Positions 1-64,000 of a DNA stretch of 64,000 nt are shown here, one piece after another. This DNA comes from an uncultured Thermoleophilia bacterium. GTDB lineage: Bacteria; Actinomycetota; Thermoleophilia; UBA2241. Positions within the stretch are counted from its first letter, which is position 1, and every line of letters begins with the position of its first letter. Under the pieces are notes generated by a model, which saw only the letters and a program-made list of their open reading frames with translations, made no database searches and had not been told where the DNA came from. The DNA lies in the NCBI GenBank assembly GCA_963831295.1, contig CAWHPR010000002.1, forward strand, positions 319,964 to 383,963. Reading direction: 5' to 3'. Made by a program: the position numbers and the translations under genes.

Positions 1-448
1 CCCAGCCGATGATGTCGGCCGTCGCCTCCGCCATCTGCGCCCGCACGATGGCGTAGGAGGAGTAGAGCGACACGCGCTCGAGCAGGAAGGACAACATGAC
101 CAGCGCGCCGCCGGCCAGCAGACCGTAGACCAGGACCAGCACGGTCTCGGCTCTGAGCAGCTGCTGATCGACCATGACGACGATCGCGAACGCGAGGCAC
201 AAGAAGGCGGCCGCCCCGACGATGCGCGGTCGCATCGAGATGGCCAGCAGCGTCAGCGGCACGAGGTAGAAGCCGGACCAGATGAGACCGTGGACCCGGA
301 TGTCGAGGTAGAAGACCGTGGCGATGCCGACGGCCGCGACCAGACCCACGAGGACAGGATGACGCTGGAGCCACTCGAGGCGACGCACCACCTGCGGGTG
401 CCGGCGGGCCGCGGCGACGAACCTGGCCGTGCGTTCGGTCCTCTCCAC
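1..448 (-). CDS. N-terminal part of a membrane protein, probably the sensor region of a signalling protein; runs off the window edge
   Basis: Read manually: GTG at 448 after GAAAGGGG, open to base 1 (MERTERTARF...LVGLVAAVGIATVFYLDI...GFYLVPLTLLAI), several hydrophobic helices. Confidence 0.6.
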   Translation of the reverse strand, partial: MERTERTARFVAAARRHPQVVRRLEWLQRHPVLVGLVAAVGIATVFYLDIRVHGLIWSGFYLVPLTLLAISMRPRIVGAAAFLCLAFAIVVMVDQQLLRAETVLVLVYGLLAGGALVMLSFLLERVSLYSSYAIVRAQMAEATADIIGW

Positions 449-544
449 GCGTCCCCTTTCGTCGACCCCGATCCGTGACGCAGGGTGGCGACCATAGTAC
501 GGCCGCGCCCGGGAGGTGACAACCGCCGCGAGAGCCGGCTTGAG

Positions 545-1279
545 CTAGCGGGCCCTTGTCTCGAGGCGCCGGCGCACCTTCTCCGAGGTCAGCTCCCGCA
601 GCGCGTCGCGGGCGATCCAGCGCGCGCTGCGCGCGCATTCTCCGCCGGCCTCGGCAGCGGCCAGGATCTCTTCGGCGCAGGCCACGGCCGCCGCGTTCAG
701 GGCGAGGTCGCGCTTGCCGATGTTGCGTAGCGCCCAGTTGGCGGCCTTCTTCACGTAGTTGCGCCCATCCCCCGCCTCACGGCGCACGAGGGACAGGAAC
801 GCGACGAAGAGCTCGTCCCCCGCAGCCTTGTCCTGCGCCGCCAGCGCCGCGATCATGGCGAAGCCGGCGCGCTTCTCGAACTCGGGCTCTCGCCCGCACC
901 ACTCGCGCGCCTTCTCGCAGGCGAGCGCGGTCTTGTCGAAGAGGTTCGAGGTCACCTGATCGCAGAGATCCCACGAGTCGAAGTCGGCGACCCAGTCGTC
1001 CATCTGCGACCCGTCGACCAGCCCGGGGTCGTCGACCATGCTGGCCAGCAGCCGCGCCTCGTGCCGGCCGGTCCTCCAGAGCGCGAGCGCCAGCTCGTGA
1101 TCGCGGCCGAGCTCCTTCGCGATGCGGCGCAGCTCGTAGATGGAGACGCCCGCGGCGCGCTCCACGTTGATCCCGTAGCGCGCCATGCCGGCACGGGCCG
1201 CCTCGCTGCCGAGTGCCGGCATGCGTCTGACGAGACCGGCCGCTCGTGACTCGGCCCGCTGGATCCGATCTTCAGTCAT
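545..1279 (-). CDS. DNA alkylation repair protein (AlkD-like)
   Basis: Motifs LALALWRTGRHEARLLA, WVADFDSWDLCDQV, NYVKKAANWALRNIGKR. Start moved to ATG 1279 (MTEDRIQ). Confidence 0.85.
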   Translation of the reverse strand: MTEDRIQRAESRAAGLVRRMPALGSEAARAGMARYGINVERAAGVSIYELRRIAKELGRDHELALALWRTGRHEARLLASMVDDPGLVDGSQMDDWVADFDSWDLCDQVTSNLFDKTALACEKAREWCGREPEFEKRAGFAMIAALAAQDKAAGDELFVAFLSLVRREAGDGRNYVKKAANWALRNIGKRDLALNAAAVACAEEILAAAEAGGECARSARWIARDALRELTSEKVRRRLETRAR

Positions 1280-1299
1280 GACCGGGGCGGCCGCGTCGC

Positions 1300-1803
1300 T
1301 CAGTCGCGACGGCCCGAGAGCAGGCGGGCGAGGCTGCCGGCGCCGAAGACCGCCATCAAGGCGGCGACCACCACCCCGATGCCGGCCCCGAGCGCCGCCG
1401 CGCCACGAGGCTGCAGGAGGACACGCGCCCCTTCGCCCAGCTCCGCGTGGCGCGCCAGCACGAGCCCCACGAAACCGCGCTCGACCTTGACCGCGGGTGC
1501 CGCGACGACGGCAGCGCCACCCGATTCGACCGTCACGTCGCCAACGGCGAGCAACCACTGGGCGCCTCCCTGGCGCAGCGTCGCATCGCCCGTCGCGACG
1601 ACCGCCGTCGCCCCCGACTGGGTGAGAGCGACACCGCTGCCGGAGAGCACCGACGCCGCGAGGCTCTGGCGGACCTCGGTCGCGCCCGTGGTCGCCACCA
1701 CTCCGACGGCGCTCCGTTCGACCGTCGCGGTATCACCGCGCACGGCGAAGGCCAGCGAGCGCTCGACGGCGGCGCCCCTCGAGTCGGCCTGGGTGTCGGT
1801 CAT
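1300..1803 (-). CDS. Hypothetical protein with about 16-residue beta-strand-like repeats and a C-terminal hydrophobic helix
   Basis: 167 aa, RBS GGAGGA upstream, same strand as neighbours, typical GC3-rich codons. Confidence 0.7.
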   Translation of the reverse strand: MTDTQADSRGAAVERSLAFAVRGDTATVERSAVGVVATTGATEVRQSLAASVLSGSGVALTQSGATAVVATGDATLRQGGAQWLLAVGDVTVESGGAAVVAAPAVKVERGFVGLVLARHAELGEGARVLLQPRGAAALGAGIGVVVAALMAVFGAGSLARLLSGRRD

Positions 1804-1890
1804 GGGGGTCCTCCCTCTCGAGCTCTCGCCGGTGCGCGCCGGCCACGCCCGCTGATTGTACCGCCGAGGCCGGCCCCGGTCGTTGTGGGC

Positions 1891-3726
1891 TCAGCCCCGC
1901 ACGACGGGCAACGTCACGAAGGAGGGGTGCTCGACGCTGTGAAGCACGGCGTTGTGCGCCACCCGGCGCTCGGCGGTGAGCTCGGCCGACTCGCCGGTGT
2001 TGAGATTGCGATCGTAGCGGTCGAAGTCGCTGCTCGAGACCTCGAGACGCAGCCGGTGCCCCGCCGGCACGAGATAGCTCGTCGCCCCGAGATCGACCGC
2101 CGTCTTCTTGACGGCGCCGGGCTCCAGCTCGGGAACGCGGCGCTCCCCCCGACAACGCGAGAGCCGGGTGATCCCCTCCTGGACAAGGCGAGTACGCCCG
2201 TCGGGATACACGTCGACGAGCGCCGCCGCGAAATCGGTGTCCGTGCAGGAAGAGACGACGGACAGTGTGACGATGATCGGACCGGTCAACTCGACATCGG
2301 CGGCGAGCGGAGCGCTCGTGTAGCAGAGGACGTCGGGCCGCGCCTCGACGTTGTCGCGGCCCTCCACGTGCGCGGTCATCTCCCAGACCGAGCGTCCGAG
2401 CCACGGACTGACCGGGTCGTCCGGGTCGTACGCGTACGTGTCGCGCTCCGCGGACGGCAGCCCGGCCGCCGGCTCAGGCGACTCCTCTCCGACGAGCACG
2501 CCGTCACCGGCCGCGCTGTTCGCGTTGCCGCCCGACAGCAGACGCCAGCGCTGGAATTCGGTGCGCGCCAGCGGCCACTCGCGCTCGAAGCGCCACGCGT
2601 CGCGCCCCATCGCGTAGAGCTCGACGAGCGGCCGCTCCGCCCACCCGCTGTCGCGGCCTTTGAGCCAGTGGTCGAAGAAGAGGTGCAGGCGGTCCCGCAT
2701 GAAGCCGATGCCGGGGACCGGCAGCGAGCCGACGCATCCCCGCCGCTCGGCGGTGGCGGCGTGATCGTCAGGCGCGACGACGAGCCACTGCCGCTCGCGG
2801 GCCCGTGCGCTCTCACTGCGCCCGGCGACCGCCCGCCACCCGTCGATGGTGCCCTTGAGGAAGATGTCGTACCAGCCGCCGTAGTGGAGGATCGGGATGC
2901 GCACGCTGGCGTAGTCCTCGACCAAGGTGAGCGGAGCCCAGAACGAGTCCCGGCAGGGGTGAGCGAGGACCTCTTCCAGGAGCTCATTGGGCCTCCCCGC
3001 CGCCACGGCCGCCCCGGCAAGCGGCAGGTGCGAGCGCTCGAGGAGGCCGGGTTCGGCGGAGTCACGACCGGCGCGCGTGAAGAGCCACTCGCCCATGCTG
3101 GCTAGACAGAACGCACCGCCGTTGTACGCCCACACGCCGTACACGTCGGCCGCCGTGCGCCCCAGGGCGAGAGCCTTGAGTGCCGGGTGCCCACTGGCCG
3201 CGACCGCCCACTGGGCGTAGCCTGCATACGACTCGCCGGTCATGCCGATGTCCCCGACGCACCACGGCTGTCGCGCCAGCCAGTCGAGCGTGTCGCGACC
3301 GTCGTCAGCCTCCTGCACGAACGGGCGGAACTCGCCGTCGGAGCCACCCCGGCCACGTACGTCCTGAGCGACGAACGCGAAACCCTTACGCGCCCAGAAC
3401 CGACCGAGCGCGGGGACTCCTGCCTCGACGACTCGACGACCGTCGTCCGTACGCAGGAGCAGGACCGGCCAGACCCCGGGCGTCGCCGCCTCGCTACGCA
3501 CACCGCGCGCGCGCTGCCCGTGCGCAAGCGGGGGACCCGCCGGGAAGTAGACGTCGGCGCGCAGCACGACACCGTCGCGCATGGGCATCTCGATGTCGCG
3601 CCAGACGCGGACCGCCCCGTACTCGTCAGGGGTGTGTGTCGGGAGCGCCGACACACCCAGCGCGCGGCGGGCGGCGGCGGCGACACGCGCGGCGGCGCCG
3701 GGCCTCTGCTCGGAGGACGACATCAC
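1891..3726 (-). CDS. CocE/NonD family serine hydrolase
   Basis: MPMRDGVVLRADVY, QDVRGRGGSDG, nucleophile elbow GESYAG, C-terminal GHRLRLEVSSSDFDRYDRNLNTG. Confidence 0.9.
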   Translation of the reverse strand: MMSSSEQRPGAAARVAAAARRALGVSALPTHTPDEYGAVRVWRDIEMPMRDGVVLRADVYFPAGPPLAHGQRARGVRSEAATPGVWPVLLLRTDDGRRVVEAGVPALGRFWARKGFAFVAQDVRGRGGSDGEFRPFVQEADDGRDTLDWLARQPWCVGDIGMTGESYAGYAQWAVAASGHPALKALALGRTAADVYGVWAYNGGAFCLASMGEWLFTRAGRDSAEPGLLERSHLPLAGAAVAAGRPNELLEEVLAHPCRDSFWAPLTLVEDYASVRIPILHYGGWYDIFLKGTIDGWRAVAGRSESARARERQWLVVAPDDHAATAERRGCVGSLPVPGIGFMRDRLHLFFDHWLKGRDSGWAERPLVELYAMGRDAWRFEREWPLARTEFQRWRLLSGGNANSAAGDGVLVGEESPEPAAGLPSAERDTYAYDPDDPVSPWLGRSVWEMTAHVEGRDNVEARPDVLCYTSAPLAADVELTGPIIVTLSVVSSCTDTDFAAALVDVYPDGRTRLVQEGITRLSRCRGERRVPELEPGAVKKTAVDLGATSYLVPAGHRLRLEVSSSDFDRYDRNLNTGESAELTAERRVAHNAVLHSVEHPSFVTLPVVRG

Positions 3727-5181
3727 TCAGCCGCGCAGTTCGGCGTCGGCTGCGGCGAGGATACGTGACAGCTCGGCTCGCAGGTCGTCGTCGAGCGGCT
3801 CGGGGTGGTAGTCGTGCCCCAGCCGTTCGCCGCGCTCCCGAGCGACCTCGAGCGGATCGCGGAAGAGGCCGTCGACGCCGGGCTGGTGCGTGACCGCACG
3901 AGCGAGAGAAGAGCGCATGTGCGTCCGCGTGTGACGGTGCGCCAGGTAGTGACCCCCGGGGCCGACGTCGCGGACCGCGCCGAGGGCCAGCGTCTCCTCG
4001 TCGACCTCCAGTGGGAGCAGCGACGTGCGAGCGCGATGGTAGAGATCGTCGCCCAGCATGAGGTGCTCGGCGTAGAACGTCGTGTAGACGTCGACCAGAC
4101 CGATCGACGGCATCAGGTCCGAGCCTTCGCGCGCGGCGAGCGCAAGATCGAAGGCCTCCTCGGCGCCCGCCTGCCAGGTGCCGGGCGTCTTCGAGTCGGT
4201 GCCGCAGGCGGCCGACTCCGCCGGCAGCCCCCAGTGGTGGACCAGGGCGGTGGCCAGCCCGCGGGCGCGTGTGTCGAGAGGGAAGCTGACAAAGGCGCCG
4301 GTCCTGGGATCGGCGTGGCTCTGCATGATCGACCCGAGCACCGGCGCCCCGGGCACGACAAGCTGGATCAGCACCACGGCCGCCACGATCTCCGCCATGC
4401 CGAGCGCGAAGGCGCCGGCCTGAGTGGCCGGCGCCGTTGTACCGAGCGTCGGCATCGTGACGAAGCAGACGGGCACCCCGGCCTCGGCGAAGACCAGCGC
4501 CGCCTCGATGCCGTCGGTGTCCTGCATGAGCGGCGAGACCGTCCCGATGAGGTCGCTCATGACGGGCCGGCGGCGGAGGCTGTCGGAGCCGCCGGCCACC
4601 GCGCGGGCCATCTCCACCGCGTACCTCGCGTGCCGCTCGCCGTTCACCATCCCCTGCAGGTGCTTCACGGTGTTGTTCCAGCCCGCGTCGAGCTCGTGCA
4701 ACTGGGCCGTCTCGCCGCAGTCCCCGGCCCCGACCGTGGGCCACCAGAAGCTGATGCTCGACAGGGCGTCCTGCAGACGGGTCACGGCAGCGACGTCGGC
4801 CTTGGTCGAAAGCCGGATCTTGCCGCTCTCCACGTCGACGATCTTCGTCCCGCACCCGTCGGTCGTGCAGTACGTACGCCCGTCGCCGACGCTGAGGTCG
4901 TAGGCGGGGTCCCGGGCGCCGAGCACGAAGCGTCGCGGCGCCCTGGCGACGGCGTCGAGCACCAGGTCGGGCTCGAAGGTCGCCACCTGGCGCTCGCGAT
5001 CGACGCGCACGCCGTGTTCTACGAGAAGGTCGATGGCGCGGATCGAGGGGAACTGCACGCCCACGGTCGCCAGGATGTCCAGCGTCGCCTGCTGCAAGGC
5101 ATCCAGCTCTGCCGCGTCGTGGTGCGTCCACGCGGCGCGCGGCTCCAGCGGCTGGATCCGCGGACGTTCGCTGTACTGCAC
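3727..5181 (-). CDS. mttB: MttB-family (trimethylamine/quaternary amine) corrinoid methyltransferase, pyrrolysine-free
   Basis: LDILATVGVQF, GTVSPL, TMPTLGTTAPATQAG, GTDSK, C-terminal GPGGHYL and DYHPEPLD. No in-frame TAG. Start taken as GTG 5181. Confidence 0.85.
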   Translation of the reverse strand: MQYSERPRIQPLEPRAAWTHHDAAELDALQQATLDILATVGVQFPSIRAIDLLVEHGVRVDRERQVATFEPDLVLDAVARAPRRFVLGARDPAYDLSVGDGRTYCTTDGCGTKIVDVESGKIRLSTKADVAAVTRLQDALSSISFWWPTVGAGDCGETAQLHELDAGWNNTVKHLQGMVNGERHARYAVEMARAVAGGSDSLRRRPVMSDLIGTVSPLMQDTDGIEAALVFAEAGVPVCFVTMPTLGTTAPATQAGAFALGMAEIVAAVVLIQLVVPGAPVLGSIMQSHADPRTGAFVSFPLDTRARGLATALVHHWGLPAESAACGTDSKTPGTWQAGAEEAFDLALAAREGSDLMPSIGLVDVYTTFYAEHLMLGDDLYHRARTSLLPLEVDEETLALGAVRDVGPGGHYLAHRHTRTHMRSSLARAVTHQPGVDGLFRDPLEVARERGERLGHDYHPEPLDDDLRAELSRILAAADAELRG

Positions 5182-5354
5182 AGGTCGACCCCCTGGTCGC
5201 TCACACCCCCGCTCGCCGCGATCGGCGGGCGCTCGCGCGGGCGCTGGAATGGGCGACGGCCGCCGCTGCGGCCGCCGCCCATTCATACCAGAAGCACCGC
5301 GGCCGGAACACCTGAGTCTCTCCGCCGGCGCCGGCCGGCGACTGCCCGCGATCA

Positions 5355-6257
5355 CTAGTCGCCGCGCAGGCGCGTCTCGGCGTCGAGGGCGTGCGCCTCG
5401 ATGGCAGCGGCAAGTCCCGGCGCCTGCTCGACCGGCAAGAGATGCCCGCCGTCGAGCTCGAGCAGACGGGCGCCCGCACCGACCGCCCGGGCGAGGTCGT
5501 GTGCGTGCGAGACCGGCACGACCGCGTCGTGGCAGCCGTGGACCACGAGCACCGGAGGAGAGAGACCACCGACGAGGTCCTTGAGATCGAATCCCGCCCT
5601 CGCGGCCTCGCACGCCGGCCCAAGCCCCGCGTCCAACTCTCCCCCCCACGCCGCGGCGACCTCAGCCTCGGCGACGAGCGCCGCCAGCACGTCGCCGTGT
5701 CGTTCGGCCCAACCCGTGGAGAGCCCGCGAACGGTCTGGGCGCGGTCGCGGGGGGCCAACGCCTCCGCGGCGACCCCCCGTGCGGAGAATGGGACCGAGA
5801 TCAGCGTGAGCGAAGCGATCGCCTCTGGCGCCTCGAGCGCCGCCAGCGCCGCGGTGACGCCCCCGAGAGCGTGACCGACGAGATGGACGGGCCGGTCGAA
5901 GAGCCCGTGCGCGATCCGGAGAGCGTCTGCGGCGGCTGGGCCGGGCGCGGCCACACCATGGCCGCGCCCGGCCCAGCCGCCGCCCCGCGCATCCCAGACG
6001 ACCACCTGCAGCGACGTATCGAAAGGGTCAGGAGGCGCCAGCGGCGCGAAGAGCGTGCGTTCGGTCTCATCGAGACAGAGGCCGGGCAACAGCGCACGCC
6101 ACCCCCGCATGGCGCCGTCACCGCCGGCCAGGAGCAGCAAGGCCGGCGCCGCATCCTCTTCGCGCGACCCGAATCGCCGAAGCGGCAGGGGGCAACCGTC
6201 GGCCGTCTTCACCAAGAGAGGGTCGTTGCGGGTCGCGAAGGTGTCGTCAGTGCTCAC
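5355..6257 (-). CDS. Alpha/beta-hydrolase-fold protein with Ala at the nucleophile position
   Basis: VVWDARGGG, HLVGHALGG (normally GHSxGG), VVHGCHDAVVP, GGHLL. Start taken as GTG 6257. Confidence 0.75.
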   Translation of the reverse strand: MSTDDTFATRNDPLLVKTADGCPLPLRRFGSREEDAAPALLLLAGGDGAMRGWRALLPGLCLDETERTLFAPLAPPDPFDTSLQVVVWDARGGGWAGRGHGVAAPGPAAADALRIAHGLFDRPVHLVGHALGGVTAALAALEAPEAIASLTLISVPFSARGVAAEALAPRDRAQTVRGLSTGWAERHGDVLAALVAEAEVAAAWGGELDAGLGPACEAARAGFDLKDLVGGLSPPVLVVHGCHDAVVPVSHAHDLARAVGAGARLLELDGGHLLPVEQAPGLAAAIEAHALDAETRLRGD

Positions 6258-6287
6258 GCCGTCATGGTATCGCAGTCGCATGACAAT

Positions 6288-6303
6288 ATACCCCCTGGGG
6301 TAT
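6288..6303. promoter_or_regulatory. GC-tract palindrome resembling a CsoR/RcnR-family operator
   Basis: ATACCCC-CT-GGGGTAT, a perfect 7-bp inverted repeat between the divergent hydrolase and ferredoxin genes. Confidence 0.5.
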
Positions 6304-6346
6304 CCTATGGTCAGGACCTGCACAGCCGCGACCCCACGGAGAGCCA

Positions 6347-6556
6347 ATGATCGCGATCGACGAACGCTACTGCCCCAAGAACCACTACTGCCCTGCCGTC
6401 CATTCTTGCCCGGTCGGCGCTATCGTGCAGGACGACTACCACTCGGCGCCGCGCATCGACGCCGAGCTCTGCACAGACTGCGGTGTCTGCACGGCGCAGT
6501 GCCGCACGTTCGTACAGGTCGACACCCCCGCCTGGACACCCGCCAGCGTGACCTGA
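6347..6556 (+). CDS. Small 4Fe-4S ferredoxin-like protein
   Basis: CTDCGVCTAQC (CxxCxxCxxxC) plus N-terminal CPKNHYCPAVHSCP. RBS GGAG. Confidence 0.85.
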   Translation: MIAIDERYCPKNHYCPAVHSCPVGAIVQDDYHSAPRIDAELCTDCGVCTAQCRTFVQVDTPAWTPASVT

Positions 6557-6613
6557 CCCGGCCCCGCGTCGCACACCTCCCCAGCGGCGGTCTCGTCTGG
6601 TACCGTTCGCCAC

Positions 6614-7558
6614 GTGCCACGGCCACTGGTCATCGCGAATCCCGCTGCCGGCAGAGGCCACAGCGCGCACGACATCGCCGCGCTCCTCGGCGCTGTCCGG
6701 GAGCGGATCGGCGACGTCGACCTCGCGGTCAGCGAACGGGCCGGCCACGCCGCCGACTTGGCACAGCACGCCGTCGCCGCAGGCCGGGAACTGATCGTCG
6801 GTCTCGGCGGCGACGGCACCCTCCACGAGATCGTGAACGGCCTTCTCGCCGAGGGACCCCCAGCCGGGCCCACCCTCGCCATCCTCGCGGTCGGCACCGG
6901 CAGCGATTTTGGCCGGTCGCTCGGACTCGCGCATGGCGCTTCGGCCTATCTCGAAGCACTCGGCGCCGGACGCCGCCACACTGTGGACGTGGGCCGCGCC
7001 CGGTTCGTCGGGCGCGACGGCAACCCCGGGGCGTGCTACTGGGTGAACGTCCTCTCCGCCGGCGTCGGTGGTCTCGTGGACCGTTACGTGGCCGCCCTGC
7101 CGGACCGGATCAGCGGCCGTCTGGCCTACGGCCTCGCGACTGTCGGCGCGCTCGCCGCCTGCCATCGCAGCCGCTTGGCTTGCCGAGCCACACTCGCCGA
7201 TGGACGCACCCTCGAGCGCGAATTCCATGGGCATGCCGTCGCTGTCTGCAACGGACACACGTTCGGTGGGGGCATGCGCATCGCTCCGGATGCCGTCCTC
7301 GACGACGGCCTGTTCGACGTCGTCACCATCGAGAGACGGTCGCGCCTCACGATGCTGCGCGACTTCGCGAGTATCTACTCGGGGACTCACCTGACGAAGA
7401 GCGGCGTGGACCACTTCGTCTGCCGCCGCGTCGAGTTCGAGCCGCTCGACCGGCGGCGGCGGCGCGACGTCTTCCCTCTCGACGTCGACGGCGAACCGCT
7501 CGGTGACGTGCCGCTCGAGATCGAGGTGGTCCCGGCCGCTTTGACCGTCCTCGCCTGA
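6614..7558 (+). CDS. Diacylglycerol/lipid kinase family protein (YegS/BmrU-like)
   Basis: NPAAGRG, GGDGTLHEIVNG, GTGSDF, NGHTFGGGM, DVDGEP. Confidence 0.92.
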   Translation: MPRPLVIANPAAGRGHSAHDIAALLGAVRERIGDVDLAVSERAGHAADLAQHAVAAGRELIVGLGGDGTLHEIVNGLLAEGPPAGPTLAILAVGTGSDFGRSLGLAHGASAYLEALGAGRRHTVDVGRARFVGRDGNPGACYWVNVLSAGVGGLVDRYVAALPDRISGRLAYGLATVGALAACHRSRLACRATLADGRTLEREFHGHAVAVCNGHTFGGGMRIAPDAVLDDGLFDVVTIERRSRLTMLRDFASIYSGTHLTKSGVDHFVCRRVEFEPLDRRRRRDVFPLDVDGEPLGDVPLEIEVVPAALTVLA

Positions 7559-7865
7559 GAGCCGCCTCCCGCGGTGGACGCCGCGGCGCCGCATCGCGCC
7601 GTCCGGGTGCGAAGCGTCCCGCGTCGCCCGATCCTCGTTACACCCTCCTCGAGCGCTCCGCTCGCGACCGCGGGCGCGACCCGGCGATGCGGATGGTTAA
7701 CGTTGCGGCCACCGTCGCGTTGGACTAAGCGGGGTATCCCTGCCGAGCCGCTGCAGAGCTACGGCCCGGCGCACTCCCGGCGGTCGTTCCGTGATCGCGT
7801 GAGAGAGCGCCAAATCGGTCGCCGCCAGCCCCAGGCGGCGGTCGAATCGATACCCCTTGTGCTCT

Positions 7866-7899
7866 GGCGGGCGGTGTGAAGGCCCATCCACCGCCCGCC
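7866..7899. terminator. GC-rich hairpin between convergent genes
   Basis: GGCGGGCGGTG / CACCGCCCGCC, 11-bp stem with 12-nt loop. Confidence 0.4.
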
Positions 7900-7996
7900 G
7901 CCTTCTCTTCGCCCCGCTCGTCTGGGGTCTCTCGCGCCCGCTCGCCGTCGCGCCTGCCGTCCGCAAACACGGCACCGACGTCGGCCATCGCGCGGC

Positions 7997-10787
7997 CTAC
8001 AACTGGATGGTCGCGAGCGCGCCGCCCGAGGCGGCCCGAAGAAGCTCGACGGTCTCGGGATGACAGGTGAAGAGCAGGACCTGGTTGGCGGCGGCGAACT
8101 CGATCAGGAGCTCGGCCGTCGCCGCCGCCCTCTCTGGGTCGAAGTTGACGAGGCAGTCGTCCATGACGAAGGGCAGCCCGACACTGCGGGCGGCAAACTC
8201 GCTGGCCAGACCGAGACGGAGACAGAGGTACAGCTGCTCGGCGGTACCGCGGCTGAGCGTCGCCAGCGACTTCTCGTTGCCTTCCGCATCCACCACGCGA
8301 AGGTCGTCGTCGAGGTCCTCAGGCTGGACGACTGCGGCATAGCGGCCGCCGGTCACGCGCGCGAAGGCCGCGCCGGCCGATGCCAGCACGGCCGGCTGCC
8401 GCGTGCGCATGAACTCACGCAGCGTGCGGTCGACGAGCGCCTGAGCGAGCTTGACCTCCCGGTACTCGGACACCGCCTCGTCGAGCTCGGCGCGCAGACC
8501 CTCGAGCTCCGCCTGCAGACGCGGAACGTCGGCCGAGCGCTCGAGCTCCTCGCGCGAGCGACGCGCGTCCTGGTGACGTCGAATGGCCTCGTCGTACTCC
8601 CGCGCGAGAGCAGTGATGCGTGCCTCGGCCTCCAACACGGTCGCCTTCCAGGACTCGAGATCCCCGTCCGCGAGCTCCCCGCGCACGTGGGCGGCCTCGT
8701 CGCCCTCCCCGAAGCGCGTGCGCAACTCCTGCTCGGCCGCGCGTACGCGACGATCCAGATCGTCACGCCGATCGGCCGCGACGCATGCCTCCTCGACGGC
8801 CTGCTCCAGACCCATCGCGTCGAGACCGGCGCAGTCGCGACCGGCCTTCGCGAGAGCGCCGCGGGCCGCGTCCTCCCACGCGCGCGCCTCGGTCTCGAGC
8901 GTCGTGAGGCGGTCGCGCGTCGCGTCGCGACGCGCGACCGCCTCACGACCCCGCTCGAGCGCGGCGAGGAACTCGGTGACCCCCTCGATCGACAGAGTCT
9001 CGGGATAGCCGCGTTCGGCCTTGTAGCCACGCCATTCGCCCTCCGCGACCGCCAGCCGCTCCGCGACGCCGGCGCGCTCGGCGTGACGCTGCTCGAGGAG
9101 CGTGCGCTCGCGCGCGAGCTCCGCCTCGTGCTCCCGGTGCTCGCGCCGAAGGCCGTCGTACTCGACGCGCGCCGTACGCTCGGCCCTCACGCGGGCTTCG
9201 ACGGCGTCGACCTCGGCGTCGCCGGGTGCAGGCGACAGGCCGAGCTGGGCGGCGCGTTCGGCGACACGCGTCTGCGGGGCACGGAGACCCGACACAGCCG
9301 TGCCGTCCGCGCTCCTGCCTCGCGCGCCCAACGCCATCGCCACAGCGGCCGCCAGTGCGACCGCGGCCCCCCCGAACCACGCGGTCGCGTCCGTCTCGCG
9401 CGTGGCGCCGGCGACGGCAAGAGCGACGGCCAGCACGGCCAGCACGGCCGCTCCGAAGAAGAGAAGACGCCGAGGCCCTGCCGGCGCCCGATGCGCCGCG
9501 GCCTGCGCCGCCCGCAGCTCGCCGCGCTCCTCGCGCAACATGGCCACGAGGACCTCTCGCGCTTCGACCTCGACGAGCGTCGGCGGCTCCACCTCGGGCA
9601 GCCGCCGAGCGCGCTCACCGCACTCGAGCTGCAGCCCGGCGACGCGCTGCTCCGCACCCGCTGCGGCTCGAGCCGCCTCGCTCTCGTCGGCGACGAGCCG
9701 CGAGAGTCGCTGCTCCCACTGTCGCACCTCGTCGCGCGCGGGTATCGATGGATCGACCGCGCGGATCTGATCTTCGGTCCAGCCAGGCCCAAGCTCGTCG
9801 AGCGTCGCCGACACCACGCGCTCGGCGTCGCCGGCCTCGCGCTGAAGGTCGCCACGTCCGTGAAGCCGGTCACGACGCACCGGAAGCCTCTCCGCCAGGG
9901 CACGCAGGGCCGTCACGGTCGACGGGTCGAACGCCGGCAGACCCTCGAGCTCAGCTCTCGGCCTGCCGGGCCGAGCTCCAGCGCGGCCAGAGCTCTTCGA
10001 GGGCGACCAGATGCGCCCGAAGGGCGCGCTCGGCCGAGGCCTGATCGCGCAGTTCGTCCGCCGAGGCCTGCAGCTGCCGCTCCTCGGCGACCAGCTCGCC
10101 GTACGTCGCAGCCTCGCGAGCGGCCTCGTTCACCTCGTTGTGCGCGACTTCGATGTCGCGCAGCAGGTCGTTGATGCGCGCCTTCCCCTTGCTGCCCTTC
10201 AGCAGCTCGCCGGCGCGTTTGTCGAGTTGCTGGCTGGCCTCGCGGGCCGAGCGGCCCGCGCCCACGACGCCGGCGCTGAAGATGTGCTGCCTGACGCCCT
10301 CCTCGTTGAGCGCATCGAACGACTGCAGCTCGGCGAGCCCGAACGCGAAGACGGACCTGAACACCCCGGCGTCGGCGTGGCCGAGGAGCCGGGCGAGGGC
10401 CTCGTCTCCGCCCTCGTCGCCGGCGGAGCCGGCGAGGCGCGGCGCCTTGTCGCCCCTGTAGCGCCAGAGCTCGTGGCGCTCGCTCCCCTCGAGGAGCGTC
10501 ACCCACCCGCCGTGCTTGCCTCCGCGGACGGGGTCGTACTGGGGCAGGCTGGTCGTGCGCCTGGGAAACCCGAAGAGGATATAGCGCAAGAAGGCGAGTT
10601 GGGTGCTCTTACCGGCCTCGTTGGCGCCGACAAGGACCGTGAGCGTCGGGTCGATCTCGCCGATCTCGTGGTCGCGCAAGACGCCGAAACCGTCGATCCA
10701 CCAGCCGCCGATCCGCACGAAGCGCGCCGGCTGCGATCCGGCCGAGGACTCGCCGCCGTCGGCCCGACGGCCGCGTGGCGCCGTCAC
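7997..10787 (-). CDS. yhaN: YhaN-like AAA/SMC-type coiled-coil ATPase, split by an apparent +1 frameshift near 9950
   Basis: ORF 9951-10787 has IDGFG and Walker A GANEAGKST. ORF 7997-9916 has LSRGTAEQLYLCLRL and VMDDCLVNFD. The frames join around ...QAES/ELEGLPAFDP. Confidence 0.8.
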
Positions 10788-12055
10788 GCCTCCTCCCGCT
10801 CGAGAAGATCGAGGGCGCGCGCCTCGGCGCGCCGCAGGAGTCCGATGGCGGCATCGCCACCGGCGAGCGGCTGCACCCAGCGTCCTGCGCGCCCCCGGCC
10901 CAGCGGTTCGCAGAGCTCGTCGAGCAACACCTCACGGCGCTCGCCGTCATCGCGCAGCGCGTCGGCGAGCGCAAGCAGCTCCGCGGAGAAGTCGCCGCGC
11001 CTGCGGATCTCGTCGCGGTCGAGCGGCGACTGCGTCTCATCCTTGAGGGACTCGACCCACAGGAACGGCGAGGCGCCGCGCCACTCGTCGCGGAGTTCCT
11101 CGAGGAGGTCGGCCGTCGCGCGCGGCGCCCGCAAGGCGTTGTGGACCGGCCCCCTGCCCTGAAGACGGGTGCGCACGAGCAGCCCACGGCCCTCGTGCTC
11201 GCCGCGCAGGGCGTCTGCCCTCTCGAGCAGAGCCGCACGCAGGGCCACGAGATCGTCGAGGCCGGCGATGTCGAGTTCACTCTGGGCGAAACGCACGCTG
11301 TCGGTCGCGACGAAGCGTGCCTCGCGGACGCCGGACCCCCCGACCTCGACCACGAGAGCCCCCTTTGCCCCGGACTCGGCCGGCTTTGGGCTGCGCCCCT
11401 GGGTGTCGCCCGGGTACATGACCCAAGGCTCACGGCTGACCTCGCGGCGCTGGTGGATGTGGCCGAGCGCCCAGTAATCGAGGCGCGCCGCTCGCAGATC
11501 GGCGAGCGAGCAGGGGGCGTAGGCGTCGTGTTCGGGGTTCGACCCCACGCTGGCGTGGAGAAGCCCCACGTGCAAGCCCGGCCCCTCATCGCGCGCGAAG
11601 CGAAGGGCAAGGTTCTCGCGGGTCTCGCGGCGCCCGTAGCTCAGCCCGTAGACCGTCGCCGCCGGCTCGCCGTCGATCTCGACGCGCTCCGCCTCGACGG
11701 CGTTCGCCCCGAAGACGTGCACGCCCTCGGGCCACTCGCCCATCGCCGACCAGCCGCTCAACGGGTCGTGGTTGCCGTGCACGATGAACGCGCGGACGCC
11801 GTGCTCGCTCAGCCGCTCCAGCCCGCGCCGGAAGCGCAACTGGGCCCGGACCCCGCGCTCGGCGCCGTCGTAGATGTCGCCGGCCAGGACGAGGAAGGCC
11901 GCACCTTCGTCGAGGGTGAGGCGCACGAGCTCGTCCCACGCCTCGAGAGAGGCCTCGCGCAGCGCGTCGCCCACCTCGGGCGCCGCCTTGGCGACGCCCT
12001 CGAACGGTGTGTCGAGATGCAGGTCGGCGGCGTGAACGAAGCGGAAATCGGCCAT
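10784..12055 (-). CDS. yhaO: YhaO/SbcD/Mre11-like metallophosphoesterase (DNA repair nuclease subunit)
   Basis: HAADLHLD, LAGDIYD, HGNHD, ALGHIH, YPGDTQGR. Overlaps the yhaN start by 4 bp. Confidence 0.9.
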   Translation of the reverse strand: MADFRFVHAADLHLDTPFEGVAKAAPEVGDALREASLEAWDELVRLTLDEGAAFLVLAGDIYDGAERGVRAQLRFRRGLERLSEHGVRAFIVHGNHDPLSGWSAMGEWPEGVHVFGANAVEAERVEIDGEPAATVYGLSYGRRETRENLALRFARDEGPGLHVGLLHASVGSNPEHDAYAPCSLADLRAARLDYWALGHIHQRREVSREPWVMYPGDTQGRSPKPAESGAKGALVVEVGGSGVREARFVATDSVRFAQSELDIAGLDDLVALRAALLERADALRGEHEGRGLLVRTRLQGRGPVHNALRAPRATADLLEELRDEWRGASPFLWVESLKDETQSPLDRDEIRRRGDFSAELLALADALRDDGERREVLLDELCEPLGRGRAGRWVQPLAGGDAAIGLLRRAEARALDLLEREEA

Positions 12056-12219
12056 GGTCGTCCTATCTTACGCGACAGCCCCGGACGGAGGAGCGTGCCC
12101 GTGCCCCGCCGGCGAGCCCGAACTCGCCGGACGAGGTCGACGATCAACGTCGCCAGTACTGGATCGCACGCTCGGCGGGAAGACTCCTCTTGGTAGACGG
12201 CACGAGATGGGGACCTCAG

Positions 12220-12375
12220 ATGCGGACCGACGACAGGAGCGATCGCGCGACGCGCACCCGGCCGACCACCCGCGAGAGCAGCACCCTGCTGGTCAGGGTG
12301 ACCTTGGTCGTCGCGCTCGCGCTCTTCACGATCATCTGGCTGCTGCTCGCCCCGGGATCGGCCGCCGCGCTCTGA
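12220..12375 (+). CDS. Small single-pass membrane protein
   Basis: MRTDDRS...LLVRVTLVVALALFTIIWLLLAP, 51 aa with one hydrophobic helix. Confidence 0.45.
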   Translation: MRTDDRSDRATRTRPTTRESSTLLVRVTLVVALALFTIIWLLLAPGSAAAL

Positions 12376-12558
12376 CGACCGCGCGAACGGAGGCCGCCGC
12401 TGCCGCCGGCAGCCACGGCGGCGAAGCGCGCCTGCGACGACTGACGCAGCGTGCATCCGGCGGCACGGAGCCACGCGACTGTGCCCTTCATCTGGCGGGC
12501 CGACCCGCCCCGCCGGCACGTCCGACCCCGCTCCTCAAGCGCGGAGACCGTGAGGCCG

Positions 12559-15233
12559 ATGAACGGACCGATGTCGACCTCACGAAAGTCACCCGCAACG
12601 TCGAAGACCGACCTCCTGACACTCGTCCGCGAGATGACGGCCGCCGTGACATCCGCGCGCGACCTCGACGAGACGCTGCAGCTCACCGCGCGACTCACCG
12701 CCCAGTCCGTGGGCGCGTGGGAATGCGACCTCTGGGAGTACCTCCCCGAGACACGCTCTCTGGTCGCGACCGCGGTCTGGGCCATCGAGCCGGGACCGTA
12801 TGACAAGGAGTGGGTCGGCGACACCATCGATGTCGACGAGCTGCCGGACTACCGTCGCGCCCTGGAAAGCAACACCCCGGTCGAGCTGTACATCGACGAT
12901 CCGGCGCTCGACCCGCGGGTCCGCGCGATCATGGAGCGCTGGGGTGAGAAGAGCTGGCTCCTCGTGCCGCTCGTCTTCGGCGGACGGCCCATCGGCATCG
13001 CCGAGGTGGTCGAGGAGCGCGAGATCCATCGCTTCAGCGCCGAGGAGAAGGACATCGCCATGACTCTGGCAGTACCCGTCGCGCTCGCGATCCACAGCGC
13101 GTGGATGCGCCGGCGAACGGCGGAGCAGAACCGTTACCTGGCCTCGCTGGTCGCATCCAGCCGCGCGATCAACTCGACCGTCGACCTCGACGAGGTGCTG
13201 AAGCGAGTCACGCGCGAGGCCTGCGAGGCGCTGGACGCCTGTCGCGCCGTTGTCTACACCTACGATCCGGATCGGGACGCCACCGTCTATCAGGCGCTTC
13301 ACGAGCGCGGGCCCGTGCCCAGCGGCGCCGCCGGCGAACTCGGCGCCGCCTACCGCCTCGACGACTACCCCGGAGAGCGTGCGATCCTGCACTCGCCCGC
13401 CATCGTGCTGGAGTACGCCGACGACCCCGACCTGCCTCCCGATCGGCTGAAGAGCATGACGACCTGGGGCGAGGCGACCGTCCTCAGCGTGCCGCTGCGC
13501 TACCAGCAGGAACCGCTCGGCATCCTGCGACTCTACGAGGACACGAGCAGGCGGGACTTCGCCGAACTGGAGCTCCAGTTCGCGGCCGGCCTCGGCGAGC
13601 TGGCCGGCGTCGCCATCCACAACGCCGCCGCGTACCGGCGTCAGGAGGTCCACAACCGCCAGCTGACCGCACTCCTCGAGGCCAGCACGGCGACGACCTC
13701 GAGCGTCGTGCTGGAGGACGCGCTGGCACGACTCGCCGAACGGGCCGCCGCCGCGTTCGGCTCGCCGCAGTGCCTCATCTACGAATACGACGCCGAGCAG
13801 GATAGCATCATCGCCCGCTCCCTCTACGGCGCGCCCGGCTCTCCGTCCGACGTGTTCGAGGACCCGGTCGGCACCGAGTACCCGCTGACCGACTACCCGA
13901 GCGACCGTCAGATCATGAAGGCCGGCGAGATCGTCGTCGAGCATGCATCCGATCCCACCGTGGAGCGACGACGTGGTCGAGTCGATGGAGCAAGTGGGGC
14001 GAGAAGACCTGCCTCACCGCACCGCTCATCTTCCACGGCGTGGCGTTCGGCCTCATGGAGCTCATCGAGACGGAGCGGGAACGCCACTTCACGCCGGACG
14101 AACTCGAGCTGGCCCGCGGGCTGGCGGAGCAGGCGGCTGCAGCCGTGCACAACGCCGCCTTCCTTCGGCAGCGTCGTGAGCACGAGGAGCGTTTGGTGAC
14201 GATCCTGCAGATGAGCCAGGGCATCGCCGCTTCCCTCGACGCCGCGGCGGTGATCGAACTGGTGAACGAGGGCATCATCGACGTCTTCCCTCGCGCGGAG
14301 ACGTCCGCCGAGATCATGCTCGCCACCGACGACGAGTGCTTCTGCCCGGCCACCCTGCGGCTGAGCGGCGGCGATGCCGCCGCGGCCGCGGCGCAGCCGG
14401 CCGACGAGCTCGTCGCCCGCGCGCTCGAGCGGCTCGCCCCGGTGCAGGAACCGTGGGACTACGGGCGGCGCCTCGTGGTCCCGCTCATCCTTCAACACAG
14501 GACGGCAGGCTACCTCGACGTGCGCCGCGAGCGCTCGCGGCGCATCAACGACGACGAGATCCAGCTGGTGCAGATCCTCATGAACCAGGCGGCCGTCGCG
14601 CTCGAGAACGCCGCCAATTTCGCGCGTCTCGAGACCACCTACCTCGAGACGGTGACGGCCTTGGCCGCCGCGATGGAGGCCAAGGACCACTACACGGCCG
14701 ACCACGCTCAGACCCTGGCCCGGACGGCCGTCTCGGTCGGCCGCCTCCTGGGCCTCAGCGAGTGTGAGCTGCGCGACCTGCAGTACGCGAGCGTGTTGCA
14801 CGACATCGGCAAGATCGGCGTCCCAGGCAGCATCCTCAACAAGCCGGGGAAGCTGACCGACGAGGAGTTCGCGGTGATGGCCGAGCACACCGTCATCGGC
14901 GAACGCATCCTCTCGCGGATCGAGCCCCTGGCGCCGATCGCCAGGGTCATCCGCGCGGCTCACGAGCGTTTCGACGGGCAGGGCTACCCCGACCGTCTCA
15001 GCGGCCAGGAGATTCCCCGGGCGGCCCGCATCGTCTTCGTCTGCGACGCTTTCCACGCGATGACCTCGGACCGGCCCTACCGCAAGGCGATGCCCGAGCA
15101 GGCGGCCCTCGAGGAGCTGCGGCGCAACGCCGGCGTGCAGTTCGACCCCGACGTCGTCGCGGCGTTCTGTGAGGCCTGGCCGGAGTTCGAGGACGCCCCT
15201 GTCGAACCGAGCGGCACGCCGGTGATCGCGTAG
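12559..15233 (+). CDS. Multi-GAF HD-GYP phosphodiesterase (c-di-GMP), interrupted by two apparent +1 insertions near 13962 and 13991
   Basis: Repeated GAF units sharing DP-x9-M-x2-WGE. C-terminal HDIGKIG, HERFDGQGYP and FHAMTSDRPYRKAM. Confidence 0.85.
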
Positions 15234-15624
15234 CACCAGTCCACGCGTCGCGCCGGCGCACGCCGCGCATCGATACGCGTAGCCTCCACTGGCGACCAGC
15301 CTCAAGAGTGGGCGAACGTCAGTCGATGCACTTCAGGATGCCTGTTTCGCGTACAGCAGCGGTACGACACCCGCAGCCGCTCCGAGTCGATGGCCCCCGC
15401 GACGTTCGGAGCGGCGCCTCGGGCAGACTCCGCGCGCGGCACGATCGCCGTCCAGCCCTCCCCCGAGCCTCGCGCGGAGCGCGGGGTTGCGTTGCCGAAT
15501 CTGGCTACGTAGGGTTGCCCGCAACAGTTTGGGGGGCTGTGCAACACTCAATCAGCCACTCCATGGACACCGCCGGCCGGTCGTGGCGTGCTGCGTCGCG
15601 ACGAACGACCACAGGGAGGCGCCC

Positions 15625-16129
15625 ATGAAGAAGGCCCTCGTCATCCTGCTGCTCACCTTCACCTTCGCGTTGGTGTTGTCGCCCGCTGTGGCGCAGGCCG
15701 TCACACCGACCACTGCCGAGCTGCAGGTCATCGCCGCGATCAACAAGGAGCGCACGAAGCGCGGCTTGGCGCCGGTCAGGTTCAAAGCCGTCCTCACCAC
15801 GGCGGCCCGGGCGCACTCGAAGGAGATGGCCGCGCCGCAACATCCTCACCCACTACAGCGCCAACGGCATGACGATGCCGCAGCGCCTGCGCTATTACGG
15901 CTACCGCTCCGCGGGCTGCACCTTCTGGAAGGTCGGCGAGAACATCGGCCGTGCCCGCTACGGCACCCTCTTCGCCACGCCCACGGGCATGGTCGCGCTC
16001 TGGATGACCAGCCCCGCGCACAAGGCGGTGATCCTGACCGCTTGCTTCCGCGATATCGGCGTCGGGATGCGCCTCTCCGCGACGGGCTATCGCTACTTCA
16101 CGGTCGACTTCGGCCGGCGCATCTACTGA
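15625..16129 (+). CDS. Secreted CAP/SCP-domain protein, apparent +1 frameshift near 15835
   Basis: Signal peptide MKKALVILLL, INKERTKRGLAP, AARAHS, then in the next frame GENIG and WMTSPAHKAVIL. RBS GGGAGG. Confidence 0.8.
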
Positions 16130-16141
16130 CCCAACGCGATG

Positions 16142-16180
16142 ACGGCGCGCCTGTCTCTCGACGAGAGACAGGCGCGCCGT
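16142..16180. terminator. Probable bidirectional intrinsic terminator
   Basis: Perfect 18-bp stem ACGGCGCGCCTGTCTCTC-gac-GAGAGACAGGCGCGCCGT between the convergent CAP and SpoIID genes. Confidence 0.75.
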
Positions 16181-16260
16181 TTCGCGTGTGCACCTGACGA
16201 GGTCGTGCGACTGACTCCGGTCGGCGAGACGGCCACGCCGCTCCGCCCACCGGCGTCTCG

Positions 16261-18100
16261 CTACTCGACGATCACCGTCAGCGTCGGGCTCAGGCCGAAG
16301 ATCATCTGATCGCCGGCGGGCACGGTGACGCGGAACTGGTGGGTGCCGGCCTCCGCGATCCAGGCCATCGAGTAGAGCCCCTCGGCGCCGATCGTCGACT
16401 CGACGAGGGTCTCCCACCCGACGCCGTCGACGTAGCGCTGCAGCCTGATCAGACTCCCGACCCTGGTCAGCGGAAGGACCGCGCCGGAGAAGGTCACCGT
16501 CTCACCCGCCGCCGGAGCGACCGGCGCGAACTCCGCCGTCACCAGCGGGCGCACCATGATGGTCGTCTGCGGCGAGCGCGACTTGCCGTAGAGGAACTGG
16601 TAGATCGTCGTGCGCCCGGGCTTGCCGAGGAGCGAGTAGTCGACGCAGGTGCCGCTCTTCGTGCTGCCGTCGTAGACGAAGCTGAAGGTCCTGCGCACGG
16701 TGCGGTCGCCGCGCACCGTCGTCGTCTTCCAGACGCCGTCGCGGTAGTACCTCAGCGTGATGCGCTTGTCGACGCCGATGCCCCTGTAGCTGCGGCCCTC
16801 GAGGAGGATCCGGTCGCCGTAGGTGATCTTCACCTCGTCGTCCATCGCCGGCGAGATGCTCATGGTGCGCACCCAGAACCAGGAGTCGCGCAGGCCGAGC
16901 TTGTTGCGCAGCGTCCAGCCCGACGCGGCCGACGCCAGGTGCGCGGTCGTACCGTCGGTACCCAGGACGTAGGCGAGCACCACGCGCGGGGAGACGCCGC
17001 GCTTGGCGACGTAGATCGTGCGCAGCGTGCCCTGGACGAGAGAGCCGAGCTTGGTCGTCACGGTGGCGGCCGACCAGCGATACGGCGCGTCCGCCCACAC
17101 GTGGTAGGGCGAGTAGTAGTCGTAGGGATCCGTCACGCCCTTCAGGTACGGGACGGCGCTACCGCCCCACACGTTCTCGATGTTCTCGGTGTGACCGCCC
17201 GAGGTCGAAGAGAAGTAGGCGACGATGGGGGTGCCCGCGTAGGTCGGCACGACGCCCGCCGTCACCGAGACGGCGAGGTTGGTCGAGTCCGCCTCGCCGT
17301 CGTAGCCGTTGTAGACCTGGCTCGCGGCGGTGCAGTAGAGGTCGTAGTTGGTGAGCTTCTTGATGCCGCGCACGGCGTACGAGCGCGCGGCCACCGCCTG
17401 CGCCCTGAGCGCGGCCTGCGGCCACGAGGACGGCATCTCGCGCGGCACGACCCCGCGCAGATAGCCCTCGAGGGCGACATGGTTGACGATGAGGAACTTC
17501 GAGTCTGACTCCACGACCCTGAGAGAGCCGCGATAGCGCGCCCCGTCGCTGTCGTACGGCCAGCCGTTCGCGTTGCGGTTGTAGAGGCGGAGCAGCGATG
17601 TCCCCTTCTTGAACTTCACCGCCGACGGGAAGACCCAGGACGAGTCGCCCGCCGTGACGCGGTAGGCGCTTCCCGTCCAGGTGACCGTCGCCAGCACGCC
17701 GCCCGGGATGGTCCTCGTCGTCGTGCCGTCGGTCACCTTGTAGGCCGTCCTCGACGTCACGCGCGCGTCGGTCTGCCCGCTGGCCAGCAGCACGCGGACG
17801 GTCACATTCGAGGTCGTGCCGATCCTCACGTCGGTGTAGTAGTGCCGGATGATGCTCTTGTAGCCCCACCCTGCCTTCGCGTAGCCATAGGCGCCGTACT
17901 GGCTCATGCCGATGCCGTGGCCCCACCCGCGGCCGCCGAGATTGAAGAGCGTCTCCTCGGAGGCCCGCGCCTGCGGCGCGGGCCCCAGCACGAGCACGCC
18001 AGAAGGCGAGCAGGGCCGCGGCCGTCACGAGCGCGTGGCCCGACCAGCGCCGGTCGCCGTGCGCCGCGATGAAGGGGCGAAGCCGATACTGTGGTGTCAC
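16261..18100 (-). CDS. SpoIID/LytB-domain lytic transglycosylase with C-terminal Ig-like extension; signal peptide separated by an apparent +1 frameshift near 18000
   Basis: GRGWGHGIGMSQYGA, LEGYLRGVVPREM, ALRAQAVAARSYA, SQVYNG. The N-terminal signal-like stretch (HALVTAAALLAF) starts at GTG 18100 in the adjacent frame. Confidence 0.85.
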
Positions 18101-18439
18101 GATGATGGGTCATGTGAGAGGAGGAGTCACCGACCAGTACCGTCCATGGTGCCCGTGCGCGGGCCCGGTGTCCACCGTGTAGCTTCGCCCGCCGAGGCAA
18201 CGCCGGCCCCACAGGCGCACCGGCCTCTCTCGACTTCGGCGGCCTCCGGCACACCCCTGCCCGATCTTCGCGTCGAGCCCGCCACGAGCCCTTTGTCGCC
18301 AGCGACGGTGACGTTCGCGAGCCTGCGGGAGTGTAGACCGCTCGCCATCCTGCCGATGCAGAGGTAGCATGGGCATACGTCACTGCAAACGCACTTTACG
18401 CCGCCGCCTGCCCTCACGGCCGGCGGCCCAGGGGGTCAC

Positions 18440-21400
18440 ATGTTGATGCGGGCACGGCGCCAGCGTGGCGGTCGACGTCACGAAACGAGACTACTCCTTC
18501 TCAGCATCGCCTTGCTGCTGGCCGTTCTCGCCGGCTGCACCGCCGTGGTCGCGCCGAGCGCGGCGGCGACACTGGAACTGACGGCCGATTCGTCCACGAC
18601 CAACATCGTAGGGCCAGCGCCGTCCGCCACCGGCGGCCACGGCACCGGCCTCCGCCCCGGCCCGGTCGACTTCTCGGAGCTGCAGGGCGTCCAGGTCAGC
18701 CCGCAGATGCTGACCTACGCGCCCTCCTTCGACCTGCGCTCGCTGGGCAGACTGACTCCGGTCAGAGACCAGGGCATCTACGGCACCTGCTGGGCCTTCG
18801 CCGCCTACGGCTCCCTCGAGTCGAGCCTCCTGCCCGGCGAGACCTGGGACTTCTCCGAGGACAACATGGTCTACTTCCACGGCTTCGACTGGGACGGCTA
18901 CGACGGCGGGAACTTCGAGATGGCCACCGCCTACCTCGTGCGCTGGGGCGGGCCGTTCACTGAAGCGCAGGACGCGTACGCCGACGGCGTACACCCCGAT
19001 CCGTCCTCGCTGACCCTGCAGAAGCACGTGCAGAGCGTGGTGATGATGCCGCCGCGGGCCGACTCGACGGCGAACGACGATCTCAAGTACGCACTCACCA
19101 CGTACGGCGCCGTCGGCACCAGCATGTACTGGATGTCCGGGGCCCTGGACACGGAGACCGGCGGCTACTACTACAGCGGCACCGCGACGGCCAACCACGG
19201 CGTCACGCTCGTCGGCTGGGACGACTCGTACAGCCGTACGAACTTCGCGACCCAGCCGCCGGGCGACGGCGCCTTCATCGTGCGCAACAGCTGGGGCTCC
19301 ACGTGGGGCACGACGACAGGTGGCACGTGGGGAGGCGACGGCTACTTCTACGTCTCCTACTACGACGCCGAGTTCGCCTACGCGACGAGCGCGGTCTTCA
19401 CCGAGGCAGAGCCGACCGACAACTACGCGAGGGTCTATCAGTACGACCCGCTGGGCTACGTCTCATCGCTCGGCTTCCAGGACAACCCCACGGCCTGGTT
19501 CGCCAACCGCTTCACCGCCGCCGCCGACGAGCCGCTCGCCGCGGTGGGCTTCTACACGCCGGCGCCAGACGCGACCTACGAGGTGTACGCCGGCGCCACG
19601 CTCGCCACCAAGCAGCTCAAGGCCAGCGGCACCCTCAGCGACTTCGGCTACCACACCGTCCAGCTGGACACGCCGATGGATCTCACCGACGGACAGTCCT
19701 TCGCCGTGGCGGTCAAGCTGACGGTGCCGTCCTTCGACGGCTCGTGGGTCGCCCCGATCGTCGTCGAGATCCCCGTGCAGAAGTACTCCAGCAAGGCGTC
19801 GGCGGCTGCCGGTCAGAGCTACTACTCGAGCAACGGCTCGACCTGGACCGACTTCACGACCTTCGATCCCAAGGGTAACGTCTGCCTCAAGGCCTACACC
19901 CAGGGCACCGGCCCCATGGCGCCCACGGTCACGGCCCCGAACGGCGGCGAGAGCTGGTCGCTCGGGTCGCCACAGACGATCACCTGGACGGGCGGGGGCG
20001 ACGGCACGGCGACGATCGAGCTCAGCCTCGACGGCGGCGCGACCTACCCCGTGACGATCGCCGCCGACACGACCAACGACGGCAGTCAGCCGTGGGTCGT
20101 GGACTCCGACTCCACCTCACTCGCCAAGGTGCGCGTGACGACGGCGACCGGAGCCGACGAGTCGGACGCCGTGTTCGCCATCTCCGGGTCACCCGTGGAG
20201 CAGGGCGGCTGGCTCGCCCAGCTCACGGGCACGGCGCTGCCCCTCTGGGACATCGCCGGCTGGGGCGAGGACCGCGCCTACGCCGCCGGCGACGACGGCA
20301 CCATCGTCGGCACCGTCGACGCCGGCGACCATTGGTCGGCGCAGCCGACGCCCGTCACCAACGACCTCCGCGGCGTCGACTTCCTCGACGATGCGTTCGG
20401 CTACGCCGTCGGCGGCAGCGGACGCATGCTGCGCACCAGCAACGCCGGCGCGAGCTGGGTGAAGCTGGCGTCCGGCGCATCCCGGGTCCTGAACGGGATC
20501 GACGTCATCGACGCCACGCGCGCCGCGGCGGCCGGCCGTGAGGGGATCTTCCGCACCTCCGACGGCGGTGCGACCTGGAGACACCAGACCTCGGGCCTCG
20601 CCGACGTCATCTGGCTGCGCGACGTCGACTTCATCAGCCCGCTGCGCGGCTGGACCGTCGGGTACGGCGGCCAGATCTTCTCCACGACGAACGCCGGCGG
20701 CTCCTGGCGCCAGCGGACTTCAGGCACCAGCGAACACCTGGAGGCCGTCACCTTCCTCACCTCGAAGTGGGGTTGGGCCGTCGGCCGCAACGGCGTGGTC
20801 CTGCAGACCGTCGACGGCGGCGCGAACTGGTTGAGCGTCGGCGTCCCCACCGATGAGGATCTCTGGGACGTCGAATTCGTCGGCGCGGAGCTCGGCTGGA
20901 TCGTCGGCGACGGCGGCACGGTCCTCAAGACCGTCGACGGCGGCGTGACCTGGGTCGCCCAGGACCTCGGCTGGGCCCCGACGCTGCGCGGCGTGACCAT
21001 GCAATCGGAGGGCTATGGGTGGGCCGCCGGGTTCGACGGCACGACACTGCGCTTCTGGCCCGGCAGCGGCGGCGACGATCTGCTGCCGCCGCACACGACG
21101 GCGACCGCCGTCCTCGATCGCTGGTACAACGTGGCGGTGCCCATCACCCTGGACGCGACCGACCCCTCCGGGGTGGCGCGCAGCGAGTACCGTATGGACG
21201 ACGGCGACTGGCAGACCGGCGGCGAGGTCGTGACCGAGGCGCCGCTCGATGGGGCGAACGACGGCTATCACCGCGTCGACTACCGCTCGGTCGACACACT
21301 TGACAACACCGAGTCGTTCCACTCTATCGAGGTGCGCCTCGACACGCAGCGACCGGTCACCGCGGCGCCCTACAAGGAGAGAGTCGCGCGGTACAACTAC

Positions 21401-21652
21401 GTGAAGCTGACGTACAAGGTCAAGGACGCCGCGCCCAACGCCGGGAAGGCCAAGGTGACCATCAAGATCAAGACGCTGGGCGGCAAGGTAGTGAAGAAGC
21501 TTCTGGTCGGCACCAAGAAGGTGAACGTCCTTCTGGCCTACCGCTGGCGCTGCACGCTGGCGAAGGGAACCTACCGCTTCTACGTCTACGCCACCGATTT
21601 GGCCGGCAACACACAGAGCTACGTCGGCAGGAACAAGCTGGTCGTGTACTGA
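18440..21652 (+). CDS. Secreted papain-family (C1) cysteine peptidase with lectin-like, YCF48/BNR beta-propeller and Ig-like domains
   Basis: Catalytic motifs RDQGIYGTCWAF, NHGVTLVGW, IVRNSWG. Repeats of GWxVGxxGxIxxTxDGGxxW. Lys-rich C-terminal domain. Confidence 0.9.
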   Translation: MLMRARRQRGGRRHETRLLLLSIALLLAVLAGCTAVVAPSAAATLELTADSSTTNIVGPAPSATGGHGTGLRPGPVDFSELQGVQVSPQMLTYAPSFDLRSLGRLTPVRDQGIYGTCWAFAAYGSLESSLLPGETWDFSEDNMVYFHGFDWDGYDGGNFEMATAYLVRWGGPFTEAQDAYADGVHPDPSSLTLQKHVQSVVMMPPRADSTANDDLKYALTTYGAVGTSMYWMSGALDTETGGYYYSGTATANHGVTLVGWDDSYSRTNFATQPPGDGAFIVRNSWGSTWGTTTGGTWGGDGYFYVSYYDAEFAYATSAVFTEAEPTDNYARVYQYDPLGYVSSLGFQDNPTAWFANRFTAAADEPLAAVGFYTPAPDATYEVYAGATLATKQLKASGTLSDFGYHTVQLDTPMDLTDGQSFAVAVKLTVPSFDGSWVAPIVVEIPVQKYSSKASAAAGQSYYSSNGSTWTDFTTFDPKGNVCLKAYTQGTGPMAPTVTAPNGGESWSLGSPQTITWTGGGDGTATIELSLDGGATYPVTIAADTTNDGSQPWVVDSDSTSLAKVRVTTATGADESDAVFAISGSPVEQGGWLAQLTGTALPLWDIAGWGEDRAYAAGDDGTIVGTVDAGDHWSAQPTPVTNDLRGVDFLDDAFGYAVGGSGRMLRTSNAGASWVKLASGASRVLNGIDVIDATRAAAAGREGIFRTSDGGATWRHQTSGLADVIWLRDVDFISPLRGWTVGYGGQIFSTTNAGGSWRQRTSGTSEHLEAVTFLTSKWGWAVGRNGVVLQTVDGGANWLSVGVPTDEDLWDVEFVGAELGWIVGDGGTVLKTVDGGVTWVAQDLGWAPTLRGVTMQSEGYGWAAGFDGTTLRFWPGSGGDDLLPPHTTATAVLDRWYNVAVPITLDATDPSGVARSEYRMDDGDWQTGGEVVTEAPLDGANDGYHRVDYRSVDTLDNTESFHSIEVRLDTQRPVTAAPYKERVARYNYVKLTYKVKDAAPNAGKAKVTIKIKTLGGKVVKKLLVGTKKVNVLLAYRWRCTLAKGTYRFYVYATDLAGNTQSYVGRNKLVVY

Positions 21653-21725
21653 GGCCGCCGTTTCGCCCTCCCCCCTCCCGAGCAGAACAGCAGCACACGG
21701 CAACGCACGCGGTGAAGGGGGATCA

Positions 21726-22190
21726 ATGGGCATGACCATCGTCCTCGGGTACGACGGGTCGGACTGCTCGAAACGCGCGCTCGGCACGACGGCCAAGCTG
21801 CTGCGGGGCATGCCCGACGCCCGCGTCGTCGTCGTGCAGGGCTATGAGATCTTCATGGGCTTCGTGCCACCCGGCATGACCGGCTCGACGTTCATGATGG
21901 CCGGCGAACTCGAGGCGCAGGTGCAGGCCTTCGAGGAGGCAGGCCGCCGGCACGTCGACGAGGCCAAGGCCGAGCTCGAGGCGGCGGGCATCGACGCGGA
22001 GACGGCGGTGAGCTCCGCGGGCGCGGTCCAGTCTCTGCTGCAGGCGGTCGAGGACTTCAAGGCCGACATGATCGTGATCGGCTCGCACGGCGAGGGCGCC
22101 CTCTCGGGCGCCATGATGGGCTCGACCGCCTATCGCATCCTGCATCGCAGTCCGGTGCCGGTCCTCGTGGTGCCGCTGCGACAGGATTGA
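21726..22190 (+). CDS. Universal stress protein (UspA family)
   Basis: IVLGYDGSDCSKRAL, MIVIGSHGEG, GSTAYRILHRSPVPVLVV. Confidence 0.93.
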   Translation: MGMTIVLGYDGSDCSKRALGTTAKLLRGMPDARVVVVQGYEIFMGFVPPGMTGSTFMMAGELEAQVQAFEEAGRRHVDEAKAELEAAGIDAETAVSSAGAVQSLLQAVEDFKADMIVIGSHGEGALSGAMMGSTAYRILHRSPVPVLVVPLRQD

Positions 22191-22552
22191 GTCCGCTCGG
22201 CGACCCCGGAACGCCGATGCGAATCCCTTGAAGGAACGCCGCAGGCGATGTCGAAATCAGCCTCCGGTACCCCCCTGAGGCGGCGGAGTCGTTGATCGGC
22301 CCGCCGCCTCCCCTTTGTCTCGAGAGCCTCGCATGACGGTCGGTCGTCGGTCGCCGCCCTGAGTCCCGCGACCGAACATCTGTCCGCCCCGTGCGCTATC
22401 GTGGTCGAGGACGCCGCCGCCGGCTGGCCCCGCGAGTGACCGCCGGGCGAGCGGGAGCTGGTCGCTGCAGATCTGCACTCCGGTCCGGCGGCGGCGTCCT
22501 CGACGACACATCCCCCGGGTCGCAAGACGGGGTCTACCAAGGGAGATGCAGC

Positions 22553-22789
22553 ATGGCGCAGCGAGTCGTGACACTGCCGGCCGGCGACGGGCTGGGCTGG
22601 GTCGTGCCCGCGCTCGAGCTTCTGCCCCACCGCACGCGCCCAGCCACGAGCGGCGCACTCGGAGAGCTCGGCAGGCGCTACCTGCGTGACCCCGACGATC
22701 TCGGCGCCGTCCTGCTCACGCGTCACGTCGCGGGCATCGTGGCCGGTCTGCTCGCCCAGCGCGAACTGCGGGGGTCCTGGCGCGACTGA
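22553..22789 (+). CDS. Small hypothetical protein
   Basis: 78 aa from ATG 22553, GGGAG upstream, GC3-rich codons, no recognised motif. Confidence 0.45.
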   Translation: MAQRVVTLPAGDGLGWVVPALELLPHRTRPATSGALGELGRRYLRDPDDLGAVLLTRHVAGIVAGLLAQRELRGSWRD

Positions 22790-22828
22790 AGGTCGCCGCA
22801 ATGGACCGCGGCCCGAAGGTGAGCGGCC

Positions 22829-23731
22829 TCAGTACACCTCGGGTATGAACGTCTGCGACGCGATGGGTGGGCGCACGTAGCCCTTGTCCGTCGGCCGCGC
22901 GGACAGCGCGAGGTCGTGCGGCAGCACGTCCTCGTAGGGGATCCTGCCCAGCAGGTGGTGGATCATGTTGAGTCGTGCGCGCCGCTTGTCGTCGGCGTTC
23001 ACGACCCACCACGGCGAATCCCTCGTGTCGGTGTAGGCGAACATCTCGTCCTTCGCCTGCGAGTACTCGACCCAGCGATGCCGGCTCTCGAGATCCATCG
23101 GGCTGAGCTTCCACGTCTTCAGGGGGTTCTTCAGCCGCTGCTGGAAGCGCTTCTCCTGCTCCTCGTCGCTGACGCTGAACCAGTACTTCAGCAGGATGAG
23201 TCCGTCGCGGATCAGCATGCGCTCGAACTCCGGGCAGGTCCGGAAGAACTCCCACACCTGGTCCTCGGTCGCGAACCCCATGACACGCTCGACGCCGGCA
23301 CGGTTGTACCAGCTCCGGTCGAAGAGCACGATCTCGCCGGCGGCCGGCAGTTCGGCCACGTACCGCTGGAAGTACCACTCGGTCTTCTCGCGGTCGCTCG
23401 GCGCCGCCAGGGCGGCGATGCGTACCACGCGGGGGTTGAGGTGCTCGGTGATGCGCTTGATCGTGCCACCCTTGCCTGCGGCGTCGCGACCCTCGAAGAC
23501 GACCGCGACGCGACGGCCCTCCTTCTTGACCCACTCCTGCAGCTTCACGAGCTCGATCTGCAGCTTCACGAGCTCACGCTCGTAGGCCTCGCGATCGAGC
23601 TTCCTCCGCGCCGACGCCTTGTCCGTGGTGGGCGGCGTGCCCGCACCGGCCCGTCGAGCGGCCACGATGTCCGCGGCCTCGGCCGGCGGCGGCGCGGTCT
23701 CTCTCTTCTTCTTGTCCTTCTCCTCAGCCAT
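22829..23731 (-). CDS. ppk2: Polyphosphate kinase 2
   Basis: FEGRDAAGKGG, FDRSWYNRAGVERVMG, WKLSPMD, NADDKRRARLN. Start at MAEEKDK. Confidence 0.95.
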   Translation of the reverse strand: MAEEKDKKKRETAPPPAEAADIVAARRAGAGTPPTTDKASARRKLDREAYERELVKLQIELVKLQEWVKKEGRRVAVVFEGRDAAGKGGTIKRITEHLNPRVVRIAALAAPSDREKTEWYFQRYVAELPAAGEIVLFDRSWYNRAGVERVMGFATEDQVWEFFRTCPEFERMLIRDGLILLKYWFSVSDEEQEKRFQQRLKNPLKTWKLSPMDLESRHRWVEYSQAKDEMFAYTDTRDSPWWVVNADDKRRARLNMIHHLLGRIPYEDVLPHDLALSARPTDKGYVRPPIASQTFIPEVY

Positions 23732-23809
23732 CGTCCACCCCCGGTGCCCGATCCTCAGCATCATAGTCGACATCGACACGCGGCGAAGGCCGGCGCCCGT
23801 GGTCGCGCG

Positions 23810-24535
23810 CTACCGGCGCTCGGCCCCGGGGGCTCGGCGGTCATCGTCGCGAGACCGCGACGTGAGCACGGCGAGCAACTCCTCCGGCGTGGCGACGACC
23901 CGCGAGGCGCCGGCCGCGAGCAGGGCCTCCGGCCCGTGCCAGCCCCACCCCACCGCGACCGGTGTGACTCCGGCCTCGCGCGCCTCGCGCATGTCGCCGG
24001 CCGTGTCCCCGACGAAGAAGTAGACCGCCTGCCGCGGGTAGCGTTGCCTCAAGAGCCCGATCTTCTCCGTCTTGCTGTGCCCGCTCTCGACACCGGCGAT
24101 CGCCGTGACGCCCTCGACGTGGTTCTCGGCGAGGAACCGGCGGACAAGAGGTTCGCTGTTGGACGTGACGATCACCACATCGCCCAGCTCGCCGAGCCGC
24201 GCCAGCACCTCCGGCATCCCCACGAACGGCTTCATTCGGGACAGATCGCGCTCGAGTACGCGCCCCGCCGTCTTCAGCGCCCGCGCGACGGCCTGCTCGC
24301 CGGCGCCGATGGCGCGGAAGCTCTCGTACACGTTGCCGGCGAAGAGCGCGACAACGTCGTCGACGGTCCGCACGGGGGCGATCCCATGCTCCGCACACGC
24401 GGCGATCAGGGCGAAGGCGAAGACCTCGAGTGAGTCGACCACGACACCGTCGAAGTCGAACATCACGACCTCGCGATACCGCTCCCCCTTCGCGGCGAGC
24501 GGCGGGCGAGGCGCCGGCGGCGGGAACGATGTCAT
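23810..24535 (-). CDS. HAD-superfamily phosphatase (Gph-like)
   Basis: MFDFDGVVVDS (motif I), VIVTSN, FVGDTAGDM, VGWGWH. Confidence 0.88.
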   Translation of the reverse strand: MTSFPPPAPRPPLAAKGERYREVVMFDFDGVVVDSLEVFAFALIAACAEHGIAPVRTVDDVVALFAGNVYESFRAIGAGEQAVARALKTAGRVLERDLSRMKPFVGMPEVLARLGELGDVVIVTSNSEPLVRRFLAENHVEGVTAIAGVESGHSKTEKIGLLRQRYPRQAVYFFVGDTAGDMREAREAGVTPVAVGWGWHGPEALLAAGASRVVATPEELLAVLTSRSRDDDRRAPGAERR

Positions 24536-24593
24536 CGCCCCCGCCGCCTTCCGCGCGCCCGAGGGGACTTCGAGTCTCCGGCAGATGAACGGC

Positions 24594-26015
24594 TCAGGAG
24601 GCCGACGTCTTGCCCGAGACCAGACCGGTCTTCTTCTTGAACTGCTCGACGCAGTTGATCTCGATGTCGAGCAGTTCGGCGATGCGCACCTTCGCGGCTA
24701 TGCCCTTCGCGATGCCCGGGACGCCCGTGATCGTGCCGATGTCAAGCTCTTCCCTGACACCTCGCATCATGGTCGGATCGGACAGGTCGAGCGCTGTCAC
24801 GTGAAGCTTGTCGGCCACGTACCTCTTGGCGTCGTCGATCCTCATCTTCTTGTTGAGCTGCATCCTCGCCACTAGATCTCCAGCGGCCCGGATGCCACCC
24901 ATCGATGAGGCCAGCAGATGCGCCAGGTGCATGCCGGCAGGGTCACCCGTACCCACCTACAACCCGTCGGCCTTGCCGATCTCGATCATGGCGGCGCTGC
25001 AGCGCGTGACGACGTCGACGGCGGGCGTCTCGAACATCGGCACGCCCCCGACGCCCATGCCGACGTTCGGATGCACCGGGATCTTGGCGATCTGGGTGCA
25101 GGCCTTCACGAAGGTCAGCGCGCGGGCGAGGTTCCACGGGACCGTCTTCCTGGTGTTGGTGTTGCAGACGGGGCCGAAGATCGCACAGCCCGCCTGTTCA
25201 CACAGATCGAGCTGCTGATGTGGCCAGAGGCCGGCGAGCCGGACGCCGTTGTACTCGAGCTCGCCGTGGAAGCCGAGGACCATCTCGGACGACATGCCGA
25301 TCTCGACCGGCAGGCCCGTCTCCTTGGCGACGTGCTCGGTGGTCTTGAGGACGGCCAGGAACTCGGCGTCGCCGGTCGAGGCGACCGTGTCGTAGTCGAT
25401 GCCGTCGGCGCCCATCGCGACCATGCAGTCGCTCATCTCGACGCAGTCCTCGAGGCAAGCCTCGAGGGCCTCCTCCTGCGTGCGGCGCGCCTCGTCGATC
25501 TTGCCCAGGGGCAGCAGGTCCGAGGGGTTCTCGAAGGAGCCGTCGGGCCGGTAGTAGAGGCCGAGGTTCGGCATGAAGCCGTAGAGCAGCGGGAAGATCG
25601 TCACCTCCTGGAGGATCTCCATGTGCAGCATCTCGAGCGCCTTGAGGAAGCGCTGCGGCTTCACCGAGTAGTCGTTGTGCGAGACCTCCATCGAGTCGAA
25701 GCCGAGCATCGACTCGAAGAGGCGCACGCCCACCTCGCGGTTGACCGGCGCGACGACCCCGCTCGACATGCGCGAGGAGTTGAGCGCGTTGACGCAGCCG
25801 TCCTTGGTCATCACGACCTCGTTGCCGCGCTGCACGCCCCAGAGTCGTGTCGGCGCCGAGAACATGTCGACGAGGAAGTCGATCTCGTTCTCGGTCAGCG
25901 TCGGGATCTTGGCCTTGACCGCGGCCGCCTCGGACCCCGTCACGAACTCGCTTCTCAGCTCGTCCGGGGTGAGCTCGACGTTCGAGGCGTCGCCCATCCT
26001 GGTCAGTATCTTCAT
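24594..26015 (-). CDS. mtbB: Dimethylamine:corrinoid methyltransferase with in-frame TAG (predicted pyrrolysine, codon 353), 473 aa by readthrough
   Basis: MKILTRMGD...[13 protein letters not shown]...EIGKADGL-[TAG 24957-24959][13 protein letters not shown]...[14 protein letters not shown]...REELDIG...AKGIAAK. From memory this matches the Methanosarcina MtbB pattern DGI-O-IGVGDP. Confidence 0.92.
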
Positions 26016-26074
26016 ACTCGGTGACCTCCGCAGTGTCACTCGTTGACGACCGTCCGTCTCGGACAGGTCTGAAT

Positions 26075-28129
26075 CTAGCGGTTCAGCGCCGCCCTGGCAC
26101 GCTCGTAGACGTTGTCGGCGGTGAAGCCGAAACGCTCGAAGAGGATGCCGGCCGGGGCCGAGGCGCCGTAGTGATCGAGGCCGATGACGTCGCCCTCGTC
26201 GCCGACCCAGCGCTCCCAGCCGAACGTGACGCCCGCTTCGACGGCCAGTCGCCGGCGGCAGGCGCGCGGCAGAACGCTCTCGTGGTAGACCGCGTCCTGG
26301 CGCCCGAAGAGCTGCCACGAGGCCATGTTGACGACGCGCGAACGCACGCCCTCGGCCGCGAGGCGCTCGTGCGCCTCGAGCACGGGCGCGACCTCGCTGC
26401 CGCTCCCGATGAGGATCAGCTCGGGTACGGCATCGGCGACGGCGTCGGCGAGCACGTAGGCGCCGCGGGCGACACCGTCCGCCGGCCCGTACTTGCCTCG
26501 ATCGATGGTAGGCAGGTTCTGGCGCGTCAACATGAGCCCGACCGGGCCGTCGGCGTGCGTCACGGCGATCTTCCACGCCTCGACGGTCTCGTTGGCGTCG
26601 GCCGGACGCAGCTCGACCCAGTTCGGCGTGGCCCGCAGGATGGCGAGGTGCTCGACCGGCTGGTGGGTGGGCCCGTCCTCGCCGACACCGATGCTGTCGT
26701 GCGTCAGCACGTAGGTGACGGGCAGCCCCATCAGCGCCGCGAGGCGCATCGCCGGCCGCATGTAGTCGACGAAGACGAAGAAGGTGGCCACGTACGGGCG
26801 TATGCCGCCGTGCAGCGCGAGCCCGTTGCCGATCGAGGCCATGGCGTGCTCGCGGACCCCGAAGTGGAAGTTGCGCCCGGCGGGCGTGGCCGCCTGCTGG
26901 GCCGGCGCGTCCTTGATGACGGTGTTGTTCGAGGGCGCGAGGTCGGCCGAGCCGCCCATGAGGGTGGGCAGATGTGGCGCGAGCGCGTTGATCGTCTTGC
27001 CCGACGCCGCCCGCGTCGCCACGGCGCCGTCGGCGGGGTCGAAGACCGGCAGGTCGGCATCCCAGCCGTCTGGGAGCTTGCCGCTCCAGGCGGCGTCCCA
27101 GCTCGCGGAGCGGCCGGCATCGGCCGCGCTCCATGCCGCGTGACGCTCGCGCCACGCGGCGTGCACGGCCGCACCGCGCTCGGCGGCGGCCGCGTAGAAC
27201 GCCTTCACGTCGTCGGGCACGAGGAAGTCGGGCTCGAGCGGCCAGCCCAGGTTCTGCTTGGTCAGCACGACCTCGTCGGGGCCGAGCGGAGCGCCGTGAG
27301 CGCCGGCCGAGTCCTGCTTGTGAGGCGAGCCGAAGCCGATATGCGTGCGCACCGCGACGAACGACGGCTTGCCGGTCTCGGCCTTCGCAGCGGTGATGGC
27401 GGCGTCGATCGCCTCGACGTCGTTGCCGTCGGCGACCTTCTGCACGTGCCAGCCGTACGCCGCGAAGCGCGCGCAGACGTCCTCGGTGAAGGCGAGGTCG
27501 GTGGGACCGTCGATCGTGATGTGGTTGTCGTCGTAGAGGACGACGAGCTTGCCCAGCTTCTGGTGACCGGCGAACGATGCGGCCTCGCCGCTGATGCCCT
27601 CCATCATGTCGCCGTCGCCGGCGAGGACGTAGGTGAAGTGGTCCATCACGCCGGGGCCGTCGCCGTTGAACGCTGCGCCGAGGAAGCGCTCGGCGACGGC
27701 CATGCCGACGGCGTTGGCGAATCCCTGGCCCAGCGGACCGGTCGTGGTCTCGACGCCGGCGGTGTGCCCGTACTCGGGATGACCCGGCGTCTTGCTGCCC
27801 CACTGGCGGAAGGCCTTGAGGTCGTCGATCGAGAGGTCGTAGCCGGTGAGGTGGAGCAGGGAGTAGAGGAGCATGCTGGCATGGCCTGCCGAGAGCACGA
27901 AGCGGTCGCGGTCAGGCCACGCCGGGCCGGAAGGGTCGAAGCGCAGGTGGCGCGTGAACAAGGTGTGCGCCACAGCTGCGGCGCCCATGGGCATGCCGGG
28001 GTGACCGGACTTGGCCTTCTGCACGCCGTCCACCGCGAGAAAGCGGATGGTGTCGATGCAACGATCCTCGAGGGCTTTGGTGCCTGCGTGGCGCTCTTCG
28101 AAGGTCCCGGCGCTCGCGTCTGGGCTCAC
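26075..28129 (-). CDS. tkt: Transketolase
   Basis: [27 protein letters not shown] motif GDGDMMEG...[19 protein letters not shown]. Confidence 0.97.
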
Positions 28130-28230
28130 GTGCGTCCTTTCATTCGCGGTCTGCGGCGGCGGCCGCCGCCCTCCCCATTCGCGGCGAGAGGGCGGCGGAC
28201 CTGCGAGGTCTGATCAGTGCCGGGCGCGCC

Positions 28231-29355
28231 TCACACGGCCGACGCCGGACGCTCGTCGGCGCCGTGAGCCTCGCCGAAGTAGGCGCGCACGAAGCGCACG
28301 AAGCGCCCGCACTCCTCGGGAGTGCCCGGGGTGACGCGGAAGTAGCCCTCCCTGCCGTTGATCGGCTTGATCGTCTTGAGGAAGATCTTCTCCATGTCCA
28401 TGGCCGCCCGGACGATCTCGGCGCTGGTCTTGCCGGTGACGCCGGCGTCGATGAGCATGTAGTTGCCGTGAGCCGGGAAGGGCTTGAGGCCGACGGCCTC
28501 GAGCTCCTTGGCGAAGACGTCCATCCAGTCGTTGTTGTACTCGACCTTCTTCGTGACCTCGCCACTGTCGAGGATCGCCTCGGCGGCGGCGATCGCCATG
28601 AGGTTCAGGTTCCACGGCAGGTACATGAGGTTGAAGGCCTCGACGAGCTCGGGAGAACCGACGACGTACCCGAAGCGGACCCCGGCGAGGCCGAAGGCCT
28701 TCGAGAAGGTGTGCGAGAGGAACACGTGCGGGTACTTCTTGACGAAGTCGACCTTGGCCGCGACCTGCGGGTGGTAGTCGAGGTACGCCTCGTCGATGCA
28801 GAGCGGGATGCCGAGCTCGCAGAACCTGGTGAGATCGGCGTCGTCGATGAAGATCCCGGTCGGGTTGTTGGGGTTGATGATGAGGATGACCTTGGTCTTG
28901 TCGTTGACCGCCGCCAGCATCCCCTCGACGTCGTACTGCAGGTCCTCTTCGCGCAGCGGGATCTGCACGGTCTTGGCGCCGCAGAGACCGGCGCGCGAGG
29001 GGAACATCTCGAACGTCGGGTTGGAGCAGAGGAACTCGTCGCCGGGCTGCAGGAAGATGCGCATCATCGCGTCGATGGTCTCCGACGACCCATTCGCCAG
29101 AGCGATGTTCTCGGCGGCCACGCCGTGCAGCGCGCCGAGCTTGGCGCGCAGCCGGTAGGCACGGTCGGGGTAGCGGTTGCCCCGCTTCGCCATGTCGACG
29201 ATCGCCTCGACGACCTGGTCCGACGGCGGCACAGGGTTCTCGTTGAGCATCATACGACCGCACTCGGGCTGCGCCCACGCCTTGTCGAGGATGGACGTGT
29301 TGTACTCAGGGGCGGTGAGGAGCCACGGCACGAACCTGTCTTTGATGTCGGTCAT
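28231..29355 (-). CDS. Class I/II PLP aminotransferase (HisC-like, substrate uncertain)
   Basis: LNENP, NRYP, NGSSE, NPNNPTG, DEAY, PLP-lysine motif TFSKAFGLAGVRFGY. Start at MTDIKD. Confidence 0.85.
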   Translation of the reverse strand: MTDIKDRFVPWLLTAPEYNTSILDKAWAQPECGRMMLNENPVPPSDQVVEAIVDMAKRGNRYPDRAYRLRAKLGALHGVAAENIALANGSSETIDAMMRIFLQPGDEFLCSNPTFEMFPSRAGLCGAKTVQIPLREEDLQYDVEGMLAAVNDKTKVILIINPNNPTGIFIDDADLTRFCELGIPLCIDEAYLDYHPQVAAKVDFVKKYPHVFLSHTFSKAFGLAGVRFGYVVGSPELVEAFNLMYLPWNLNLMAIAAAEAILDSGEVTKKVEYNNDWMDVFAKELEAVGLKPFPAHGNYMLIDAGVTGKTSAEIVRAAMDMEKIFLKTIKPINGREGYFRVTPGTPEECGRFVRFVRAYFGEAHGADERPASAV

Positions 29356-29380
29356 TCTCGCTGTCCTTTCGTCGCGGCGA

Positions 29381-30580
29381 TCAGGCGTCTGCGAGGCAGC
29401 TGCCCGCGAACGCGACCATCTCGTTGGTGGCCTTGGAGAAGGCATCCGCCGTCTTCACGAGCGCCGGATGGGTGTTGTATTCGTCGCGCGTGTAGCCGTC
29501 CTCTTCGTAGGCGCGCTCGAAGTACGGGATCCGCATGAGCTTGTCCATGACTTCCTTGGGCGGATCGACGGAGATGCGGTCCGCCTGGAAGGTGATGTCG
29601 TCGGCCGTCGGGAAGTTGATGAGCTCGTCGATGAGGCTCGGAGGGCAGGTGACCACGATGTCGGCTCCAGCCTTCTCCTCGAGGTGCCAGATCTTCGTCT
29701 TGCCGTCGACGACTGGCCCGAGGCGCAGGGAGCAGGAGAGCATCTTGCTCTGATAGCCGCCGTCCTTGACGAGACGGTACGCCTTCTTGAAGATGGCCAG
29801 CTCGGCCATGCGGACGTCGCCCTCGGTCACCTCGATGCCCTTCTCCTTGCCGGCCTCACGCAGACCACCGAGGTCGCCGTAGCGGGCCTCCATGTGCGTG
29901 ATCACCGAGCGCCACTTCGAGAGGTCGACGCCATCGGCCTTGGCCTTCTCGAGACCGCGCTTCACGGTCTTCGCGCAGTCCATGAGCTGCGGCAGGATGA
30001 AGGTGAGGGTGTTGTTGGTGGCGATCCCCTTGGCGGTGAGAGCCTCGATGACGTCGTAGCCCTCCTTCGTGCCGGGCACCTTGATCATCACGTTGGGGTT
30101 GATGGTGTGGATCTCGAGCGCCTGCGCGAGCATGGCGTCCTTGTCGAAGCAGCTCCGCGGATCGACCTGGCCGGAGAGGAAGCCTTCCTTGTGGCCGGAT
30201 GCCTCGAACAGGGGGAGGAACAGGTCGGAGCCCTGCTTGACGACCTGCTTGTACATCTGCCAGAAGAGGCCCTCGGTGTCGAGCCCGCCGGCCTCCTTGA
30301 GGATCTTCTCCGCCTCAGCCTTCCAGCGTGGCGGATCGTCCTGGATGGCCTGCAGCGACAGCGGGGGGTTGGTCGTGACGCCGCGGAAGAGCTGGCTCAT
30401 CGGATCGTCGGCGTTGTACATCCGCGCGAACTGGGCCTTGAGGACCTCGCGGTCGCCGGGGTCGGCTTTGGCGAGCATCTTCTTGTACCAGTTGTCGAGG
30501 ATGACCGGCGACGAGTCCCACCAGATCTCCATGCCGGGGCTGACGGCGACCAGGTCCTCCAACATGTTGCGTTCGTGCAT
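29381..30580 (-). CDS. tal: Transaldolase-family protein
   Basis: GVTTNP, SGQVDP, Schiff-base VMIKVPGT, NNTLTF. Confidence 0.85.
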   Translation of the reverse strand: MHERNMLEDLVAVSPGMEIWWDSSPVILDNWYKKMLAKADPGDREVLKAQFARMYNADDPMSQLFRGVTTNPPLSLQAIQDDPPRWKAEAEKILKEAGGLDTEGLFWQMYKQVVKQGSDLFLPLFEASGHKEGFLSGQVDPRSCFDKDAMLAQALEIHTINPNVMIKVPGTKEGYDVIEALTAKGIATNNTLTFILPQLMDCAKTVKRGLEKAKADGVDLSKWRSVITHMEARYGDLGGLREAGKEKGIEVTEGDVRMAELAIFKKAYRLVKDGGYQSKMLSCSLRLGPVVDGKTKIWHLEEKAGADIVVTCPPSLIDELINFPTADDITFQADRISVDPPKEVMDKLMRIPYFERAYEEDGYTRDEYNTHPALVKTADAFSKATNEMVAFAGSCLADA

Positions 30581-30636
30581 CTCTCCCCCTTAGGGATCGT
30601 TTCGACGGATTCAGGTCTGCGAACGGTCGGCCTCGC

Positions 30637-31452
30637 CTACGCCCTCGGCACCTCCCCGCGCCGTGCGGCCACCCGGTCTCCCGGGACCCGCTCACACACG
30701 ATGCAGTGGACGCCGAGCGACGTCAGCTCGTCGCGGATGGCTTCGTCGACGCCGTCATCGACGATCGCGGTGTCGACCCGGTCGAGCCCGCAGATGACGA
30801 CATCGGCCACCACGCCGATCTTGCTACGGTCGGCGAGCACGACGACCTCGCCGCGTGTCTGGTCGAGCATGGCGCGCTCCATGCTGGCGATACCGACCGT
30901 CGGGGTCGTCAGCCCTTCCTCGAGATCGAGGCCGTCGACACCCAGCAGCATGAGGCTGGCGTGGAACCGGCCGATCTGCTCGACTCCAAGGGGGCCGTCG
31001 ACCGAGTTCGAACGCGGCCGGTAGTGGCCGCCGACGAGGATCACCTCGAGGCTCAGGCCCTGCGATTCGGCCAGCGCCCCCGCGTTGTGCGTGATGACGC
31101 GCGCCTCGAGCGAGGGATCGACATGGCGCAAGACCTGCGCCGCCGTCGTACCGGCGCTCAGAAACACGGTCTCGCCGGGCCGGATGAGCGCCGCCGCAGT
31201 CTGGGCGATGTGGCGCTTCTGCTCGGCGTTGGCCGTCACGTTGTCGAGGTACAGAGCCTCCTCGACCATGCGCCGCCTGAGGACGGCGCCACCGTGCGTG
31301 CGCACGAGCACACCCTCGGCCTCGAGGCGCTCGAGGTCGCGGCGGATCGTCATCTCGGAGACGCGAAGATCGTCGCTCAGCGAGGAGACGCGCACGGCGC
31401 GCCGCTCCTGCAGCAGCTCCCTGATGCGCCTGCGACGCTGGGCCGGGATCAT
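30637..31452 (-). CDS. DeoR/GlpR-family transcriptional regulator (copy 1)
   Basis: HTH VSEMTIRRDLERLE...RTHGGA, GTT, LVGG, VLADRSKIG. Confidence 0.95.
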   Translation of the reverse strand: MIPAQRRRRIRELLQERRAVRVSSLSDDLRVSEMTIRRDLERLEAEGVLVRTHGGAVLRRRMVEEALYLDNVTANAEQKRHIAQTAAALIRPGETVFLSAGTTAAQVLRHVDPSLEARVITHNAGALAESQGLSLEVILVGGHYRPRSNSVDGPLGVEQIGRFHASLMLLGVDGLDLEEGLTTPTVGIASMERAMLDQTRGEVVVLADRSKIGVVADVVICGLDRVDTAIVDDGVDEAIRDELTSLGVHCIVCERVPGDRVAARRGEVPRA

Positions 31453-31518
31453 CTCTGAGGGCTCCGGCGCGCCGTGTGACGGTATGATCGCTCAGCCTCC
31501 GCTCGCATGGGCAAACAT

Positions 31519-31561
31519 CACAAAGTCGCACATATTGTAACTGAGCCCTGGGGGGTGTCAA
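31519..31561 (-). promoter_or_regulatory. Housekeeping-sigma promoter with putative DeoR operator
   Basis: On the minus strand: TTGACA (31561-31556), 16 bp, TACAAT (31539-31534), then ATGTGCGACTTTGTG. Confidence 0.7.
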
Positions 31562-31728
31562 GCGTGACGGCGAACAGAACCGCACAGTCGCGCGGCAAGT
31601 GGCCGGTGGCGCACCAAAGACTTCACACTGACCGCGGAGCCGGCCCAGGAAGGCGTCGTCGCAGGGCGTGGATCAGAACGCCGGGCCGTGCTCGCGGCGC
31701 GTCCGGGCGCCGTCGCCCCGCGGCCGGC

Positions 31729-32544
31729 TCACCAGTCGGAGAAGCCCTCGTTGTACCAGATCTTCGAGGCGCCCTTCTTGGCGCGCTTGTTCCACTTCTT
31801 CGACTTCGGCTCGGCCTCGACGCGGGCCAGCAGCGTGTCCGCCTGCGCCTGGATGCGCGCGCGCATCTCGGGCGTCAGCGCCGGCACCTGCTCGCAGTGC
31901 TTCTTCACCTTCGGCAGGTTGAGCTGCGTCGCCGTGTACCAGAAGCCCCAGTCCTCGGCGAAGCGCCGCGCGACGTAGTCCATGTTGATCTTGCGCTCGT
32001 CGTCGGCGCCCAGCTCGCAGGTCACGAAGAGGTACTCGATGTCCTTGAGGTCCTTGTCGTTGATCTCGACGATCTGCAGCTTCTGCAGCAGGATGTCGGA
32101 GAGCGGCACGGACCAGGGATCCTTGTCGAGCCGGCCCGCGTAGTCCACCTCGTGACAGTAGTCGAGCTTGTCGAAGAAGACGTCGATCATGGGCACGGCG
32201 CCGGCGTAGTAGATGTGCCGGGTCTTGCCGGACATGACCATCGTCTCCTGGTCGCACTCGTAGCCCATGTCCTTCATGAAGTCGCGCATCTTGCTGCGAC
32301 CCTTGCCGTACGCCGCGTAGTCGATGTCGGTGAAGTAGCGCTCGCCGAGCCGCTCGAGCCGCGCGTACAGGTCGATCTGGTCCGGGAAGTAGTAGTGGAG
32401 CGCCAGGGGACCCATGACCCGCATCACGATGCCGCGCTTCTCCCCCTCTTCGACGAGCCGCTTGCCCTCCGCAAGAAAGACCTCGGGGCCCGGGTACTCG
32501 GCGATCGGGATGTCCTTCGGCAGGATGAACGGTTTCTGTGCCAT
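31729..32544 (-). CDS. Uncharacterised Pol-beta-like nucleotidyltransferase-fold protein (copy 1)
   Basis: RVMGPLAL, FTDID, IDVF give the G-x-x-A / DxD / third Asp layout. Paralog of 38466-39275. Confidence 0.7.
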   Translation of the reverse strand: MAQKPFILPKDIPIAEYPGPEVFLAEGKRLVEEGEKRGIVMRVMGPLALHYYFPDQIDLYARLERLGERYFTDIDYAAYGKGRSKMRDFMKDMGYECDQETMVMSGKTRHIYYAGAVPMIDVFFDKLDYCHEVDYAGRLDKDPWSVPLSDILLQKLQIVEINDKDLKDIEYLFVTCELGADDERKINMDYVARRFAEDWGFWYTATQLNLPKVKKHCEQVPALTPEMRARIQAQADTLLARVEAEPKSKKWNKRAKKGASKIWYNEGFSDW

Positions 32545-32729
32545 GGTGCCTCACGGCCTCCTTCTCGCGACTCGCCGCCGCGCACCCGCCGCGGTGACGC
32601 CGCCTCTCGCTGCGCCCGGCCCCCGCGGGGGCCGGGCCGGTTCACCGCTCGCGGAGCACCGGCTGGGCGCCGGCGGCCGCGATGCGGCCGCCGGCGCCCC
32701 CGCCGGCTCAGGCACGAGCTGTCGCGCGC

Positions 32730-34469
32730 TTACTCGACCGGGATCTCCTTGGCCACGGCCTCGAGCTCCATGCCCTGGTTCTTGCGGACGATCCAGGCGA
32801 CGACCCACACGACGATGGCCGCCACGTAGAGACCGCCCATGAAGAGGGCTGACTCCCACAGGTTGATGTAGTAGACCCCGTCGGGATCCCAGACGAACAT
32901 GTAGATGTTGAAGATCATGAAGGCGCAGTAGACGGCCGCCACGATCGCCATCCACGGGATGCCGGCGATCTCTCCCTTCGGCAGCGAGGAGCTCTCCCAG
33001 ATGCTGCGGGCGCGCCACTTCATGACCATGAAGGCGAGCCCGCTGCCGAGGAACATGATGATGATGCCGAACGTCGCATCGTAGGTGAAGAGCTTGACGA
33101 TCGTGACCCCGCGCTCCTCCACGATGGGCGTGTAGGCGTAGAGCGCCGCCACGATGGTCGACGGGATCGTCATCAGCACGAGGGCGATGACCGGGACGCC
33201 GCCGCTCGTCACCCTCGCAGCGGCTTCAGGCAGGATCCTGTCGAAGGCCGACGCGAAGATCATACGCGTCGAGGAGAGGAAGAGCGTCCCGAACCACCCG
33301 AAGAGCAGCAGCGAGATGGCGGCGATCAGGATGACCTGGAAGGCCGCGTTGGGCACGATCCAGGAGATCATCGCCGTGGGCGAGACGTAGTCACCGCCGA
33401 TCGGCGAGACTCCCCACCAGAAGGCCGCCATCGTGCCCATGAAGGCCTGGTAGCCGACCTTCCACGTCATGAGCCCGAGGAAGGCGAGCGCAATGAACGT
33501 GGGCACGAGGAGACCGCCGAGCATCTGGTAGATGTTCTTGCGGAAGTCCTTGGCGCCCCGCACCTCGCCGTAGAGCGTCGCCCCCCAGTTCGGCCACGCC
33601 ATCCAGAACAGCATGAGGGGGATGAGGGCCCAGGTGGCCCAGCTGAGACCACCCGAGAAGGTCGACTCCGGCATTTCCGTGCCCTCGCCGACGGCCTCGA
33701 TGGCCTCGAAGGCGCCGGCGTGGGACTGACCCTCAGCAACGACCATGTTGCCGTCGTCATCGTAGACGAACACGCCGTTCGCGTCCTGCTCGTAGACCGT
33801 GAGGTCGAGCAGCCCCGCCTCGCCGCCGTAGTACTTCTCGGCCGCGTCGTTGAACCGGTCCTTGAAGGTGTCGCCCGAGGTGACGAGCAGTAGGACGCCG
33901 CAGACGATCACGCCGGCGAGGCCGATCCACATGGCCCACTTCTGGAACCTCGCGTACGCCTTCATGCCTACCGCGACGAGAGTGGAGGCGATGGCGATGA
34001 CCACGAGGGACGCGATGAAGATGCCCGTCCGGCTCCCCAGCCAGTCGGCGGCGCTGTGCCAGCCGATGATCCGGAGGATCGGCTTGATGGTGGTCTGAAC
34101 GCCCATGTCGGCGTAGATCGGGGTCCAGAGCCAGAGGATGAACCACCAGCCCACGGCGGCGATCACGAAGCCCACCGAGCTGTGGAAGATGCGTGTCATC
34201 CATACGTAGTCGCCGCCGGCTCTCGGCATCGCCGAGATGAGGCCGGCGTAGACGATGATCTCGAGGACGATGAAGATGGCGGTGAGGACGATGGCCCAGA
34301 AGAGACTGCCTCCCGGGATGAAGGTCGCGTACGCGAACGACCAGATGGCGAGGAACAGGTTGACCGAGAAGAACGAGTAGCGGAACCCGTCCCCGCCGGA
34401 CCACCCCTTGACCAGGCCGCTGGCCTTGCGCACGAAGAGCGTCTGCTCCGGTGCGGCGTTTGTTGCCAT
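32730..34469 (-). CDS. APC-family amino acid/amine permease (copy 1)
   Basis: LFVRKASGLV, MPRAGGDYVW, about 12-14 hydrophobic helices, RMIFASAFDRILP. Confidence 0.88.
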   Translation of the reverse strand: MATNAAPEQTLFVRKASGLVKGWSGGDGFRYSFFSVNLFLAIWSFAYATFIPGGSLFWAIVLTAIFIVLEIIVYAGLISAMPRAGGDYVWMTRIFHSSVGFVIAAVGWWFILWLWTPIYADMGVQTTIKPILRIIGWHSAADWLGSRTGIFIASLVVIAIASTLVAVGMKAYARFQKWAMWIGLAGVIVCGVLLLVTSGDTFKDRFNDAAEKYYGGEAGLLDLTVYEQDANGVFVYDDDGNMVVAEGQSHAGAFEAIEAVGEGTEMPESTFSGGLSWATWALIPLMLFWMAWPNWGATLYGEVRGAKDFRKNIYQMLGGLLVPTFIALAFLGLMTWKVGYQAFMGTMAAFWWGVSPIGGDYVSPTAMISWIVPNAAFQVILIAAISLLLFGWFGTLFLSSTRMIFASAFDRILPEAAARVTSGGVPVIALVLMTIPSTIVAALYAYTPIVEERGVTIVKLFTYDATFGIIIMFLGSGLAFMVMKWRARSIWESSSLPKGEIAGIPWMAIVAAVYCAFMIFNIYMFVWDPDGVYYINLWESALFMGGLYVAAIVVWVVAWIVRKNQGMELEAVAKEIPVE

Positions 34470-34542
34470 AAGTTGACCCTCCTGTCGAATAGTGACTGCC
34501 GGCGCCATGGCGCCGCCCCCCGGGTGTCGCGCGTCGGCGCGT

Positions 34543-35490
34543 TCACCCCATGGTCAAACGGTACCGCTTGAGCTTGCTCTTGCCGTCGAGCTCCACGATC
34601 ACTCCCGACAGGGTCCCTTCAACGTAGGAGCTCCCGGGATTGATCGCGAGCGTGCGGCCGAGACGCTCGGCGGCACGGCTCTCGTGGATGTGACCGTGCA
34701 ACGAGAGGATGGGCTGGACCTCCTTGATCACCTCCTTGACGGCCGTGGAGCCGACGTGGGCCGTGTCCTGGCCCTGCACCGTCAGCGTCTCCCAGTCGAT
34801 CTTGGGCGCGATGTCGAGGTTGGTGTCGAACGGCGGCGCGTGCAGGCCGAGCACCAGGCGCTCGGGGCCGACCGTCGCCTGCGCGATGATGCCGAGGAGG
34901 CGCTCCTTGAGCGCCGGCTCGTCCTCTTCGCGCGGCGTGTCCCACGGCGTCAGGTTGGTCCAGCCGCTCGAGGCGAGCTGGTAGCCCTCGGGCAGGTCGA
35001 GCACGTTGCCCTCCCCGACCTGGATGTGCCGGGACTCAGCAAGGATGCCGTCGATGTCGTGGCGGTCGTCGTTGCCCGGGCAGACGATGCACTGCAGCCC
35101 GGTGCCCGCGAGGCGCTCGTCGGCCCAGGCGACCCAGTTCGCGACCGTCGTGCGCATCTGCTCGTGGAAGAGCTCATCGAGCTCGTCCGGGTCGCTCGTG
35201 TACGCGTCGCGCTCGGCGGCGCTCATGACGACCGGGTAGTAGCCGTGGTCTCGGATCGCCCTCTGGTTCTTGGCGAGGGCCTCGTCGCCCTCGAGCTCGT
35301 GACGGACGTCCTGCATGTGGAAGACGTATTTGCCCGATCCTTGGTCGATGATCGGCACCACGGCCTTGCCGGTCATGTCGCCGCCGAGGATGAGGACATC
35401 GGCTTCGTAGTGCTTGCCCGAGTTGATGAACTTGCGCCAGCACGCCTCGGAGCCGTGTACGTCGGTGGCGAAGAAGATCCGCGTCGTCAC
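34543..35490 (-). CDS. Icc-related calcineurin-like metallophosphoesterase (copy 1)
   Basis: FATDVHGS, GGDMTGK, PGNDD, HAPP, LHGHIHES, INPGS. Confidence 0.85.
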   Translation of the reverse strand: MTTRIFFATDVHGSEACWRKFINSGKHYEADVLILGGDMTGKAVVPIIDQGSGKYVFHMQDVRHELEGDEALAKNQRAIRDHGYYPVVMSAAERDAYTSDPDELDELFHEQMRTTVANWVAWADERLAGTGLQCIVCPGNDDRHDIDGILAESRHIQVGEGNVLDLPEGYQLASSGWTNLTPWDTPREEDEPALKERLLGIIAQATVGPERLVLGLHAPPFDTNLDIAPKIDWETLTVQGQDTAHVGSTAVKEVIKEVQPILSLHGHIHESRAAERLGRTLAINPGSSYVEGTLSGVIVELDGKSKLKRYRLTMG

Positions 35491-35647
35491 CTGCGCCCTC
35501 CTCTCGGGCTCGTCGTTCGTGTCATGGGCTCAGCTCCTTCCCTCACGATCGAGCACACCACATCATGTACCCAAAGCCCTCGCGCCTTCCAGTCCCGGCA
35601 GGGCCGCTGGGGCCACGCCGCTCCTGCCCGCTTCATTGGCGGGAGGC

Positions 35648-35672
35648 GGCCGCCGGGCCAAGCCCGGCGGCC
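35648..35672. terminator. Intergenic GC-rich hairpin (terminator or mRNA stabiliser)
   Basis: GGCCGCCGGGC-caa-GCCCGGCGGCC, 11-bp stem downstream of APC copy 2. Confidence 0.4.
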
Positions 35673-35732
35673 ACCTTGCCGGTCACCCCCCTCCGCGTGC
35701 TCCGGAGGACGCCGGCGGACGATGCCGCAGAC

Positions 35733-37373
35733 TCACTCCGGCGGCACCTCGAGGAAGGCGTAGTTGACGTCGATCCCCTTGCTCTTGTTGTACGCCCTGG
35801 TGATCCAGTACCAGACCAGACAGACGACGAAGACGCCGCCCACGATCACGTATGGGGTCGTGCCGGTCAGCCCGTAGGCATCGTTCGTGAGGAACAAGGT
35901 CACGGCGATGATGCCGAACACGAACCCGATGAACCCGAAGAGCGAGACCAGCGGGAACCCGCCGATGGTGTACTTCGCACCTGGCGACGCTTCGTACAGC
36001 GCCTTGGCGCGGAACGGCAGGAGCGCAGCCGCCAGCGTGCTGAGGATGAAGACATAGCCGCAGGCCAGCGTCACGCCGAGGGTCAGGCTGAACCACTGAT
36101 CCCAGTAGCTGTAGCCGATGATCACTGGGACGCTGAAGGCGAAGTAGAGCCAGTGCGCGACGGCCGGCGAGCGGAACCGCGGGCTGATCTTCGACACAAA
36201 GGCCGGAAGCGTGCGGTCCAGCGACATGCCCACCATGATGCGCGTCATCCCGATGTAGCAGTTACAGGTGATCTGCAGCGACGCCAGCAGGAAGCTGACC
36301 GCCGTCAGGATGACGATGATCGGGTTCGTCGAGATCACGATGGCGAACATGCCGGGGAAGGGCAGGACGCTGCCGATCCCGTTGCCGGAGTCGCTCACCC
36401 CGTAGTAGTAGGAGTGCGACACGGCATTGAAGAACTGGGTGCCGATCGCGCGCTCCTCGGCCCAGGCGATGAGGGCGAGGACGATGCCCACGCTGATCAT
36501 CGAGCCGACGATGATGAACATCTGGTTCTTGAAGACACGGGCGCCCTTGATCTCGCCGCCCTGCTGCACGCTGTACGACGCCCACTGCAGGCTCGTCCAC
36601 ACGATCGGGATCGCGAGCAGCGTGGCTCCGAACGCGAACTTCGGCAGCAGATTGACGCCGGCGTCGCTGACGTCCTTCTGGACCCAGCTGTAGTAATCCG
36701 GGTTGCCGTCGACGACGTTGGAGAAGTTGTTCATCGCGGTCGCGAACTCAGCCGGCGACGTGCGCAGGAACTGCACGAGCAGGATGACGATCAGGACGCC
36801 GGTCGCCGCAAACATGAAGTACTGCAGGCGCACGTAGTTCTTGAAGCCGGTGACGAGCAGCACCGCGATAGCGGCCGCGCCGATGATGCTGATCGTCACG
36901 ATGCCCTGCGCCGACTGCGCCCAGAGAGCGGCGTCGAGGAGCCCCTGGCTCTCGTAGTGCACGCCCAGACCCATGAAGAGCGGCGCGATACCGAGGCTTG
37001 CCTGGAGCCAGCCCGCGAGCGCGACCCACTGCAGGATCCAGATCACGAAACCGCTCATCACGACCGGGAAGCCGATGGCGCCGCCGAACACGCGGCTCTG
37101 GAAGACGTAGTCGCCGCCCGAGCGTGGCATCGCGGTCGCCAACCAGACGAAGGCGAGGGCGATCGGCAGCTCGAAGAGAATTGCGTAGAGACAGGCTTGC
37201 CACACCGAGACGCCCGGGAAGGCGGCCGGCGCCCACACGAACGTCCACGGGAAGATCACGCCCATGGTCAGGAAGTTGTACATGTACGCCGACCAGGGCG
37301 ACATCACCCTGGACAGCCCCGAGGCCTTGCGGCTGAAGACCTCAGGTTTCGCTGCGGTCACTGTTGCCATCAT
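35733..37373 (-). CDS. APC-family amino acid/amine permease (copy 2)
   Basis: VFSRKASGLSR, MPRSGGDYVF, many hydrophobic helices, YAFLEVPPE end (copy 1 ends AKEIPVE). Confidence 0.88.
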   Translation of the reverse strand: MMATVTAAKPEVFSRKASGLSRVMSPWSAYMYNFLTMGVIFPWTFVWAPAAFPGVSVWQACLYAILFELPIALAFVWLATAMPRSGGDYVFQSRVFGGAIGFPVVMSGFVIWILQWVALAGWLQASLGIAPLFMGLGVHYESQGLLDAALWAQSAQGIVTISIIGAAAIAVLLVTGFKNYVRLQYFMFAATGVLIVILLVQFLRTSPAEFATAMNNFSNVVDGNPDYYSWVQKDVSDAGVNLLPKFAFGATLLAIPIVWTSLQWASYSVQQGGEIKGARVFKNQMFIIVGSMISVGIVLALIAWAEERAIGTQFFNAVSHSYYYGVSDSGNGIGSVLPFPGMFAIVISTNPIIVILTAVSFLLASLQITCNCYIGMTRIMVGMSLDRTLPAFVSKISPRFRSPAVAHWLYFAFSVPVIIGYSYWDQWFSLTLGVTLACGYVFILSTLAAALLPFRAKALYEASPGAKYTIGGFPLVSLFGFIGFVFGIIAVTLFLTNDAYGLTGTTPYVIVGGVFVVCLVWYWITRAYNKSKGIDVNYAFLEVPPE

Positions 37374-37436
37374 TACCCCCAGTCATTGACGTGATGCAGC
37401 CCCCGCGCGAATCGCGGCGGCCGCCCCCCTTGGCCG

Positions 37437-38438
37437 TTATCCCGATGTCATCTGGTATCCGGCCACCTTGCCCGGCGCAAGCGTGAAGATGCACCCGCGG
37501 AGGATGCCTTCACCGTACTCGCTGCCGGGGTTGATCACGGTCGTGCGTCCGACTTTGACGAGGCCGCGAGACTCATGGATGTGTCCGGTGAGGAGCACAA
37601 GAGGCTGGTACTTCTCGACGATCTTGCGGACCGCCGTGCTGCCCGCGGGTGCGCTCTGCGGCACGCCGGCGATGACGACCGGCGTCGGCGGGTCCGTGGA
37701 CCAGTCCAGCTTGGGACAGTCGTCGAGCGTACAGTCGTACGGTGGAACGTGCATGTTGAAGATGGCGTTGGAGAAGTCGTCGATGCCCTCCACGGCCTTC
37801 TCGAGCAGGCCCCCCAGACTCTCTTCGTCGGTCTCCCTCGGCGTGACCCACGGCGTCGGGTTGCTGAACCCGCAGTTGGCCATGGGATACACGTCTTCAA
37901 GAACGACGACCCTCTCCTCGCAATTCACGACGTGCTCGCTGTTCGAGGCGTCGAGCAGGTCGAGCAGGTCCTGCGGGTCGTCGTTGCCGCCCGTCACGTA
38001 GCACTTCACCCCCGTTCCGTCCAGGCGCTCGTCGGCGAGCGCGATCCATCGCTCCAGGCGGGCATGGGCCTCGCGCCGGAACGCTTCGTCGATGTGGCTC
38101 TGGTCGCTCTGCATCTCGCGCAGGTCGTCTTCGCTCACGGTCACATGATAGAAGCCAAGCGTCTCGATGCGCTCCCTGAAGTCGTTGACGGCAGCCTCGC
38201 CGTCCAGGTGGTTGACCTCCTCCTGGAGGGTGACGCGGTAGTGCCCGCCGCCCTCGTCCACGATCGGGATGAGGTACTTGCCCATGATGTCGCCGCCCAT
38301 GATCAGGTGGTCGACCTTGTAGAACGCGGCGCCGTTGATGAACTTGCGGTAGGTGCGCTCGGAGCCGTGGATGTCGGTCGCGTAGAACAAGCGCACCCGC
38401 TCGCCGCCGTCGCCTTCCTTCTTCTTCCAGAATGCCAT
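37437..38438 (-). CDS. Icc-related calcineurin-like metallophosphoesterase (copy 2)
   Basis: YATDIHGS, GGDIMGK, GGNDD, HVPP, LTGHIHES, INPGSEY. Confidence 0.85.
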   Translation of the reverse strand: MAFWKKKEGDGGERVRLFYATDIHGSERTYRKFINGAAFYKVDHLIMGGDIMGKYLIPIVDEGGGHYRVTLQEEVNHLDGEAAVNDFRERIETLGFYHVTVSEDDLREMQSDQSHIDEAFRREAHARLERWIALADERLDGTGVKCYVTGGNDDPQDLLDLLDASNSEHVVNCEERVVVLEDVYPMANCGFSNPTPWVTPRETDEESLGGLLEKAVEGIDDFSNAIFNMHVPPYDCTLDDCPKLDWSTDPPTPVVIAGVPQSAPAGSTAVRKIVEKYQPLVLLTGHIHESRGLVKVGRTTVINPGSEYGEGILRGCIFTLAPGKVAGYQMTSG

Positions 38439-38465
38439 GGACCTGCCGCCTCTCCCGTCTACCGT

Positions 38466-39275
38466 TCAGTCGATCTCGTTGTACCAGCGCTTCTTGTCGC
38501 CGATCTTCGCGCGCAGCTTCCACTTGGTGCCCTTGGGATAGTCGTCCATCGCGCTCAGCACCACGGCGATACGTTGTGACACGACCTTCTTGTCGTTGTC
38601 GTCGAGATCCAGATGCGGAAGGTACGCCCGCACCTTGTCGAGGTTCATGGTGGTGGTGCGCCACAGACCCCACTCCCGAGCGCAGAGCTTGGCGATGCGC
38701 GCCGAGTTGATGTGATCGTCGTCGGCGGCGATCTCGTGCTCGCGCAGCAGCATGATCGTGTCGATGATGTCCTTCTCGTTGATCTTCACGATCTGCATCT
38801 TCTCGAGCAGCAGCTCCGCCAGCGGGATGGTGGGCGAGTCGACCTCGAGCCTTCCCTTCCACGGGATCTCGTGGCAGAAGTAGAGACGGTCCATGAACAC
38901 GTCGACATGGATGTGCTTGCCGGGGTGGTTGAAGATGAGCCGGCCGCCCTCGGCGTGGAAGGCGTTGATCTCGAGGTCCTCGTCATAGCCGAGCGACACG
39001 AAGAGCTCGCGGATCTGCCGGTCCTGCTTGCCGTACCCCGCGAAGTCGATGTCGGTGTAGACGCGGTTGAGCTTGGCCTGGATGAAGCCGAATTCGGGGC
39101 AGTGGTGATGGAAGGCCAGCGCTCCGATGATGCGCAGTGGGACACCCGCGGCGTCGCCGGCTTCGACCACACGCAGCGCCTCGTCTTCGAAGACCTTGGC
39201 CAGGTCGGCGTCGGGGGTACCGACGCCGACTTCGTCACCGACCTGGCCGGCCGGCTGGGTGACTTCATCGTTCAT
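38466..39275 (-). CDS. Uncharacterised Pol-beta-like nucleotidyltransferase-fold protein (copy 2)
   Basis: RIIGALAF, YTDIDF, VDVF. RBS GGGAGG before ATG 39275. Confidence 0.7.
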   Translation of the reverse strand: MNDEVTQPAGQVGDEVGVGTPDADLAKVFEDEALRVVEAGDAAGVPLRIIGALAFHHHCPEFGFIQAKLNRVYTDIDFAGYGKQDRQIRELFVSLGYDEDLEINAFHAEGGRLIFNHPGKHIHVDVFMDRLYFCHEIPWKGRLEVDSPTIPLAELLLEKMQIVKINEKDIIDTIMLLREHEIAADDDHINSARIAKLCAREWGLWRTTTMNLDKVRAYLPHLDLDDNDKKVVSQRIAVVLSAMDDYPKGTKWKLRAKIGDKKRWYNEID

Positions 39276-39351
39276 GTACACCTCCCGGTCCGCGTGACGG
39301 CCGTCCCGGCACGGCCGTCACACCCTCCCGGGCGCCCCCGCGGGCGCCCGC

Positions 39352-40263
39352 CTACACCGTCGCGAGCCACGTAGGGTACTCCGGGTCGCCGGCGTTGCCC
39401 CGCAGCCGGTCGAGACGAGCGTTGCCGTACTCGCGGTAGTCGAAGTCGAGCTTGGACACCTGCTCCTGGATGAACGCCCAGATGCTCCACCACAGGTCGG
39501 CGACGATCTTGTGCAGGAGCATCCGGTGGAACCGGTGCTCCTGCATCTCGCCGCAGTACCGGGTGGCGATGAGGCGCTCCTCGTCGCGCGAGAGCGGGTG
39601 CTCCACACAGAAGTCGCCGAGGTCGAAGTACGGGTCGTTCATCCCGCCGTACTCCCAGTCGATGAGCCACATCCGGCCGGCGTCGTCGAGGATGAAGTTC
39701 TCGGACAGCAGGTCGTTGTGACAGGCGACAGGGCGCGGCATGTCGCGCTCCATCGCCTGTTCGATCTCGGCGCCGATGGCCATGATCCGCGGCCAGTCAG
39801 ACGGGAACCAGGCGTTCGCCTCGCCGGCCATCCGCAGGTAGTCGCGAATCATCGGGAACACGCTCGTGTCGTTGGTGAAGGCGGCCGTGTCGTGGTACGT
39901 CCTGATGACGTCCACCACCTTCTCGAGCCGCTCGGGATGACCGGCCAGGGTGTCGGGATGCATCGTCTCGCCGCGGATGAAGGGCACGACCGTGCACTTC
40001 TCGGGCTCGAGCACGTGCAGCAGCGGCGGCGCCACGCCCGCGGCCGCGGTCGACCGGTGATTGCCGAGCTCCCGCTCGCGGTCGATGAACGCGTCCGTGC
40101 CGGCGCCGGGGATGCGCAGCACGTACTTCCCGCCCCGCCCCCCGTCGACGGTGATCATGTAGTTGTGGTTGGTGATGCCCCCGCCGATCTCCTCGCACTC
40201 GACGTGCTTGCCGCGCCAGTCGTCGATGCGGCCGATGGCGGCCTCGGGTGTCAGCCGCGTCAC
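39352..40263 (-). CDS. Choline/ethanolamine kinase-like phosphotransferase
   Basis: GGGITNHNY, YVLRIPG, Brenner motif CHNDLLSEN, LIDWEYGG, YFDLG. Start overlaps the mtmB-like stop (GTGA). Confidence 0.88.
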   Translation of the reverse strand: MTRLTPEAAIGRIDDWRGKHVECEEIGGGITNHNYMITVDGGRGGKYVLRIPGAGTDAFIDRERELGNHRSTAAAGVAPPLLHVLEPEKCTVVPFIRGETMHPDTLAGHPERLEKVVDVIRTYHDTAAFTNDTSVFPMIRDYLRMAGEANAWFPSDWPRIMAIGAEIEQAMERDMPRPVACHNDLLSENFILDDAGRMWLIDWEYGGMNDPYFDLGDFCVEHPLSRDEERLIATRYCGEMQEHRFHRMLLHKIVADLWWSIWAFIQEQVSKLDFDYREYGNARLDRLRGNAGDPEYPTWLATV

Positions 40264-41642
40264 GAGGCCGGCACCTCGAGGCCCATGCCGGCCAGCTCGC
40301 TGCGGACCTCCGCGATCGTGCGCAGGTACTCCTCGTTCACGATCCGCTTCGTCTTCATGTCGTACACCTGCTGGAACGTGAGGCCCTTGTCCGGGTCCTT
40401 CAGCTTGTCGCCGAACAGCGGGAACAGTCTCTGGGCCAGAGGCTCCGCCTCGGCGCGGGTGAGCTTCGCGGTCGCGAGACCGATCTCCGCGTGGAACTTG
40501 TGGTCGTCGGGCACGAGCGAGTCGGGCTGCACGGCCATGGACGGGTGACCGGAGAAGACATTGCCCCCGGAGGTCACGACGGCCAGCATGTAGCAGGCCA
40601 TCTCGTAGTGGTACTGCTTCGTGCCCGAGCCGCCGCCCAGGTACGGCAGGTTCACCATGGGGTAGCCCATGTTGCGACCGATCGCGGCGTTGGACATCGC
40701 GATCGCCCAGATGAGGGGCTTCGTCGAGCTCAGGTGCAGTTTGCTGTGCAACGGCGCGTTGTAGTGGTAGCTGCCGCGGAAGATGAGGTTGCCCATGATC
40801 ATGTAGGCGGTCGCCTGCACGGCGATGCCCTCCGCCCCGCCGGCGTAGCCGCCGAAGAGGGGCGTGGACGTGGAGCCGATGTTGGCGCTGAGGCTGTTGT
40901 AGAAGGCCACCTTCTGCAGCGCCTCGTAGCCGACCACCATCTCGGAGAGAAAGTCGATCAGGAAGCCGTCGCTCGGACGCAGGCCGAAGTCGGGATGACT
41001 GGCGGCGAACATCGAGGCCGGCTGCGAGGCGGCTGAGATGCCGTTGATGATCGGCAGGCCGGCACGCCCCGAACGACGGATGCCCTCGCGCGCCAGCCGC
41101 ACCGTCTTGCAGGCAGCAAGGACCTCCTGCGGCGAGCGCACGCGCGCGTCCTTGCCGCGCAGATGCAGGATGGACGGCACGCTCACGGAGTCGACGATGC
41201 TGTACGAGGCCATCATCTCGACGGTGTCGAGGTAGACCTGCTCATCGGTCGTGTAGATGCCGCCGCCGACGTGCACCCACGGACGGTCGTCCGTGGTGTC
41301 GGGGCGGCGGCCGTACATCGCCTTGCGCTCGCGGCCCTCGCCGAAGACCGCGCTGGTCGGACACTGACCGCAGGCAGTGAGGACCTCGTCGTGGGTGAAC
41401 TCCATCACACGGTTGGTCTCGGGACAGTAGGCCCCAGCCTCGGCGATCAGGTCGACGGCGGCCCGGAAGACGCGGTCAGTGAGGTCGTCGTCAGTATTGA
41501 TGATGGTCTGCTTGTCCCACTTGACGCCGTGGCGCGCCAGCAGCTCGCTGAGCTTCGGCACGTAGCGCTTCATGTAGTAGTCGGTCTCGGAGATGAGCGG
41601 GCCGGACTCGGCGCGCTCGAACACCTCTGTCAAGTCGATCAT
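40260..41642 (-). CDS. mtmB: MtmB-family (monomethylamine) corrinoid methyltransferase, pyrrolysine-free
   Basis: ERAESGP, YCPETNRVMEF, RSGRAGLP, STPLFGGYAGGAEG, GSGT. No in-frame TAG. Confidence 0.82.
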   Translation of the reverse strand: MIDLTEVFERAESGPLISETDYYMKRYVPKLSELLARHGVKWDKQTIINTDDDLTDRVFRAAVDLIAEAGAYCPETNRVMEFTHDEVLTACGQCPTSAVFGEGRERKAMYGRRPDTTDDRPWVHVGGGIYTTDEQVYLDTVEMMASYSIVDSVSVPSILHLRGKDARVRSPQEVLAACKTVRLAREGIRRSGRAGLPIINGISAASQPASMFAASHPDFGLRPSDGFLIDFLSEMVVGYEALQKVAFYNSLSANIGSTSTPLFGGYAGGAEGIAVQATAYMIMGNLIFRGSYHYNAPLHSKLHLSSTKPLIWAIAMSNAAIGRNMGYPMVNLPYLGGGSGTKQYHYEMACYMLAVVTSGGNVFSGHPSMAVQPDSLVPDDHKFHAEIGLATAKLTRAEAEPLAQRLFPLFGDKLKDPDKGLTFQQVYDMKTKRIVNEEYLRTIAEVRSELAGMGLEVPAS

Positions 41643-41677
41643 GTCGTGCTCCCTGAAAGTCGGGGTCGCCTGGACGG

Positions 41678-42325
41678 TCAAGACACCAGCTGTGCGGACA
41701 CGCTCACGGCCTCGTACGCCGAGCCGGCCCAGCCGTCGGCGCCGATGGAGTCGGCCCACTCCTTCGTCGTGGCGCCTCCGCCGACGAGCACCTTGTACTT
41801 GTCGCGCGTGCCCTGGTCGCGCAGCGCTTCGATCACGTCCCGCTGTCCGACCAGCGTCGTCGTGAGGAGCGCGGACATCGCGATGATGTCGGCGTCGACC
41901 TCCTTGGCCTTGTCGACGAACTGGAAGAGGTCGACATCGATGCCGAGGTCCCAGACCTCGAACCCCGAGGTCTCGTAGAGGAGCCTGAGGATGTTCTTCC
42001 CGATCGAGTGAAGGTCGCCCTTGACGGTGCCGAGGACGACCTTGCCCTTCTTCGGGCCCGCGCCGCCGCTCTCCTTGATCTTCGGCTCGAGCACGCTCAT
42101 GGCGGCCTGGAAGGCGAGCGCCGCCTGCATCAGCTCGGGCAGGAAGATCTCCTCGCTCTCGAACTGCTCGCCGATGACATTGAGGCCCGGCAGGAGCCCC
42201 TCGTCGATGATCGCTTTGGCGTCGACGCCTGCGGCGAGGGCCTCGTCGACGGCGCCGAGCACGCCGCCTTCGTCCTGGTCGATCACCGCCTGCTTGAGCT
42301 GCCCGAAGATCTCTGCGTCCGTCAT
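41678..42325 (-). CDS. Methyltransferase cognate corrinoid protein (MtbC/MtmC-type B12-binding)
   Basis: IFLPELM, LGTVKGDLHSIGK (DxHxxG), SALLTTT, VGGG. Confidence 0.95.
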   Translation of the reverse strand: MTDAEIFGQLKQAVIDQDEGGVLGAVDEALAAGVDAKAIIDEGLLPGLNVIGEQFESEEIFLPELMQAALAFQAAMSVLEPKIKESGGAGPKKGKVVLGTVKGDLHSIGKNILRLLYETSGFEVWDLGIDVDLFQFVDKAKEVDADIIAMSALLTTTLVGQRDVIEALRDQGTRDKYKVLVGGGATTKEWADSIGADGWAGSAYEAVSVSAQLVS

Positions 42326-42403
42326 TGGATGCTCCCTTGATCCGTGTGATCCCGCTTCACGACCGCACCCGGTCGTGTCTTTCACCGCCGACCCTGTCCG
42401 CCG

Positions 42404-43858
42404 CTACGCTTCGGCGACCTCCAGGGGCGCAGCGTCGCCGGCGACGAGCCCGGGGAACCGGTCGCGGATGCGCCGGTCGAGCTCAACGTCCCAGACTGCC
42501 GGGTTCGACTGCGAGAGGAGACGCCGCGCCTCAGTGAGGGCGCGCTCGTGGATGTCGGGGCGCCCGGCGTCCTCCCATTGGGCGCGCATATCGCGGGCGG
42601 CCAGCCTCGGCAACACGGCCGTCGTCTTCATGCGCGCCCTCGTGTGCCCGCGGCTCATGTAGCCGCCGCCCGGCCCGACCGCGACGATCTCGTCGATCGC
42701 CAGGTTCTCCTCGCTGAACTCGAGCCCGCGCCACGCGCGCTTGTCCATCAGCGCGATCTCGTTGTCGATCACGCACTTCGCGAAGTCGAACGCCATGAGC
42801 GAGCTCAGGAGCCCGCCCATGTTGAGAAGGGTCGCCCCCGCCGACACGGCCAGCAGCGTGTTCATGCCGGTCTCGAAGCCCGACTGCGCGTCGTTCGCGT
42901 GGGCGTTCGTGAGGCCGACGTAGCCGCCCGACGGCACGCCGTAGAAGCGGGCCAGCTGCGCCTGGGCCGCGATGAGGATGCCCGTCTCGACGGCTCCTGG
43001 CGCGTAGGCCCCCGTCCGCATGTCGGCGACGGTCGGCAGACTCGCGTAGATCACGGGCGTGCCCTCGCGGACCATCTGCTGGAAGGCGGTGATCGCGAGA
43101 TACTCGGCGTTGCCGACGACCAGGCAGCCCATCAGCGTCATGGGCGCGGTGAGGCCCGCGTTCGGCACGACCGTGGTGTAGACCGGCAGCCCCTGCCCGG
43201 TGAGCCACATGACGGCCTCCGTCGATTCGACGTCCATCGTCAACGGGCTCACCATCGGACAGTAGTGGTGAGTGATCAACGGCCGCTCCCGGTAGGCGTC
43301 CGGGCCACCGGCGATGAGCTCACCCAGCTCGACGACCTGGCGCAGGTCGTCCATGCTCGGCGTGTTGCTGCGCACGGGCTTCAAACAGTTCTTGAGCGCC
43401 GGGTAGAACCGGCTCAGGCTGAGTTGTCCTTCCGGCGCGTCGTCGGCGAGCGTCGAGATACTGAAGACGTCGAAACCGGGGAGCTCGTTGATCATGTAGG
43501 CGATGGCGGCGATGTCGCCGGAGGTGGCGCGCCGCTCGACCCCCGTCACGGGATCGACGACGTTGGGTGCCGAGGAGCCGGTCACCACGACGGGGCCGTC
43601 GTCGGGGATCGTGCGATCGAAGCGCGGGTCGCGCCCGCGGAAGGTGAAGCTCGCCGGCGCCATCGCGCGATAACGTTCGACCACGTCGGCCGGCAGCCGC
43701 ACGAGCCCGGTCTCCCGCTCGACACGGCAGCCGTGCCTGGCGAAGATCTCGCGCGCCTCAGTGCTGTGCACGAGGATGCCGGCCCTTTCGAGGACCTCGA
43801 GCGACGCCTCGTGCGTCCGGCCCACCTGGGCCTTGGTGAGCAGCTCCGCGAATCTCAT
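42404..43858 (-). CDS. mttB: MttB-family quaternary-amine/methylamine corrinoid methyltransferase, pyrrolysine-free
   Basis: HEASLEVLERAGI, CPMVSPL, AGLTAPMTLMG, GLTNAH, GGLLSSLMAFDFAK, GPGGGY. No in-frame TAG. Confidence 0.9.
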   Translation of the reverse strand: MRFAELLTKAQVGRTHEASLEVLERAGILVHSTEAREIFARHGCRVERETGLVRLPADVVERYRAMAPASFTFRGRDPRFDRTIPDDGPVVVTGSSAPNVVDPVTGVERRATSGDIAAIAYMINELPGFDVFSISTLADDAPEGQLSLSRFYPALKNCLKPVRSNTPSMDDLRQVVELGELIAGGPDAYRERPLITHHYCPMVSPLTMDVESTEAVMWLTGQGLPVYTTVVPNAGLTAPMTLMGCLVVGNAEYLAITAFQQMVREGTPVIYASLPTVADMRTGAYAPGAVETGILIAAQAQLARFYGVPSGGYVGLTNAHANDAQSGFETGMNTLLAVSAGATLLNMGGLLSSLMAFDFAKCVIDNEIALMDKRAWRGLEFSEENLAIDEIVAVGPGGGYMSRGHTRARMKTTAVLPRLAARDMRAQWEDAGRPDIHERALTEARRLLSQSNPAVWDVELDRRIRDRFPGLVAGDAAPLEVAEA

Positions 43859-43862
43859 TGCG

Positions 43863-45071
43863 TCACGCTCCCTCTCCCCCGCGACCTCGAGCGGCGCGGG
43901 TGACGGCTGTGGCGATGGCGGCAAGCTCGGCGAAGTGGTCCTCGATGAACTCCACGAAGGCCACGTTGTGCTCGAGGAAGAAGAGAAACTCGTCGTCGTT
44001 CGGCGTGCGTTCCTTGTAGTAGGCGACGATGTCCCAGTTCACGACGTAGAGGGCCGCGATGGCGACCATGCGCGGCAGCGCCGCCAGTTCGTCCTCGCCC
44101 ATCGGCCCGGGATCGGCGAAGCGCGTCGTCTCGTCCTGGTAGGCGTCGAGGAAGAGCTCGACCTTGTCGAGGCGCATCTCGCCGTCGTCGCGGCCCTCCC
44201 ACGAGCTGCAGAAGTACACGAGGCCGATGGCAACGTCGAAGAGACGGTAGTCGAGCTTGGCCCAGTCGAAGTCGAAGAGGCCCACGGCCTTCTCGTCGCG
44301 CCACTTGAGGTTGCCGGGATGGTAGTCGCAGAAGACCGGGCAGCGAGGCAGCCCCTCGAGCGCGGGAACGAGGGCCAGACCGCGCTCGATCGCCTCCAGG
44401 ATGCCGGGCAGCTTGGCAAGGAAGCACGCGTCGTACCTGGTACCGGTCGTCTGCGCCGCCAGCCCGCGGAAGGTGTCGGGCAGCGTCGCCAGGAAGTCCA
44501 TGATGGGCGGCTGCTCGCGCACGAGGTCGCCGGGGTCGAAGTCGTGCGCCGCCTGGTGGAACCGGGCGAGGACGCGGGCGCCGTCCGCGAAGGCGGCGTC
44601 GCTGCAGCGGTTCTTGACCCAGCTGTACGTGTCCTCGCCGTCGAGCATCTCGTACACGGCGAAGTAGCGGATGACCCGCTCCCCGTCGCGCAGCTCCTCG
44701 CGGGTCACGACGGTGTCGCCGTGCCGGGTGCCGAGGACTTGCGCCGCGAGATCGAAGCCCTTGCCCCTGATGTGGCGCACGAGCGCGTGCTCGTAGCGGA
44801 TCTCGCGCTCGACGGTCCCGTACTTGTACTTGCGCGCGAAGTAGCGCCGCTCGCCGGCGTCTCCGCGCGCACAGACCGCGAAGCTCAGGTTCTCGGTCCC
44901 GCCGAGGATCTGTTCGACGCGGTCGACCTCGCCGAGGTCGTAGTCGCTCGTCACCACCTCGGTGAGCTGGGCGCTGAGGAACTCGACCCGCAGCGCCTCA
45001 TGGAGGGTGGCGACGTCGGTCGCCAATCGCTGGGCCGTGTCGAAGAGCCGGTTGGCCTGCTCTAGGTCCAC
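43863..45071 (-). CDS. APH/type II homoserine kinase-like phosphotransferase
   Basis: LGGTENLSF, LARFH, CDYHPGNL, GLFDFDW, LFDVA. The start could also be ATG 45092. Confidence 0.82.
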   Translation of the reverse strand: MDLEQANRLFDTAQRLATDVATLHEALRVEFLSAQLTEVVTSDYDLGEVDRVEQILGGTENLSFAVCARGDAGERRYFARKYKYGTVEREIRYEHALVRHIRGKGFDLAAQVLGTRHGDTVVTREELRDGERVIRYFAVYEMLDGEDTYSWVKNRCSDAAFADGARVLARFHQAAHDFDPGDLVREQPPIMDFLATLPDTFRGLAAQTTGTRYDACFLAKLPGILEAIERGLALVPALEGLPRCPVFCDYHPGNLKWRDEKAVGLFDFDWAKLDYRLFDVAIGLVYFCSSWEGRDDGEMRLDKVELFLDAYQDETTRFADPGPMGEDELAALPRMVAIAALYVVNWDIVAYYKERTPNDDEFLFFLEHNVAFVEFIEDHFAELAAIATAVTRAARGRGGEGA

Positions 45072-45117
45072 GTCGCTCTCTCTCCCTCGCACCCCCGCAG
45101 CACCGCGCTTCGTTCGT

Positions 45118-45912
45118 TCATACCACGATGCAACGGACGCCGAGTGACGTCAGCTCGTCGCGGACGGCCTCGTCGACACCGTCGTCGACCATCACGGCGT
45201 CGACCTGGTCGAACCCGCAGATGACGACGTCGGCGACCACGCCTACTTTGCTGCGGTCGGCGAGCACGACGACCTCGCCGCGTGTCTGGGCCATCATCGC
45301 CCGCTCGATGCTCGCCATGCCGAGAGTCGGAGTCGTCATCCCCTCCTGGAGATCGAAGCCGTCGACCCCGAGGAGCATACGGCTGGCGTGGAAGCGACTG
45401 ATCTGCTCGAGCCCGAGGGGGCCGTCGACCGCGTTCGACCGCGCCCGGTAACGCCCGCCTACGAGGATGAGCTCGAGGCGTCCGCCTTGAGCCTCGGCGA
45501 GCGCCCCGACGTTGTGGGTGACGACGCGAGCCTCGATCGCTGGGTCGACGTGACGCAGGACCTGCGCGGCCGTGGTGCCAGAGCTCAAGAACACGGTCTC
45601 GCCAGGCTGGATGAGCGCGGCTGCGGCCCGCGCGATGCGGCGCTTCTGCTCGGTGTTCGCCGACACGTTGTCGAGGTAGAGCGGCTCTTCGACCATGTGC
45701 CGCCTGAGGACCGCGCCCCCGTGCGTGCGCACGAGCACACCCTCGGCCTCGAGACGCTCGAGGTCGCGGCGGATCGTCATCTCGGAGACGCGAAGGTCAT
45801 CGCTCAACGAGGACACGCGCACCGCGCGTCTCCCCTGGAGCAGCTCGGAGATGCGGGCGCGACGTTCCGCCGGGATCATCTCGTGGGCTTCAGGCACTGC
45901 TGGCGACGACAT
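45118..45912 (-). CDS. DeoR/GlpR-family transcriptional regulator (copy 2)
   Basis: Same motifs as 30637-31452, with an identical 44-residue stretch covering the HTH. Confidence 0.95.
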   Translation of the reverse strand: MSSPAVPEAHEMIPAERRARISELLQGRRAVRVSSLSDDLRVSEMTIRRDLERLEAEGVLVRTHGGAVLRRHMVEEPLYLDNVSANTEQKRRIARAAAALIQPGETVFLSSGTTAAQVLRHVDPAIEARVVTHNVGALAEAQGGRLELILVGGRYRARSNAVDGPLGLEQISRFHASRMLLGVDGFDLQEGMTTPTLGMASIERAMMAQTRGEVVVLADRSKVGVVADVVICGFDQVDAVMVDDGVDEAVRDELTSLGVRCIVV

Positions 45913-45944
45913 GGACCCCCAGTGGCCACGCGCTCGGCGAACCG

Positions 45945-45988
45945 CACAAAGTCGAACACATCATCAGGCACCCGGATTCTCGTGTCAA
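45945..45988 (-). promoter_or_regulatory. Housekeeping-sigma promoter with putative DeoR operator
   Basis: On the minus strand: TTGACA (45988-45983), 17 bp, GATGAT (45965-45960), overlapping ATGTGTTCGACTTTGTG. Confidence 0.65.
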
Positions 45989-46136
45989 GGGGTGCTCGCA
46001 CAGAATCGCACGCGCTCCGAGTCGCCGCCAAAGGCCGTCGCGGACGGCGACCGTCGGAGGTGTCGTGAGGGATGACGCGTGGTCTGTCGCTCGGTCGAGC
46101 GGCTGTGTCAGGGCACGGCGGGTAGCGCCGCGAAGA

Positions 46137-47093
46137 TCAGTCGCGGAACGCCCAGTCGAAGGTCGACGGCCAGAAGGAGTGACCGTAGCCGCGCGCGATG
46201 GCGAGGGCGCTCGCCTTGATCTGAGCCTCACCGTTGTAGATGCTCGCCGACCGGTATGGGTTCCACGAGCCCCGCCAGGTGGTGATCGAGTACTGGTAGA
46301 GACCGTGATAGCCGCCGGGTCCGACGATCGTAGCCGAGCCGCCCGACTCGGCCATCATGAGACGATACATGCCCACGGCGCTGACGCCGTTGGCCGCGGC
46401 CGCCCGCTTGATGATCGGCCACCAGTCGCCTTGGCCGTCGTCGGCGACCGTGGGGGCCGCCGGCCGGGTCTCCGTCGATCGCTCGTCGACGGCGAGCTCC
46501 CTGACACGCGCCTCGGCGTTCTCGAGAAGCTCGCGACGAGCGTCGAACAGGGAGCGCAGCTGCTCGACGTCGGCGGCGCGATCGGCGACCAGCCGTTCGG
46601 CGGTCGCCTCGTTGGCCGCCAGCGCGAGCGAGCGCTCTCGCAGGTCGCGCTCACCCTTCCGCAGCGCCCGCAGATAGTCGAGGTCGCCCGCACCCAGCCG
46701 CTTGAGCAGTTCGAGCTGACTCACGAGGTCGCCGAAATCGGCGACGCCGAACAGCACGTCGACTGGCGTCGGCGTCGCCTGTTTGTAGAGCGAACGGGCG
46801 CGGTCGGCGAGCAGCCCCTGTGCCAGGTCGACCTGCCGACGCGCGTCACGCGCCGCGTGACGGTTCTCGCTGATGGACGCACGGACGACGGCGAGCGACT
46901 CGTTGGCCCGCGCGTAGCGGGCCACGGCCTCGTCGATGAGAGCATCGAGCTCGGCCACCTCGGCGGCCAGCGCTCGTGCCTCCTCCCGCTCGCTCGCGGC
47001 AGTGACGGAGAACGCCGCCGGCACGACCGTGAGGCCGAGGACGGCGAGCAGCGCGATGAGCATGCATCGCACCATGCCGCTGCGGACAGGCAT
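46137..47093 (-). CDS. Secreted PcsB/CwlO-type coiled-coil protein with C-terminal Rpf/lysozyme-like transglycosylase domain
   Basis: Signal peptide, LDVLFGVADFGDLVSQ (PcsB-like), AESGG...GGYHGLYQYSITTW. Confidence 0.75.
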   Translation of the reverse strand: MPVRSGMVRCMLIALLAVLGLTVVPAAFSVTAASEREEARALAAEVAELDALIDEAVARYARANESLAVVRASISENRHAARDARRQVDLAQGLLADRARSLYKQATPTPVDVLFGVADFGDLVSQLELLKRLGAGDLDYLRALRKGERDLRERSLALAANEATAERLVADRAADVEQLRSLFDARRELLENAEARVRELAVDERSTETRPAAPTVADDGQGDWWPIIKRAAAANGVSAVGMYRLMMAESGGSATIVGPGGYHGLYQYSITTWRGSWNPYRSASIYNGEAQIKASALAIARGYGHSFWPSTFDWAFRD

Positions 47094-47254
47094 TGCGTTC
47101 GGCTCGCTCACACCCCTCCTCGCAGGCGACGGCAGGCGCCGCCTCGCACAGACCGTCAAAGTTATCAGAGGCGGCGGCGGCCCACAATACGCACAGCGCC
47201 CCGCCGGCTGCCGCGCGCACCCGCTCCTCCCCGCTCAGGTCGTCGTCCCGAACC

Positions 47255-47297
47255 TTGACAGAGGAATTCAACATCCGTAGATTTCAACGGACGTTGA
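47255..47297 (+). promoter_or_regulatory. Promoter with probable TetR operator
   Basis: TTGACA (47255-47260), 17 bp, TAGATT (47278-47283). Palindrome TCAAC-GGAC-GTTGA at 47284-47297 and a second half-site TCAACATCCGT at 47268. Confidence 0.75.
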
Positions 47298-47350
47298 GTT
47301 CTTGAGCGGCCACGCCGCTCGGCCGTACGCACGCGACCAGGGAGGCCCGC

Positions 47351-48557
47351 ATGTGGGCGATCGTCGTCAAGGAGTTCAGGCAGCTCAGGCGTGACCGCCG
47401 CACGGTCGTCATGCTGTTCGCGCTGCCCTTCCTCTTCCTCGTGGTGTTCGGCTACGCGGCGAGCTTCGATGTCGAGGAGATCCCCACCTTGGTCGTCGGC
47501 GCCTCGGCCGAGCTGGTCGAGTCCAGCCTGCCGGAGCAGTTCGCAGTGGTCGACGTGAGGCCGGGCGACGGGCGCGCGGCCGCCGAGGAGGTCCTGCGTC
47601 GCGGCGAGGCGGTCGTCGCCTTCGTCACGCCGGCGAGCGCCGACGGAGGCCGCCACGGTGCTGATCGACGGCGCGGAGCTCTTCGCCGCCCAGACGGCGC
47701 TGCGCAGGCTCGCCGGAGCGCAGGCCGCCGCCGGCGGCCTGCAGGACACGGCGGGGCTGCCAGCCGGCGCGCAAGAGGTGCTCGCCCTGATCGGCGGCGC
47801 CGAGACGGATATCCTGTTCAACCCAGACCTGCGCACGGCCGTGATCATGGTGCCAGGGCTGTGCGGCATCATCCTCGTCTTCATCGGCACGATCGCGACC
47901 GCGCTCGGCGTGGTGCGCGAGCGCCAGACCGGCACCATGGAGCAGCTCGCCGTCATGCCGTTCCGCCCGCGCGACGTCTTCATCGGCAAGATCGCGCCGT
48001 ACCTCGCGATCGCGGCGATCGACATGGGGGTCATCGTGGCCGTGGGGTTGGTGCTCTTCGACGTGCCCTTCCGTGGCTCGGTGTGGACCTTCGCCCTCGG
48101 CTCCGCGCTCTTCCTCTTCGTCACCCTCGGCCTGGGGGTGTTCATCTCGACCGTGTCGCAGACGCAGGGGCAGGCGATCCAGTTGGCGATCATGACGATG
48201 GTGCCGCAGTTCCTGCTCAGCGGCCTGTTCTTCCCCCTCTACGCGATGCCGTGGGGCGTGCGCTGGATCGGCTACTGTCTGCCACTGACCTGGTTCGTCA
48301 AGATCGCTCGCGGCGTGATGGTGCGCGGCACGCCGATCGACGCACTCTGGCTACCGCTGCTCGTCCTGTTCGTCATGGCCTCGGCGGTCTTCACGTTGTC
48401 GACGCTGCGCTTCAGGCGCGACCTCGCGCCGGCGCGAGCGGCCGGCGGAGGCCGCGGGTCGGCCGGTGGAGTCCACGACCTCCCGAGCGACGACGCGCCA
48501 AAGGCACAGCACGATGTCGGGCCGGTCGGCGCACCAAGGGGCGGAGCGCCGGCATGA
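47351..48557 (+). CDS. ABC-2 exporter permease, apparent +1 frameshift near 47645
   Basis: MWAIVVKEFRQLRRDRRT in frame 1; LIDG...FNPDL...VRERQTGTMEQL...LLSGLFFP...PLTW in the next frame. Confidence 0.85.
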
Positions 48558-50185
48558 CGTGGGGCGTCGACGACCTGACGGTACGCTACGGCTCGCGGAC
48601 GGCCCTCGACGCCGTCAGCGTCGAGGCACACCCGGGCGCGGTGACGGTCGTCGTCGGCGGCGACGGCGCCGGCAAGACGACGCTGCTGCGCGCGATGGCC
48701 GGCCTCGTTCACCCGCACGGCGGGACCGTGAGCCGGCCGCCGCTCCGCGAGATCGGCTTCATCTCCGGCACCGCCGGCCTGTACGGCGACCTCACGGTCG
48801 ACGAGAACATCGCCTTCGCCGCCGGCGCCTACGGCCTGACTGGCGACGAACGCGAGCACCGAGCCGCACGACTGCTCGAACAGATCGGGATCCGCCACGC
48901 GCGCGATCGGCTGGCCGGGCGACTCTCCGGTGGCATGCGCCAGAAGCTGGCCTTCGCCCTGGCGATGCTGCACCAGCCCAAGCTGCTGATCCTCGACGAG
49001 CCGACGACCGGCGTGGACCCGGTCAGCCGCAGCGAGTTGTGGAGACTGATCGCCGGCGCGGCCGCGGGAGGCGCGGCCGTGCTGGTCACGACGACGTATC
49101 TCGACGAAGCCGAGCGCGCCGCACAGGTCCTCGTGCTGGACGACGGCCGCGCCGTCGCCGCCGGACCGCCGGAGGCGGTCGCCGCGGCGCTCCCGCGGCC
49201 GCTCGCGCCCGCCGCGACCCAAGGGGACGGACGACCGGGGGCGCGCGACGGATCGACCACGGAGGCCAGCGCGACCGGCGCCGCGCCTCTGGCCGAAGCA
49301 CGTGCGGTCACGCGCCGTTTCGGCGCCGTCGGCGCCGTCGACGGCGCCGACCTCGCCGTGCGAGGCGGCGAGGTCGTCGGACTCCTCGGTGCGAACGGAG
49401 CCGGCAAGACGACCGTGATCCGCATGCTGCTCGGTCTGCTACCGCCCTCCGAAGGCGAGGCGCTGCTCTTCGGGGCGCCGCCGTCGCGAGCGTCGCGGCG
49501 GCGGATCGGGTACGTACCGCAGGGTCTCGGCCTGTGGGAGGACCTGAGCGTCGCCGAGAACCTGACCTTCGCGGCGGCGGCCTTCGGCTCATCCCCGCCG
49601 CCGCTCGACGCCGAGCTCGCGGCGGCGCGGGACGATCTCGTGCGCGACCTGCCACTCGGCCTCCGGCGCCGACTCGCCTTCGCGTCCGCTCTGGCCCACT
49701 CGCCGGAACTGCTCATCCTCGACGAGCCCACCTCGGGCGTCGACCCGCAGGCTCGCGCCCGTCTCTGGGACACCATCCACGAGGCCGCGGCTCGCGGCGC
49801 GGGCGTCCTCGTCACGACGCACTATCTCGAGGAGACGTCCCAATGCGACCGACTCGTGATCATGGCCGCCGGCCGTGTCGTCGCCGAAGGCGCCGAGTCG
49901 GTCATCGTCGGCGCTCGCCAAGCCGTCGAGGTGGGACTCCGAGGCGGGGCGGGCGCCGATTGGGCGACCGTCTTCGGCGTCCTCACGGACGCCGGCCTGC
50001 CGGTCGCCCTGCATGGGCGCACGCTGCGCGTGGCCGGCCGCGACGAGGCGTCCGTGCGCGCCGCGCTCGAGGCGCGTCTCGTCGCCGCCGACCTGCGCCT
50101 CGTCCCCGCGACCCTCGAGGAGACCTTCGTGGAGCTGGCGCTCGCCACGGATCAGACGGCCCTCGATCCTGCCGACACACGCTGA
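48554..50185 (+). CDS. ABC exporter ATP-binding protein with two ABC domains
   Basis: GGDGAGKTT, LSGGMRQK, LDEPTTGVD; then GANGAGKTT, LPLGLRRR, LDEPTSGVD. ATGA overlap with the permease. Confidence 0.92.
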   Translation: MTWGVDDLTVRYGSRTALDAVSVEAHPGAVTVVVGGDGAGKTTLLRAMAGLVHPHGGTVSRPPLREIGFISGTAGLYGDLTVDENIAFAAGAYGLTGDEREHRAARLLEQIGIRHARDRLAGRLSGGMRQKLAFALAMLHQPKLLILDEPTTGVDPVSRSELWRLIAGAAAGGAAVLVTTTYLDEAERAAQVLVLDDGRAVAAGPPEAVAAALPRPLAPAATQGDGRPGARDGSTTEASATGAAPLAEARAVTRRFGAVGAVDGADLAVRGGEVVGLLGANGAGKTTVIRMLLGLLPPSEGEALLFGAPPSRASRRRIGYVPQGLGLWEDLSVAENLTFAAAAFGSSPPPLDAELAAARDDLVRDLPLGLRRRLAFASALAHSPELLILDEPTSGVDPQARARLWDTIHEAAARGAGVLVTTHYLEETSQCDRLVIMAAGRVVAEGAESVIVGARQAVEVGLRGGAGADWATVFGVLTDAGLPVALHGRTLRVAGRDEASVRAALEARLVAADLRLVPATLEETFVELALATDQTALDPADTR

Positions 50186-50357
50186 AGGGACCCCTGTTGA
50201 CCGACCTCTCCCCCGCCATCGCCGTCCCGGCCATCCCCCTCCTCTCCATGGGCCGCGTGCACGAAGGGCACAAGGACATGAACCGGTCTCAGCGGGCGGA
50301 CGCGGAAGCCGCCGCGGCAGCGGCCAGGGGCAAGTGAGCGGCGAGGGCGGAGAAGCG

Positions 50358-50996
50358 GTGGGCAAGCGCACCTGTGCGGGCGGTCGCGGCGCGCGCGCGA
50401 CCGGAAGGCGACCGGGCGAGAGCGGCACGCGCGAGGCGATACTCGCGGCGGCCCGCGCCGCCTTCGCCGCGGTCGGCTACGACCGCGCGACCATCCGCGG
50501 CATCGCCGCCGCCGCCGAGGTCGACCCCGCCCTCGTCCTGCACTACTTCGACTCCAAGGAGGGCCTCTTCGGCGCCGCCCTCGAGCTACCCGTCCGGCCG
50601 AGCGAGGTCTTCGCCCGCGGCACGGCGGCGGGCCCCGATCAGCTCGGCGGCACCATCGTGCGCGTCTTCCTCGAAGCCTGGGAGCCACCCGAGACCCGCG
50701 TGCGCCTCATGGTCATGCTGCGTTCGGCCATGACCAACGACACGGCGATGGCGATGGTCCGCGACCTGCTCGTGCGCGAGGTCTTCGGGCCGATCACACA
50801 GGCGCTCGGCGTGCCCGACGCACAGCTGCGCGCGACGCTCGTCGGCTCGCAGTTCGTCGGCCTCGCGATCATGCGCTTCATCGGCCGCCTCGAGCCGCTC
50901 GCCTCGGCCTCGATCGACGAGCTCGTCGCCGCCGTGGGGCCGACGGTGCAGCGGTACCTCACGGGCGAGATCGGGCCCGCCGACTCGGCGACGTGA
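50358..50996 (+). CDS. TetR-family transcriptional regulator
   Basis: TREAILAAARAAF...GYDRATIRGIAAAAEVDPALVLHYFDSKEGLF. Confidence 0.93.
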   Translation: MGKRTCAGGRGARATGRRPGESGTREAILAAARAAFAAVGYDRATIRGIAAAAEVDPALVLHYFDSKEGLFGAALELPVRPSEVFARGTAAGPDQLGGTIVRVFLEAWEPPETRVRLMVMLRSAMTNDTAMAMVRDLLVREVFGPITQALGVPDAQLRATLVGSQFVGLAIMRFIGRLEPLASASIDELVAAVGPTVQRYLTGEIGPADSAT

Positions 50997-51012
50997 GGGC
51001 TCCGGCCGCCGC

Positions 51013-52155
51013 CTAGAGGAACCGCGCCCGCAGCGCCGTGGCCGCGACCAGCAGTTCGTCGGCGCCGGGCTGCGCGTAGCCGGCGAACTCGCCTTCGAGA
51101 CGGGCCACGCGAATCGGGTCGTCGAGGTCGGAGAGCTCGCGGAAGAGGCCGAGACGGGCGCCGATCGCGAAGCGCGCCTGCTGCTCCCGCGGAAGCGCAA
51201 GGTAGTCGCCGAGCATGTCGAGCAGGCGCCGGCGGTCGGCGGGCAGCGACCCTTCGAGGCCGGGGAGCAGGTTGAGCGCGTGGTCGGAGCGCAGTTCGAG
51301 CCGAGCTTCTCCGATCTGTTCGAGGAGGTCGCGCAGCTCGCCGGCGACCTCGACGTCGTCCGGCAGTACGAACTCACCTGCGGCCTCGCGCTCGGCAAGT
51401 GGCGTGCCGGGCACGACCGCGGCGGTGCGCAGCCGCACGACGAGCGGGCGCTCGGGCGGCGCGGCGGCGGCGACCGCGCGGATCACGCGGGCGGAGCCCG
51501 CGACGTGCGCGGCCGCCGCCGCGCGCCCGCCGAGACCCGGCATCAGATAGAAGCAGAGCTCGAGGCCGGCCTGCACGACGTTCGTGCCGGCCGCGATCAG
51601 GTCGCCTGCCGTGCAACCCTTGTCGATCGCCATGAGCACCTCGTCGGCGCCCGACTCGAGACCGAGGTGCACGCGCGTCAGCCCGGCATCGCGGAGCAGC
51701 CCGAGCTGCTCGGCGGTGCGGCGCGACAGCGTGGCCGCGCGCCCGTAGGTGGTCACCCGCTCGACCGTCGGGAAGCGCTCTCTGATGCGCCCGATGACCG
51801 CCGCGAGTTTCTCGGGCTTCACCGCGAGAGGGTCCGCATCCTGCAAGAAGACGTGACGCTCGCCGCCGTGCACGAAGAGCATGACCTGGAGGGCCTCGCG
51901 CGGGAGGCGGCCGCCGCGGAGCGCGCCCTGGCCCTCGGCGCGCAGCACGGCGGCCGCCGCGGCCATCGCGTCGACCTCGGCGAGCACGCCCTCGAGCGGC
52001 CGCTGCGACGACTTCGTCCCCTTGTAGACGGGGCAGAAGCTGCAGCGGTTCCAGGTGCAGTTACGGATCACTCGCACGAGCAGGCTGTAGGCCTCACTCG
52101 GCGGACGGATCGGGCCCTGCTCGAAGGAGGGGACGATGGGAGGTGCGGCGCTCAT
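51013..52155 (-). CDS. Radical SAM protein of unknown function
   Basis: GPIRPPSEAYSLL, CTWNRCSFC (CxxxCxxC), VFLQDAD, GLESG. Confidence 0.9.
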   Translation of the reverse strand: MSAAPPIVPSFEQGPIRPPSEAYSLLVRVIRNCTWNRCSFCPVYKGTKSSQRPLEGVLAEVDAMAAAAAVLRAEGQGALRGGRLPREALQVMLFVHGGERHVFLQDADPLAVKPEKLAAVIGRIRERFPTVERVTTYGRAATLSRRTAEQLGLLRDAGLTRVHLGLESGADEVLMAIDKGCTAGDLIAAGTNVVQAGLELCFYLMPGLGGRAAAAAHVAGSARVIRAVAAAAPPERPLVVRLRTAAVVPGTPLAEREAAGEFVLPDDVEVAGELRDLLEQIGEARLELRSDHALNLLPGLEGSLPADRRRLLDMLGDYLALPREQQARFAIGARLGLFRELSDLDDPIRVARLEGEFAGYAQPGADELLVAATALRARFL

Positions 52156-52222
52156 GCGGCCATGATACCCGCGCCGCGCCGCCGACGGTGTCAGCGTCGC
52201 GGCGGGCACCCTCGTCGATCGC

Positions 52223-55015
52223 TCAGCCGCCCGCCCTGACGCCGCCGAGGTCCTCGGTCTCCCGCGACCGCCGTCGGCTGCGGTTCGTGAGGTACTTCTC
52301 GAACTCGACGATGAACAGGGTCGCGACGCCGGCGATCAGGATGTAGCTCCAGTGCTCGAGCGTGAGCGGCGCGCTCCGGAACGCGACCTGCATGAAGGGC
52401 GCGTAGGTGTACATGAGCTGCAGGGCGATGGTGATGCCGACGCCGCCCAGCACCCAGCGGTTCGAGAGCGGGTGGATGCGGAAGACGGAGCGCGTCAGCG
52501 AGCGACAGTTGAAGAGGTAGAAGAGCTCGACCGTGACGAAGACGTTGACCGCGATGGTGCGCGCGACCGCTACGCTCTCGCCGGCCATCTCGGCCCACTC
52601 GAACAGACCGAAGGCCGCGCCCAGCAACAGCGCGCCGACCAGTGTGATCCGCCCGACAAGGGCGCGAGAGAGGATCGGCGCCCCAGGTCGCCTCGGCGGG
52701 CGCGCCATGATGCCGTGCTCCTTCGGCTCGAACGCGAGCATGAGACCGAGCAGCACCGCCGTCGTCATGTTGATCCACAGGATCTGCACGGGCAGGATCG
52801 GCAGCGCCGTGCCGAGGGCGATCGCGGCCAGGATGACGAGGCCCTCCCCCAGGTTCGTCGGCAGCGTCCAGACAATGAACTTGGTCAGGTTGTCGAAGAC
52901 GCCGCGACCTTCTTCGACGGCGGCCTCGATCGAGGCGAAGTTGTCGTCGGTGAGGACCATGTCCGCTGCGTCCTTGGCGACGTCGGTGCCGGCGATACCC
53001 ATCGCGACGCCGACATCTGCCTGCTTGAGAGCGGGGGCGTCGTTCACGCCGTCCCCGGTCATCGCGACCACGTTCCCGCGCGCCTGCAGCGCCTCGACCA
53101 GCCTCAGCTTCTGCTCGGGCGTGACGCGCGCGAACACGTCGGTCGCCGTCGCCATCTCGATGAAGTCGCGGTCGCGGAGGGCGGCCATCTCGGCGCCGGT
53201 CATGGCCGCCGCCCGGCCTTCGGCGTCGCGCAAGGCGCCGTCGAGCAACCCCATCTGGCGGGCGATCGCCGCCGCCGTGATGCCGTGGTCACCGGTGATC
53301 ATCTTGACGCTGACGCCGGCGCGCCGGCAGGCGGCGACGGCGTCGATCGCCTCACGGCGCGGCGGATCGATCATCGCCTGGAGCCCGAGGAAGGTGATCC
53401 CCTCCACCTCGTCGTGACTGATGTCGTCGTCGCCTTCGCGGCCGTCGCCGCGCGCGAAGGCGAGTACCCGCAGACCCTCGGCCGCGAGCTCCTCGACCTG
53501 CTCGTGCACGAGGTCATTGTCGAGCGGGACCTCCTCCCCGTCGTCGGTCAGCATCGTGCTGCAGCGGCCGAGCATCACTTCGGCGGCGCCCTTGGCGTAG
53601 ATCAGGCGCCGCCCGCCGCCGGCGTCGTGCAGCGTGGCCATGTACTGGTGCTCCGACTCGAACGGGATCGCGTCGATGCGCGGCAGCTCGGAGGTGATGC
53701 CTTCGACCCGAAGGCCGGCCTTCAGCGCCGAGGCGACGAGCGCACCCTCGGTGGGGTCGCCCTGCACGAGCCAGCGGCCATCCTCCTCGAAGACGCGGCT
53801 GTCGTTGCAGAGCAGGCCGGCACGCAGCACCTCGAATGCCGCACCGTCCTGCGCGCGGAGGGCTCTGCCGGGCTCGTCTCCGCCGTCGCCGTCGCTCCCA
53901 CCACCGGACACGAGGGCGACCTCCCCTTCGGGCGCGTAACCCGTGCCTCCGAAGGCGTACTGCCGGCCGGCAGCGACCATGCGCTGCACCGTCATCTGGT
54001 TCTCGGTGAGCGTGCCGGTCTTGTCCGAGCAGATCACGGTCGTGCTGCCGAGCGTCTCGACCGCAGGCAGCCGGCGGATGATCGCGCGGCGACGAGCCAT
54101 GCGGTTGACGCCGATCGCCAGCGTGATGGTGACGGCGGCCGGGAGGCCCTCGGGGATGGCGCCGACGGCGAGTGCCACCACCGCCTTGAACATGTCGGCG
54201 GCGGTCTCGCCGCGCAGCATGCCGATGGCGAAGGTGACGGCCCCGAGCGCAAGGATCACGATGAGCAGGAGCCGGCTGAACGCCGCGATCTTCTTCGTCA
54301 GCGGCGTCTCCAGCTGGTCGGCCTCGGCGATCAACCGGGAGATGCGGCCGACCTCGGTGCAGTCGCCGGTGGCGACGGTGAGGCCGGCGCCGGTGCCGTA
54401 CGTGACGAGCGACGAGGCGTAGGCCACGTCGGTGCGATCGGCCAGAGCGGTATCGCGCTCGCGCTCGACCGTGTCCTTCTCGACCGCGACCGACTCCCCG
54501 GTCAGCGCCGACTCGTCGATCCGCAGGTCGCGCGAGCGCAGCAACCTCAAGTCGGAGGGCACCTTGTCGCCCGCCTGCAACAGCACGAGGTCGCCGGGCA
54601 CGATCTCGGTCGCCGGGATGTCGACGGTCTCGCCCTCCCGTACGACCCTCGCCCGCGTCGTCATCGCCTTGCTCAGGGCCTCGATCGCCGAGACCGCCTT
54701 CGCCTCCTGCACGTAGCCGATGAGGGCATTGACGATCACGACGCCGAAGATGACTCCCGAGTCGACATAGTCGCCCAGCAGCAGCGTGACGACGCCGGCC
54801 ACGTTCAGGATGTAGATCAGGGGGTTGTGGAACTGCAGCAGGAACCGCAGCCACGGACCCTTGCCCTTCGCCGGCGTCAGGGCGTTGGGCCCGAACTGCT
54901 CGAGGCGATGCTTGACCGTGAATTGACCGAGGCCCTCCGTCGCATCGGCTTCGAGCAGGTCGACGACCTCGTCGGCCGGCAGGGCGTGCCAATGCTGATC
55001 GTTCAGTAGCTGCAC
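52223..55015 (-). CDS. Type II (Ca2+-like) cation-transporting P-type ATPase
   Basis: LTGES, IPEGL, DKTGTLT, KGAAE, MITGDH, TGDGVND, QILWINM. Confidence 0.96.
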   Translation of the reverse strand: MQLLNDQHWHALPADEVVDLLEADATEGLGQFTVKHRLEQFGPNALTPAKGKGPWLRFLLQFHNPLIYILNVAGVVTLLLGDYVDSGVIFGVVIVNALIGYVQEAKAVSAIEALSKAMTTRARVVREGETVDIPATEIVPGDLVLLQAGDKVPSDLRLLRSRDLRIDESALTGESVAVEKDTVERERDTALADRTDVAYASSLVTYGTGAGLTVATGDCTEVGRISRLIAEADQLETPLTKKIAAFSRLLLIVILALGAVTFAIGMLRGETAADMFKAVVALAVGAIPEGLPAAVTITLAIGVNRMARRRAIIRRLPAVETLGSTTVICSDKTGTLTENQMTVQRMVAAGRQYAFGGTGYAPEGEVALVSGGGSDGDGGDEPGRALRAQDGAAFEVLRAGLLCNDSRVFEEDGRWLVQGDPTEGALVASALKAGLRVEGITSELPRIDAIPFESEHQYMATLHDAGGGRRLIYAKGAAEVMLGRCSTMLTDDGEEVPLDNDLVHEQVEELAAEGLRVLAFARGDGREGDDDISHDEVEGITFLGLQAMIDPPRREAIDAVAACRRAGVSVKMITGDHGITAAAIARQMGLLDGALRDAEGRAAAMTGAEMAALRDRDFIEMATATDVFARVTPEQKLRLVEALQARGNVVAMTGDGVNDAPALKQADVGVAMGIAGTDVAKDAADMVLTDDNFASIEAAVEEGRGVFDNLTKFIVWTLPTNLGEGLVILAAIALGTALPILPVQILWINMTTAVLLGLMLAFEPKEHGIMARPPRRPGAPILSRALVGRITLVGALLLGAAFGLFEWAEMAGESVAVARTIAVNVFVTVELFYLFNCRSLTRSVFRIHPLSNRWVLGGVGITIALQLMYTYAPFMQVAFRSAPLTLEHWSYILIAGVATLFIVEFEKYLTNRSRRRSRETEDLGGVRAGG

Positions 55016-55041
55016 CCGAACCTCCTGTCACTCACCCGGAC

Positions 55042-55150
55042 GAAGGCGGCATCGCCTCGGCGATGCCGCCTTCCGGGTTCATTCCCACCGCGCGAGAGGC
55101 GCAAGCCCGACGGAGAGGAGGGGCGGCGGCCTCCCCGGCCGCCGCCCCTC
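55042..55150. terminator. Two perfect hairpins between the peroxiredoxin and P-type ATPase genes
   Basis: 15-bp stem 55042-55073 (GAAGGCGGCATCGCC) and 14-bp stem 55118-55150 (GAGGGGCGGCGGCC). Confidence 0.6.
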
Positions 55151-55185
55151 GCGGACGTTCTCCCTCCGCAGCCCCGCGCGTCAGG

Positions 55186-55866
55186 TCACGGCTTCTTCAG
55201 GCACAGGAACCAGTCGACACAGCGGCCGCCGTCCTTGCCGGCCATGCGATCGACCGCGGCGTCGGCCGTCACCGGCGGCGGGATGATCGCCTCGTCGCCC
55301 GGGCGCCAGTTGGCCGGCGTGGCGAGACCGTGCTCCTCGGTGAACTGCAGGGCCTGGATCAGGCGCTTGATCTCGTCCATGTTGCGTCCGTTGCTCAGCG
55401 GATAGTAGATGACCGCGCGGATCTTACCCTTGGGGTCGATCACGAAGACGGCTCGCACCGCCTGCGTCGTGCTCGCCGCGGGCTGGAGCATCCCGTACTT
55501 CTTGGCCACGTTCATCGTGAGGTCTTCGATGACGGGAAAGTCGACGTGCACGCCCTTCTGCCCGCCCAGCTCGATCTTCTCCTCGATGGTGCGCAGCCAC
55601 GCGATGTGCGCGAAGATGCTGTCGATCGAGAGGCCGATGAGCTCGGTGTTCATGGTCCGCAGCTCGTCCTGGATCGCGGCGAACCCCATGAACTCCGTCG
55701 TGCACACCGGGGTGAAATCGGCCGGATGGCTGAAGAGGATGACCCACTTCCCCTTGTAGTCCTTGGGGAATGAGATGGGCCCCTTCGTGGTCTTGGCCTC
55801 GAACGCGGGCGCGTCGTCGCCGATGAGCGGCATGCGCGCCTCAGCCTGGATCTCGATCTCCTGCAT
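55186..55866 (-). CDS. Peroxiredoxin (Prx6/TDXH-type)
   Basis: FSHPADFTPVCTTE, LSIDS, GRNMDE, TPANW, C-terminal CVDWFLC. Confidence 0.95.
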   Translation of the reverse strand: MQEIEIQAEARMPLIGDDAPAFEAKTTKGPISFPKDYKGKWVILFSHPADFTPVCTTEFMGFAAIQDELRTMNTELIGLSIDSIFAHIAWLRTIEEKIELGGQKGVHVDFPVIEDLTMNVAKKYGMLQPAASTTQAVRAVFVIDPKGKIRAVIYYPLSNGRNMDEIKRLIQALQFTEEHGLATPANWRPGDEAIIPPPVTADAAVDRMAGKDGGRCVDWFLCLKKP

Positions 55867-55876
55867 CGTGTCCCTC

Positions 55877-55918
55877 CTCGGGGTGTCCTTGCTCGGGGTG
55901 TCCTTGCTCGGGGTGTCC
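55877..55918. repeat. 15-bp tandem repeat, about 2.8 copies
   Basis: CTCGGGGTGTCCTTG twice plus CTCGGGGTGTCC, directly upstream of the peroxiredoxin RBS. Confidence 0.9.
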
Positions 55919-56454
55919 CCGCACTGCGTGTGGGCGGCCGACGGCGATGTGGTCGTGTCCGCGGCGGCTCATGGCCTACCCGGACCAGATGGAGGCGAAA
56001 CAGAAGCGGAATGATTCGAATCTGGCGTTGCGAATCACCCCGCCTGAACGATGCCGCGCATAACGATGCGGCCTATGCCGACTCACGGGCACCGGCCACG
56101 CGTGCTATCATGCAGGCCACTTCGGCGGCCGGCACCAGCGGACGGCCGCCGCGCCGGCGCGGGGGGGCCGCGTGAGTCGACGGGTCTGGGGTAGCGGCAT
56201 GACGGTCGCGCGGAACGCCGGAAGAGCGGCGGCGCGCGGTCGCGCGGCGCGCGGAGGCGAGGCTGTCCACCCAGCGGCGACCCTCCTCCCCCCTCCCCGG
56301 CCGCGACCCCCTCGGTCGTCACCCACGCCGACATCGGCCTGCCGGTCCCGACTTCGGGCACCGGCCGGTCGCGCTCGTCACTCATCAGGAGACAACGCGC
56401 ATCAGGATCTGTCGGAGAACGTGCGCGGACAGAAACCAGACGGAGGGATACACC

Positions 56455-57639
56455 ATGCGTGGACGGATGTTGAAGCTTTCGATGGCGGTCTTGACGGCCG
56501 CGCTGGCAGTCTCGCTCGCGGTGGCGCTTGCCGCCTGTGGCGAGGATGAGATCGCCGGGGGCGGCGAGCCGATCAAGATCGGCGCGATCGTTTCCCTGAC
56601 GGGCACGTACGCCGGCCTCGGCGAGCCTGAGAAGAACGTGCTCGAGATGGAAGTGGCACGCATCAACGACGCCGGCGGCGTCAACGGCCGGCCGATCGAG
56701 GTCATCATCGAGGACGACGCCACCGACGAAGCCAAAGCGGTGGCCGCGGCGAGCAAGCTGATCGAGCAGGACGGCGTCGTCGCCCTCATCGGCGCGACGG
56801 GGACCGGCCAGACGATGGCGGCCCGCGGCGACGTCCAGCGGGCGGGCATCCCGCAGGTCTCCATGGCGGGCGGCACGGTCGTCACCAGCCCGGTCGACCC
56901 CCTCGTGTTCGCGACCCCCTGGTCGAACCTGATCGTCGTGCCCTTCACGCTCGACTACATCGCGGGCCAGGGCATCACGAAGATCGGCCTCATCAGCGAC
57001 AGCGGGGGCTTCGGCAAGGACGGCGCGGCCGTCATCGCCGCGATGGCGCCGGACGCAGGCGTCGAGATCGTCTCCGACCAGAGCTTCAACCCCGGCGACA
57101 CCGACATGAGCGCCCAGCTCACCAAGCTCAAGAACTCGGACGCCCAGGCGATCGTCATGTGGACGGCCGGCGCGGAGGCCGCCATCATCGCCAAGAACGC
57201 CATGGACCTCGGCGTCGACCTGCCCATCTTCGGCAGCCACGGCATCGCGCGGCGCGAGTTCATCGACGGCGGGGGCGCAGCGGCCGAGGGCGTCAGGTTC
57301 GCCGCCGGCAAGGTCCTCATCCCCGCGGCGTACGGCGAGGGCACCGAGGCCTACACCGTGGCGACGGACTTCATCGACCGCTACACGACGGCCTACGGCA
57401 CCGCCCCCAGCACGTTCGCGGGTCACGCCTACGACGCGCTGTATCTGATCGTCGAGGCGGCACGGCGCATCGACGGCGAAGTGACCGCCGACGCGCTGCT
57501 GAGCGAGATCGAGGCGACCTCAGGGTGGGTCGGCATCGGGGGCACCTTCACCTTCTCCCCCGAGGACCACAACGGGATGACGGTCGGCGACCTCACCATG
57601 TACGAGATCGTCGACGGCGACTGGACGCTGGTCCAGTAG
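56455..57639 (+). CDS. Branched-chain amino acid-type ABC substrate-binding lipoprotein (LivK-like)
   Basis: Lipobox LAAC, IKIGAIVSLTGTYAGLG, INDAGGVNGRPIE, DTDMSAQLTK. Confidence 0.92.
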   Translation: MRGRMLKLSMAVLTAALAVSLAVALAACGEDEIAGGGEPIKIGAIVSLTGTYAGLGEPEKNVLEMEVARINDAGGVNGRPIEVIIEDDATDEAKAVAAASKLIEQDGVVALIGATGTGQTMAARGDVQRAGIPQVSMAGGTVVTSPVDPLVFATPWSNLIVVPFTLDYIAGQGITKIGLISDSGGFGKDGAAVIAAMAPDAGVEIVSDQSFNPGDTDMSAQLTKLKNSDAQAIVMWTAGAEAAIIAKNAMDLGVDLPIFGSHGIARREFIDGGGAAAEGVRFAAGKVLIPAAYGEGTEAYTVATDFIDRYTTAYGTAPSTFAGHAYDALYLIVEAARRIDGEVTADALLSEIEATSGWVGIGGTFTFSPEDHNGMTVGDLTMYEIVDGDWTLVQ

Positions 57640-57656
57640 CACAGTACGACCATCGC

Positions 57657-57692
57657 CCGACCCCCGGGCCCGCAAGCGGGCCCGGGGGTCGG
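57657..57692 (+). terminator. Stem-loop after the substrate-binding gene (partial terminator or mRNA stabiliser)
   Basis: Perfect 17-bp stem CCGACCCCCGGGCCCGC-aa-GCGGGCCCGGGGGTCGG. Confidence 0.75.
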
Positions 57693-57754
57693 CGGACCGA
57701 CCGCACCACGATCGCATCGTGAACCGAGACTGACGAGAGCACGAGGCTGACGCC

Positions 57755-58627
57755 CTGGACGAACTGCTGCAATTCCTCATAGCGGGCCTCAAGAACGGCT
57801 CGATCTACGCGCTCGTGGCGCTCGGCTTCACGATCGTGTTCGCGGCGACCGGCGCCATCAACTTCGCGCAGGGCGAGTTCTTCATGCTCGGCGGCATGCT
57901 CGGCGTGTTCTTCGCGGGGCTCGGCTTGCCGCTCCCGATGGCGGCGGTGGCGGCGGTCGCCGCCACCGCCGCCATCGGCGCCGCCTTCGAACTGCTGGCC
58001 GTGCGTCCCATCAAGAGCGGCGACCCTCTGCGCATCATCATGGTGACCATCGGCGGCTCGGTCCTCCTGCGACAGCTGGCCCTGCACCTCTTCGGGCCCG
58101 ACGAGCTTCCTCTGGCGCCGTTCACCGAAGGAGCCTCGATCAGGGTGCTCGGCGCCGCGGTCGAGCGCCAGACGGTGTGGATCTGGGCGCTCACGGCCCT
58201 GGCGGTCGTCGCCCTCGCCCTCCTGTACCGCCGGACCACGTTCGGCCGCGCGATGCGCGCCACCTCGATCCAGCGCGACGCCGCGCGACTCGTGGGCGTC
58301 AACGCCAAGGCGATGGTGACGGCGTCGTTCGCGCTGGCGGCCGCCCTCGGCGCCGTCGGCGGCCTGGCCGTCGCACCGCTGACCCAGGCCTCGTTCCACG
58401 TCGGCGCGGGCATGGGCGTCAAAGGCTTCGCGGCCGCGATCCTCGGCGGGCTCGGCAACCCGGTCGCCGCCGTCGGCGGCGGCCTGATCCTCGGTCTCCT
58501 CGAGAGTCTCACGGCGGGCTACCTGGATCCGCTCTACAAGGACGCCGTCGCCCTCGTGGTGCTGCTCGTCGTGCTCTTCGTGCGGCCCCAGGGCCTGCTC
58601 GGCGGATCAGGGCGGGTGAAGGTGTGA
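57755..58627 (+). CDS. livH: Branched-chain amino acid ABC permease (LivH-like), probable CTG start
   Basis: GSIYALVALGFTIVF...INFAQGEF, KGFAAAILGGLG, LFVRPQGLLG. The conserved N-terminus extends upstream of the tracked GTG to CTG 57755. Confidence 0.88.
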   Translation: MDELLQFLIAGLKNGSIYALVALGFTIVFAATGAINFAQGEFFMLGGMLGVFFAGLGLPLPMAAVAAVAATAAIGAAFELLAVRPIKSGDPLRIIMVTIGGSVLLRQLALHLFGPDELPLAPFTEGASIRVLGAAVERQTVWIWALTALAVVALALLYRRTTFGRAMRATSIQRDAARLVGVNAKAMVTASFALAAALGAVGGLAVAPLTQASFHVGAGMGVKGFAAAILGGLGNPVAAVGGGLILGLLESLTAGYLDPLYKDAVALVVLLVVLFVRPQGLLGGSGRVKV

Positions 58628-59607
58628 CCGGGACGCGCACGCTGAGGGCGCTCGCCCCGATACTGGCGGCCGTGGTCGTCGCGGTCGTGCCTCTGCTCGT
58701 GACCGACCGCTTCATCCTCAAGGTCTTCACCTTCGCCGGCATCAACGCCCTCGTGGTCGTCGGACTCGCGCTGCTGTTCGGCCACGCGGGCCAGGTATCG
58801 CTCGGGCACGCCGCCTTCGTCGGGATCGGCGCCTACGCATGTGCCTTCTGCACGGTCCGGCTGGGATGGCCGTGGCCGCTCGGGTTCGCCGCCGCCGGCG
58901 CTCTCGCCGCCCTGGGCGGCGTCGTCCTGGCGCTGCCGAGCCTCCGCCTCAAGGGGCACTACCTCGCGATGGCCACGCTCGGCTTCGGAGAGCTGATGAC
59001 GCTCACGTTCGCGGAGACGGAGTCGGTCACCGGCGGCGTGGACGGCTTCGGCGGCATACCGTTCCCCGCCCTCGGGCCTTTCGAGATCGGCGACGCCGCC
59101 TCGCTCTACTGGCTGGTCTGGGCGGTCGTCGGCGTCGCGCTCCTGGCCGCGCACAACGTCACCTCGATGCGGCCCGGCCGTGCCATGAGGGCGCTGCACG
59201 GCAGTGAGCCCGGGGCCCAAGCGTCTGGCGTCGACGTCGTCGGCGTCAAGGTGCGGACGTTCGTCGTGAGCGCGCTGCTCGCCGGCCTGGCAGGCGCGCT
59301 CTACGCCAGTGTCGTCGGCTTCGTGTCTCCGAGCGTCTTCACACTCGCCGCGTCGATCACCTTCCTGGCGATGGCGGTGCTCGGCGGCACCGGCTCACTC
59401 GCCGGTCCCGTCGCGGCCGCGGTGCTGCTGACGCTCGTCCAGTACCTGAACGCCTTGATCCCCGGTATCCCGCGCGAGACGGCTCAGGTCATCCAGTCGT
59501 ACCAGGAGGACATCTACGGCCTCGCCATCGTCCTTGTCGTGGTCCTCGCGCCCCAGGGACTCGCCGGCGTGTGGCGCCGCCGACGAAGAGGAGGCGAGGC
59601 CTCCTGA
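58624..59607 (+). CDS. livM: Branched-chain amino acid ABC permease (LivM-like)
   Basis: GHAGQVSLGHAAF, LRLKGHYLAMATLGF, VLGGTGS. GTGA overlap with livH. Confidence 0.9.
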   Translation: MTGTRTLRALAPILAAVVVAVVPLLVTDRFILKVFTFAGINALVVVGLALLFGHAGQVSLGHAAFVGIGAYACAFCTVRLGWPWPLGFAAAGALAALGGVVLALPSLRLKGHYLAMATLGFGELMTLTFAETESVTGGVDGFGGIPFPALGPFEIGDAASLYWLVWAVVGVALLAAHNVTSMRPGRAMRALHGSEPGAQASGVDVVGVKVRTFVVSALLAGLAGALYASVVGFVSPSVFTLAASITFLAMAVLGGTGSLAGPVAAAVLLTLVQYLNALIPGIPRETAQVIQSYQEDIYGLAIVLVVVLAPQGLAGVWRRRRRGGEAS

Positions 59608-60363
59608 GCCTGCTCAAAGTCCGCAACGTCACCAAGCGCTTCGGCGGGCTCACGGCCGTCGACGACGTGTCCTTCGACGTCTTCGAGGGCACGATCAAGG
59701 CGCTCATCGGACCCAACGGCGCCGGCAAGTCCACGCTCTTCAACGCGCTCACGGGCTTCGACAGGCCCGACCACGGCTCGGTCGTGTTCGCCGGCTCCGA
59801 GCTGGTCGGCCGCCGGCCGCGCGACACGGTACGGGCGGGTGTGGCGCGCACGTTCCAGAACACTCAGCTCTTCGACGAGCTGACCGCCGGCGAGAACGTC
59901 ATGGTCGGCAGACAGGCCCGCCAGCGGCGGGGCTTCACGGCGGCGATGCTGCGGCTTCCCGCCGCCGTCGCCGAAGACCGGGATGCCCGCGAGGAGGCCG
60001 GTCGTCTGCTGCGCCTCATCGGCATCGAGGAGTGGGTCGACGCGCCGGCCGCCGACCTCCCCGCCGGCATCCGGCGTTTGGTCGAGATCGCGCGCGCGCT
60101 CGCCACCGGACCGCGCCTGCTGCTGCTCGACGAGCCGGCCGCGGGACTCAACTCGAACGAGAGCCACGAGCTCGTGCAGACGCTGTACCGGGTGCGGGAT
60201 GCGGGCACCACGGTCGTCGTCGTCGAGCACCACATGGGGCTCGTCATGGAGGTGTCCGACGAGATCGTCGTCCTCGACCGCGGCCGCAAGATCGCCGAAG
60301 GGCCGCCACGCATGATCCAGAAGGACCCGGCCGTTGTCGCCGCCTACCTGGGCCAAGGGGCAG

Positions 60364-60377
<14 letters not shown>
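59604..60377 (+). CDS. livG: ABC ATP-binding protein (LivG-like)
   Basis: KRFGGLTAV, GPNGAGKST, RTFQN, LLDEPAAG, VEHHM. Probable CTG start overlapping the livM TGA. Confidence 0.92.
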
Positions 60378-61118
<741 letters not shown>

Positions 61119-61122
<4 letters not shown>

Positions 61123-62420
61123 TCTGGAACCCCGAGTATGAGTGCATGGACCGCGCCGCGCTGCACTTGCTGCAGCTGCGCAGGCTCCAGATGACGACCG
61201 CGTGGGCGTACGAGCGCGTCCCCCACTACCGCGCCCAGATGGAGGAGCGCGGCGTGCGTCCGCGTGACGTCCGCGCCCTCGACGACGTGCGTCGCCTGCC
61301 GTTCACCGACGAGAGCGTGCTGAGGGACGCCTTCCCGTTCGGCATGTTCGCGCTGCCGCTCGAGGAGGTCGTGCGCGTGCACTCCTCGTCGGGCGCGACC
61401 GGCAAGCCGGTCGTCGTCGGCTACTCCCGCGGCGACGTGAACACGTGGACCGAGCTGACTGCGAGGATCGCCGCCGCGGCCGGAGTGCAGCGCGGCGATC
61501 TCGTCCAGATGGCGTTCCCCTACGGCATGTCCACCGGCGGGTGGGGCATGCACTACGGCATCGAGCGCATCGGCGCAACGATCATCCCCGCCGGAGCCGG
61601 GCAGAGCGAACGCCACCTGGTCATGATGCGGGAGTTCGGGACGACGGCGCTGGTCTCCACGCCGTCGTACGCCTTCTATCTCGCCGAGCAGGCCGAGGAA
61701 CTCGGCATCGACCTCTCGTCGCTCAAGCTCAGGCTCGGCCTCTTCGGGGGTGAACCGTGCTCCGACGCGATGAAGGCCGAGGTCGAGGCGAAGCTGGGGG
61801 TCAGCGCCACCGACAACTACGGGCTCTCGGAGGTCATGGGGCCCGGCGTGGCCGGCGAGTGCGAGTGCGCCTGCGGGCTCCACGTCAACGAGGACCACCT
61901 GCTCCTCGAGATCGTCGACCCCGCAAGCGGGGAGCCGCTCGAGTACGGCGAAGAGGGCGAGCTCGTCATCACGACGCTCACCAAGGAGGCGTTCCCCCTG
62001 CTGCGCTACCGCACCCACGACCTGACGGCGCTCGACCCGTCGCGCTGCGAGTGCGGGCGCACGCTGACACGCATGAAGAAGGTCCGGCAGCGCACCGACG
62101 ACATGCTCATCGTGCGCGGCGTGAACGTCTTCCCCAGCCAGATCGAGGACGTGCTCTGCCGGATCGAAGGCGCCCGGCCGCACTACCTCGTCGTCCTGGA
62201 CCGCAAGAAGAGCCTCGACGAGCTCGAGGTGCGTCTCGAGGTCGAGGAGAACGTCTTCTCCGACGTGATGGGCGACATGGTCTCGTTCCAGAACACGGTC
62301 GCCGACAAGCTGCAGTCGGCCCTGGGCCTGAGGGCGCGAGTCACGCTCGTGGAGCCGGGCGCCATCGCGCGGACCGCCGGCACTGCCGAGCGCGTCCTGG
62401 ACTTGCGCGACAAGAGCTAG
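61119..62420 (+). CDS. paaK: Phenylacetate--CoA ligase family protein
   Basis: HSSSGATGKP, HYGIERIG, GGEP, DNYGLSE, LRYRTHD, RTDDMLIVRGVNVFPSQIE. Confidence 0.93.
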
Positions 62421-63994
62421 CGGACGGCCGGATCCGGCCGGCGGGCCTCCGGCGGCGTCTCGCCCGCCGCCGCCGACACTGCGGCGGCTCCGTCGAAGGC
62501 GCGCGCGATCGTGCCCGGCGCGGGCGCCGGCGTGACCAGGCTGACGAGCGGCGTCACGACGAGCGAGGCGAGCATCGCCAGCACGGCGATCACCGGCACG
62601 TAGCCCGACGTCGCCGGGTCGGCCGCGTACCGGTAGCCGAGACCAAGCATGAGCGTCAGCGCCACGGCGATGTTGACCCACACGGCGGCGGCGCTGACCC
62701 GCCGCCAGAACAGCCCCCAGACGAACGGCCCGAGGAAGCAGCCGGCCACGGTGCCCCAGGACAGCGCCATCAGGTTGAGGATGAGCTGCCACTGCTGCTG
62801 GGCGATGACGACCGAGAGCACGACGAAGAGCAGGATGACCCCGCGCATGAGGAGCACCGACGAGCGCCGCCCCAGGTCGCGCTTCACCTCACCCTGGACG
62901 AGGTCGATGGTGATCGCCGACGCCGAGATCATGACGAGCCCGGCGAGTGTCGACATCGAGGCCGAGAGCACGAGCAGCAGGATCACCGCGACCAGCGCGT
63001 CGGGCAGCGCCTCGGTGAGGACGATGGGGACGATCTCGTCGAAGCGCTTCTCGGCGGCGAGCTCGGGGATGCCCGGGAAGAGGCGGCTGAGCGCGCCTGT
63101 GTAGTAGGCGCCGAAGGTCATGAGCGCCGCGAACAGCGTCGAGATGACGATCGCCGGCCGCACCACCTTCTCGTCGCGGATCGCGTAGAACTTGTGCACC
63201 ATCTGCGGGAGGCCCCAGACGCCGAGGCTCGTGAGCAGCACGAGCGAGAGCAGCACGACGGCCGGCGACTGCAGAAACGCCTCCCAGCCGAAGGGCGAGA
63301 GGTTCCACGGCGGCCAGACCTCGACCGTCGACGGCGCCGCCTCCCTCAGCTTGTCGACGGCGGCGCCGAGACCCCCGACCTCGGGGGCGCGCACGACGTA
63401 CCCGACCATCATGACCACGCCGACGACCATGACGAACCCCTGGATCAGGTCGTTGCGCGCCACTGCGACGTAGCCTCCGAGCACGAGGTAGATGGCGGTC
63501 AGCGCCGCCATGGCCCAGAGGGCGAGCTCGTAGTCGATGCCGAGCACGTGGTCGAACAGGTAGCCGAGGCCGGAGTAGACCGACGCCGAGTACGGCACCA
63601 GGAAGATGAAGATGACGAGCGCCGATGTCGCCTTGAGCCAACGCGAGTCGAAGCGCGCGGCGAGGAACTCGGGCATGGTCATCGCCCCCAGCCGCTCGGT
63701 CATGAGCCGGGTGCGCCTGGCCAGCACGAGCCAGGCGAGCAGACTCCCGAGCAGGGCGTTGCCGACGACGATCCACAGCGAGGACAGCCCGAACCCGAAG
63801 CCGACCTTGCCGGCGTAGCCGACGAAGAGCACCGCGCTGAAGTACGTGGTGCCGTAGGCGAACGCCGACAACCACGGGCCCACGTCGCGGCCGCCGAGGA
63901 AGAAGTCGTTGACGGTCCGCGTGCGGCGGCTGCTGTGGACCCCCACCCCGACCAGCACGAGGACGAAGACCGCGATGACGATGTACTTGGTCAA
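62417..63994 (-). CDS. Sodium:solute symporter family protein
   Basis: DFFLGGRDVGPW, SAVLFVG, TMPEFLAARF, GLPQMVHKFY, LSASMST. The TTG start lies at the window edge. Confidence 0.92.
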   Translation of the reverse strand: MTKYIVIAVFVLVLVGVGVHSSRRTRTVNDFFLGGRDVGPWLSAFAYGTTYFSAVLFVGYAGKVGFGFGLSSLWIVVGNALLGSLLAWLVLARRTRLMTERLGAMTMPEFLAARFDSRWLKATSALVIFIFLVPYSASVYSGLGYLFDHVLGIDYELALWAMAALTAIYLVLGGYVAVARNDLIQGFVMVVGVVMMVGYVVRAPEVGGLGAAVDKLREAAPSTVEVWPPWNLSPFGWEAFLQSPAVVLLSLVLLTSLGVWGLPQMVHKFYAIRDEKVVRPAIVISTLFAALMTFGAYYTGALSRLFPGIPELAAEKRFDEIVPIVLTEALPDALVAVILLLVLSASMSTLAGLVMISASAITIDLVQGEVKRDLGRRSSVLLMRGVILLFVVLSVVIAQQQWQLILNLMALSWGTVAGCFLGPFVWGLFWRRVSAAAVWVNIAVALTLMLGLGYRYAADPATSGYVPVIAVLAMLASLVVTPLVSLVTPAPAPGTIARAFDGAAAVSAAAGETPPEARRPDPAVR

Positions 63995-64000
63995 GCCTGC

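Follow-up and report, generated by a model that had tools for sequence, protein, structure and literature searches.

Nineteen genes of an uncultured Thermoleophilia bacterium (Actinomycetota) of soil and peat, whose genome is 70% G+C, very probably form an island for corrinoid-dependent metabolism of methylated amines. The island lies in a 64-kb stretch of DNA that was analyzed as a whole (the window). Our tentative reading, nearly evenly balanced, is a two-operon catabolic island in which choline-type, N-methylated 2-aminoethanol substrates would be broken down and their skeleton passed to pentose phosphates. Within this reading, the substrate is probably of choline type or phosphorylated, and functional coupling of a transaldolase, an aminotransferase and a transketolase to the methyltransferases is likewise favored. 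The specific chemistry from phosphoethanolamine through phosphoglycolaldehyde to xylulose-5-P is unlikely in exactly that form.

Gene content and organization

GC3-based gene calling and Pfam and NCBIfam scans placed all 19 genes on the minus strand, from position 45912 down to 22829 (Table 1). Their order is DeoR-A, APH-family kinase, non-pyrrolysine (non-Pyl) MttB, corrinoid protein, non-Pyl MtmB-like protein and LicA-type choline/ethanolamine kinase; then NTase-fold protein, metallophosphoesterase, APC permease, metallophosphoesterase, APC permease and NTase-fold protein; and finally DeoR-B, divergent transaldolase (Tal'), HisC-family aminotransferase, transketolase (Tkt'), MtbB, HAD hydrolase and PPK2. 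The initial annotation had reported 19 co-oriented genes of stated families, which gene calling and profile scans bore out; it named 12 of the 19, leaving unnamed both metallophosphoesterases, both APC permeases, both nucleotidyltransferase-fold proteins and PPK2. The two tight junctions it described were found as well: a GTGA overlap between mtmB-like and kinase genes (GTG 40263-40261, TGA 40262-40260), and 4 nt between the APH kinase stop (43865-43863) and the mttB ATG (43858). Both kinases appear to be translationally coupled to methyltransferase genes, the APH kinase with mttB and the LicA-type kinase with mtmB-like.

Table 1. Features of the island in order of transcription; positions refer to the window
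Feature	Position	Strand	Remarks
Promoter-like site A	45954..46011	-	TTGACA-17-GATGAT at 45988-45960, upstream of DeoR-A
DeoR-A regulator	45118..45912	-	HTH_DeoR and DeoRC sensor domain, DeoRC 132 bits
APH-family small-molecule kinase	43863..45071	-	402 aa, APH 89.7 bits
Non-pyrrolysine MttB-superfamily methyltransferase	42404..43858	-	484 aa, MTTB 275 bits, no in-frame stop
Corrinoid (B12-binding) protein	41678..42385	-	B12-binding and B12-binding_2 domains
Non-pyrrolysine MtmB-family methyltransferase	40260..41642	-	460 aa, MtmB 223 bits, MtqB-like
LicA-type choline/ethanolamine kinase	39352..40263	-	303 aa, Choline_kinase 104 bits, GTGA start overlap
Pol-beta nucleotidyltransferase-fold protein, paralog a	38466..39281	-	AlphaFold model pLDDT 82
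Metallophosphoesterase paralog a	37437..38438	-	Weak Metallophos matches; 40% identical to paralog b
APC-superfamily permease paralog a	35733..37373	-	AA_permease_2 51.6 bits
Metallophosphoesterase paralog b	34543..35490	-	Metallophos_3
APC-superfamily permease paralog b	32730..34508	-	Profile scan
Pol-beta nucleotidyltransferase-fold protein, paralog b	31729..32544	-	36% identical to paralog a
Promoter-like site B	31528..31585	-	TTGACA-16-TACAAT at 31561-31534, upstream of DeoR-B
DeoR-B regulator	30637..31452	-	Profile scan
Divergent transaldolase-family protein Tal'	29381..30580	-	399 aa, TAL_FSA 115 bits
HisC-family class I/II aminotransferase	28231..29445	-	Start uncertain; orthologs 360-368 aa
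Transketolase paralog Tkt'	26075..28129	-	TIGR00232 876 bits vs cut-off 682
Pyrrolysine-type MtbB, dimethylamine methyltransferase family	24594..26015	-	UAG at 24957-24959
PYLIS_2 RNA element	24860..24959	-	Starts at UAG; Rfam RF02509
HAD-IA hydrolase	23810..24535	-	Phosphoglycolate-phosphatase-like, weak match
Class I polyphosphate kinase 2 (PPK2)	22829..23779	-	TIGR03707 380 bits vs cut-off 302

The genes had been read as a single cluster; two transcription units are probably the better description, each with a promoter-like site and a DeoR gene. Operator-like motifs GTGCGATTCTGT and CGACTTTGTG flank the promoter-like site of DeoR-A and are found again at site B. Neither motif has further copies in the window: each is present once per DeoR promoter, with identical 57-nt spacing. 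The two regulators are 81-83% identical, and the AgaR/GlpR-like matches of DeoR-A in the NCBIfam scan all fell under cut-offs. Both sub-operons thus appear to share homologous promoters, operator-like motifs and regulators.

The APH kinase, whose orthologs are also 402 aa, weakly matched homoserine kinase type II and is a candidate MthK-like choline kinase, while the LicA-type kinase matched 3dxq (E 3.5e-43) and S. pneumoniae LicA (4r77, E 8.8e-24). The closest solved structure to MttB was MtgB (9yce, E 2e-64); MttB has Thr at the Pyl position, and its residues aligned with MtgB R312 and H348 are Gly and Asn, as they are in its Desulfobacterota orthologs. At least 20 MttB paralogs, Pyl-type ones among them, were found in the genome. 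The MtmB-like protein aligned with M. barkeri MtmB1 (1l2q, E 1e-42), with an invariant Asn200 at the Pyl position. The sole corrinoid protein of the cluster, which probably starts near 42325 (orthologs are 215 aa), is MtgC/MtbC-like, its top NCBIfam match being MtgC at 222 bits, under the cut-off of 310. A gene for a methylcorrinoid:folate methyltransferase was absent from the cluster.

MtbB scored 508-511 bits (TIGR02368 cut-off 369), and its gene contains a single in-frame TAG, conserved in 38 of 38 orthologs, at which a PYLIS_2 element begins (67.4 bits vs gathering score 36, E 4e-14). PylS is present, and PylD was found in 9 of 12 congeners. Together these sequence features indicate that pyrrolysine use in mtbB is real. 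The genome has three MtbB copies, of which that of the island scores highest (the others 386 and ~150 bits); it appears to be the most canonical dimethylamine-type copy and may simply use dimethylamine.

NTase-fold paralog a had no sequence match in Pfam, NCBIfam or PDB; its AlphaFold model matched MenT1, ANT(2'')-Ia, JHP933, LnuA and FKRP in Foldseek, and its motifs are GxLA, TDID and DVFxD. Profile scans of the HAD hydrolase gave no PhnX match.

Tal' scored 103 bits against a family-profile cut-off of 367; it retains the Schiff-base Lys (IKVPGT) and an ITHMEAR motif and has Gln at the TalB Glu96 position. The aminotransferase scored 250 bits, under the hisC cut-off of 276.55, and a true hisC (324 bits) lies elsewhere in the genome. 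Relatives carry a second, ordinary Tal besides Tal', and one (L097) has a canonical tkt-tal pair, 63% identical. The trio is best regarded as a set of dedicated paralogs, with hisC and tkt-tal genes present separately.

Conservation of the core and of the trio

The gene order DeoR-APH kinase-MttB-corrinoid-MtmB-like-choline kinase recurs in 57 Thermoleophilia loci. In the 44 of these with enough upstream flank, MttB and the corrinoid protein were found in 44, DeoR in 43 and APH in 38; in 29 of 46 loci the gene immediately following mtmB-like was choline-kinase-like, and a metallophosphoesterase was present in 27 of the 35 having a 10-kb downstream flank. The initial annotation had proposed a neighborhood search for mtmB-like, choline-kinase-like and tal/tkt genes. 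The first two recur as a pair in three phyla: MtmB-like, corrinoid and choline-kinase-like proteins are encoded together in Desulfohalobiaceae/Desulfobacteraceae and in Spirochaetota, in the latter with APH too.

Other Desulfobacterota loci combine MttB proteins of the same clade (57-66% identity) and an MtmB-like protein with a PhnS2/PhnU2/PhnT2-like ABC transporter of 2-aminoethylphosphonate type, scoring well under family cut-offs, and have no kinase; Desulfobacterota loci also carry a dimethylglycine/sarcosine-dehydrogenase-like gene and ETF. On a Syntrophobacterales contig (L072), a 65%-identical HisC-like aminotransferase is encoded beside the MttB-corrinoid-MtmB-like set, along with a sarcosine-oxidase/GcvT-type demethylase and a 2-aminoethylphosphonate-type ABC transporter. 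A sister subclade (L011, L019, L021 and L026) has the same DeoR-APH-MttB-corrinoid-MtmB-like core in another setting: upstream of it are genes for glycerate 2-kinase and glyoxylate/hydroxypyruvate reductase, and downstream those for an AspAT-like aminotransferase, for GcvT fused to SHMT (GcvT::SHMT) and for a transketolase-like protein.

The tal/tkt part of the search also gave co-occurrence with MtmB-like, usually nearby. Among the 89 genomes of the order, 55 have both Tal' and MtmB-like, 3 only Tal', 7 only MtmB-like and 24 neither (Fisher p = 1.7e-12, kinship among genomes ignored); ethanolamine ammonia-lyase EutB, which would offer a canonical alternative, was absent from all 89. The aminotransferase gene was invariably directly downstream of Tal' in the relatives examined, and the trio was intact in 10 of 10. 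Of 32 same-contig Tal'/MtmB-like pairs, 29 were no more than 44 kb apart (2.3 to 44 kb, in varied orders and orientations); tal was within 10 kb of the core in only 4 of 35 loci, and in 3 genomes the trio was 140-170 kb away. The mtbB gene, inside the Tal' unit here, adjoins it in five genomes (G001-G004 and G006). Tal'-like proteins with the same Gln occur in ordinary FBA/split-TK/RpiB clusters of other Actinomycetota. The link to Tal'/Tkt' is known from one family only, so inherited synteny contributes to it.

A possible route and its alternatives

In the proposed route, choline and/or its partly methylated relatives would be taken up by the APC permeases and converted to phosphate esters by the APH and LicA-type kinases, by analogy with MthK/MthB. 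MttB, the MtmB-like enzyme and possibly MtbB, which are B12-dependent and unrelated to one another, would then pass successive N-methyls to the one shared corrinoid protein, and from there to folate via an enzyme encoded outside the cluster. The primary amine left, most simply phosphoethanolamine, would be transaminated by the HisC-family enzyme; Tal' would condense the C2 product, (phospho)glycolaldehyde, to a pentulose phosphate, and Tkt' would move this on to the pool of pentose phosphates. Accessory phosphate handling may be the role of PPK2, the HAD hydrolase, the metallophosphoesterases and the NTase-fold proteins. A pathway of this kind had been suggested from the initial annotation, and the conserved core, the kinase pairing and the dedicated trio agree with it, while the amino-sugar option found no support. 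Judged from gene content, choline to ethanolamine(-phosphate) to (phospho)glycolaldehyde would be the best-fitting chemistry.

A somewhat unlikely alternative is a mosaic of co-inherited modules, in which each methyltransferase has its own free substrate (an unknown quaternary amine for MttB, a choline- or tetramethylammonium-like compound for MtmB-like, dimethylamine for MtbB) and shares one corrinoid protein, while permease-Tal'-aminotransferase-Tkt' is a separate operon for another amine or sugar. The canonical character of MtbB, the many MttB paralogs, the Tal'-like proteins in ordinary sugar clusters and the single family behind all Tal' linkage data are consistent with it, as are several genomes in which the trio lies 17-170 kb from the core and is accompanied by an APC permease, DeoR or amidase of its own. 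It is opposed by the tightly coupled presence and absence (55/3/7/24), a proximity that survives several rearrangements, the duplication of DeoR and promoter on both units of the window, the position of mtbB in or adjoining the Tal' unit, and the linkage of a HisC-like aminotransferase to MttB-MtmB-like in a second phylum.

It is quite improbable that the trio instead assimilates C1 units, with methyl groups going to methylene-folate, SHMT converting glycine to serine, the aminotransferase converting serine or phosphoserine to (phospho)hydroxypyruvate, and transketolase using hydroxypyruvate, a known donor, as irreversible ketol donor for ketose phosphates while Tal' rebalances the pool. The sister subclade with GcvT::SHMT and its neighboring genes fits such a route, and amino-acid transaminases occur among HisC-family enzymes (4r2n). 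However, neither SHMT nor GcvT is encoded in the window, the kinases and the Desulfobacterota transporter would be left unexplained, and the subclade keeps its own Tal'-aminotransferase-Tkt' unit, so the two sets are not alternatives. Conversion of glycine betaine, or another carboxylate betaine, to glycine, with MtgB-like chemistry first and loss of the methyls of dimethylglycine and sarcosine after it, would agree with the MtgC match, the MtgB structure and the dehydrogenase-like gene and ETF of Desulfobacterota; it is very improbable given that MttB lacks the carboxylate-binding R312 and H348 of MtgB, that two kinases, one LicA-like, are coupled to methyltransferases, and that the Desulfobacterota transporter is not of OpuA/ProU type. 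That transporter, adjoining orthologous MttB-MtmB-like genes, and HAD hydrolases in both contexts would suit N-methylated 2-aminoethylphosphonates such as trimethyl-AEP, with an AEP transaminase and a phosphonatase-like HAD; kinases are unnecessary for phosphonates, the HAD lacks a PhnX match and the transporter scores are far under cut-offs, making this reading scarcely credible.

Comparison with known systems

The choline-type reading has its closest precedent in MthK/MthB/MthC/MthA, the choline:tetrahydrofolate methyltransferase system of Eubacterium limosum, a kinase-activated phosphocholine route (Jiang et al. 2025, PMC12155760). Common to both are an APH/protein-kinase-like small-molecule kinase by non-Pyl MttB and corrinoid genes and, compared by description and only proposed for the island, phosphorylation of the amino alcohol before corrinoid-dependent N-demethylation. 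In E. limosum, however, a single methyl is removed and dimethylaminoethanol excreted (PMC12155760), and the cluster there includes MthA and an EamA transporter but no MtmB-like, MtbB, second kinase, aminotransferase, tal or tkt. The island MttB also lacks the Arg (MtgB R312) reported to be conserved in MthB and other acid-binding family members and hence does not qualify as a simple ortholog of MthB; its phosphate binding may differ. The MtmB-like protein resembles, by description, MtqB/MtqC of Methanococcoides methylutens Q3c, a non-Pyl MtmB homolog that is encoded beside its cognate corrinoid protein and acts on choline and tetramethylammonium, the only substrates shown for a non-Pyl MtmB-type enzyme (Kashyap et al. 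2026, PMC13044021). MtqB comes from a methanogenic archaeon, takes choline in its free form and lacks an associated kinase, unlike the island gene, which overlaps a LicA-type kinase gene in a pairing that recurs in three bacterial phyla. The earlier statement that no such pathway had been described is thus only partly true: the kinase/MttB/corrinoid logic (PMC12155760) and non-Pyl MtmB (PMC13044021) have precedents, and full demethylation with skeleton assimilation through Tal, aminotransferase and Tkt, as proposed here, is so far undescribed.

The island MtbB matches the pyrrolysine-dependent dimethylamine methyltransferases MtbB/MtbC of methanogens and some anaerobic bacteria in its equivalog-level TIGR02368 score, UAG at the Pyl position, PYLIS_2 and PylS/PylD in the lineage; it differs in its 70% G+C Thermoleophilia host, the lack of a dedicated MtbC and its location within a DeoR-headed unit, where the genes for a transketolase paralog and a HAD hydrolase flank it. 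The aminotransferase shares fold and family with HisC and retains the PLP Lys motif as well as the basic residues near the C terminus by which the phosphate group of a 2-amino-alkyl phosphate is bound; it is set apart by its score, the separate true hisC and its conserved place between tal' and tkt'. The amine used by HisC-type enzymes is normally carried on a secondary carbon adjoining CH2-O-P, whereas that of phosphoethanolamine is on a primary carbon; this preference counts against phosphoethanolamine as the substrate of the aminotransferase. Dedicated transaldolase and transketolase paralogs in DeoR-regulated catabolic clusters are known from the sulfo-TAL and sulfo-TK pathways of sulfoquinovose. 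The island has no sulfosugar genes, its Tal' belongs to another subfamily of roughly 400 aa in which Gln replaces the catalytic Glu, and its aminotransferase always stands between tal and tkt; as in those pathways, the specialized Tal and Tkt paralogs would route part of the carbon skeleton of an unusual substrate to the pentose-phosphate pool.

Gene content and conservation of the methyltransferase cluster

Genes in the window, which has a G+C content of 70%, were called by GC3, a procedure that sorts real genes from the numerous spurious open reading frames. This calling, together with Pfam and NCBIfam matches, bore out the 19 genes, all on the minus strand, that the initial annotation had described (see the table for coordinates). 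In order of transcription, the first six encode a regulator (DeoR-A), an APH-family kinase, a non-pyrrolysine (non-Pyl) MttB, a corrinoid protein, a non-Pyl MtmB-family protein (MtmB-like), and a choline/ethanolamine kinase, referred to here as the core. These are followed by a protein with no family match, a metallophosphoesterase, an APC permease, a second metallophosphoesterase, a second APC permease, and a paralog of the seventh gene. The last seven encode a second regulator (DeoR-B), a divergent transaldolase-family protein (Tal'), a HisC-family aminotransferase (AT), a transketolase paralog (Tkt'), MtbB, a HAD hydrolase, and a class I PPK2. The two tight junctions described earlier were also confirmed: the GTG of the choline kinase gene overlaps the TGA of mtmB-like, and 4 nt separate the stop codon of the APH kinase gene from the ATG of mttB.

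Positions of features in the window, on contigs of the same genome (C3, C4), and in other loci
Feature	Location	Coordinates	Strand
Methyltransferase cluster, 19 genes	window	22829-45912	-
In-frame TAG of mtbB	window	24957-24959	-
PYLIS_2 (Rfam)	window	24860-24959	-
PcsB/transglycosylase-like gene	window	46137-47159	-
tRNA-Lys(ttt) call (ARAGORN)	window	49283-49378	+
pylSc	C4 (locus L003)	118058-118783 (10056-10916)	
Seemingly gene-free interval	locus L003	2130-6004	
MttB paralog, stop at Pyl column	C3	535706-537082	
MttB paralog, stop at Pyl column	C4	226467-227804	
Cluster region of closest relative	L110 (G001/G491 contig 8); L007	1-20000 (L110)	

For the protein with no family match, an AlphaFold model (pLDDT 82) gave structural matches to MenT1, ANT(2'')-Ia, JHP933, LnuA, and FKRP, and its sequence carries the motifs GxLA, TDID, and DVFxD; because of these model matches and motifs, its predicted fold is that of a small-molecule nucleotidyltransferase (NTase). 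A PDB sequence search with this protein and with the APH kinase returned no match for either.

Just upstream of DeoR-A is a PcsB/transglycosylase-like gene, which is kept at this place in many Thermoleophilia loci and probably has an unrelated cell-wall function. Rfam at gathering thresholds reported no tRNA anywhere in the window, so the 96-nt tRNA-Lys called there is probably either spurious or an atypical gene.

In the region, sigma-70-like sites on the minus strand occur solely upstream of DeoR-A and DeoR-B. These two upstream regions align, the regulators are 81-83% identical, and the motifs GTGCG(A/G)TTCTGT and CGACTTTGTG each occur twice in the 64 kb, at the DeoR promoters and with an identical spacing of 57 nt. 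The common promoters and motifs and the near-identical regulators suggest two co-regulated units, one running from DeoR-A through the second NTase gene and the other from DeoR-B through PPK2.

Scanning of species-representative genomes with MtmB-like gave 80 loci, which were scored with the 19 window proteins. Fifty-seven were from Thermoleophilia, and in those with enough upstream flank the corrinoid protein and MttB were both present in all 44, DeoR was present in 43 of the 44, and the APH kinase, paired with MttB, in 38 of the 44. Of 46 loci, 29 had a choline-kinase-like gene immediately downstream of mtmB-like and 36 had one anywhere in the locus. MtbB (26/35 loci) and a metallophosphoesterase (27/35) were found within 10 kb. 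MtmB-like, the corrinoid protein, and a choline-kinase-like gene also occur together in Desulfohalobiaceae/Desulfobacteraceae and in Spirochaetota, where the loci have two MtmB-like/corrinoid pairs, two choline-kinase-like kinases, and an APH kinase, with no MttB. Other Desulfobacterota loci encode an ABC transporter, then the same MttB clade (57-66% identity), one or more corrinoid proteins, and MtmB-like, with no kinase. The three parts of this transporter best match the PhnS2/PhnU2/PhnT2 '2-aminoethylphosphonate' family, at scores below the cut-offs, and one of the Desulfobacterota loci (L072) encodes an AT homolog 65% identical to that of the window together with a sarcosine-oxidase/GcvT-type demethylase. 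The conservation of the core and these transporter and AT contexts point to N-methylated 2-aminoethyl phosphate (or phosphonate) as the likely type of substrate, which the cells would import ready-made or generate with the kinases. Two of the Desulfohalobiaceae MtmB-like loci (L066 and L071) also contain a RACo-type corrinoid activator, a SAM-dependent methyltransferase, a SAM synthetase, and a formate-dehydrogenase-like gene.

Methyltransferases, kinases, and pyrrolysine use

The nearest records are from uncultured Thermoleophilia metagenome-assembled genomes (MAGs) from soils, peat, lake sediment, and digesters. In the window's own genome, whose assembly is 57% complete, MttB-family paralogs number at least 20, two of which have a stop at the Pyl position, and there are also six corrinoid proteins and three copies of MtbB. 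These numbers therefore mark the genome as that of a methylated-amine specialist.

MtmB-like belongs to a well-populated family of 460-aa proteins, scores 223 bits against Pfam MtmB, and aligns end to end with Methanosarcina barkeri MtmB1 (1l2q; E 1e-42, residues 3-455). It has no Pyl codon, and the Pyl position is an invariant Asn200. The 303-aa kinase encoded after it is predicted to be a LicA-type choline/ethanolamine kinase from both family membership and similarity (Choline_kinase, 104 bits, cut-off 29; verified choline kinase LicA, 4r77, E 8.8e-24). A homolog search with the APH kinase reached only close Thermoleophilia relatives, at 60% identity or more, and did not reach MthK (WP_052237066.1) or more distant contexts.

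The window MttB aligns with MtgB (E 2e-64), with Thr in the Pyl column. The columns of MtgB R312 and H348 are occupied by Gly and Asn, as they are in the Desulfobacterota orthologs. R312 is reported to be conserved in MthB (WP_341455952.1), MtcB, MtpB, and MtyB, which are characterized quaternary-amine enzymes (PMC13080624), and its absence from the window MttB is therefore evidence against simple orthology with MthB.

MtbB contains a single in-frame TAG, and when read through the protein scores 511 bits against an equivalog cut-off of 369. The TAG is at the same column in all 38 orthologs (82-99% identity), and a PYLIS_2 element beginning at the UAG (67 bits, gathering score 36) probably explains the shift in codon usage past the amber codon. 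Among the three copies in the genome, the window MtbB is the best match to the dimethylamine-type model (508 bits). PylSc is encoded in the same genome; PylD was not found in this 57% complete assembly and was above cut-off in 9 of 12 same-genus genomes. No tRNA-Pyl was detected by ARAGORN, or by Rfam near pylS.

The pylSc gene stands alone, with neither pylT nor pylBCD adjoining. There is an overlap between it and the end of an amidase gene, and genes for a radical-SAM protein and a corrinoid protein are close by. A seemingly gene-free interval in the same locus may hide UAG-containing genes. Two MttB paralogs are interrupted in frame at the Pyl column and are therefore true trimethylamine-type MttB proteins; the neighbors of the one on C4 are a corrinoid protein and another MtbB with a UAG, an arrangement that resembles a canonical methylamine cluster.

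The Tal'-AT-Tkt' unit

Tal' scores 103 bits against a transaldolase cut-off of 367. It retains the Schiff-base Lys, and it differs from classical transaldolase in this score and in having Gln (SGQVDP) in place of the catalytic Glu (TalB Glu96), a replacement found across the whole Tal'-like subfamily. Fructose-6-phosphate aldolase likewise has Gln at this position. In Tal', ITHMEAR takes the place of SPFVGR of TalB, and this His and Glu are specific to Thermoleophilia. A homolog search with Tal' reached only relatives at 78% identity or more, and no distant contexts. Gln-type Tal'-like proteins of about 400 aa also occur in low-GC Actinomycetota (loci L112-L118, family f21), in ordinary clusters with class II FBA, split transketolase, RpiB, and FGGY kinase; this subfamily may be an unrecognized type of transaldolase or aldolase.

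Tkt' has all three transketolase domains and scores 876 bits against TIGR00232 (cut-off 682). AT retains the PLP Lys motif of HisC and both C-terminal basic positions. It is not the housekeeping hisC, because it scores 250 bits against TIGR01141, below the cut-off of 276.55, and a bona fide hisC is found elsewhere in the genome at 324 bits. Nor are the tal and tkt genes of the cluster the only pentose-phosphate genes of these organisms, since relatives have, in addition to a Tal' ortholog (75-94% identical), a second Tal at 28-35% identity, and one of them has a canonical tkt-tal pair (63% and 32%).

The unit was intact in all ten relatives examined. Its position varied. It followed the choline kinase gene directly in L013 and an additional permease in L025; in L046 it was upstream, in inverted orientation; in genomes G004 and G006 it came after MtbB; and in the window it comes after DeoR-B. 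Where it was remote, it retained an APC permease and a DeoR regulator or an amidase. Among 89 genomes of the order, 55 encoded both Tal' and MtmB-like, 3 Tal' alone, 7 MtmB-like alone, and 24 neither (Fisher p = 1.7e-12, a value that ignores phylogeny, the genomes being incomplete MAGs of one family). In 32 genomes the two genes were on one contig, at distances of up to 44 kb in 29 of them (up to 18 kb in 13) and 140-170 kb in 3. These counts rule out a linkage peculiar to the window's genome, and the co-location, on whose conservation the initial annotation had made its proposal depend, is kept in other genomes.

In the closest relative, whose MtmB-like is 99% identical, the unit from DeoR-B through Tal', AT, Tkt', MtbB, and HAD to PPK2 is inverted, at a distance of about 13 kb. 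What remains at the original site is a partial MtbB and pieces of a second Tal', one of which contains a TAG; the APH kinase, MttB, and choline kinase genes look degraded. This altered arrangement is either a rearrangement or the result of long-read indel errors.

A candidate pathway and its relation to known systems

Gene content, conservation, paralogy, Pyl use, and common promoters are established by this analysis, and the most economical model that accommodates them has four stages, for which we infer all substrate assignments. Amino alcohols of the choline series would be taken up and phosphorylated, and then demethylated stepwise at the nitrogen by corrinoid-dependent enzymes. Phosphoethanolamine would be transaminated, and the C2 unit would enter the pentose phosphates through Tal' and Tkt'. 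None of the order's 89 genomes encoded ethanolamine ammonia-lyase, so an ethanolamine-type product needs a different fate.

The main counter-evidence to this four-stage model is that MttB lacks R312, that MtbB is canonical, and that the link to Tal' and Tkt' is confined to one family; in addition, a HisC-type enzyme would have to accept an unusual primary-carbon amine. A more far-reaching version, a carbon-conserving route that starts from kinase-activated choline, is an unlikely reading. In it, all three N-methyl groups would be removed by the evolutionarily unrelated non-Pyl MttB, non-Pyl MtmB, and Pyl-MtbB with one corrinoid protein in common, Pyl-MtbB acting on an N-methylethanolamine derivative. 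The HisC-derived AT would convert the resulting phosphoethanolamine to 2-phosphoglycolaldehyde, which the Gln-type transaldolase would join to a dihydroxyacetone unit to form xylulose 5-phosphate. Conversion of 2-phosphoglycolaldehyde to xylulose phosphate was found only in a synthetic design (PMC6432428). A different reading, in which the Tal'-AT-Tkt' unit serves serine/hydroxypyruvate metabolism, is kept alive by a sister subclade (loci L019, L026, L011, and L021) with the same core. There, a GcvT::SHMT fusion (~950 aa), an 814-aa transketolase-like protein, and an AspAT-like gene follow mtmB-like, and an ACT-family APC permease, a glycerate 2-kinase, and a glyoxylate/hydroxypyruvate reductase are encoded upstream and divergently. 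The amino-sugar substrate that the initial annotation had offered as an alternative found no gene in its support.

Among lipid head groups, choline and its partially methylated relatives are abundant, and their anaerobic fate decides whether they become precursors of trimethylamine and methane or are consumed without these. If the choline model is true, a widespread actinobacterial lineage of soil and peat demethylates choline fully with no release of trimethylamine, the non-Pyl MtmB clade and its kinase gain a physiological context, a pyrrolysine enzyme operates in the Actinomycetota, and the pentose phosphates can be reached from a C2 amine by a natural route that is new. All steps of the model are directly testable with recombinant proteins.

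The cluster had been put forward as having no described counterpart, which is correct only in part. In Eubacterium limosum, choline has to be phosphorylated by MthK before it is demethylated; phosphocholine is the substrate of the non-Pyl MttB protein MthB, which works with MthC and MthA, and the cells excrete dimethylaminoethanol (Jiang et al. 2025, PMC12155760). Tetramethylammonium and choline are both demethylated by the non-Pyl MtmB homolog MtqB (Kashyap et al. 2026, PMC13044021). Precedents therefore exist for the kinase-MttB-corrinoid element and for MtmB-like. No paper was found on the remaining features, which are the use of a single corrinoid protein by three methyltransferase families, the coupling of a second kinase to MtmB-like, the presence of a Pyl enzyme in Thermoleophilia, and a dedicated Tal'/AT/Tkt' unit; the supplements of PMC12155760 have no Actinobacteria or Spirochaete entries. 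The system is real, conserved, and partly precedented, its predicted role being kinase-assisted, corrinoid-dependent choline demethylation in a changed form, to which a plausible, putative new carbon-assimilation branch is attached.

At the family level, the window MtmB-like resembles the MtqB type of non-pyrrolysine MtmB in its full-length MtmB homology and its lack of a Pyl codon. The likeness to the MthK/MthB/MthC/MthA system lies in the kinase gene adjoining a non-Pyl mttB and in the adjacent cognate corrinoid protein. The window differs from that system in that its MttB has no Arg equivalent to R312 and in that it encodes no MthA-type pterin-binding methylcorrinoid:THF methyltransferase, the only Pterin_bind matches of the genome being on contigs C4 and C1.

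Follow-up and report, generated by a model that had tools for sequence, protein, structure and literature searches.

The dimethylamine:corrinoid methyltransferases MtbB1-3 of Methanosarcina barkeri (PF09505, TIGR02368) contain one UAG-encoded pyrrolysine (Pyl), at residue 356 of MtbB1, a position that fits the model coordinates. In other Pyl-using bacteria, UAG is an ambiguous codon. Corrinoid-dependent demethylation of choline compounds has been described for two enzymes without Pyl: an MttB-family enzyme of Eubacterium limosum demethylates phosphocholine that a dedicated kinase has produced (PMC12155760), and choline and tetramethylammonium are demethylated by MtqB of Methanococcoides methylutens, an MtmB homologue that lacks Pyl (PMC13044021). 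Within the Actinobacteria, PylRS has been recorded in "two Actinobacteria" (Guo et al. 2022, PMC9630628), and Pyl-encoding mttB and mtbB were found to be expressed in Actinobacteriota metagenome-assembled genomes (MAGs) from Stordalen Mire (Ellenbogen et al. 2023, PMC10805028).

Here we analyze an mtbB gene with an in-frame TAG on the minus strand of the window, by which we mean the whole 64,000-nt stretch of DNA under study. The source genome is a MAG of four contigs (1.73 Mb, ~70% G+C, 57% complete). The preliminary description had called it actinobacterial-looking, and we could place it as an uncultured actinobacterium of the class Thermoleophilia. Read from its ATG (26013-26015), which has a GGAGG a few bases 5′, the frame contains the TAG as its sole internal stop, preceded by EIGKADGL and followed by VGTGDPAGM, and continues for 120 codons to a TGA at 24594-24596, as had been described. 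The read-through product matches PF09505 (Dimeth_PyL) with 612 bits, residues 5-462 of 473 aligning to model positions 5-463 of 463, and scores 511.5 bits against the NCBIfam equivalog TIGR02368, whose curated cut-off is 369. This is thus a genuine dimethylamine-methyltransferase-type gene with full-length similarity to its family. The expectation that standard annotation would split it was borne out: public gene calls end at the TAG, and the top 120 MtbB homologues in the protein database are mostly fragments of 346-356 aa, with none at full length. The coordinates of the gene and its surroundings are listed in Table 1.

Table 1. Features of the mtbB locus (positions in the window; counts refer to the 36 mtbB orthologue loci with full flanks)
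Feature	Positions	Strand	Details
Polyphosphate kinase 2 (PPK2)	22829..23779	-	PF03976, 361 bits; downstream neighbour in 23/36 loci
HAD-family hydrolase (HAD_2)	23810..24535	-	just 3′ of mtbB; follows mtbB in 23/36 loci
mtbB, dimethylamine:corrinoid methyltransferase family	24594..26015	-	473 codons including in-frame TAG; PF09505, TIGR02368
Rfam PYLIS_2 (RF02509, mtbB pyrrolysine insertion sequence)	24860..24959	-	begins at UAG
Second PYLIS_2 helix, hairpin of 8 bp with 4-nt loop	24868..24887	-	72-91 nt past UAG
UAG codon 353, predicted Pyl	24957..24959	-	RF02509 positions 1-3; shared TAG column
Transketolase, aminotransferase, transaldolase, DeoR regulator block	26075..31452	-	Pfam
Amino-acid-type permease	32730-34508	-	Pfam; in 32/36 loci
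Metallophosphoesterase-like gene	34543-35490	-	Pfam; in 31/36 loci
Choline/ethanolamine kinase family	39352..40263	-	PF01633, 103.7 bits; ≤6 kb from mtbB in 28/36 loci
MtmB-family methyltransferase without Pyl	40260..41759	-	PF05369, 222.7 bits; frame fully open
Corrinoid (B12-binding) protein	41678..42385	-	PF02310 and PF02607; candidate methyl acceptor of the cluster
MttB-superfamily methyltransferase without Pyl	42404..43924	-	PF06253, 275 bits
APH-family kinase	43863..45092	-	PF01636, 89.7 bits; directly 5′ of the MttB-like gene

We found no solved structure for MtbB or a relative. An AlphaFold model of the read-through product, built on 28 read-through homologues (mean column identity 78% in the alignment), predicts a TIM-barrel-like fold with a pLDDT of 79.5 and a pTM of 0.85, in which residue 353 lies within a beta strand (351-355). 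Because the model resembles known structures only weakly, matching generic TIM barrels with TM values of 0.3-0.6, the fold adds little to the assignment.

The in-frame "stop" of mtbB almost certainly codes for pyrrolysine, the 22nd amino acid. We put the probability that mtbB is a Pyl-dependent methyltransferase gene and that the organism decodes UAG as Pyl at roughly 0.85. Under this reading, a split pyrrolysyl-tRNA synthetase of the bacterial kind (PylSn plus PylSc) would aminoacylate a tRNA-Pyl(CUA), with which ribosomes would insert Pyl at UAG codon 353; the product would be a 473-residue TIM-barrel methylamine:corrinoid methyltransferase of the MtbB family. The Pyl side chain would hold the amine substrate, presumably dimethylamine by family assignment, while one methyl group passes to the Co(I) of a corrinoid protein and then enters one-carbon metabolism. 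We infer the decoding, the substrate and the methyl acceptor alike.

A scan of species-representative genomes returned 78 mtbB loci, 75 of them in MAGs of uncultured Thermoleophilia or Actinomycetota, with identities of 67-99%. All 75 actinobacterial loci carry TAG at the same column, and three additional paralogues found on these loci share it (78/78 copies), a degree of conservation that far exceeds chance. Three Firmicutes MtbB genes (from Eubacteriaceae and Anaerovoracaceae MAGs), at 45% identity, have TAG in the same alignment column, and the UAG coincides with that of RF02509. The column was tested through the Rfam model and these Firmicutes homologues, and both uphold the proposal that the single in-frame UAG sits at the Pyl column of the family.

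The sequence after the TAG evolves as coding sequence. Compared to nine relatives, dN/dS of mtbB ranges over 0.05-0.21 in the part ahead of the TAG and over 0.07-0.27 in the part behind it, and the post-TAG part differs from that of a 99%-identical relative by 4 non-synonymous and 9 synonymous changes. The 120 codons after the TAG are under purifying selection, as are the codons before it, and the similarity of dN/dS on the two sides indicates that the downstream stretch is translated in the lineage.

The RNA itself also matches the known element, with 67.4 bits to PYLIS_2 (gathering score 36, E 4.7e-16), a score owed in large part to conserved coding sequence. In the second PYLIS_2 hairpin, which overlaps the AAGDLVA codons, 95.3% of the cells in columns 73-80 with 85-92 are paired across 72 distinct sequences. 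Its two variable pairs, 75/90 (CG 43, AU 14, UA 9, UG 4) and 78/87 (CG 26, GC 25, UA 5, UG 15), both covary, and both are at third-codon positions. The first helix is poorly supported, with 64.5% pairing in the lineage. PYLIS_2 is already in Rfam, and any role in recoding is putative.

On its own, mtbB of the window appeared to stand alone among pentose-phosphate genes, a first reading that we revised after comparison with relatives. Across the 36 orthologue loci with full flanks, the usual order is MttB-like gene (no Pyl), corrinoid protein, MtmB-like gene (no Pyl) and choline/ethanolamine kinase, followed by the metallophosphoesterase-like gene, permease, mtbB (Pyl), HAD hydrolase and PPK2. 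The permease and the metallophosphoesterase-like gene lie directly 5′ of mtbB in most relatives, and in 31/36 loci mtbB has the kinase and/or the non-Pyl MtmB-like gene no more than 6 kb away. The five loci that depart from this belong to the closest relatives of the source genome, in which a DeoR-transaldolase-aminotransferase-transketolase block has been inserted, as here; this block is found 5′ of mtbB in loci L018-L022 and L063 and is absent there from most other orthologue loci. In the window, the rest of the methyltransferase cluster is found at 32.7-45.9 kb, co-oriented with mtbB.

Neither of the other two methyltransferases in the cluster contains Pyl. In the alignment, the MtmB-like protein has Ile opposite the Pyl of M. 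barkeri MtmB (1L2Q). The MttB-like protein scores 360 bits against TIGR02369, below the equivalog cut-off of 525. The corrinoid protein scores 193-222 bits against the MtgC, MtbC and pyl_corrinoid models, under their cut-offs of 215-350. None of the six corrinoid genes of the genome adjoins mtbB; one is that of the co-oriented cluster and another lies beside pylSc. A second mtbB clade, 67-70% identical, has the classical arrangement of mtbB, corrinoid protein and Pyl-mttB.

The conserved neighbours of mtbB, which hint at the stepwise removal of methyl groups from choline-type compounds, raise the alternative that this Pyl-dependent MtbB acts on a choline-derived secondary or tertiary amine and not on free dimethylamine, candidate substrates being N-methyl- or N,N-dimethyl-ethanolamine or their phosphates. 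It differs from the preferred reading in function, not in decoding. The recurrence of the kinase and MtmB homologue close to mtbB speaks for it, as does the corrinoid protein, permease, phosphoesterase and HAD hydrolase being usual neighbours of the gene, while the classical arrangement is held by a separate paralogue clade; the published demethylation of phosphocholine by an MttB-family enzyme with its kinase, and of choline and tetramethylammonium by a non-Pyl MtmB homologue, also counts in its favour. On the other side, the evidence for this alternative is gene neighbourhood, and the score of the MtbB protein exceeds the dimethylamine methyltransferase equivalog cut-off by a wide margin. 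We regard a choline-derived substrate as rather unlikely.

Taken further, the mtbB orthologue group could supply the Pyl-dependent reaction in a full pathway by which Thermoleophilia of soils and wetlands demethylate choline on corrinoid proteins, a speculative proposal that we consider doubtful. In such a route, the kinases would make phosphocholine, and the non-Pyl MttB-like and MtmB-like enzymes would take the first methyl group off the quaternary amine. The Pyl-containing MtbB would then demethylate the product, a secondary or tertiary amine of the ethanolamine type or the phosphate of one, and the HAD and metallophosphoesterase proteins would deal with the phosphate. If true, this would be the first Pyl enzyme with a substrate beyond tri-, di- or monomethylamine; the conserved neighbourhood thus provides a testable hypothesis of a new substrate class for a Pyl enzyme.

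Decoding of UAG as Pyl, which the preferred reading entails, requires a synthetase, a tRNA and Pyl biosynthesis. Both synthetase genes of a bacterial Pyl decoding system are present in the assembly with open frames: pylSc at C4:118058-118783 (C4 and C3 being contigs of the assembly; TIGR02367, 303 bits, cut-off 178) and pylSn at C4:109842-110099 (TIGR03912, 122 bits, cut-off 51). They lie ~8 kb apart, within a 10-kb stretch that also contains a corrinoid protein gene (C4:115652-116533), a radical SAM gene and cell-wall genes. The tRNA and biosynthesis genes of such a system were not recovered from the 57%-complete assembly. A search of the 1.73 Mb for pylT with ARAGORN, the Rfam tRNA model, BLAST using the pylT of relatives and covariance model R1 found none, and pylB, pylC and pylD gave weak matches far under their cut-offs. 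A hand-written cloverleaf pattern also found nothing in the assembly. Lowering the ARAGORN thresholds (95-80%) yielded thousands of false tRNAs with CUA matches by chance alone, and an Rfam tRNA match at C3:58427-58500 (37.9 bits) was rejected as pylT for its GAU anticodon and acceptor-stem mismatches.

In the relatives, the full set of genes is the rule. Within the GTDB family, pylD is found in 73/81 genomes and pylT in exactly the same 73, with pylT scores of 95-106 bits under our own covariance model. Other genomes of the genus carry both genes in 11 of 12 cases, and each of the six genomes with a 96-99% identical MtbB has pylT. One genome of the same genus (G024) has pylB, pylC and pylD at 444, 321 and 183 bits, together with pylT. 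ARAGORN detects a 73-nt tRNA-Pyl(CUA) adjoining pylD in seven relatives. Its D loop has 5 nt, its anticodon stem is long and its variable region is very short; the cloverleaf is 100% paired and has 6 covarying pairs. Given this distribution across the family and among the nearest relatives, pylT and pylBCD probably lie in the unassembled 43% of the genome, as we infer from these comparisons.

Gene order offers a further view of the missing genes. In three genomes of the same genus, pylSn and a GerMN-type gene come directly before pylT; here a different gene follows. In the nearest relatives (G326 and G329), pylBCD and pylT are not part of the pylS cluster, and the 20-kb neighbourhood of these genes in G326 and G329 mostly has no match in our assembly, the exception being an AOR-like stretch of ~2.4 kb at ~81% identity; this suggests an assembly gap rather than a precise deletion. 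As a test between loss and gap, synteny points to a gap without proving it, with the nearest relatives also placing pylT elsewhere.

The genome contains further Pyl-type genes. Two more mtbB paralogues have a TAG in the Pyl column, one at C4:224341-224343 and the other at C3:373458-373460, and both are frameshifted (2 of the 3 mtbB copies), which may reflect indel errors of long-read sequencing or decay. Two mttB genes have TAG at about residue 337 and, when read through, score 696 and 678 bits against TIGR02369 (cut-off 525). Overall, 3/5 Pyl-type genes have frames that are fully open on both sides of the TAG.

These observations bear on the possibility that mtbB is a relic: that the organism has lost pylT and pylBCD, so that UAG terminates translation, leaving a truncated 352-residue protein and a decaying gene. 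The genes missing from the assembly, the differing gene order where three same-genus genomes carry pylT, the family members at 93-98% completeness (G010, G019 and G047) without pylD and pylT, and the frameshifts in the two mtbB paralogues would all fit such a loss. However, the assembly is little more than half complete, G326 and G329 also hold pylBCD and pylT apart from pylS in a neighbourhood that is mostly unmatched here, and the paralogue frameshifts may be long-read indel errors. The intact pylSc and pylSn, the Pyl-type genes with open frames on either side of the TAG and the preponderance of synonymous over non-synonymous changes after the TAG of mtbB likewise argue against decay. We consider recent loss of decoding, the main alternative to Pyl use, very unlikely. 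The preliminary description proposed that the organism uses Pyl, and that the lack of pylT or pylS in a complete genome would instead mark the gene as a truncated relic. The first proposal is supported by the TAG at the Pyl column, the selection on the codons after it and the intact synthetase genes; the second does not apply cleanly to an assembly that is 57% complete and contains pylS but not pylT or pylBCD.

That a sense codon has been misread as TAG, or that the contig comes from another organism, is a reading already close to refuted: there are apparent indel errors elsewhere in the assembly, but the same TAG recurs in 78 independent copies, which stem from numerous assemblies and projects, the close homologues are all from Thermoleophilia or Actinomycetota MAGs, and the four contigs are uniform in G+C (69.6-70.9%). 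Comparison with related genomes thus agrees with the preliminary description that the TAG is no error, and for practical purposes sequencing error is ruled out as its source.

With Pyl decoding as the preferred reading, we considered how UAG is used in the rest of the genome. Among long coding-like ORFs, the stops are TGA in 953, TAG in 245 and TAA in 21. Since TAG still ends ~20% of long ORFs, UAG is ambiguous rather than fully reassigned, and read-through must be tolerated or regulated. Scanning the whole genome for TAG codons that lie in frame with coding-like sequence on both sides gave 35 candidates, most of which look like neighbouring genes in a shared frame; the scan missed the mtbB gene of the window and is not a census. 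A radical SAM ORF beside the pylS cluster with a TAG at C4:114716 was considered as a Pyl gene and taken to end at an ordinary stop, because DNA similarity to relatives is lost right at this TAG. The 1.7 Mb also contain ~20 further MttB-superfamily matches in addition to the six corrinoid proteins. By this gene content, the organism is a demethylating methylotroph.

The distribution of pylD extends this picture to higher ranks. In a sample of the class Thermoleophilia, 54/301 genomes have pylD, 51 of them in the family of the source genome and 3 in one other family, compared to one of 401 genomes (249 genera) sampled from the phylum Actinomycetota. Pyl decoding is therefore nearly a family-wide trait in one family of Thermoleophilia (73/81) and rare elsewhere in the phylum (1/401 sampled). 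One of the homologous mtbB loci is from a Stordalen MAG, isolate bog_752.

The novelty implied by the preliminary description was overstated, as PylRS had already been published for Actinobacteria, and Pyl-encoding mtbB and mttB for Actinobacteriota MAGs; for the same reason the general picture is unchanged. The trait has been reported for this group, and the mtbB of the window is a well-supported new example, not a discovery. The analysis does yield a tRNA-Pyl model for the Thermoleophilia group. Further, as gene callers cut mtbB at the TAG, methylamine use by soil and wetland actinobacteria is under-counted.

Compared to MtbB1-3 of M. barkeri, the protein described here belongs to the same family over its full length, with a single in-frame UAG in the same column and the same PYLIS_2 element downstream. 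It differs in that its host is a high-GC actinobacterium, its gene is not beside a dedicated mtbC, and the methyl acceptor pathway is likely to involve tetrahydrofolate rather than coenzyme M. With respect to Rfam RF02509, the locus shares an above-gathering match starting from the UAG and a second hairpin with covariation at synonymous sites, whereas its first hairpin is poorly paired.

The decoding genes most resemble the split Pyl system of Desulfitobacterium hafniense and Acetohalobium (pylT, pylSc and pylBCD with a separate pylSn). Here too, pylSn and pylSc are separate, and the relatives have pylB-pylC-pylD and a 73-nt tRNA-Pyl(CUA). Unlike that type, the Pyl genes here are dispersed, with pylT and pylBCD missing from the assembly. 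Relative to the two studies that recorded the trait in actinobacteria (PMC10805028 and PMC9630628), the phylum and the gene types are the same; each gives the trait about a sentence, and the present analysis follows it to one family of Thermoleophilia and a few genomes of a second.

The surrounding cluster can be compared to the MthK-MthB-MthC-MthA system of E. limosum and to M. methylutens MtqB. The order of kinase, MttB-like gene and corrinoid protein recalls MthK-MthB-MthC, a resemblance of gene order only. The window contains comparable types of gene: a kinase, a non-Pyl MttB-like gene, a corrinoid protein, a non-Pyl MtmB homologue and a choline/ethanolamine kinase, all co-oriented with mtbB. 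The Mth and MtqB systems have no Pyl enzyme and take one methyl group alone from choline.

Beyond the window, the four-contig, 1.73-Mb assembly of this genome carries two further mtbB paralogues, each with a TAG at the pyrrolysine column, and two Pyl-type mttB genes, which encode trimethylamine methyltransferases (see table; C3 and C4 are contigs of the assembly). Reading through the TAG in the mttB genes gives products that score 696 and 678 bits against TIGR02369, and the C4 copy adjoins one of the mtbB paralogues as well as a gene for a corrinoid protein. The mtbB paralogues are frameshifted, one of them once and the other twice, which may reflect indel errors of long-read sequencing or mark pseudogenes.

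A TAG also follows the 314 codons of the radical SAM ORF beside pylSc (the pyrrolysyl-tRNA synthetase part), and 236 more coding-like codons continue in the same frame after it. As the DNA similarity of relatives to this region ends at the TAG, the codon is probably an ordinary stop.

Coordinates of the methyltransferase, TAG-containing and tRNA-like features (L012 and L013 are loci cut from this genome, with their own numbering)
Feature	Position	Strand	Remark
mtbB paralogue	C4:224014-225365	-	TAG at pyrrolysine column
mtbB paralogue	C3:373092-374486	-	TAG at pyrrolysine column
Pyl-type mttB	C4:226380-227882	+	in-frame TAG at ~residue 337
Pyl-type mttB	C3:535706-537115	-	in-frame TAG at ~residue 337
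Radical SAM ORF with in-frame extension	C4:114003-115658 = L012:6004-7659	-	beside pylSc
tRNA-like sequence	C3:58427-58500 = L013:10428-10501	-	Rfam tRNA, 37.9 bits
tRNA-Lys(UUU) call	window 49283-49378	+	ARAGORN, 96 nt
MtmB-family methyltransferase	window 40260-41759	-	frame open throughout
APH-family kinase, non-Pyl MttB-like methyltransferase, corrinoid protein (consecutive)	window 41678-45092	-	

The tRNA-Lys(UUU) call in the window was not matched by the Rfam tRNA model in a genome-wide search and is probably a false positive within coding sequence. The tRNA-like sequence on C3, at which ARAGORN made no call, has a GAU anticodon and acceptor-stem mismatches. It lies 4.5 kb from a normal tRNA-Ile(GAU), and may be a decayed duplicate.

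In this genome, tblastn returned ~20 further MttB-superfamily matches across C2, C3 and C4, which together with six corrinoid protein genes on the same contigs, in only 1.7 Mb assembled, indicate a metabolism unusually oriented toward methyl groups for an actinobacterium.

Within the window, the MtmB-family protein has an Ile at the alignment position where M. barkeri MtmB (1L2Q) has pyrrolysine, and its gene lies between one for a corrinoid protein and one for a choline/ethanolamine kinase. The first function for non-Pyl MtmB homologues, which lack the pyrrolysine codon, was described as demethylation of choline and tetramethylammonium (2026; PMC13044021). The neighboring row of kinase, MttB-like methyltransferase and corrinoid protein genes recalls, in gene types and arrangement, the MthK-MthB-MthC genes with which Eubacterium limosum demethylates phosphocholine.

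Follow-up and report, generated by a model that had tools for sequence, protein, structure and literature searches.

How cells distinguish a UAG that encodes pyrrolysine (Pyl) from a UAG that terminates translation has been an open question since 2002. In the recoding of UGA, the bacterial SECIS element is a hairpin inside the coding sequence, downstream of the recoded stop, that constrains synonymous sites; it adjoins the UGA, cannot be dispensed with and has a dedicated reader, the factor SelB. We know of no SelB-like dedicated factor for Pyl. A cis-element would be expected in bacteria that frequently use UAG as a stop. Zhang and Gladyshev raised the discrimination problem for bacteria, and bacterial Pyl genes compared by manual search revealed no structure in common (PMC1976440). 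Have et al. (2013) computed consensus structures of the 100 nt following the UAG for mtmB and mtbB, and none for mttB (PMC3639795). In Rfam, RF01982 PYLIS_1, from Methanosarcina barkeri mtmB1, is an mRNA structure downstream of the Pyl UAG of a methylamine methyltransferase gene. It folds as a long stem-loop starting a few nucleotides after the UAG and was proposed as an aid to Pyl insertion, and it has been reported to be non-essential. RF02509 PYLIS_2 covers the 100 nt from the UAG of mtbB, with a 3' hairpin at model positions 73-92 and a model loop of aGAc, and probably descends from the 100-nt analysis of Have et al. No experimental test of the mtbB element was found in the literature searched. 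RF02510 PYLIS_3 represents mttB, whose protein family is unrelated to MtbB.

Here we describe an mtbB gene with an abrupt change of codon usage at its amber codon. The gene lies in a 64-kb stretch of DNA, the window, from an assembly of 1.73 Mb (70% GC, 57% complete, four contigs). Its nearest neighbours among public records are MAGs that carry the label uncultured Thermoleophilia (Actinomycetota), such as CAWBNR010000008.1 with 99% identity. Nucleotides of the element are numbered from the U of the UAG, and the features of the gene are as follows.

24594..26015, minus strand: mtbB, Pyl-type dimethylamine:corrinoid methyltransferase, 473 codons plus TGA
24957..24959, minus strand: in-frame TAG, the pyrrolysine codon, codon 353 of mtbB, in the motif DGL-O-VGTGDP
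24960..24965, minus strand: upstream context GGG UUG, rare Gly-Leu codons before the UAG, from the 93-gene codon alignment
24860..24959, minus strand: the 100 nt from the UAG, matching RF02509 PYLIS_2 in cmscan, core of the low-GC3 patch

The encoded protein scores 510 bits with NCBIfam TIGR02368 (cut-off 369) and 608 bits over its full length with Pfam PF09505, with one internal TAG, and the column of this TAG is aligned with a TAG in 93 of 93 related mtbB genes. The same genome encodes a PylS large subunit (C4:118058-118783; TIGR02367, 303 bits, cut-off 178); ARAGORN and Rfam searches found no tRNA-Pyl near pylS in this 57%-complete genome. Two further mtbB copies are present, each TAG-bearing and each frameshifted. 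Genomes of the same family with mtbB harbor several copies each, with exactly one TAG per copy, and no TAG-less MtbB orthologue was found among them. The genes adjoining mtbB in the window encode a transketolase, a HAD hydrolase and PPK2. In a crude genome ORF set, TAG is the stop of about 20% of the ORFs, and the organism therefore faces the problem of discriminating Pyl from stop.

PYLIS_2 was the sole Rfam match in the window, with 67.4 bits against a gathering score of 36 and E = 4.7e-16; the match spans all 100 model positions and starts at position 24959, the U of the in-frame UAG of mtbB. Both paralogous mtbB copies also match PYLIS_2, and two Pyl-type mttB genes of the same genome match PYLIS_3 with 67-70 bits. 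The PYLIS_2 score owes much to coding-sequence conservation and alone is no proof of RNA structure. Compared with the catalogued element, this one sits in an uncultured Thermoleophilia bacterium of 70% GC and not in a methanogen, and the upstream UUG context falls outside the model. The 5' hairpin of the model is not kept here, and the pair 78:87, unpaired in the model, is always paired and covarying. As the element is already in Rfam, the gain is in evidence and not in a new class. On comparative grounds, the locus carries a known predicted Rfam element in a new host, with one of the two modelled hairpins now well supported by covariation and with a clear connection to genes that carry a TAG.

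The change in codon usage is pronounced within the gene itself. Codons ending in A or T number 12 among the 352 that precede the TAG and 20 among the 120 that follow (Fisher p = 4.6e-6), and the difference is sharpest immediately around the TAG, with 1 of 60 just before and 10 of 28 just after (p = 2.5e-5). All of the hand counts behind the original prediction were reproduced, with a single CAT among the 60 preceding codons, ten A/T-ending codons among the first 28 (three GGT, CCT, CAT, TCA, GCT, GGA, GAT and CTA), 17 among the first 71, 3 among the last 49 and four AGG codons. The genome background, 8.7% A/T-ending codons, was measured over the final two thirds of each ORF in a crude collection of 1206. 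Frequent low-GC3 patches elsewhere in the genome had been named as a finding that would speak against the significance of this one; only 1.4% of 28-codon windows hold at least ten A/T-ending codons, and 10.7% of genes hold at least one such window. A patch of this kind in a single gene is uncommon, yet not unique within the genome. A chance origin was rejected on the 1.4% of genomic windows that reach the count and on the pattern standing at fixed positions in all relatives. Genome-wide usage among the codons of the respective amino acid is 5.9% for GGA (Gly), 4.0% for TTG (Leu) and 6.0% for AGG (Arg).

The patch occupies the identical position in every relative examined. The homologous-protein search reached relatives of at least 58% identity, and a codon alignment was built from 93 unique mtbB genes of related uncultured Thermoleophilia and public MAGs, extending to about 57% protein identity. 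Averaged over these 93 genes, the share of A/T-ending codons is 6.3% up to the TAG, rises to 23.0% over codons +1..+30 and falls back to 8.6% beyond them. In the two paralogous copies of the genome, A/T-ending codons likewise increase past the TAG, to 11 of 50 and 10 of 40. Individual codons are held as follows among the 93 genes.

Gly -2: GGG in 78 of 93
Leu -1: TTG in 87 and TTA in 6, CTN never
Gly +26: GGA in 93 of 93
Asp +27: GAT in 75 of 93
Arg +39: AGG in 83 of 93, a position outside the Rfam model

In order to sample a wider range of base composition, metagenome contigs were scanned with a protein pattern (variant O-I-G-x-G-D-P-x-G-M), which yielded 102 distinct mtbB segments with GC contents of 43-70%. 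Since the pattern spans nt 1-30 only, the hairpin region described below is unbiased. At codons +1..+30 of these segments, the A/T-ending frequency stayed at 0.30-0.52 while the upstream background ranged over 0.11-0.58. Such buffering across the GC range is as predicted by nucleotide-level constraint, and it follows that the patch is conspicuous in GC-rich hosts only. Bases held against G/C drift stand out in a GC-rich genome, which makes the GC3 dip a cheap sequence-only readout of RNA constraint.

Folding and covariation analysis of the 100 nt after the UAG, which the original prediction had proposed as a check, identified a hairpin at nt +74..+91 that covaries at synonymous sites. Unlike a SECIS hairpin, which adjoins its UGA, it starts 74 nt from the UAG.

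24880..24886, minus strand: 5' arm, nt +74..+80, CCGCUGG
24876..24879, minus strand: loop AGAU, nt +81..+84, made up of the last base of the invariant GGA and the whole GAU codon
24869..24875, minus strand: 3' arm, nt +85..+91, CUAGUGG

A whole-gene covariation scan over all column pairs within 200 nt ranked the helix +74..+80/+85..+91 first, with a sum of 2.13 compared to 0.79 for the next. Raw mutual information and whole-gene lists of single pairs were discarded, being swamped by clade-defining substitutions and purine-pyrimidine column pairs. Most pairs of the hairpin are dictated by the protein motif A-A/T-G-D-L-V-A and are hence uninformative; two pairs, 75:90 and 78:87, connect free third-codon positions. 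Among 89 distinct 100-mers, pair 75:90 is CG in 60, UA in 12, AU in 8, UG in 7, GC in 1 and another combination in 1, and pair 78:87 is UG in 37, CG in 31, GC in 17 and UA in 4, with no unpaired case. The covariation score was reached by 0 of 500 shuffles of the 89 sequences, and sliding the structure partners by 1-3 columns reduced pairing to 30-42%. On a tree built without the element, about 9 independent pairing-preserving double changes were counted at 75:90 and about 10 at 78:87. RNAalifold independently recovered the same hairpin from the 89 sequences, and positions 74-80/85-91 of the PYLIS_2 3' hairpin (model 73-92) are paired in about 97-100% of sequences. The pair G79:U86 is invariant and G76:U89 is common, and these G:U pairs indicate that the hairpin forms in the sense RNA and not in DNA.

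In the window mtbB, pair 78:87 is a U:A formed by the rare codons GCT and CTA, and the loop AGAU comes from GGA and GAT, so that GCT, CTA, GGA and GAT of the hairpin provide 4 of the 10 A/T-ending codons among the first 28. The 102 metagenomic segments also keep the hairpin, with CG, GC, UA and AU at 75:90 and CG, AU and UG at 78:87, and with the loops AGAU (74), AGAC (16), UGAC (5) and CGAC (3). Complete flanks are available for 87 of the metagenomic sequences; among these, pairing is seen at 75:90 in 65 (39 expected) and at 78:87 in 80 (60 expected), and 0 of 5000 shuffles reached either value. Double changes mapped on the metagenomic tree numbered 11 at 75:90 and 5 at 78:87.

Other candidate structures fared less well. 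The PYLIS_2 5' hairpin (model 7-38) is paired in only 67.5% of cells across the 89 relatives, three of its pairs fail to form in most sequences (11:34 in 94%, 13:32 in 69%, 17:27 in 100%), and cmscan marks 6 non-standard pairs in this hairpin of the window sequence. With three of its pairs essentially never formed, it was rejected as a kept structure. Two further candidates are listed below.

24941..24957, minus strand: candidate small hairpin at nt +3..+19 (G3:C19, G4:Y18, U5:A17, G7:Y15, Y9:G13), RNAalifold on 89 sequences
24854..24901, minus strand: possible extension of the hairpin, 59-63/102-106 and 65-70/95-100, minimum-free-energy fold

At codons +2, +4 and +5 the third base is always C or U and stands opposite G, a restriction compatible with the modelled nt 3-19 hairpin, which would account for it; no pair of this candidate changes on both sides. 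A candidate hairpin enclosing the UAG itself (GGGUUGU at -6..+1 with nt 14..20) is 84-100% paired, also with no both-sided changes. The minimum-free-energy fold of nt -6..+110 has -57.7 kcal/mol (z = -2.94). Its outer helices are kept mostly via the protein sequence and show little covariation, and the outer extensions of the 3' hairpin were set aside as doubtful, the outermost not being kept in the metagenomic set.

The same bias at the same position in homologues lacking the TAG would have pointed away from a link to Pyl. The frequencies of A/T-ending codons in the other methylamine methyltransferase families are given below, with each non-Pyl set read at the columns that align with those of its Pyl-type relatives.

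Pyl-type mttB (n=55): pre-TAG 7.0%, +1..+30 18.1%, +31..+100 7.4%
Non-Pyl MttB paralogues (n=47): pre-TAG 8.0%, +1..+30 6.3%, +31..+100 6.9%
Pyl-type mtmB (n=6 only): pre-TAG 10%, +1..+30 18%, +31..+70 29%, later 9%
Non-Pyl MtmB homologues (n=25): pre-TAG 7.9%, +1..+30 7.9%, +31..+70 7.5%, later 6.9%

Non-Pyl MttB and MtmB thus lack the bias at the same columns. The context GGG UUG UAG G is common to Pyl-type mtbB, mttB and mtmB. Pyl-type mttB has a hairpin of its own, GUUGGC[AGGN]GCCAAC at nt +69..+84, with the GCA codon invariant in 55 of 55 genes and one pair changing on both sides (U:A in 43, C:G in 8); in the non-Pyl paralogues the corresponding columns show no pairing. Covariation in the mttB hairpin is weaker than in that of mtbB, being confined to this one pair. 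PYLIS_3/mttB resembles the mtbB element in the same rise of A/T-ending codons and in having a small hairpin whose 4-nt loop starts with an invariant A. Rfam's structure for PYLIS_3 does not include the +69..+84 hairpin, and no mttB structure emerged from the work of Have et al. A possible mtmB hairpin lies at +91..+105; mtmB belongs to a gene family other than mtbB, and the Thermoleophilia mtmB genes score only 46-58 bits with PYLIS_1 (gathering score 70). A genome-wide scan for a TAG followed at the same distance by a hairpin with an AGRN loop returned only mtbB and Pyl-type mttB as real frames, and no new Pyl genes. Together, the GC3 readout and the non-Pyl controls show that in all three methylamine methyltransferase families the segment downstream of the UAG is selected as RNA.

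We consider it likely that the GC3 dip is the footprint of selection on the post-UAG mRNA, catalogued as PYLIS_2. The underlying component, an RNA-level constraint on the segment, is held with high confidence. The process would be purifying selection that acts at the nucleotide level on the mRNA immediately 3' of the Pyl codon. All relatives keep particular bases at synonymous sites in codons +1..+30. The best-supported part, a hairpin of 7 bp and a 4-nt AGAY loop at nt +74..+91, is maintained by many independent compensatory changes at two synonymous-site pairs, and the codon before the UAG is fixed as the rare UUG. Such an element may raise the share of ribosomes that insert Pyl rather than terminate. 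Alternatively, it may protect the message or keep transcription coupled while ribosomes wait at the UAG. The original prediction had proposed, among other causes, a cis-acting RNA context that favours Pyl insertion. Its RNA part is borne out by the overlap of the patch with PYLIS_2, by its fixed position across 93 + 102 mtbB genes and by the covarying 7-bp hairpin inside it; the effect on insertion is one that we infer, the element being tied to UAG decoding because the signature follows the UAG in Pyl-type mttB and mtmB and is missing from the non-Pyl paralogues.

From these comparisons, a role linked to UAG decoding is the one we favour, with a little under an even chance. Several points count against it. 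The hairpin at +74 is too far away to touch a ribosome decoding the UAG, and PYLIS is held to be dispensable for Pyl insertion (bioRxiv 10.1101/2024.09.30.615893). Moreover, the non-Pyl paralogues are old, diverged enzymes, and absence of the element from them therefore fits any gene-specific RNA function. That the hairpin and the fixed P-site UUG form a genuine recoding or anti-polarity signal, with analogous mttB and mtmB hairpins having arisen separately, is a tentative proposal and somewhat doubtful. If true, it would overturn the view that Pyl insertion needs no mRNA signal, and bacteria with frequent UAG stops would read UAG as Pyl in just these mRNAs. For mtbB, one hairpin is now pinned down and is directly testable by synonymous and compensatory mutations.

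The alternative that survives best accepts a real RNA element and assigns it a job unrelated to the choice between Pyl and termination, for instance as a pause site, an RNase stabiliser or a site for a methylamine regulator. As a pause site, it would keep RNA polymerase coupled to ribosomes delayed at the UAG and so counter Rho polarity. The location of the hairpin 74-91 nt from the UAG, out of reach of the decoding ribosome, fits such a role, as does the published dispensability of PYLIS for insertion. The hairpins of the families also differ (mttB +69..+84, possibly mtmB +91..+105), which would suit a positional or physical role better than a shared recognition motif. On the other hand, in the two families for which these genomes also encode non-Pyl paralogues, only the TAG-bearing members have the signature. 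Its start is always the UAG, together with the fixed P-site UUG, and no terminator-like U tract follows the hairpin. We regard an unrelated role as unlikely on balance, while giving it real weight.

Selection on translation speed is a much poorer candidate, and we consider it very improbable. Rare codons would slow the ribosome and could, for example, aid folding of the active-site segment that carries Pyl, and the rare codons GGA, GGT, GAT, CAT and AGG are indeed concentrated in the most conserved segment of the protein. However, speed selection does not predict paired changes that keep complementarity in all orientations (CG, GC, UA and AU), nor the choice of the common codons CTG and GTG when the pairing partner requires them.

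The original prediction had also offered weaker translational selection downstream of an inefficiently read stop, with decay of codon bias. This agrees with A/T-ending codons being commoner after the TAG than before it in the window mtbB. Nevertheless, GC3 recovers after about 30-45 codons and does not remain low up to the stop, particular rare codons are invariant across the 93 genes, and the hairpin pairs covary, all of which leave this account with hardly any probability.

Equally improbable is its third suggestion, that recombination with a lower-GC donor (or gene conversion) left a patch over the Pyl site, one that has yet to ameliorate to the host composition. The Rfam consensus, drawn from lower-GC organisms, does share many of the same A/U third positions. 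Yet when the patch and the gene parts on its 5' and 3' sides were compared by nearest relatives, all three had the same nearest neighbours (L030, L028, L027, L025 and L032). Identities of the 5' part and the patch have a rank correlation of 0.93. The pattern is common to deep paralogues down to about 57% identity and to the three paralogues in this genome, and the remainder of each gene is fully GC3-rich. An internal Shine-Dalgarno-like reading (GGAG-N5-GUG) and a Rho-avoidance reading by C-depletion were also considered, and both would leave the covariation unexplained.

Within the reading of the dip as an RNA footprint, some of its codons lie beyond the hairpin. CAT +13, TCA +17, GGT +20 and the AGG codons are recurrent, yet not accounted for by the hairpin. 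A weaker second cluster of A/T-ending codons is found further downstream by codon count.

24744..24806, minus strand: codons +51..+71, 7 of 21 ending in A/T

Family-wide, the positions of this second cluster reach only 20-35% A/T, and the cluster is common mainly to orthologues of the same genus.

Throughout this lineage, Gly-Leu-Pyl is spelled GGG UUG UAG G in all three Pyl methyltransferase families. The leucine codon preceding Pyl was UUG or UUA in every gene compared (mtbB, 93/93; Leu-type mttB, 32/32; mtmB, 6/6), despite UUG making up only 4% of leucine codons genome-wide. This preference may reflect an effect of the P-site codon or its tRNA on UAG decoding. In the window, the context lies at:

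Window 24960-24965, minus strand: Gly-Leu codons before the UAG of mtbB; same context at two further loci (L116, L117) and in the Pyl-type mtmB genes of related genomes (L343-L348).

In these six mtmB genes, A/T-ending codons climb after the TAG to 18% at codons +1 to +30 and 29% at +31 to +70, and codons +32 (AAT), +45, +46 and +67 end in A or T without exception. A possible hairpin, CAGCU[NAAUG]AGCUG, spans nucleotides +91 to +105. Matches of the same genes to PYLIS_1, the Rfam model of Methanosarcina barkeri mtmB1, scored 46-58 bits, below the gathering score of 70.

Two further codon oddities were observed within the mtbB gene of the window:

Window 25185-25223, minus strand: small cluster of A/T-ending codons upstream of the TAG (mtbB codons 265-277).
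Window 24841-24843, minus strand: arginine codon AGG in AAG AUG AGG AUC (codon +39), beyond the 100-nt Rfam model.

Six of the 13 codons in the upstream cluster end in A or T (CCA CAT .. GAT. TGT GAA ... TGT), and the cluster lacks family-wide conservation, A/T-ending codons reaching at most 20% per position. The AGG at +39, a codon accounting for 6% of arginine codons, is retained in 83 of the 93 relatives; no pairing partner was found for it.

Two additional mtbB copies are present in the source genome (G000):

G000 C4:224017-225359, minus strand: mtbB copy with TAG and frameshift(s).
G000 C3:373122-374480, minus strand: mtbB copy with TAG and frameshift(s).

Each carries one or two frameshifts, and these copies are either pseudogenes or products of indel errors in the long-read assembly. 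In a crude gene set from this genome, TAG ends 244 of 1206 ORFs (~20%), compared with 935 for TGA and 27 for TAA; therefore, UAG serves as both a common stop and the Pyl codon in one organism. The gene for the pylS large subunit adjoins genes for a methyltransferase-type corrinoid protein and an aminotransferase, with no recognisable pylB, pylC or pylD beside it and no tRNA detected across the surrounding 14 kb (L342, G000 C4:112000-126000).

Finally, the window contains a related gene lacking an in-frame TAG:

Window 40278-41636, minus strand: MtmB-family homologue (PF05369, 223 bits).

It belongs to the numerous non-Pyl MtmB and MttB paralogues of this lineage, which formed the control set.

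Follow-up and report, generated by a model that had tools for sequence, protein, structure and literature searches.

Two diverged copies of a near-obligate unit of APC permease, metallophosphoesterase and nucleotidyltransferase-fold protein in an uncultured Thermoleophilia bacterium

Among the described systems closest to the locus studied here, AmtB-GlnK-GlnD combines an ammonium channel, a PII protein and a Pol-beta-type uridylyl/adenylyl-transferase with a metal-dependent removing domain. The Pol-beta fold is also able to adenylylate hydroxyls of small amine-bearing molecules, as in LnuA and ANT(2'')-Ia. MenT1 modifies a macromolecule, LnuA and ANT(2'') modify small molecules, and FKRP is a LicD-like phosphotransferase. 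In the case of metallophosphoesterases, MPPED2 is a nucleotide phosphodiesterase, and aq_1956 and TT1561 are uncharacterised. Here we describe a unit composed of a nucleotidyltransferase-fold protein (NT), a metallophosphoesterase (MPE) and an APC-superfamily permease (APC). No characterised system matches this trio, and the unit is undescribed: as the first-pass annotation had stated, none of the three families could be assigned to a characterised system, and literature searches for the NT + MPE + APC gene combination found nothing.

The window, i.e. the whole 64,000-nucleotide stretch that was analysed, holds two diverged copies of one conserved three-component uptake unit consisting of APC permease, MPE and NT. 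The six genes are the following.

38466-39275, minus strand: NT1, Pol-beta-fold nucleotidyltransferase-like protein, 269 aa, module 1
37437-38438, minus strand: MPE1, calcineurin-like metallophosphoesterase, 333 aa, module 1
35733-37373, minus strand: APC1, APC-superfamily permease, 546 aa, module 1
34543-35490, minus strand: MPE2, metallophosphoesterase paralog, 315 aa, module 2
32730-34508, minus strand: APC2, permease paralog, 592 aa, module 2 (true start perhaps a few codons downstream)
31729-32544, minus strand: NT2, nucleotidyltransferase-like paralog, 271 aa, module 2

All six open reading frames were confirmed on the minus strand, with a third-position GC of 0.89-0.96. The NT1 start at 39275 is the ATG chosen by the earlier reader; an alternative GTG lies at 39281. 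Reading along transcription, the genes are NT1, MPE1, APC1, MPE2, APC2 and NT2, thus NT-MPE-APC-MPE-APC-NT, the same duplicated order of kinds that the first-pass annotation had given as NTase2-MPE2-APC2-MPE1-APC1-NTase1. Its description of diverged paralog pairs for all three gene types was borne out by BLASTP between the paralogs, with identities of 36% for NT (E 5e-51), 41% for MPE (E 4e-78) and 24% across the full length for APC (E 1e-30). The shared motifs it had named were also recovered, namely FSRKASGL/FVRKASGL in the permeases and ATD(I/V)HGSE, GGD, GNDD and GHIHES in the esterases. Long open frames had hinted at APC-MPE fusion proteins; translation shows a stop after the permease, and this candidate was rejected as a high-GC artefact.

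Across genomes, the distributions of NT and MPE are almost the same. In the 301 Actinomycetota genomes both occur in an identical set of 41 (NT-only 0, MPE-only 0). In Thermoleophilia both were found in 32 of 121 genomes, with one NT-only and one MPE-only genome, and in Chloroflexota in 26 of 151, with seven NT-only and one MPE-only. The Fisher p values of 1e-51, 6e-27 and 1e-21 for these three sets overstate independence, as the genomes are related. At the level of genes, 41 of 49 NT genes have a same-strand MPE within 300 bp, and 35 of 53 MPE genes have a same-strand APC of this subfamily within 5 kb; the APC subfamily is confined to NT/MPE-positive genomes. Four gene orders were found between lineages, and the trio is kept together in each. 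In related genomes the paralog classes always co-segregate as two sets, NT1/MPE1/APC1 and NT2/MPE2/APC2, and NT2 orthologs of 80-92% identity come after MPE2-APC2 there. In three loci (L012, L019, L032) module 2 lacks its own NT and NT1 is in the same locus, so that one NT stands with two MPE-APC pairs.

The trio is thus a near-obligate functional unit, co-inherited in two bacterial phyla. As the three genes are nearly always inherited together, they therefore constitute one working system. From the window, the trio had been proposed to be an ancient functional unit retained in two diverged forms, and rare co-occurrence elsewhere had been named as an observation that would refute this; the co-segregating paralog classes and the almost identical phyletic patterns of the three families, with near-obligate co-occurrence, support the proposal.

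In the case of MPE, Pfam gave weak matches to Metallophos, Metallophos_2 and Metallophos_3. The residues that define the calcineurin-like superfamily (D22, H24, D50, N152, H230, H286, H288) are invariant, and among 16 MPEs the metal-site motifs DxH, GD, GNDD, H, GH and GHxH are all invariant, with motif III reading GNDD instead of the GNHD/E of the superfamily. The motif TPWxTPRE is also invariant in the family, MPE2 shares the invariant motifs of MPE1, and many non-catalytic residues are kept unchanged in the same 16 proteins. The AF2 model of MPE1 (pLDDT 93) has aq_1956, TT1561 and MPPED2 as Foldseek neighbours (E 4e-12 to 3e-7, identity 13-15%), and a sequence search of MPE against the PDB returned aq_1956 alone (E 0.02). 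With an extra insert, MPE is twice as long as the small single-domain enzymes of the YfcE/MJ0936 type, and it scores 20-22 bits against their TIGR00040 cutoff of 56. MPE is a predicted cytoplasmic enzyme whose binuclear metal site is intact and belongs to the phosphodiesterase-like GNDD type.

For NT1, the AF2 model (pLDDT 86) gave Foldseek matches that all lie within the NTase superfamily, in agreement with the fold claimed earlier. The hallmarks of the Pol-beta superfamily, i.e. the hG[GS/A] turn, [DE]x[DE] and a third carboxylate on a mixed beta-sheet, are present in NT. G51, D75, D77 and D125 vary little or not at all over 46 diverse clusters, and the G...DxD...D site is intact. Further family-wide invariants are K159, D169, D172 and the basic, Trp-rich C-terminal PK..W..R...G....WY tail, and many non-catalytic residues are invariant in these clusters as well. 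By its modelled fold, NT is a cytoplasmic Pol-beta-fold nucleotidyltransferase and a putative enzyme. Its family comprises ~2,700 clusters at 50% identity, and profile searches against Pfam, NCBIfam, PADLOC and PDB sequences assigned no family to it. The profile PF14907 (NTP_transf_5, gathering threshold 31.2 bits) gave 17.3 bits for NT2, no match for NT1 and weak matches in 3 of 23 NT members. The source genome encodes a third NT-like domain, as part of a fusion with a Fic (protein-modifying) enzyme. Distant NT paralogs without MPE have unrelated, uninformative neighbourhoods.

The best Foldseek match of NT is the MenT1 toxin (E 1e-3, TM 0.36, ~10% identity), with LnuA, ANT(2'') and FKRP as further neighbours. 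The trio could accordingly be read as a MenT/AbiEii-like toxin-antitoxin or RNA-end module, in which NT would extend tRNA/RNA 3' ends, MPE would reverse or heal them, and the link to the permease would be incidental. In this direction would also point the helical motif K...KD..D of NT, which we take to resemble the C-terminal motif of AbiEii, and the healing of RNA ends by MPE domains in Pnkp. However, PADLOC gave nothing for NT, and the AbiEii profile PF08843 (DUF1814) is essentially negative, with 1 of 23 NT members at E 0.094. NT is 52-56% identical between the two phyla, Actinomycetota and Chloroflexota, and stands inside catabolic operons, unlike mobile toxin systems, and the phyletic distribution of the permease subfamily is tied to that of NT/MPE. 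Membership of NT in a toxin-antitoxin system had been named beforehand as a finding that would refute the functional unit; these profile results and the low TM of the MenT1 match speak otherwise. We consider a module of this type very improbable and, given the gene context and the profile results, rejected the toxin-antitoxin and defence readings.

The permeases match AA_permease_2 (PF13520) with 52 bits for APC1 and 47 bits for APC2 (cutoff 27), and their hydropathy shows 11-13 segments, within the 10-14 membrane helices of the APC superfamily. APC1 carries FSRKASGL at the N-terminus and EVPPE at the C-terminus, and APC2 carries FVRKASGL and EIPVE. In the subfamily, the corresponding end motifs are F-x-R-K/R-A/S-S/T-G-L (59 of 61) and E-I/L/V-P-x-E/D (61 of 61), and distant members have them too. 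FxRKASGL was dropped as a special mark of APC1 and APC2 alone, since it characterises the permease subfamily as a whole.

Both trio copies lie within a DeoR-headed operon that is predicted to serve N-methyl removal from choline-type compounds. The flanking features of this island are listed below.

39352-40263, minus strand: choline/ethanolamine-kinase-like kinase (PF01633, 104 bits), directly upstream of NT1
40260-45912, minus strand: DeoR regulator, homoserine-kinase-like APH kinase, MttB-family methyltransferase, corrinoid protein and pyrrolysine-free MtmB homolog
45988-45960: promoter-like site beside the 40260-45912 gene block
24594-31452, minus strand: second DeoR, divergent transaldolase-like protein, HisC-like aminotransferase, transketolase and MtbB with in-frame TAG
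31561-31534: promoter-like site beside the 24594-31452 gene block

The genes at 40260-45912 parallel MthK/MthB/MthC (PMC12155760) and also MtqB (PMC13044021). The island is predicted to encode corrinoid choline/methylamine demethylation with kinases, and the operon's tools are kinases, MttB-like, MtmB-like and Pyl-MtbB methyltransferases and one corrinoid protein. Most likely, APC1 and APC2 import two different members of the choline-type substrate series. A choline-kinase-like gene stands before NT1 in most Thermoleophilia loci. In Chloroflexota, the trio occurs with DMGDH-like flavoenzymes, and NT heads a catabolic operon (NT-CBS-DMGDH-like-TAL-kinase). Other trio neighbourhoods contain arginase, amidase/C-N hydrolase, creatinase-like and deacetylase genes, and the trio was also found without any catabolic partner.

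These contexts bear on the possibility that the cargo itself is processed, similar to group translocation. NT would then nucleotidylylate the compound taken up, or a phosphate ester of it, and MPE would cleave the phosphodiester or pyrophosphate, thereby trapping or activating the cargo. Parallels exist, as the Lic pathway makes CDP-choline and LnuA and ANT(2'') adenylylate hydroxyl groups, the latter two being fold neighbours of NT together with FKRP. MPE has the GNDD motif that phosphodiesterases like YfcE typically carry, most Thermoleophilia loci have a choline-kinase-like gene next to NT1, NT is first in the Chloroflexota catabolic operon, and phosphorylated intermediates are expected in the island (PMC12155760). 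However, in the arginase, C-N hydrolase, creatinase-like and deacetylase contexts, or where there is none, the likely cargos have no common hydroxyl or phosphate. Moreover, a single NT may go with two MPE-APC pairs, the non-catalytic invariants of NT and MPE span module types that necessarily differ in cargo, and a make-then-break cycle that lacks a coupling to transport wastes NTP. Processing of cargo appears unlikely. The more specific suggestion of a LicA/LicB/LicC-like substrate activation could not be upheld, given the unrelated nitrogen pathways beside the trio, the lack of a shared hydroxyl/phosphate handle on the likely substrates, and the Pol-beta fold of NT, which is not that of LicC.

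MPE might also be a catabolic phosphodiesterase for imported phosphodiesters (glycerophosphocholine, glycerophosphoethanolamine; cf. GpdQ), with the amino alcohols passing to the kinases and NT being an unrelated helper. MPE-APC is indeed the tightest link and occurs also without an adjacent NT, the MPE motifs are of phosphodiesterase type, and the operons are headed by regulators of the DeoR/GlpR type, which usually sense sugar or glycerol phosphates. Yet the perfect phyletic lock of NT and MPE in the 301 Actinomycetota genomes and the presence of the trio in guanidino/polyamine-type contexts are left unexplained, MPE does not match GpdQ in sequence, and the proteins nearest to it in fold are uncharacterised. 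Overall, we regard this role as quite improbable.

Because the same trio serves unrelated nitrogen-compound pathways, and because some genomes have one NT for two MPE-APC pairs, we infer that the target of NT and MPE is a constant one, distinct from the cargo. The non-catalytic invariants in NT (46 clusters) and MPE (16 proteins) and the conserved permease ends also count for a constant target. The Fic-fused NT-like domain and the nearest folds of NT, the macromolecule-modifying MenT1 as well as LnuA and ANT(2''), were counted in favour of the mechanism proposed next. Our best guess, tentative as it is, is that reversible nucleotidylylation by NT/MPE controls the permease; of the readings considered, a writer and an eraser acting on the transporter fit the evidence best. 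NT would attach a nucleotide monophosphate to the permease, with the invariant Ser/Thr of the RKAS/TGL motif as a possible acceptor, or alternatively might make a small nucleotide signal. MPE would hydrolyse the phosphodiester made by NT, and jointly the two would turn organic nitrogen cation uptake on and off, in the way that GlnD/GlnK control AmtB. Against this, we know of no metallophosphoesterase that takes nucleotides off proteins. Also counted against it were the position of the N-terminal motif near a basic segment of ordinary APC permeases, where it may be structural, the Chloroflexota NT at the head of a catabolic operon, which also suits a pathway enzyme, and the small-molecule O-nucleotidyltransferases among the nearest NT folds.

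A bolder and rather unlikely possibility is that the trio is a new transport machine, i.e. an APC-fold permease that could not work without alternating nucleotidylylation by NT and hydrolysis by MPE. Such a cycle could run on the invariant cytoplasmic ends of the permease, making it an NTP-driven or NTP-gated form of a secondary-transporter fold, or on the cargo at the exit, where nucleotidyl transfer would achieve group translocation. If true, the strict phyletic lock would stem from mechanistic dependence instead of mere regulation.

Three families without a characterised member are thus joined in one near-obligate unit, whose hosts are abundant Actinomycetota and Chloroflexota of soil, peat and groundwater. 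It is found near genes for scavenging organic nitrogen from choline, methylated amines, guanidino compounds and polyamines. Solving the chemistry of NT and MPE would give a function to thousands of 'hypothetical' genes, would explain how these hosts control or power the uptake of nitrogen-rich cations, and could uncover a new coupling of nucleotide chemistry to a secondary transporter.

Compared with known systems, MPE is nearest in fold to aq_1956/TT1561 (PF14582) and MPPED2, but differs from them by an extra sheet/helix insert of ~80 residues and TPWxTPRE. As in LicA/LicB/LicC/LicD, a choline kinase homolog adjoins a transporter and a nucleotidyl-transfer enzyme; in contrast, LicC has a sugar-nucleotidyltransferase (GT-A-like) fold and NT a Pol-beta fold, LicB is an EamA/DMT transporter and not an APC, the Lic pathway has no MPE, and the trio is found also away from choline genes. 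LnuA and ANT(2'')-Ia are similar to NT in size and fold, but they are resistance enzymes, have neither a phosphoesterase nor a permease as partner and show no significant sequence similarity to NT. With MenT1/MenT3 and AbiEii (DUF1814), NT shares the Pol-beta core and a C-terminal helical domain that contains a motif of the K...KD..D type; unlike these, it has MPE and APC partners in place of an antitoxin and is conserved in catabolic operons, neither sporadic nor mobile.

The island, with its kinase beside an MttB-family enzyme and a corrinoid protein, is like the MthK/MthB/MthC/MthA choline (phosphocholine) demethylation of Eubacterium limosum (PMC12155760), and like MtqB of Methanococcoides, a pyrrolysine-free MtmB homolog acting on quaternary amines (PMC13044021). 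Transport in those systems is by an EamA protein, and NT and MPE are both absent from them; they account for the context of the island, not for the trio.

In the case of AmtB-GlnK-GlnD, the differences are that the trio has no PII protein, that its eraser is a separate calcineurin-like MPE instead of an HD domain, and that its transporter is an APC permease instead of an Amt channel; the two systems are unrelated in sequence, and the modification in the trio is hypothetical. Nevertheless, both bring together a transporter for a nitrogen source, a Pol-beta-fold nucleotidyltransferase and a metal-dependent phosphohydrolase, the writing and erasing of a mark on uptake being, for the trio, what we propose.

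Six genes follow one another on the minus strand at 31729-39275 by GC3-based gene calling and ORF listing, in agreement with the duplicated module claimed there by the first-pass annotation; the motifs quoted for the permeases and esterases are likewise present in the sequences. Each of two diverged modules comprises a small Pol-beta-fold nucleotidyltransferase-like protein (NT), a metallophosphoesterase (MPE) and an APC-superfamily permease (APC):

38466-39275, minus strand, NT1
37437-38438, minus strand, MPE1
35733-37373, minus strand, APC1
34543-35490, minus strand, MPE2
32730-34508, minus strand, APC2
31729-32544, minus strand, NT2

The pairs are true paralogs. In pairwise comparisons, identity was 36% between NT1 and NT2 (E 5e-51), 41% between MPE1 and MPE2 (E 4e-78) and 24% across the full length between APC1 and APC2 (E 1e-30).

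A genome scan gave 446 NT relatives in species-representative genomes. The best 80 of these belong to Thermoleophilia and Anaerolineae/Chloroflexota MAGs, and the window's proteins were mapped onto their loci by tblastn. Among these best 80, the commonest Thermoleophilia arrangement was DeoR-kinase-NT1-MPE1-APC1, while the second module was arranged as MPE2-APC2-NT2, often followed by a Pyl-type mtbB. In the case of Chloroflexota, APC-MPE-DeoR was divergent from an operon starting with NT-CBS, CBS being a stand-alone four-CBS protein found directly after NT at 17 loci. NT1 always occurred with MPE1 and APC1, and NT2 always with MPE2 and APC2; at three loci (L012, L019, L032) module 2 lacks a dedicated NT, although NT1 is present at the same locus. 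A 3.4 kb contig (L024) with DeoR-kinase-NT1-MPE1, 77% identical to Thermoleophilia genes, lies in a Deltaproteobacteria-labelled MAG bin, probably through a binning error.

Phyletic patterns were taken from unbiased whole-genome searches in three samples. NT and MPE occurred together in 32 of 121 Thermoleophilia genomes (one with NT only, one with MPE only; Fisher p 6e-27), in 41 of 301 Actinomycetota genomes (none with either alone; p 1e-51) and in 26 of 151 genomes of one Chloroflexota class (seven with NT only, these being weaker matches, and one with MPE only; p 1e-21), although these p values overstate independence because the genomes are related. A same-strand MPE lay within 300 bp of 41 of 49 NT genes, and all 29 genomes with the APC subfamily (E<=1e-20) were NT/MPE-positive. 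The gene orders seen were NT-MPE-APC, MPE-APC-NT, APC-MPE-NT and NT-APC-MPE; such shuffling with the trio kept together is classic evidence for functional coupling. Altogether, the trio is a nearly obligate unit.

The NT proteins matched no family in curated-family profile searches and no PDB sequence. The AF2 model (pLDDT 86) shows a Pol-beta nucleotidyltransferase core and a helical domain, and Foldseek gave weak superfamily-level matches alone (E about 1e-3, TM 0.3-0.4) to MenT1, JHP933, LnuA, ANT(2'') and FKRP. At 50% identity the family numbers 2,738 clusters with E<=1e-3 and 851 at the stricter E<=1e-30; more than 4,400 sequences from a metagenome collection are all annotated as hypothetical. 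Across 46 diverse clusters, the catalytic residues G51, D75 and D77 are invariant and D125 nearly so; the helix motif K159...K168-D169..D172 and the C-terminal tail PK..W..R...G....WY are also invariant. The profile searches, the operon context and the conservation of NT across phyla (at 52-56% identity) all contradict a toxin-antitoxin or RNA-end role of the trio's enzymes.

In MPE, all metal-binding motifs of the calcineurin-like superfamily are invariant across 16 diverse homologs, as is an additional motif, TPWxTPRE. Motif III is GNDD and not GNHD/E, thus resembling YfcE-type phosphodiesterases. The nearest folds to the AF2 model (pLDDT 93) are aq_1956 and TT1561, both proteins without assigned function, followed by the nucleotide phosphodiesterase MPPED2. 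MPE could be a GpdQ-like glycerophosphodiesterase, but this would leave NT unexplained.

Both permeases match Pfam AA_permease_2 above threshold. Their subfamily carries an N-terminal F-x-R-K/R-A/S-S/T-G-L motif (59/61 sequences) and ends in E-I/L/V-P-x-E/D (61/61). These invariant motifs lie on the cytoplasmic ends and persist in members at mere 25-30% identity.

In the window, two operons contain the modules and their neighbours, with a promoter-like site ahead of each of two DeoR genes. The first runs from DeoR through a homoserine-kinase-like APH kinase, an MttB-family methyltransferase, a corrinoid protein, a pyrrolysine-free MtmB homolog and a choline-kinase-like kinase to both trio modules. 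The second comprises DeoR, a divergent transaldolase-like protein, a HisC-like aminotransferase, transketolase, an MtbB whose Pyl position is an in-frame TAG, a HAD hydrolase and PPK2:

45960-45988, minus strand, near-consensus sigma-70-like promoter upstream of the DeoR heading the first sub-operon
40260-41642, minus strand, pyrrolysine-free MtmB homolog (PF05369, 223 bits), adjoining the corrinoid protein
31534-31561, minus strand, near-consensus sigma-70-like promoter upstream of the DeoR heading the second sub-operon
26075-30580, minus strand, transaldolase-like protein, HisC-like aminotransferase (250 bits to hisC) and transketolase
24594-26015, minus strand, MtbB (dimethylamine methyltransferase); TAG 24957-24959 is residue 356, the pyrrolysine position; Dimeth_Pyl (Pfam) 612 bits when read through
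22829-24535, minus strand, HAD phosphatase (phosphoglycolate-phosphatase-like) and PPK2 polyphosphate kinase, after mtbB at the operon's end

In E. limosum, choline is phosphorylated by MthK and phosphocholine is then demethylated by an MttB-family enzyme (PMC12155760), and MtqB, a non-Pyl MtmB homolog, demethylates tetramethylammonium and choline (PMC13044021, 2026). These precedents make stepwise demethylation of choline-type compounds the best reading of the island. The transaldolase-like protein, HisC-like aminotransferase and transketolase recur with kinases in both phyla (also at locus L075, 14163-18858). Their recurrence points to an undescribed pathway that would lead from a phospho-amino-alcohol (perhaps phosphoethanolamine) through a phospho-aldehyde to pentose-phosphate metabolism. 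Possibly, the HisC-like transaminase would convert phosphoethanolamine to glycolaldehyde phosphate for the transaldolase-like enzyme and transketolase.

Elsewhere the trio's setting differs. In Chloroflexota, two DMGDH-like flavoenzymes replace the corrinoid enzymes, together with kinases, an aldolase and an aminotransferase; these DMGDH/sarcosine-dehydrogenase-like enzymes (L075 2719-5148 and 11547-14147) stand beside choline-kinase-like genes and occur at 26 of the 80 loci. Other Thermoleophilia families have arginase-family, C-N hydrolase, creatinase-like M24 and deacetylase-family neighbours, and in one further family a TetR regulator is the sole neighbour. That the cargo is nucleotidylylated by NT and then cleaved would fit the resemblance to LnuA and ANT(2''), the adjoining kinases and the fact that NT comes first in the Chloroflexota operon, but is weakened by this diversity of contexts. 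NT and MPE thus probably do not act on cargo.

A third NT-like domain in the window's genome (G000 contig C4 240413-241246; locus L081 8196-10304) is fused to the C-terminus of a 702-aa Fic protein of the SoFic type. Fic proteins are protein-modifying enzymes. Many related genomes show the same pattern, with split NT matches in frames of about 700 aa. In NT and MPE, many non-catalytic residues are also invariant across module types. Taken together, the diverse settings, the shared NT, these residues, the permease ends and the Fic fusion favour a constant target, e.g. the permease or a nucleotide signal.

PDB sequence and literature searches found no characterised member of the NT, MPE or APC subfamily, and the literature no described system built from the three. 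We rate NT-MPE-APC as a real, undescribed three-component system. NT would write and MPE erase a nucleotide mark, together acting as a switch on the constant target, for example the permease. This proposed writer/eraser switch would be analogous to GlnD/GlnK/AmtB.
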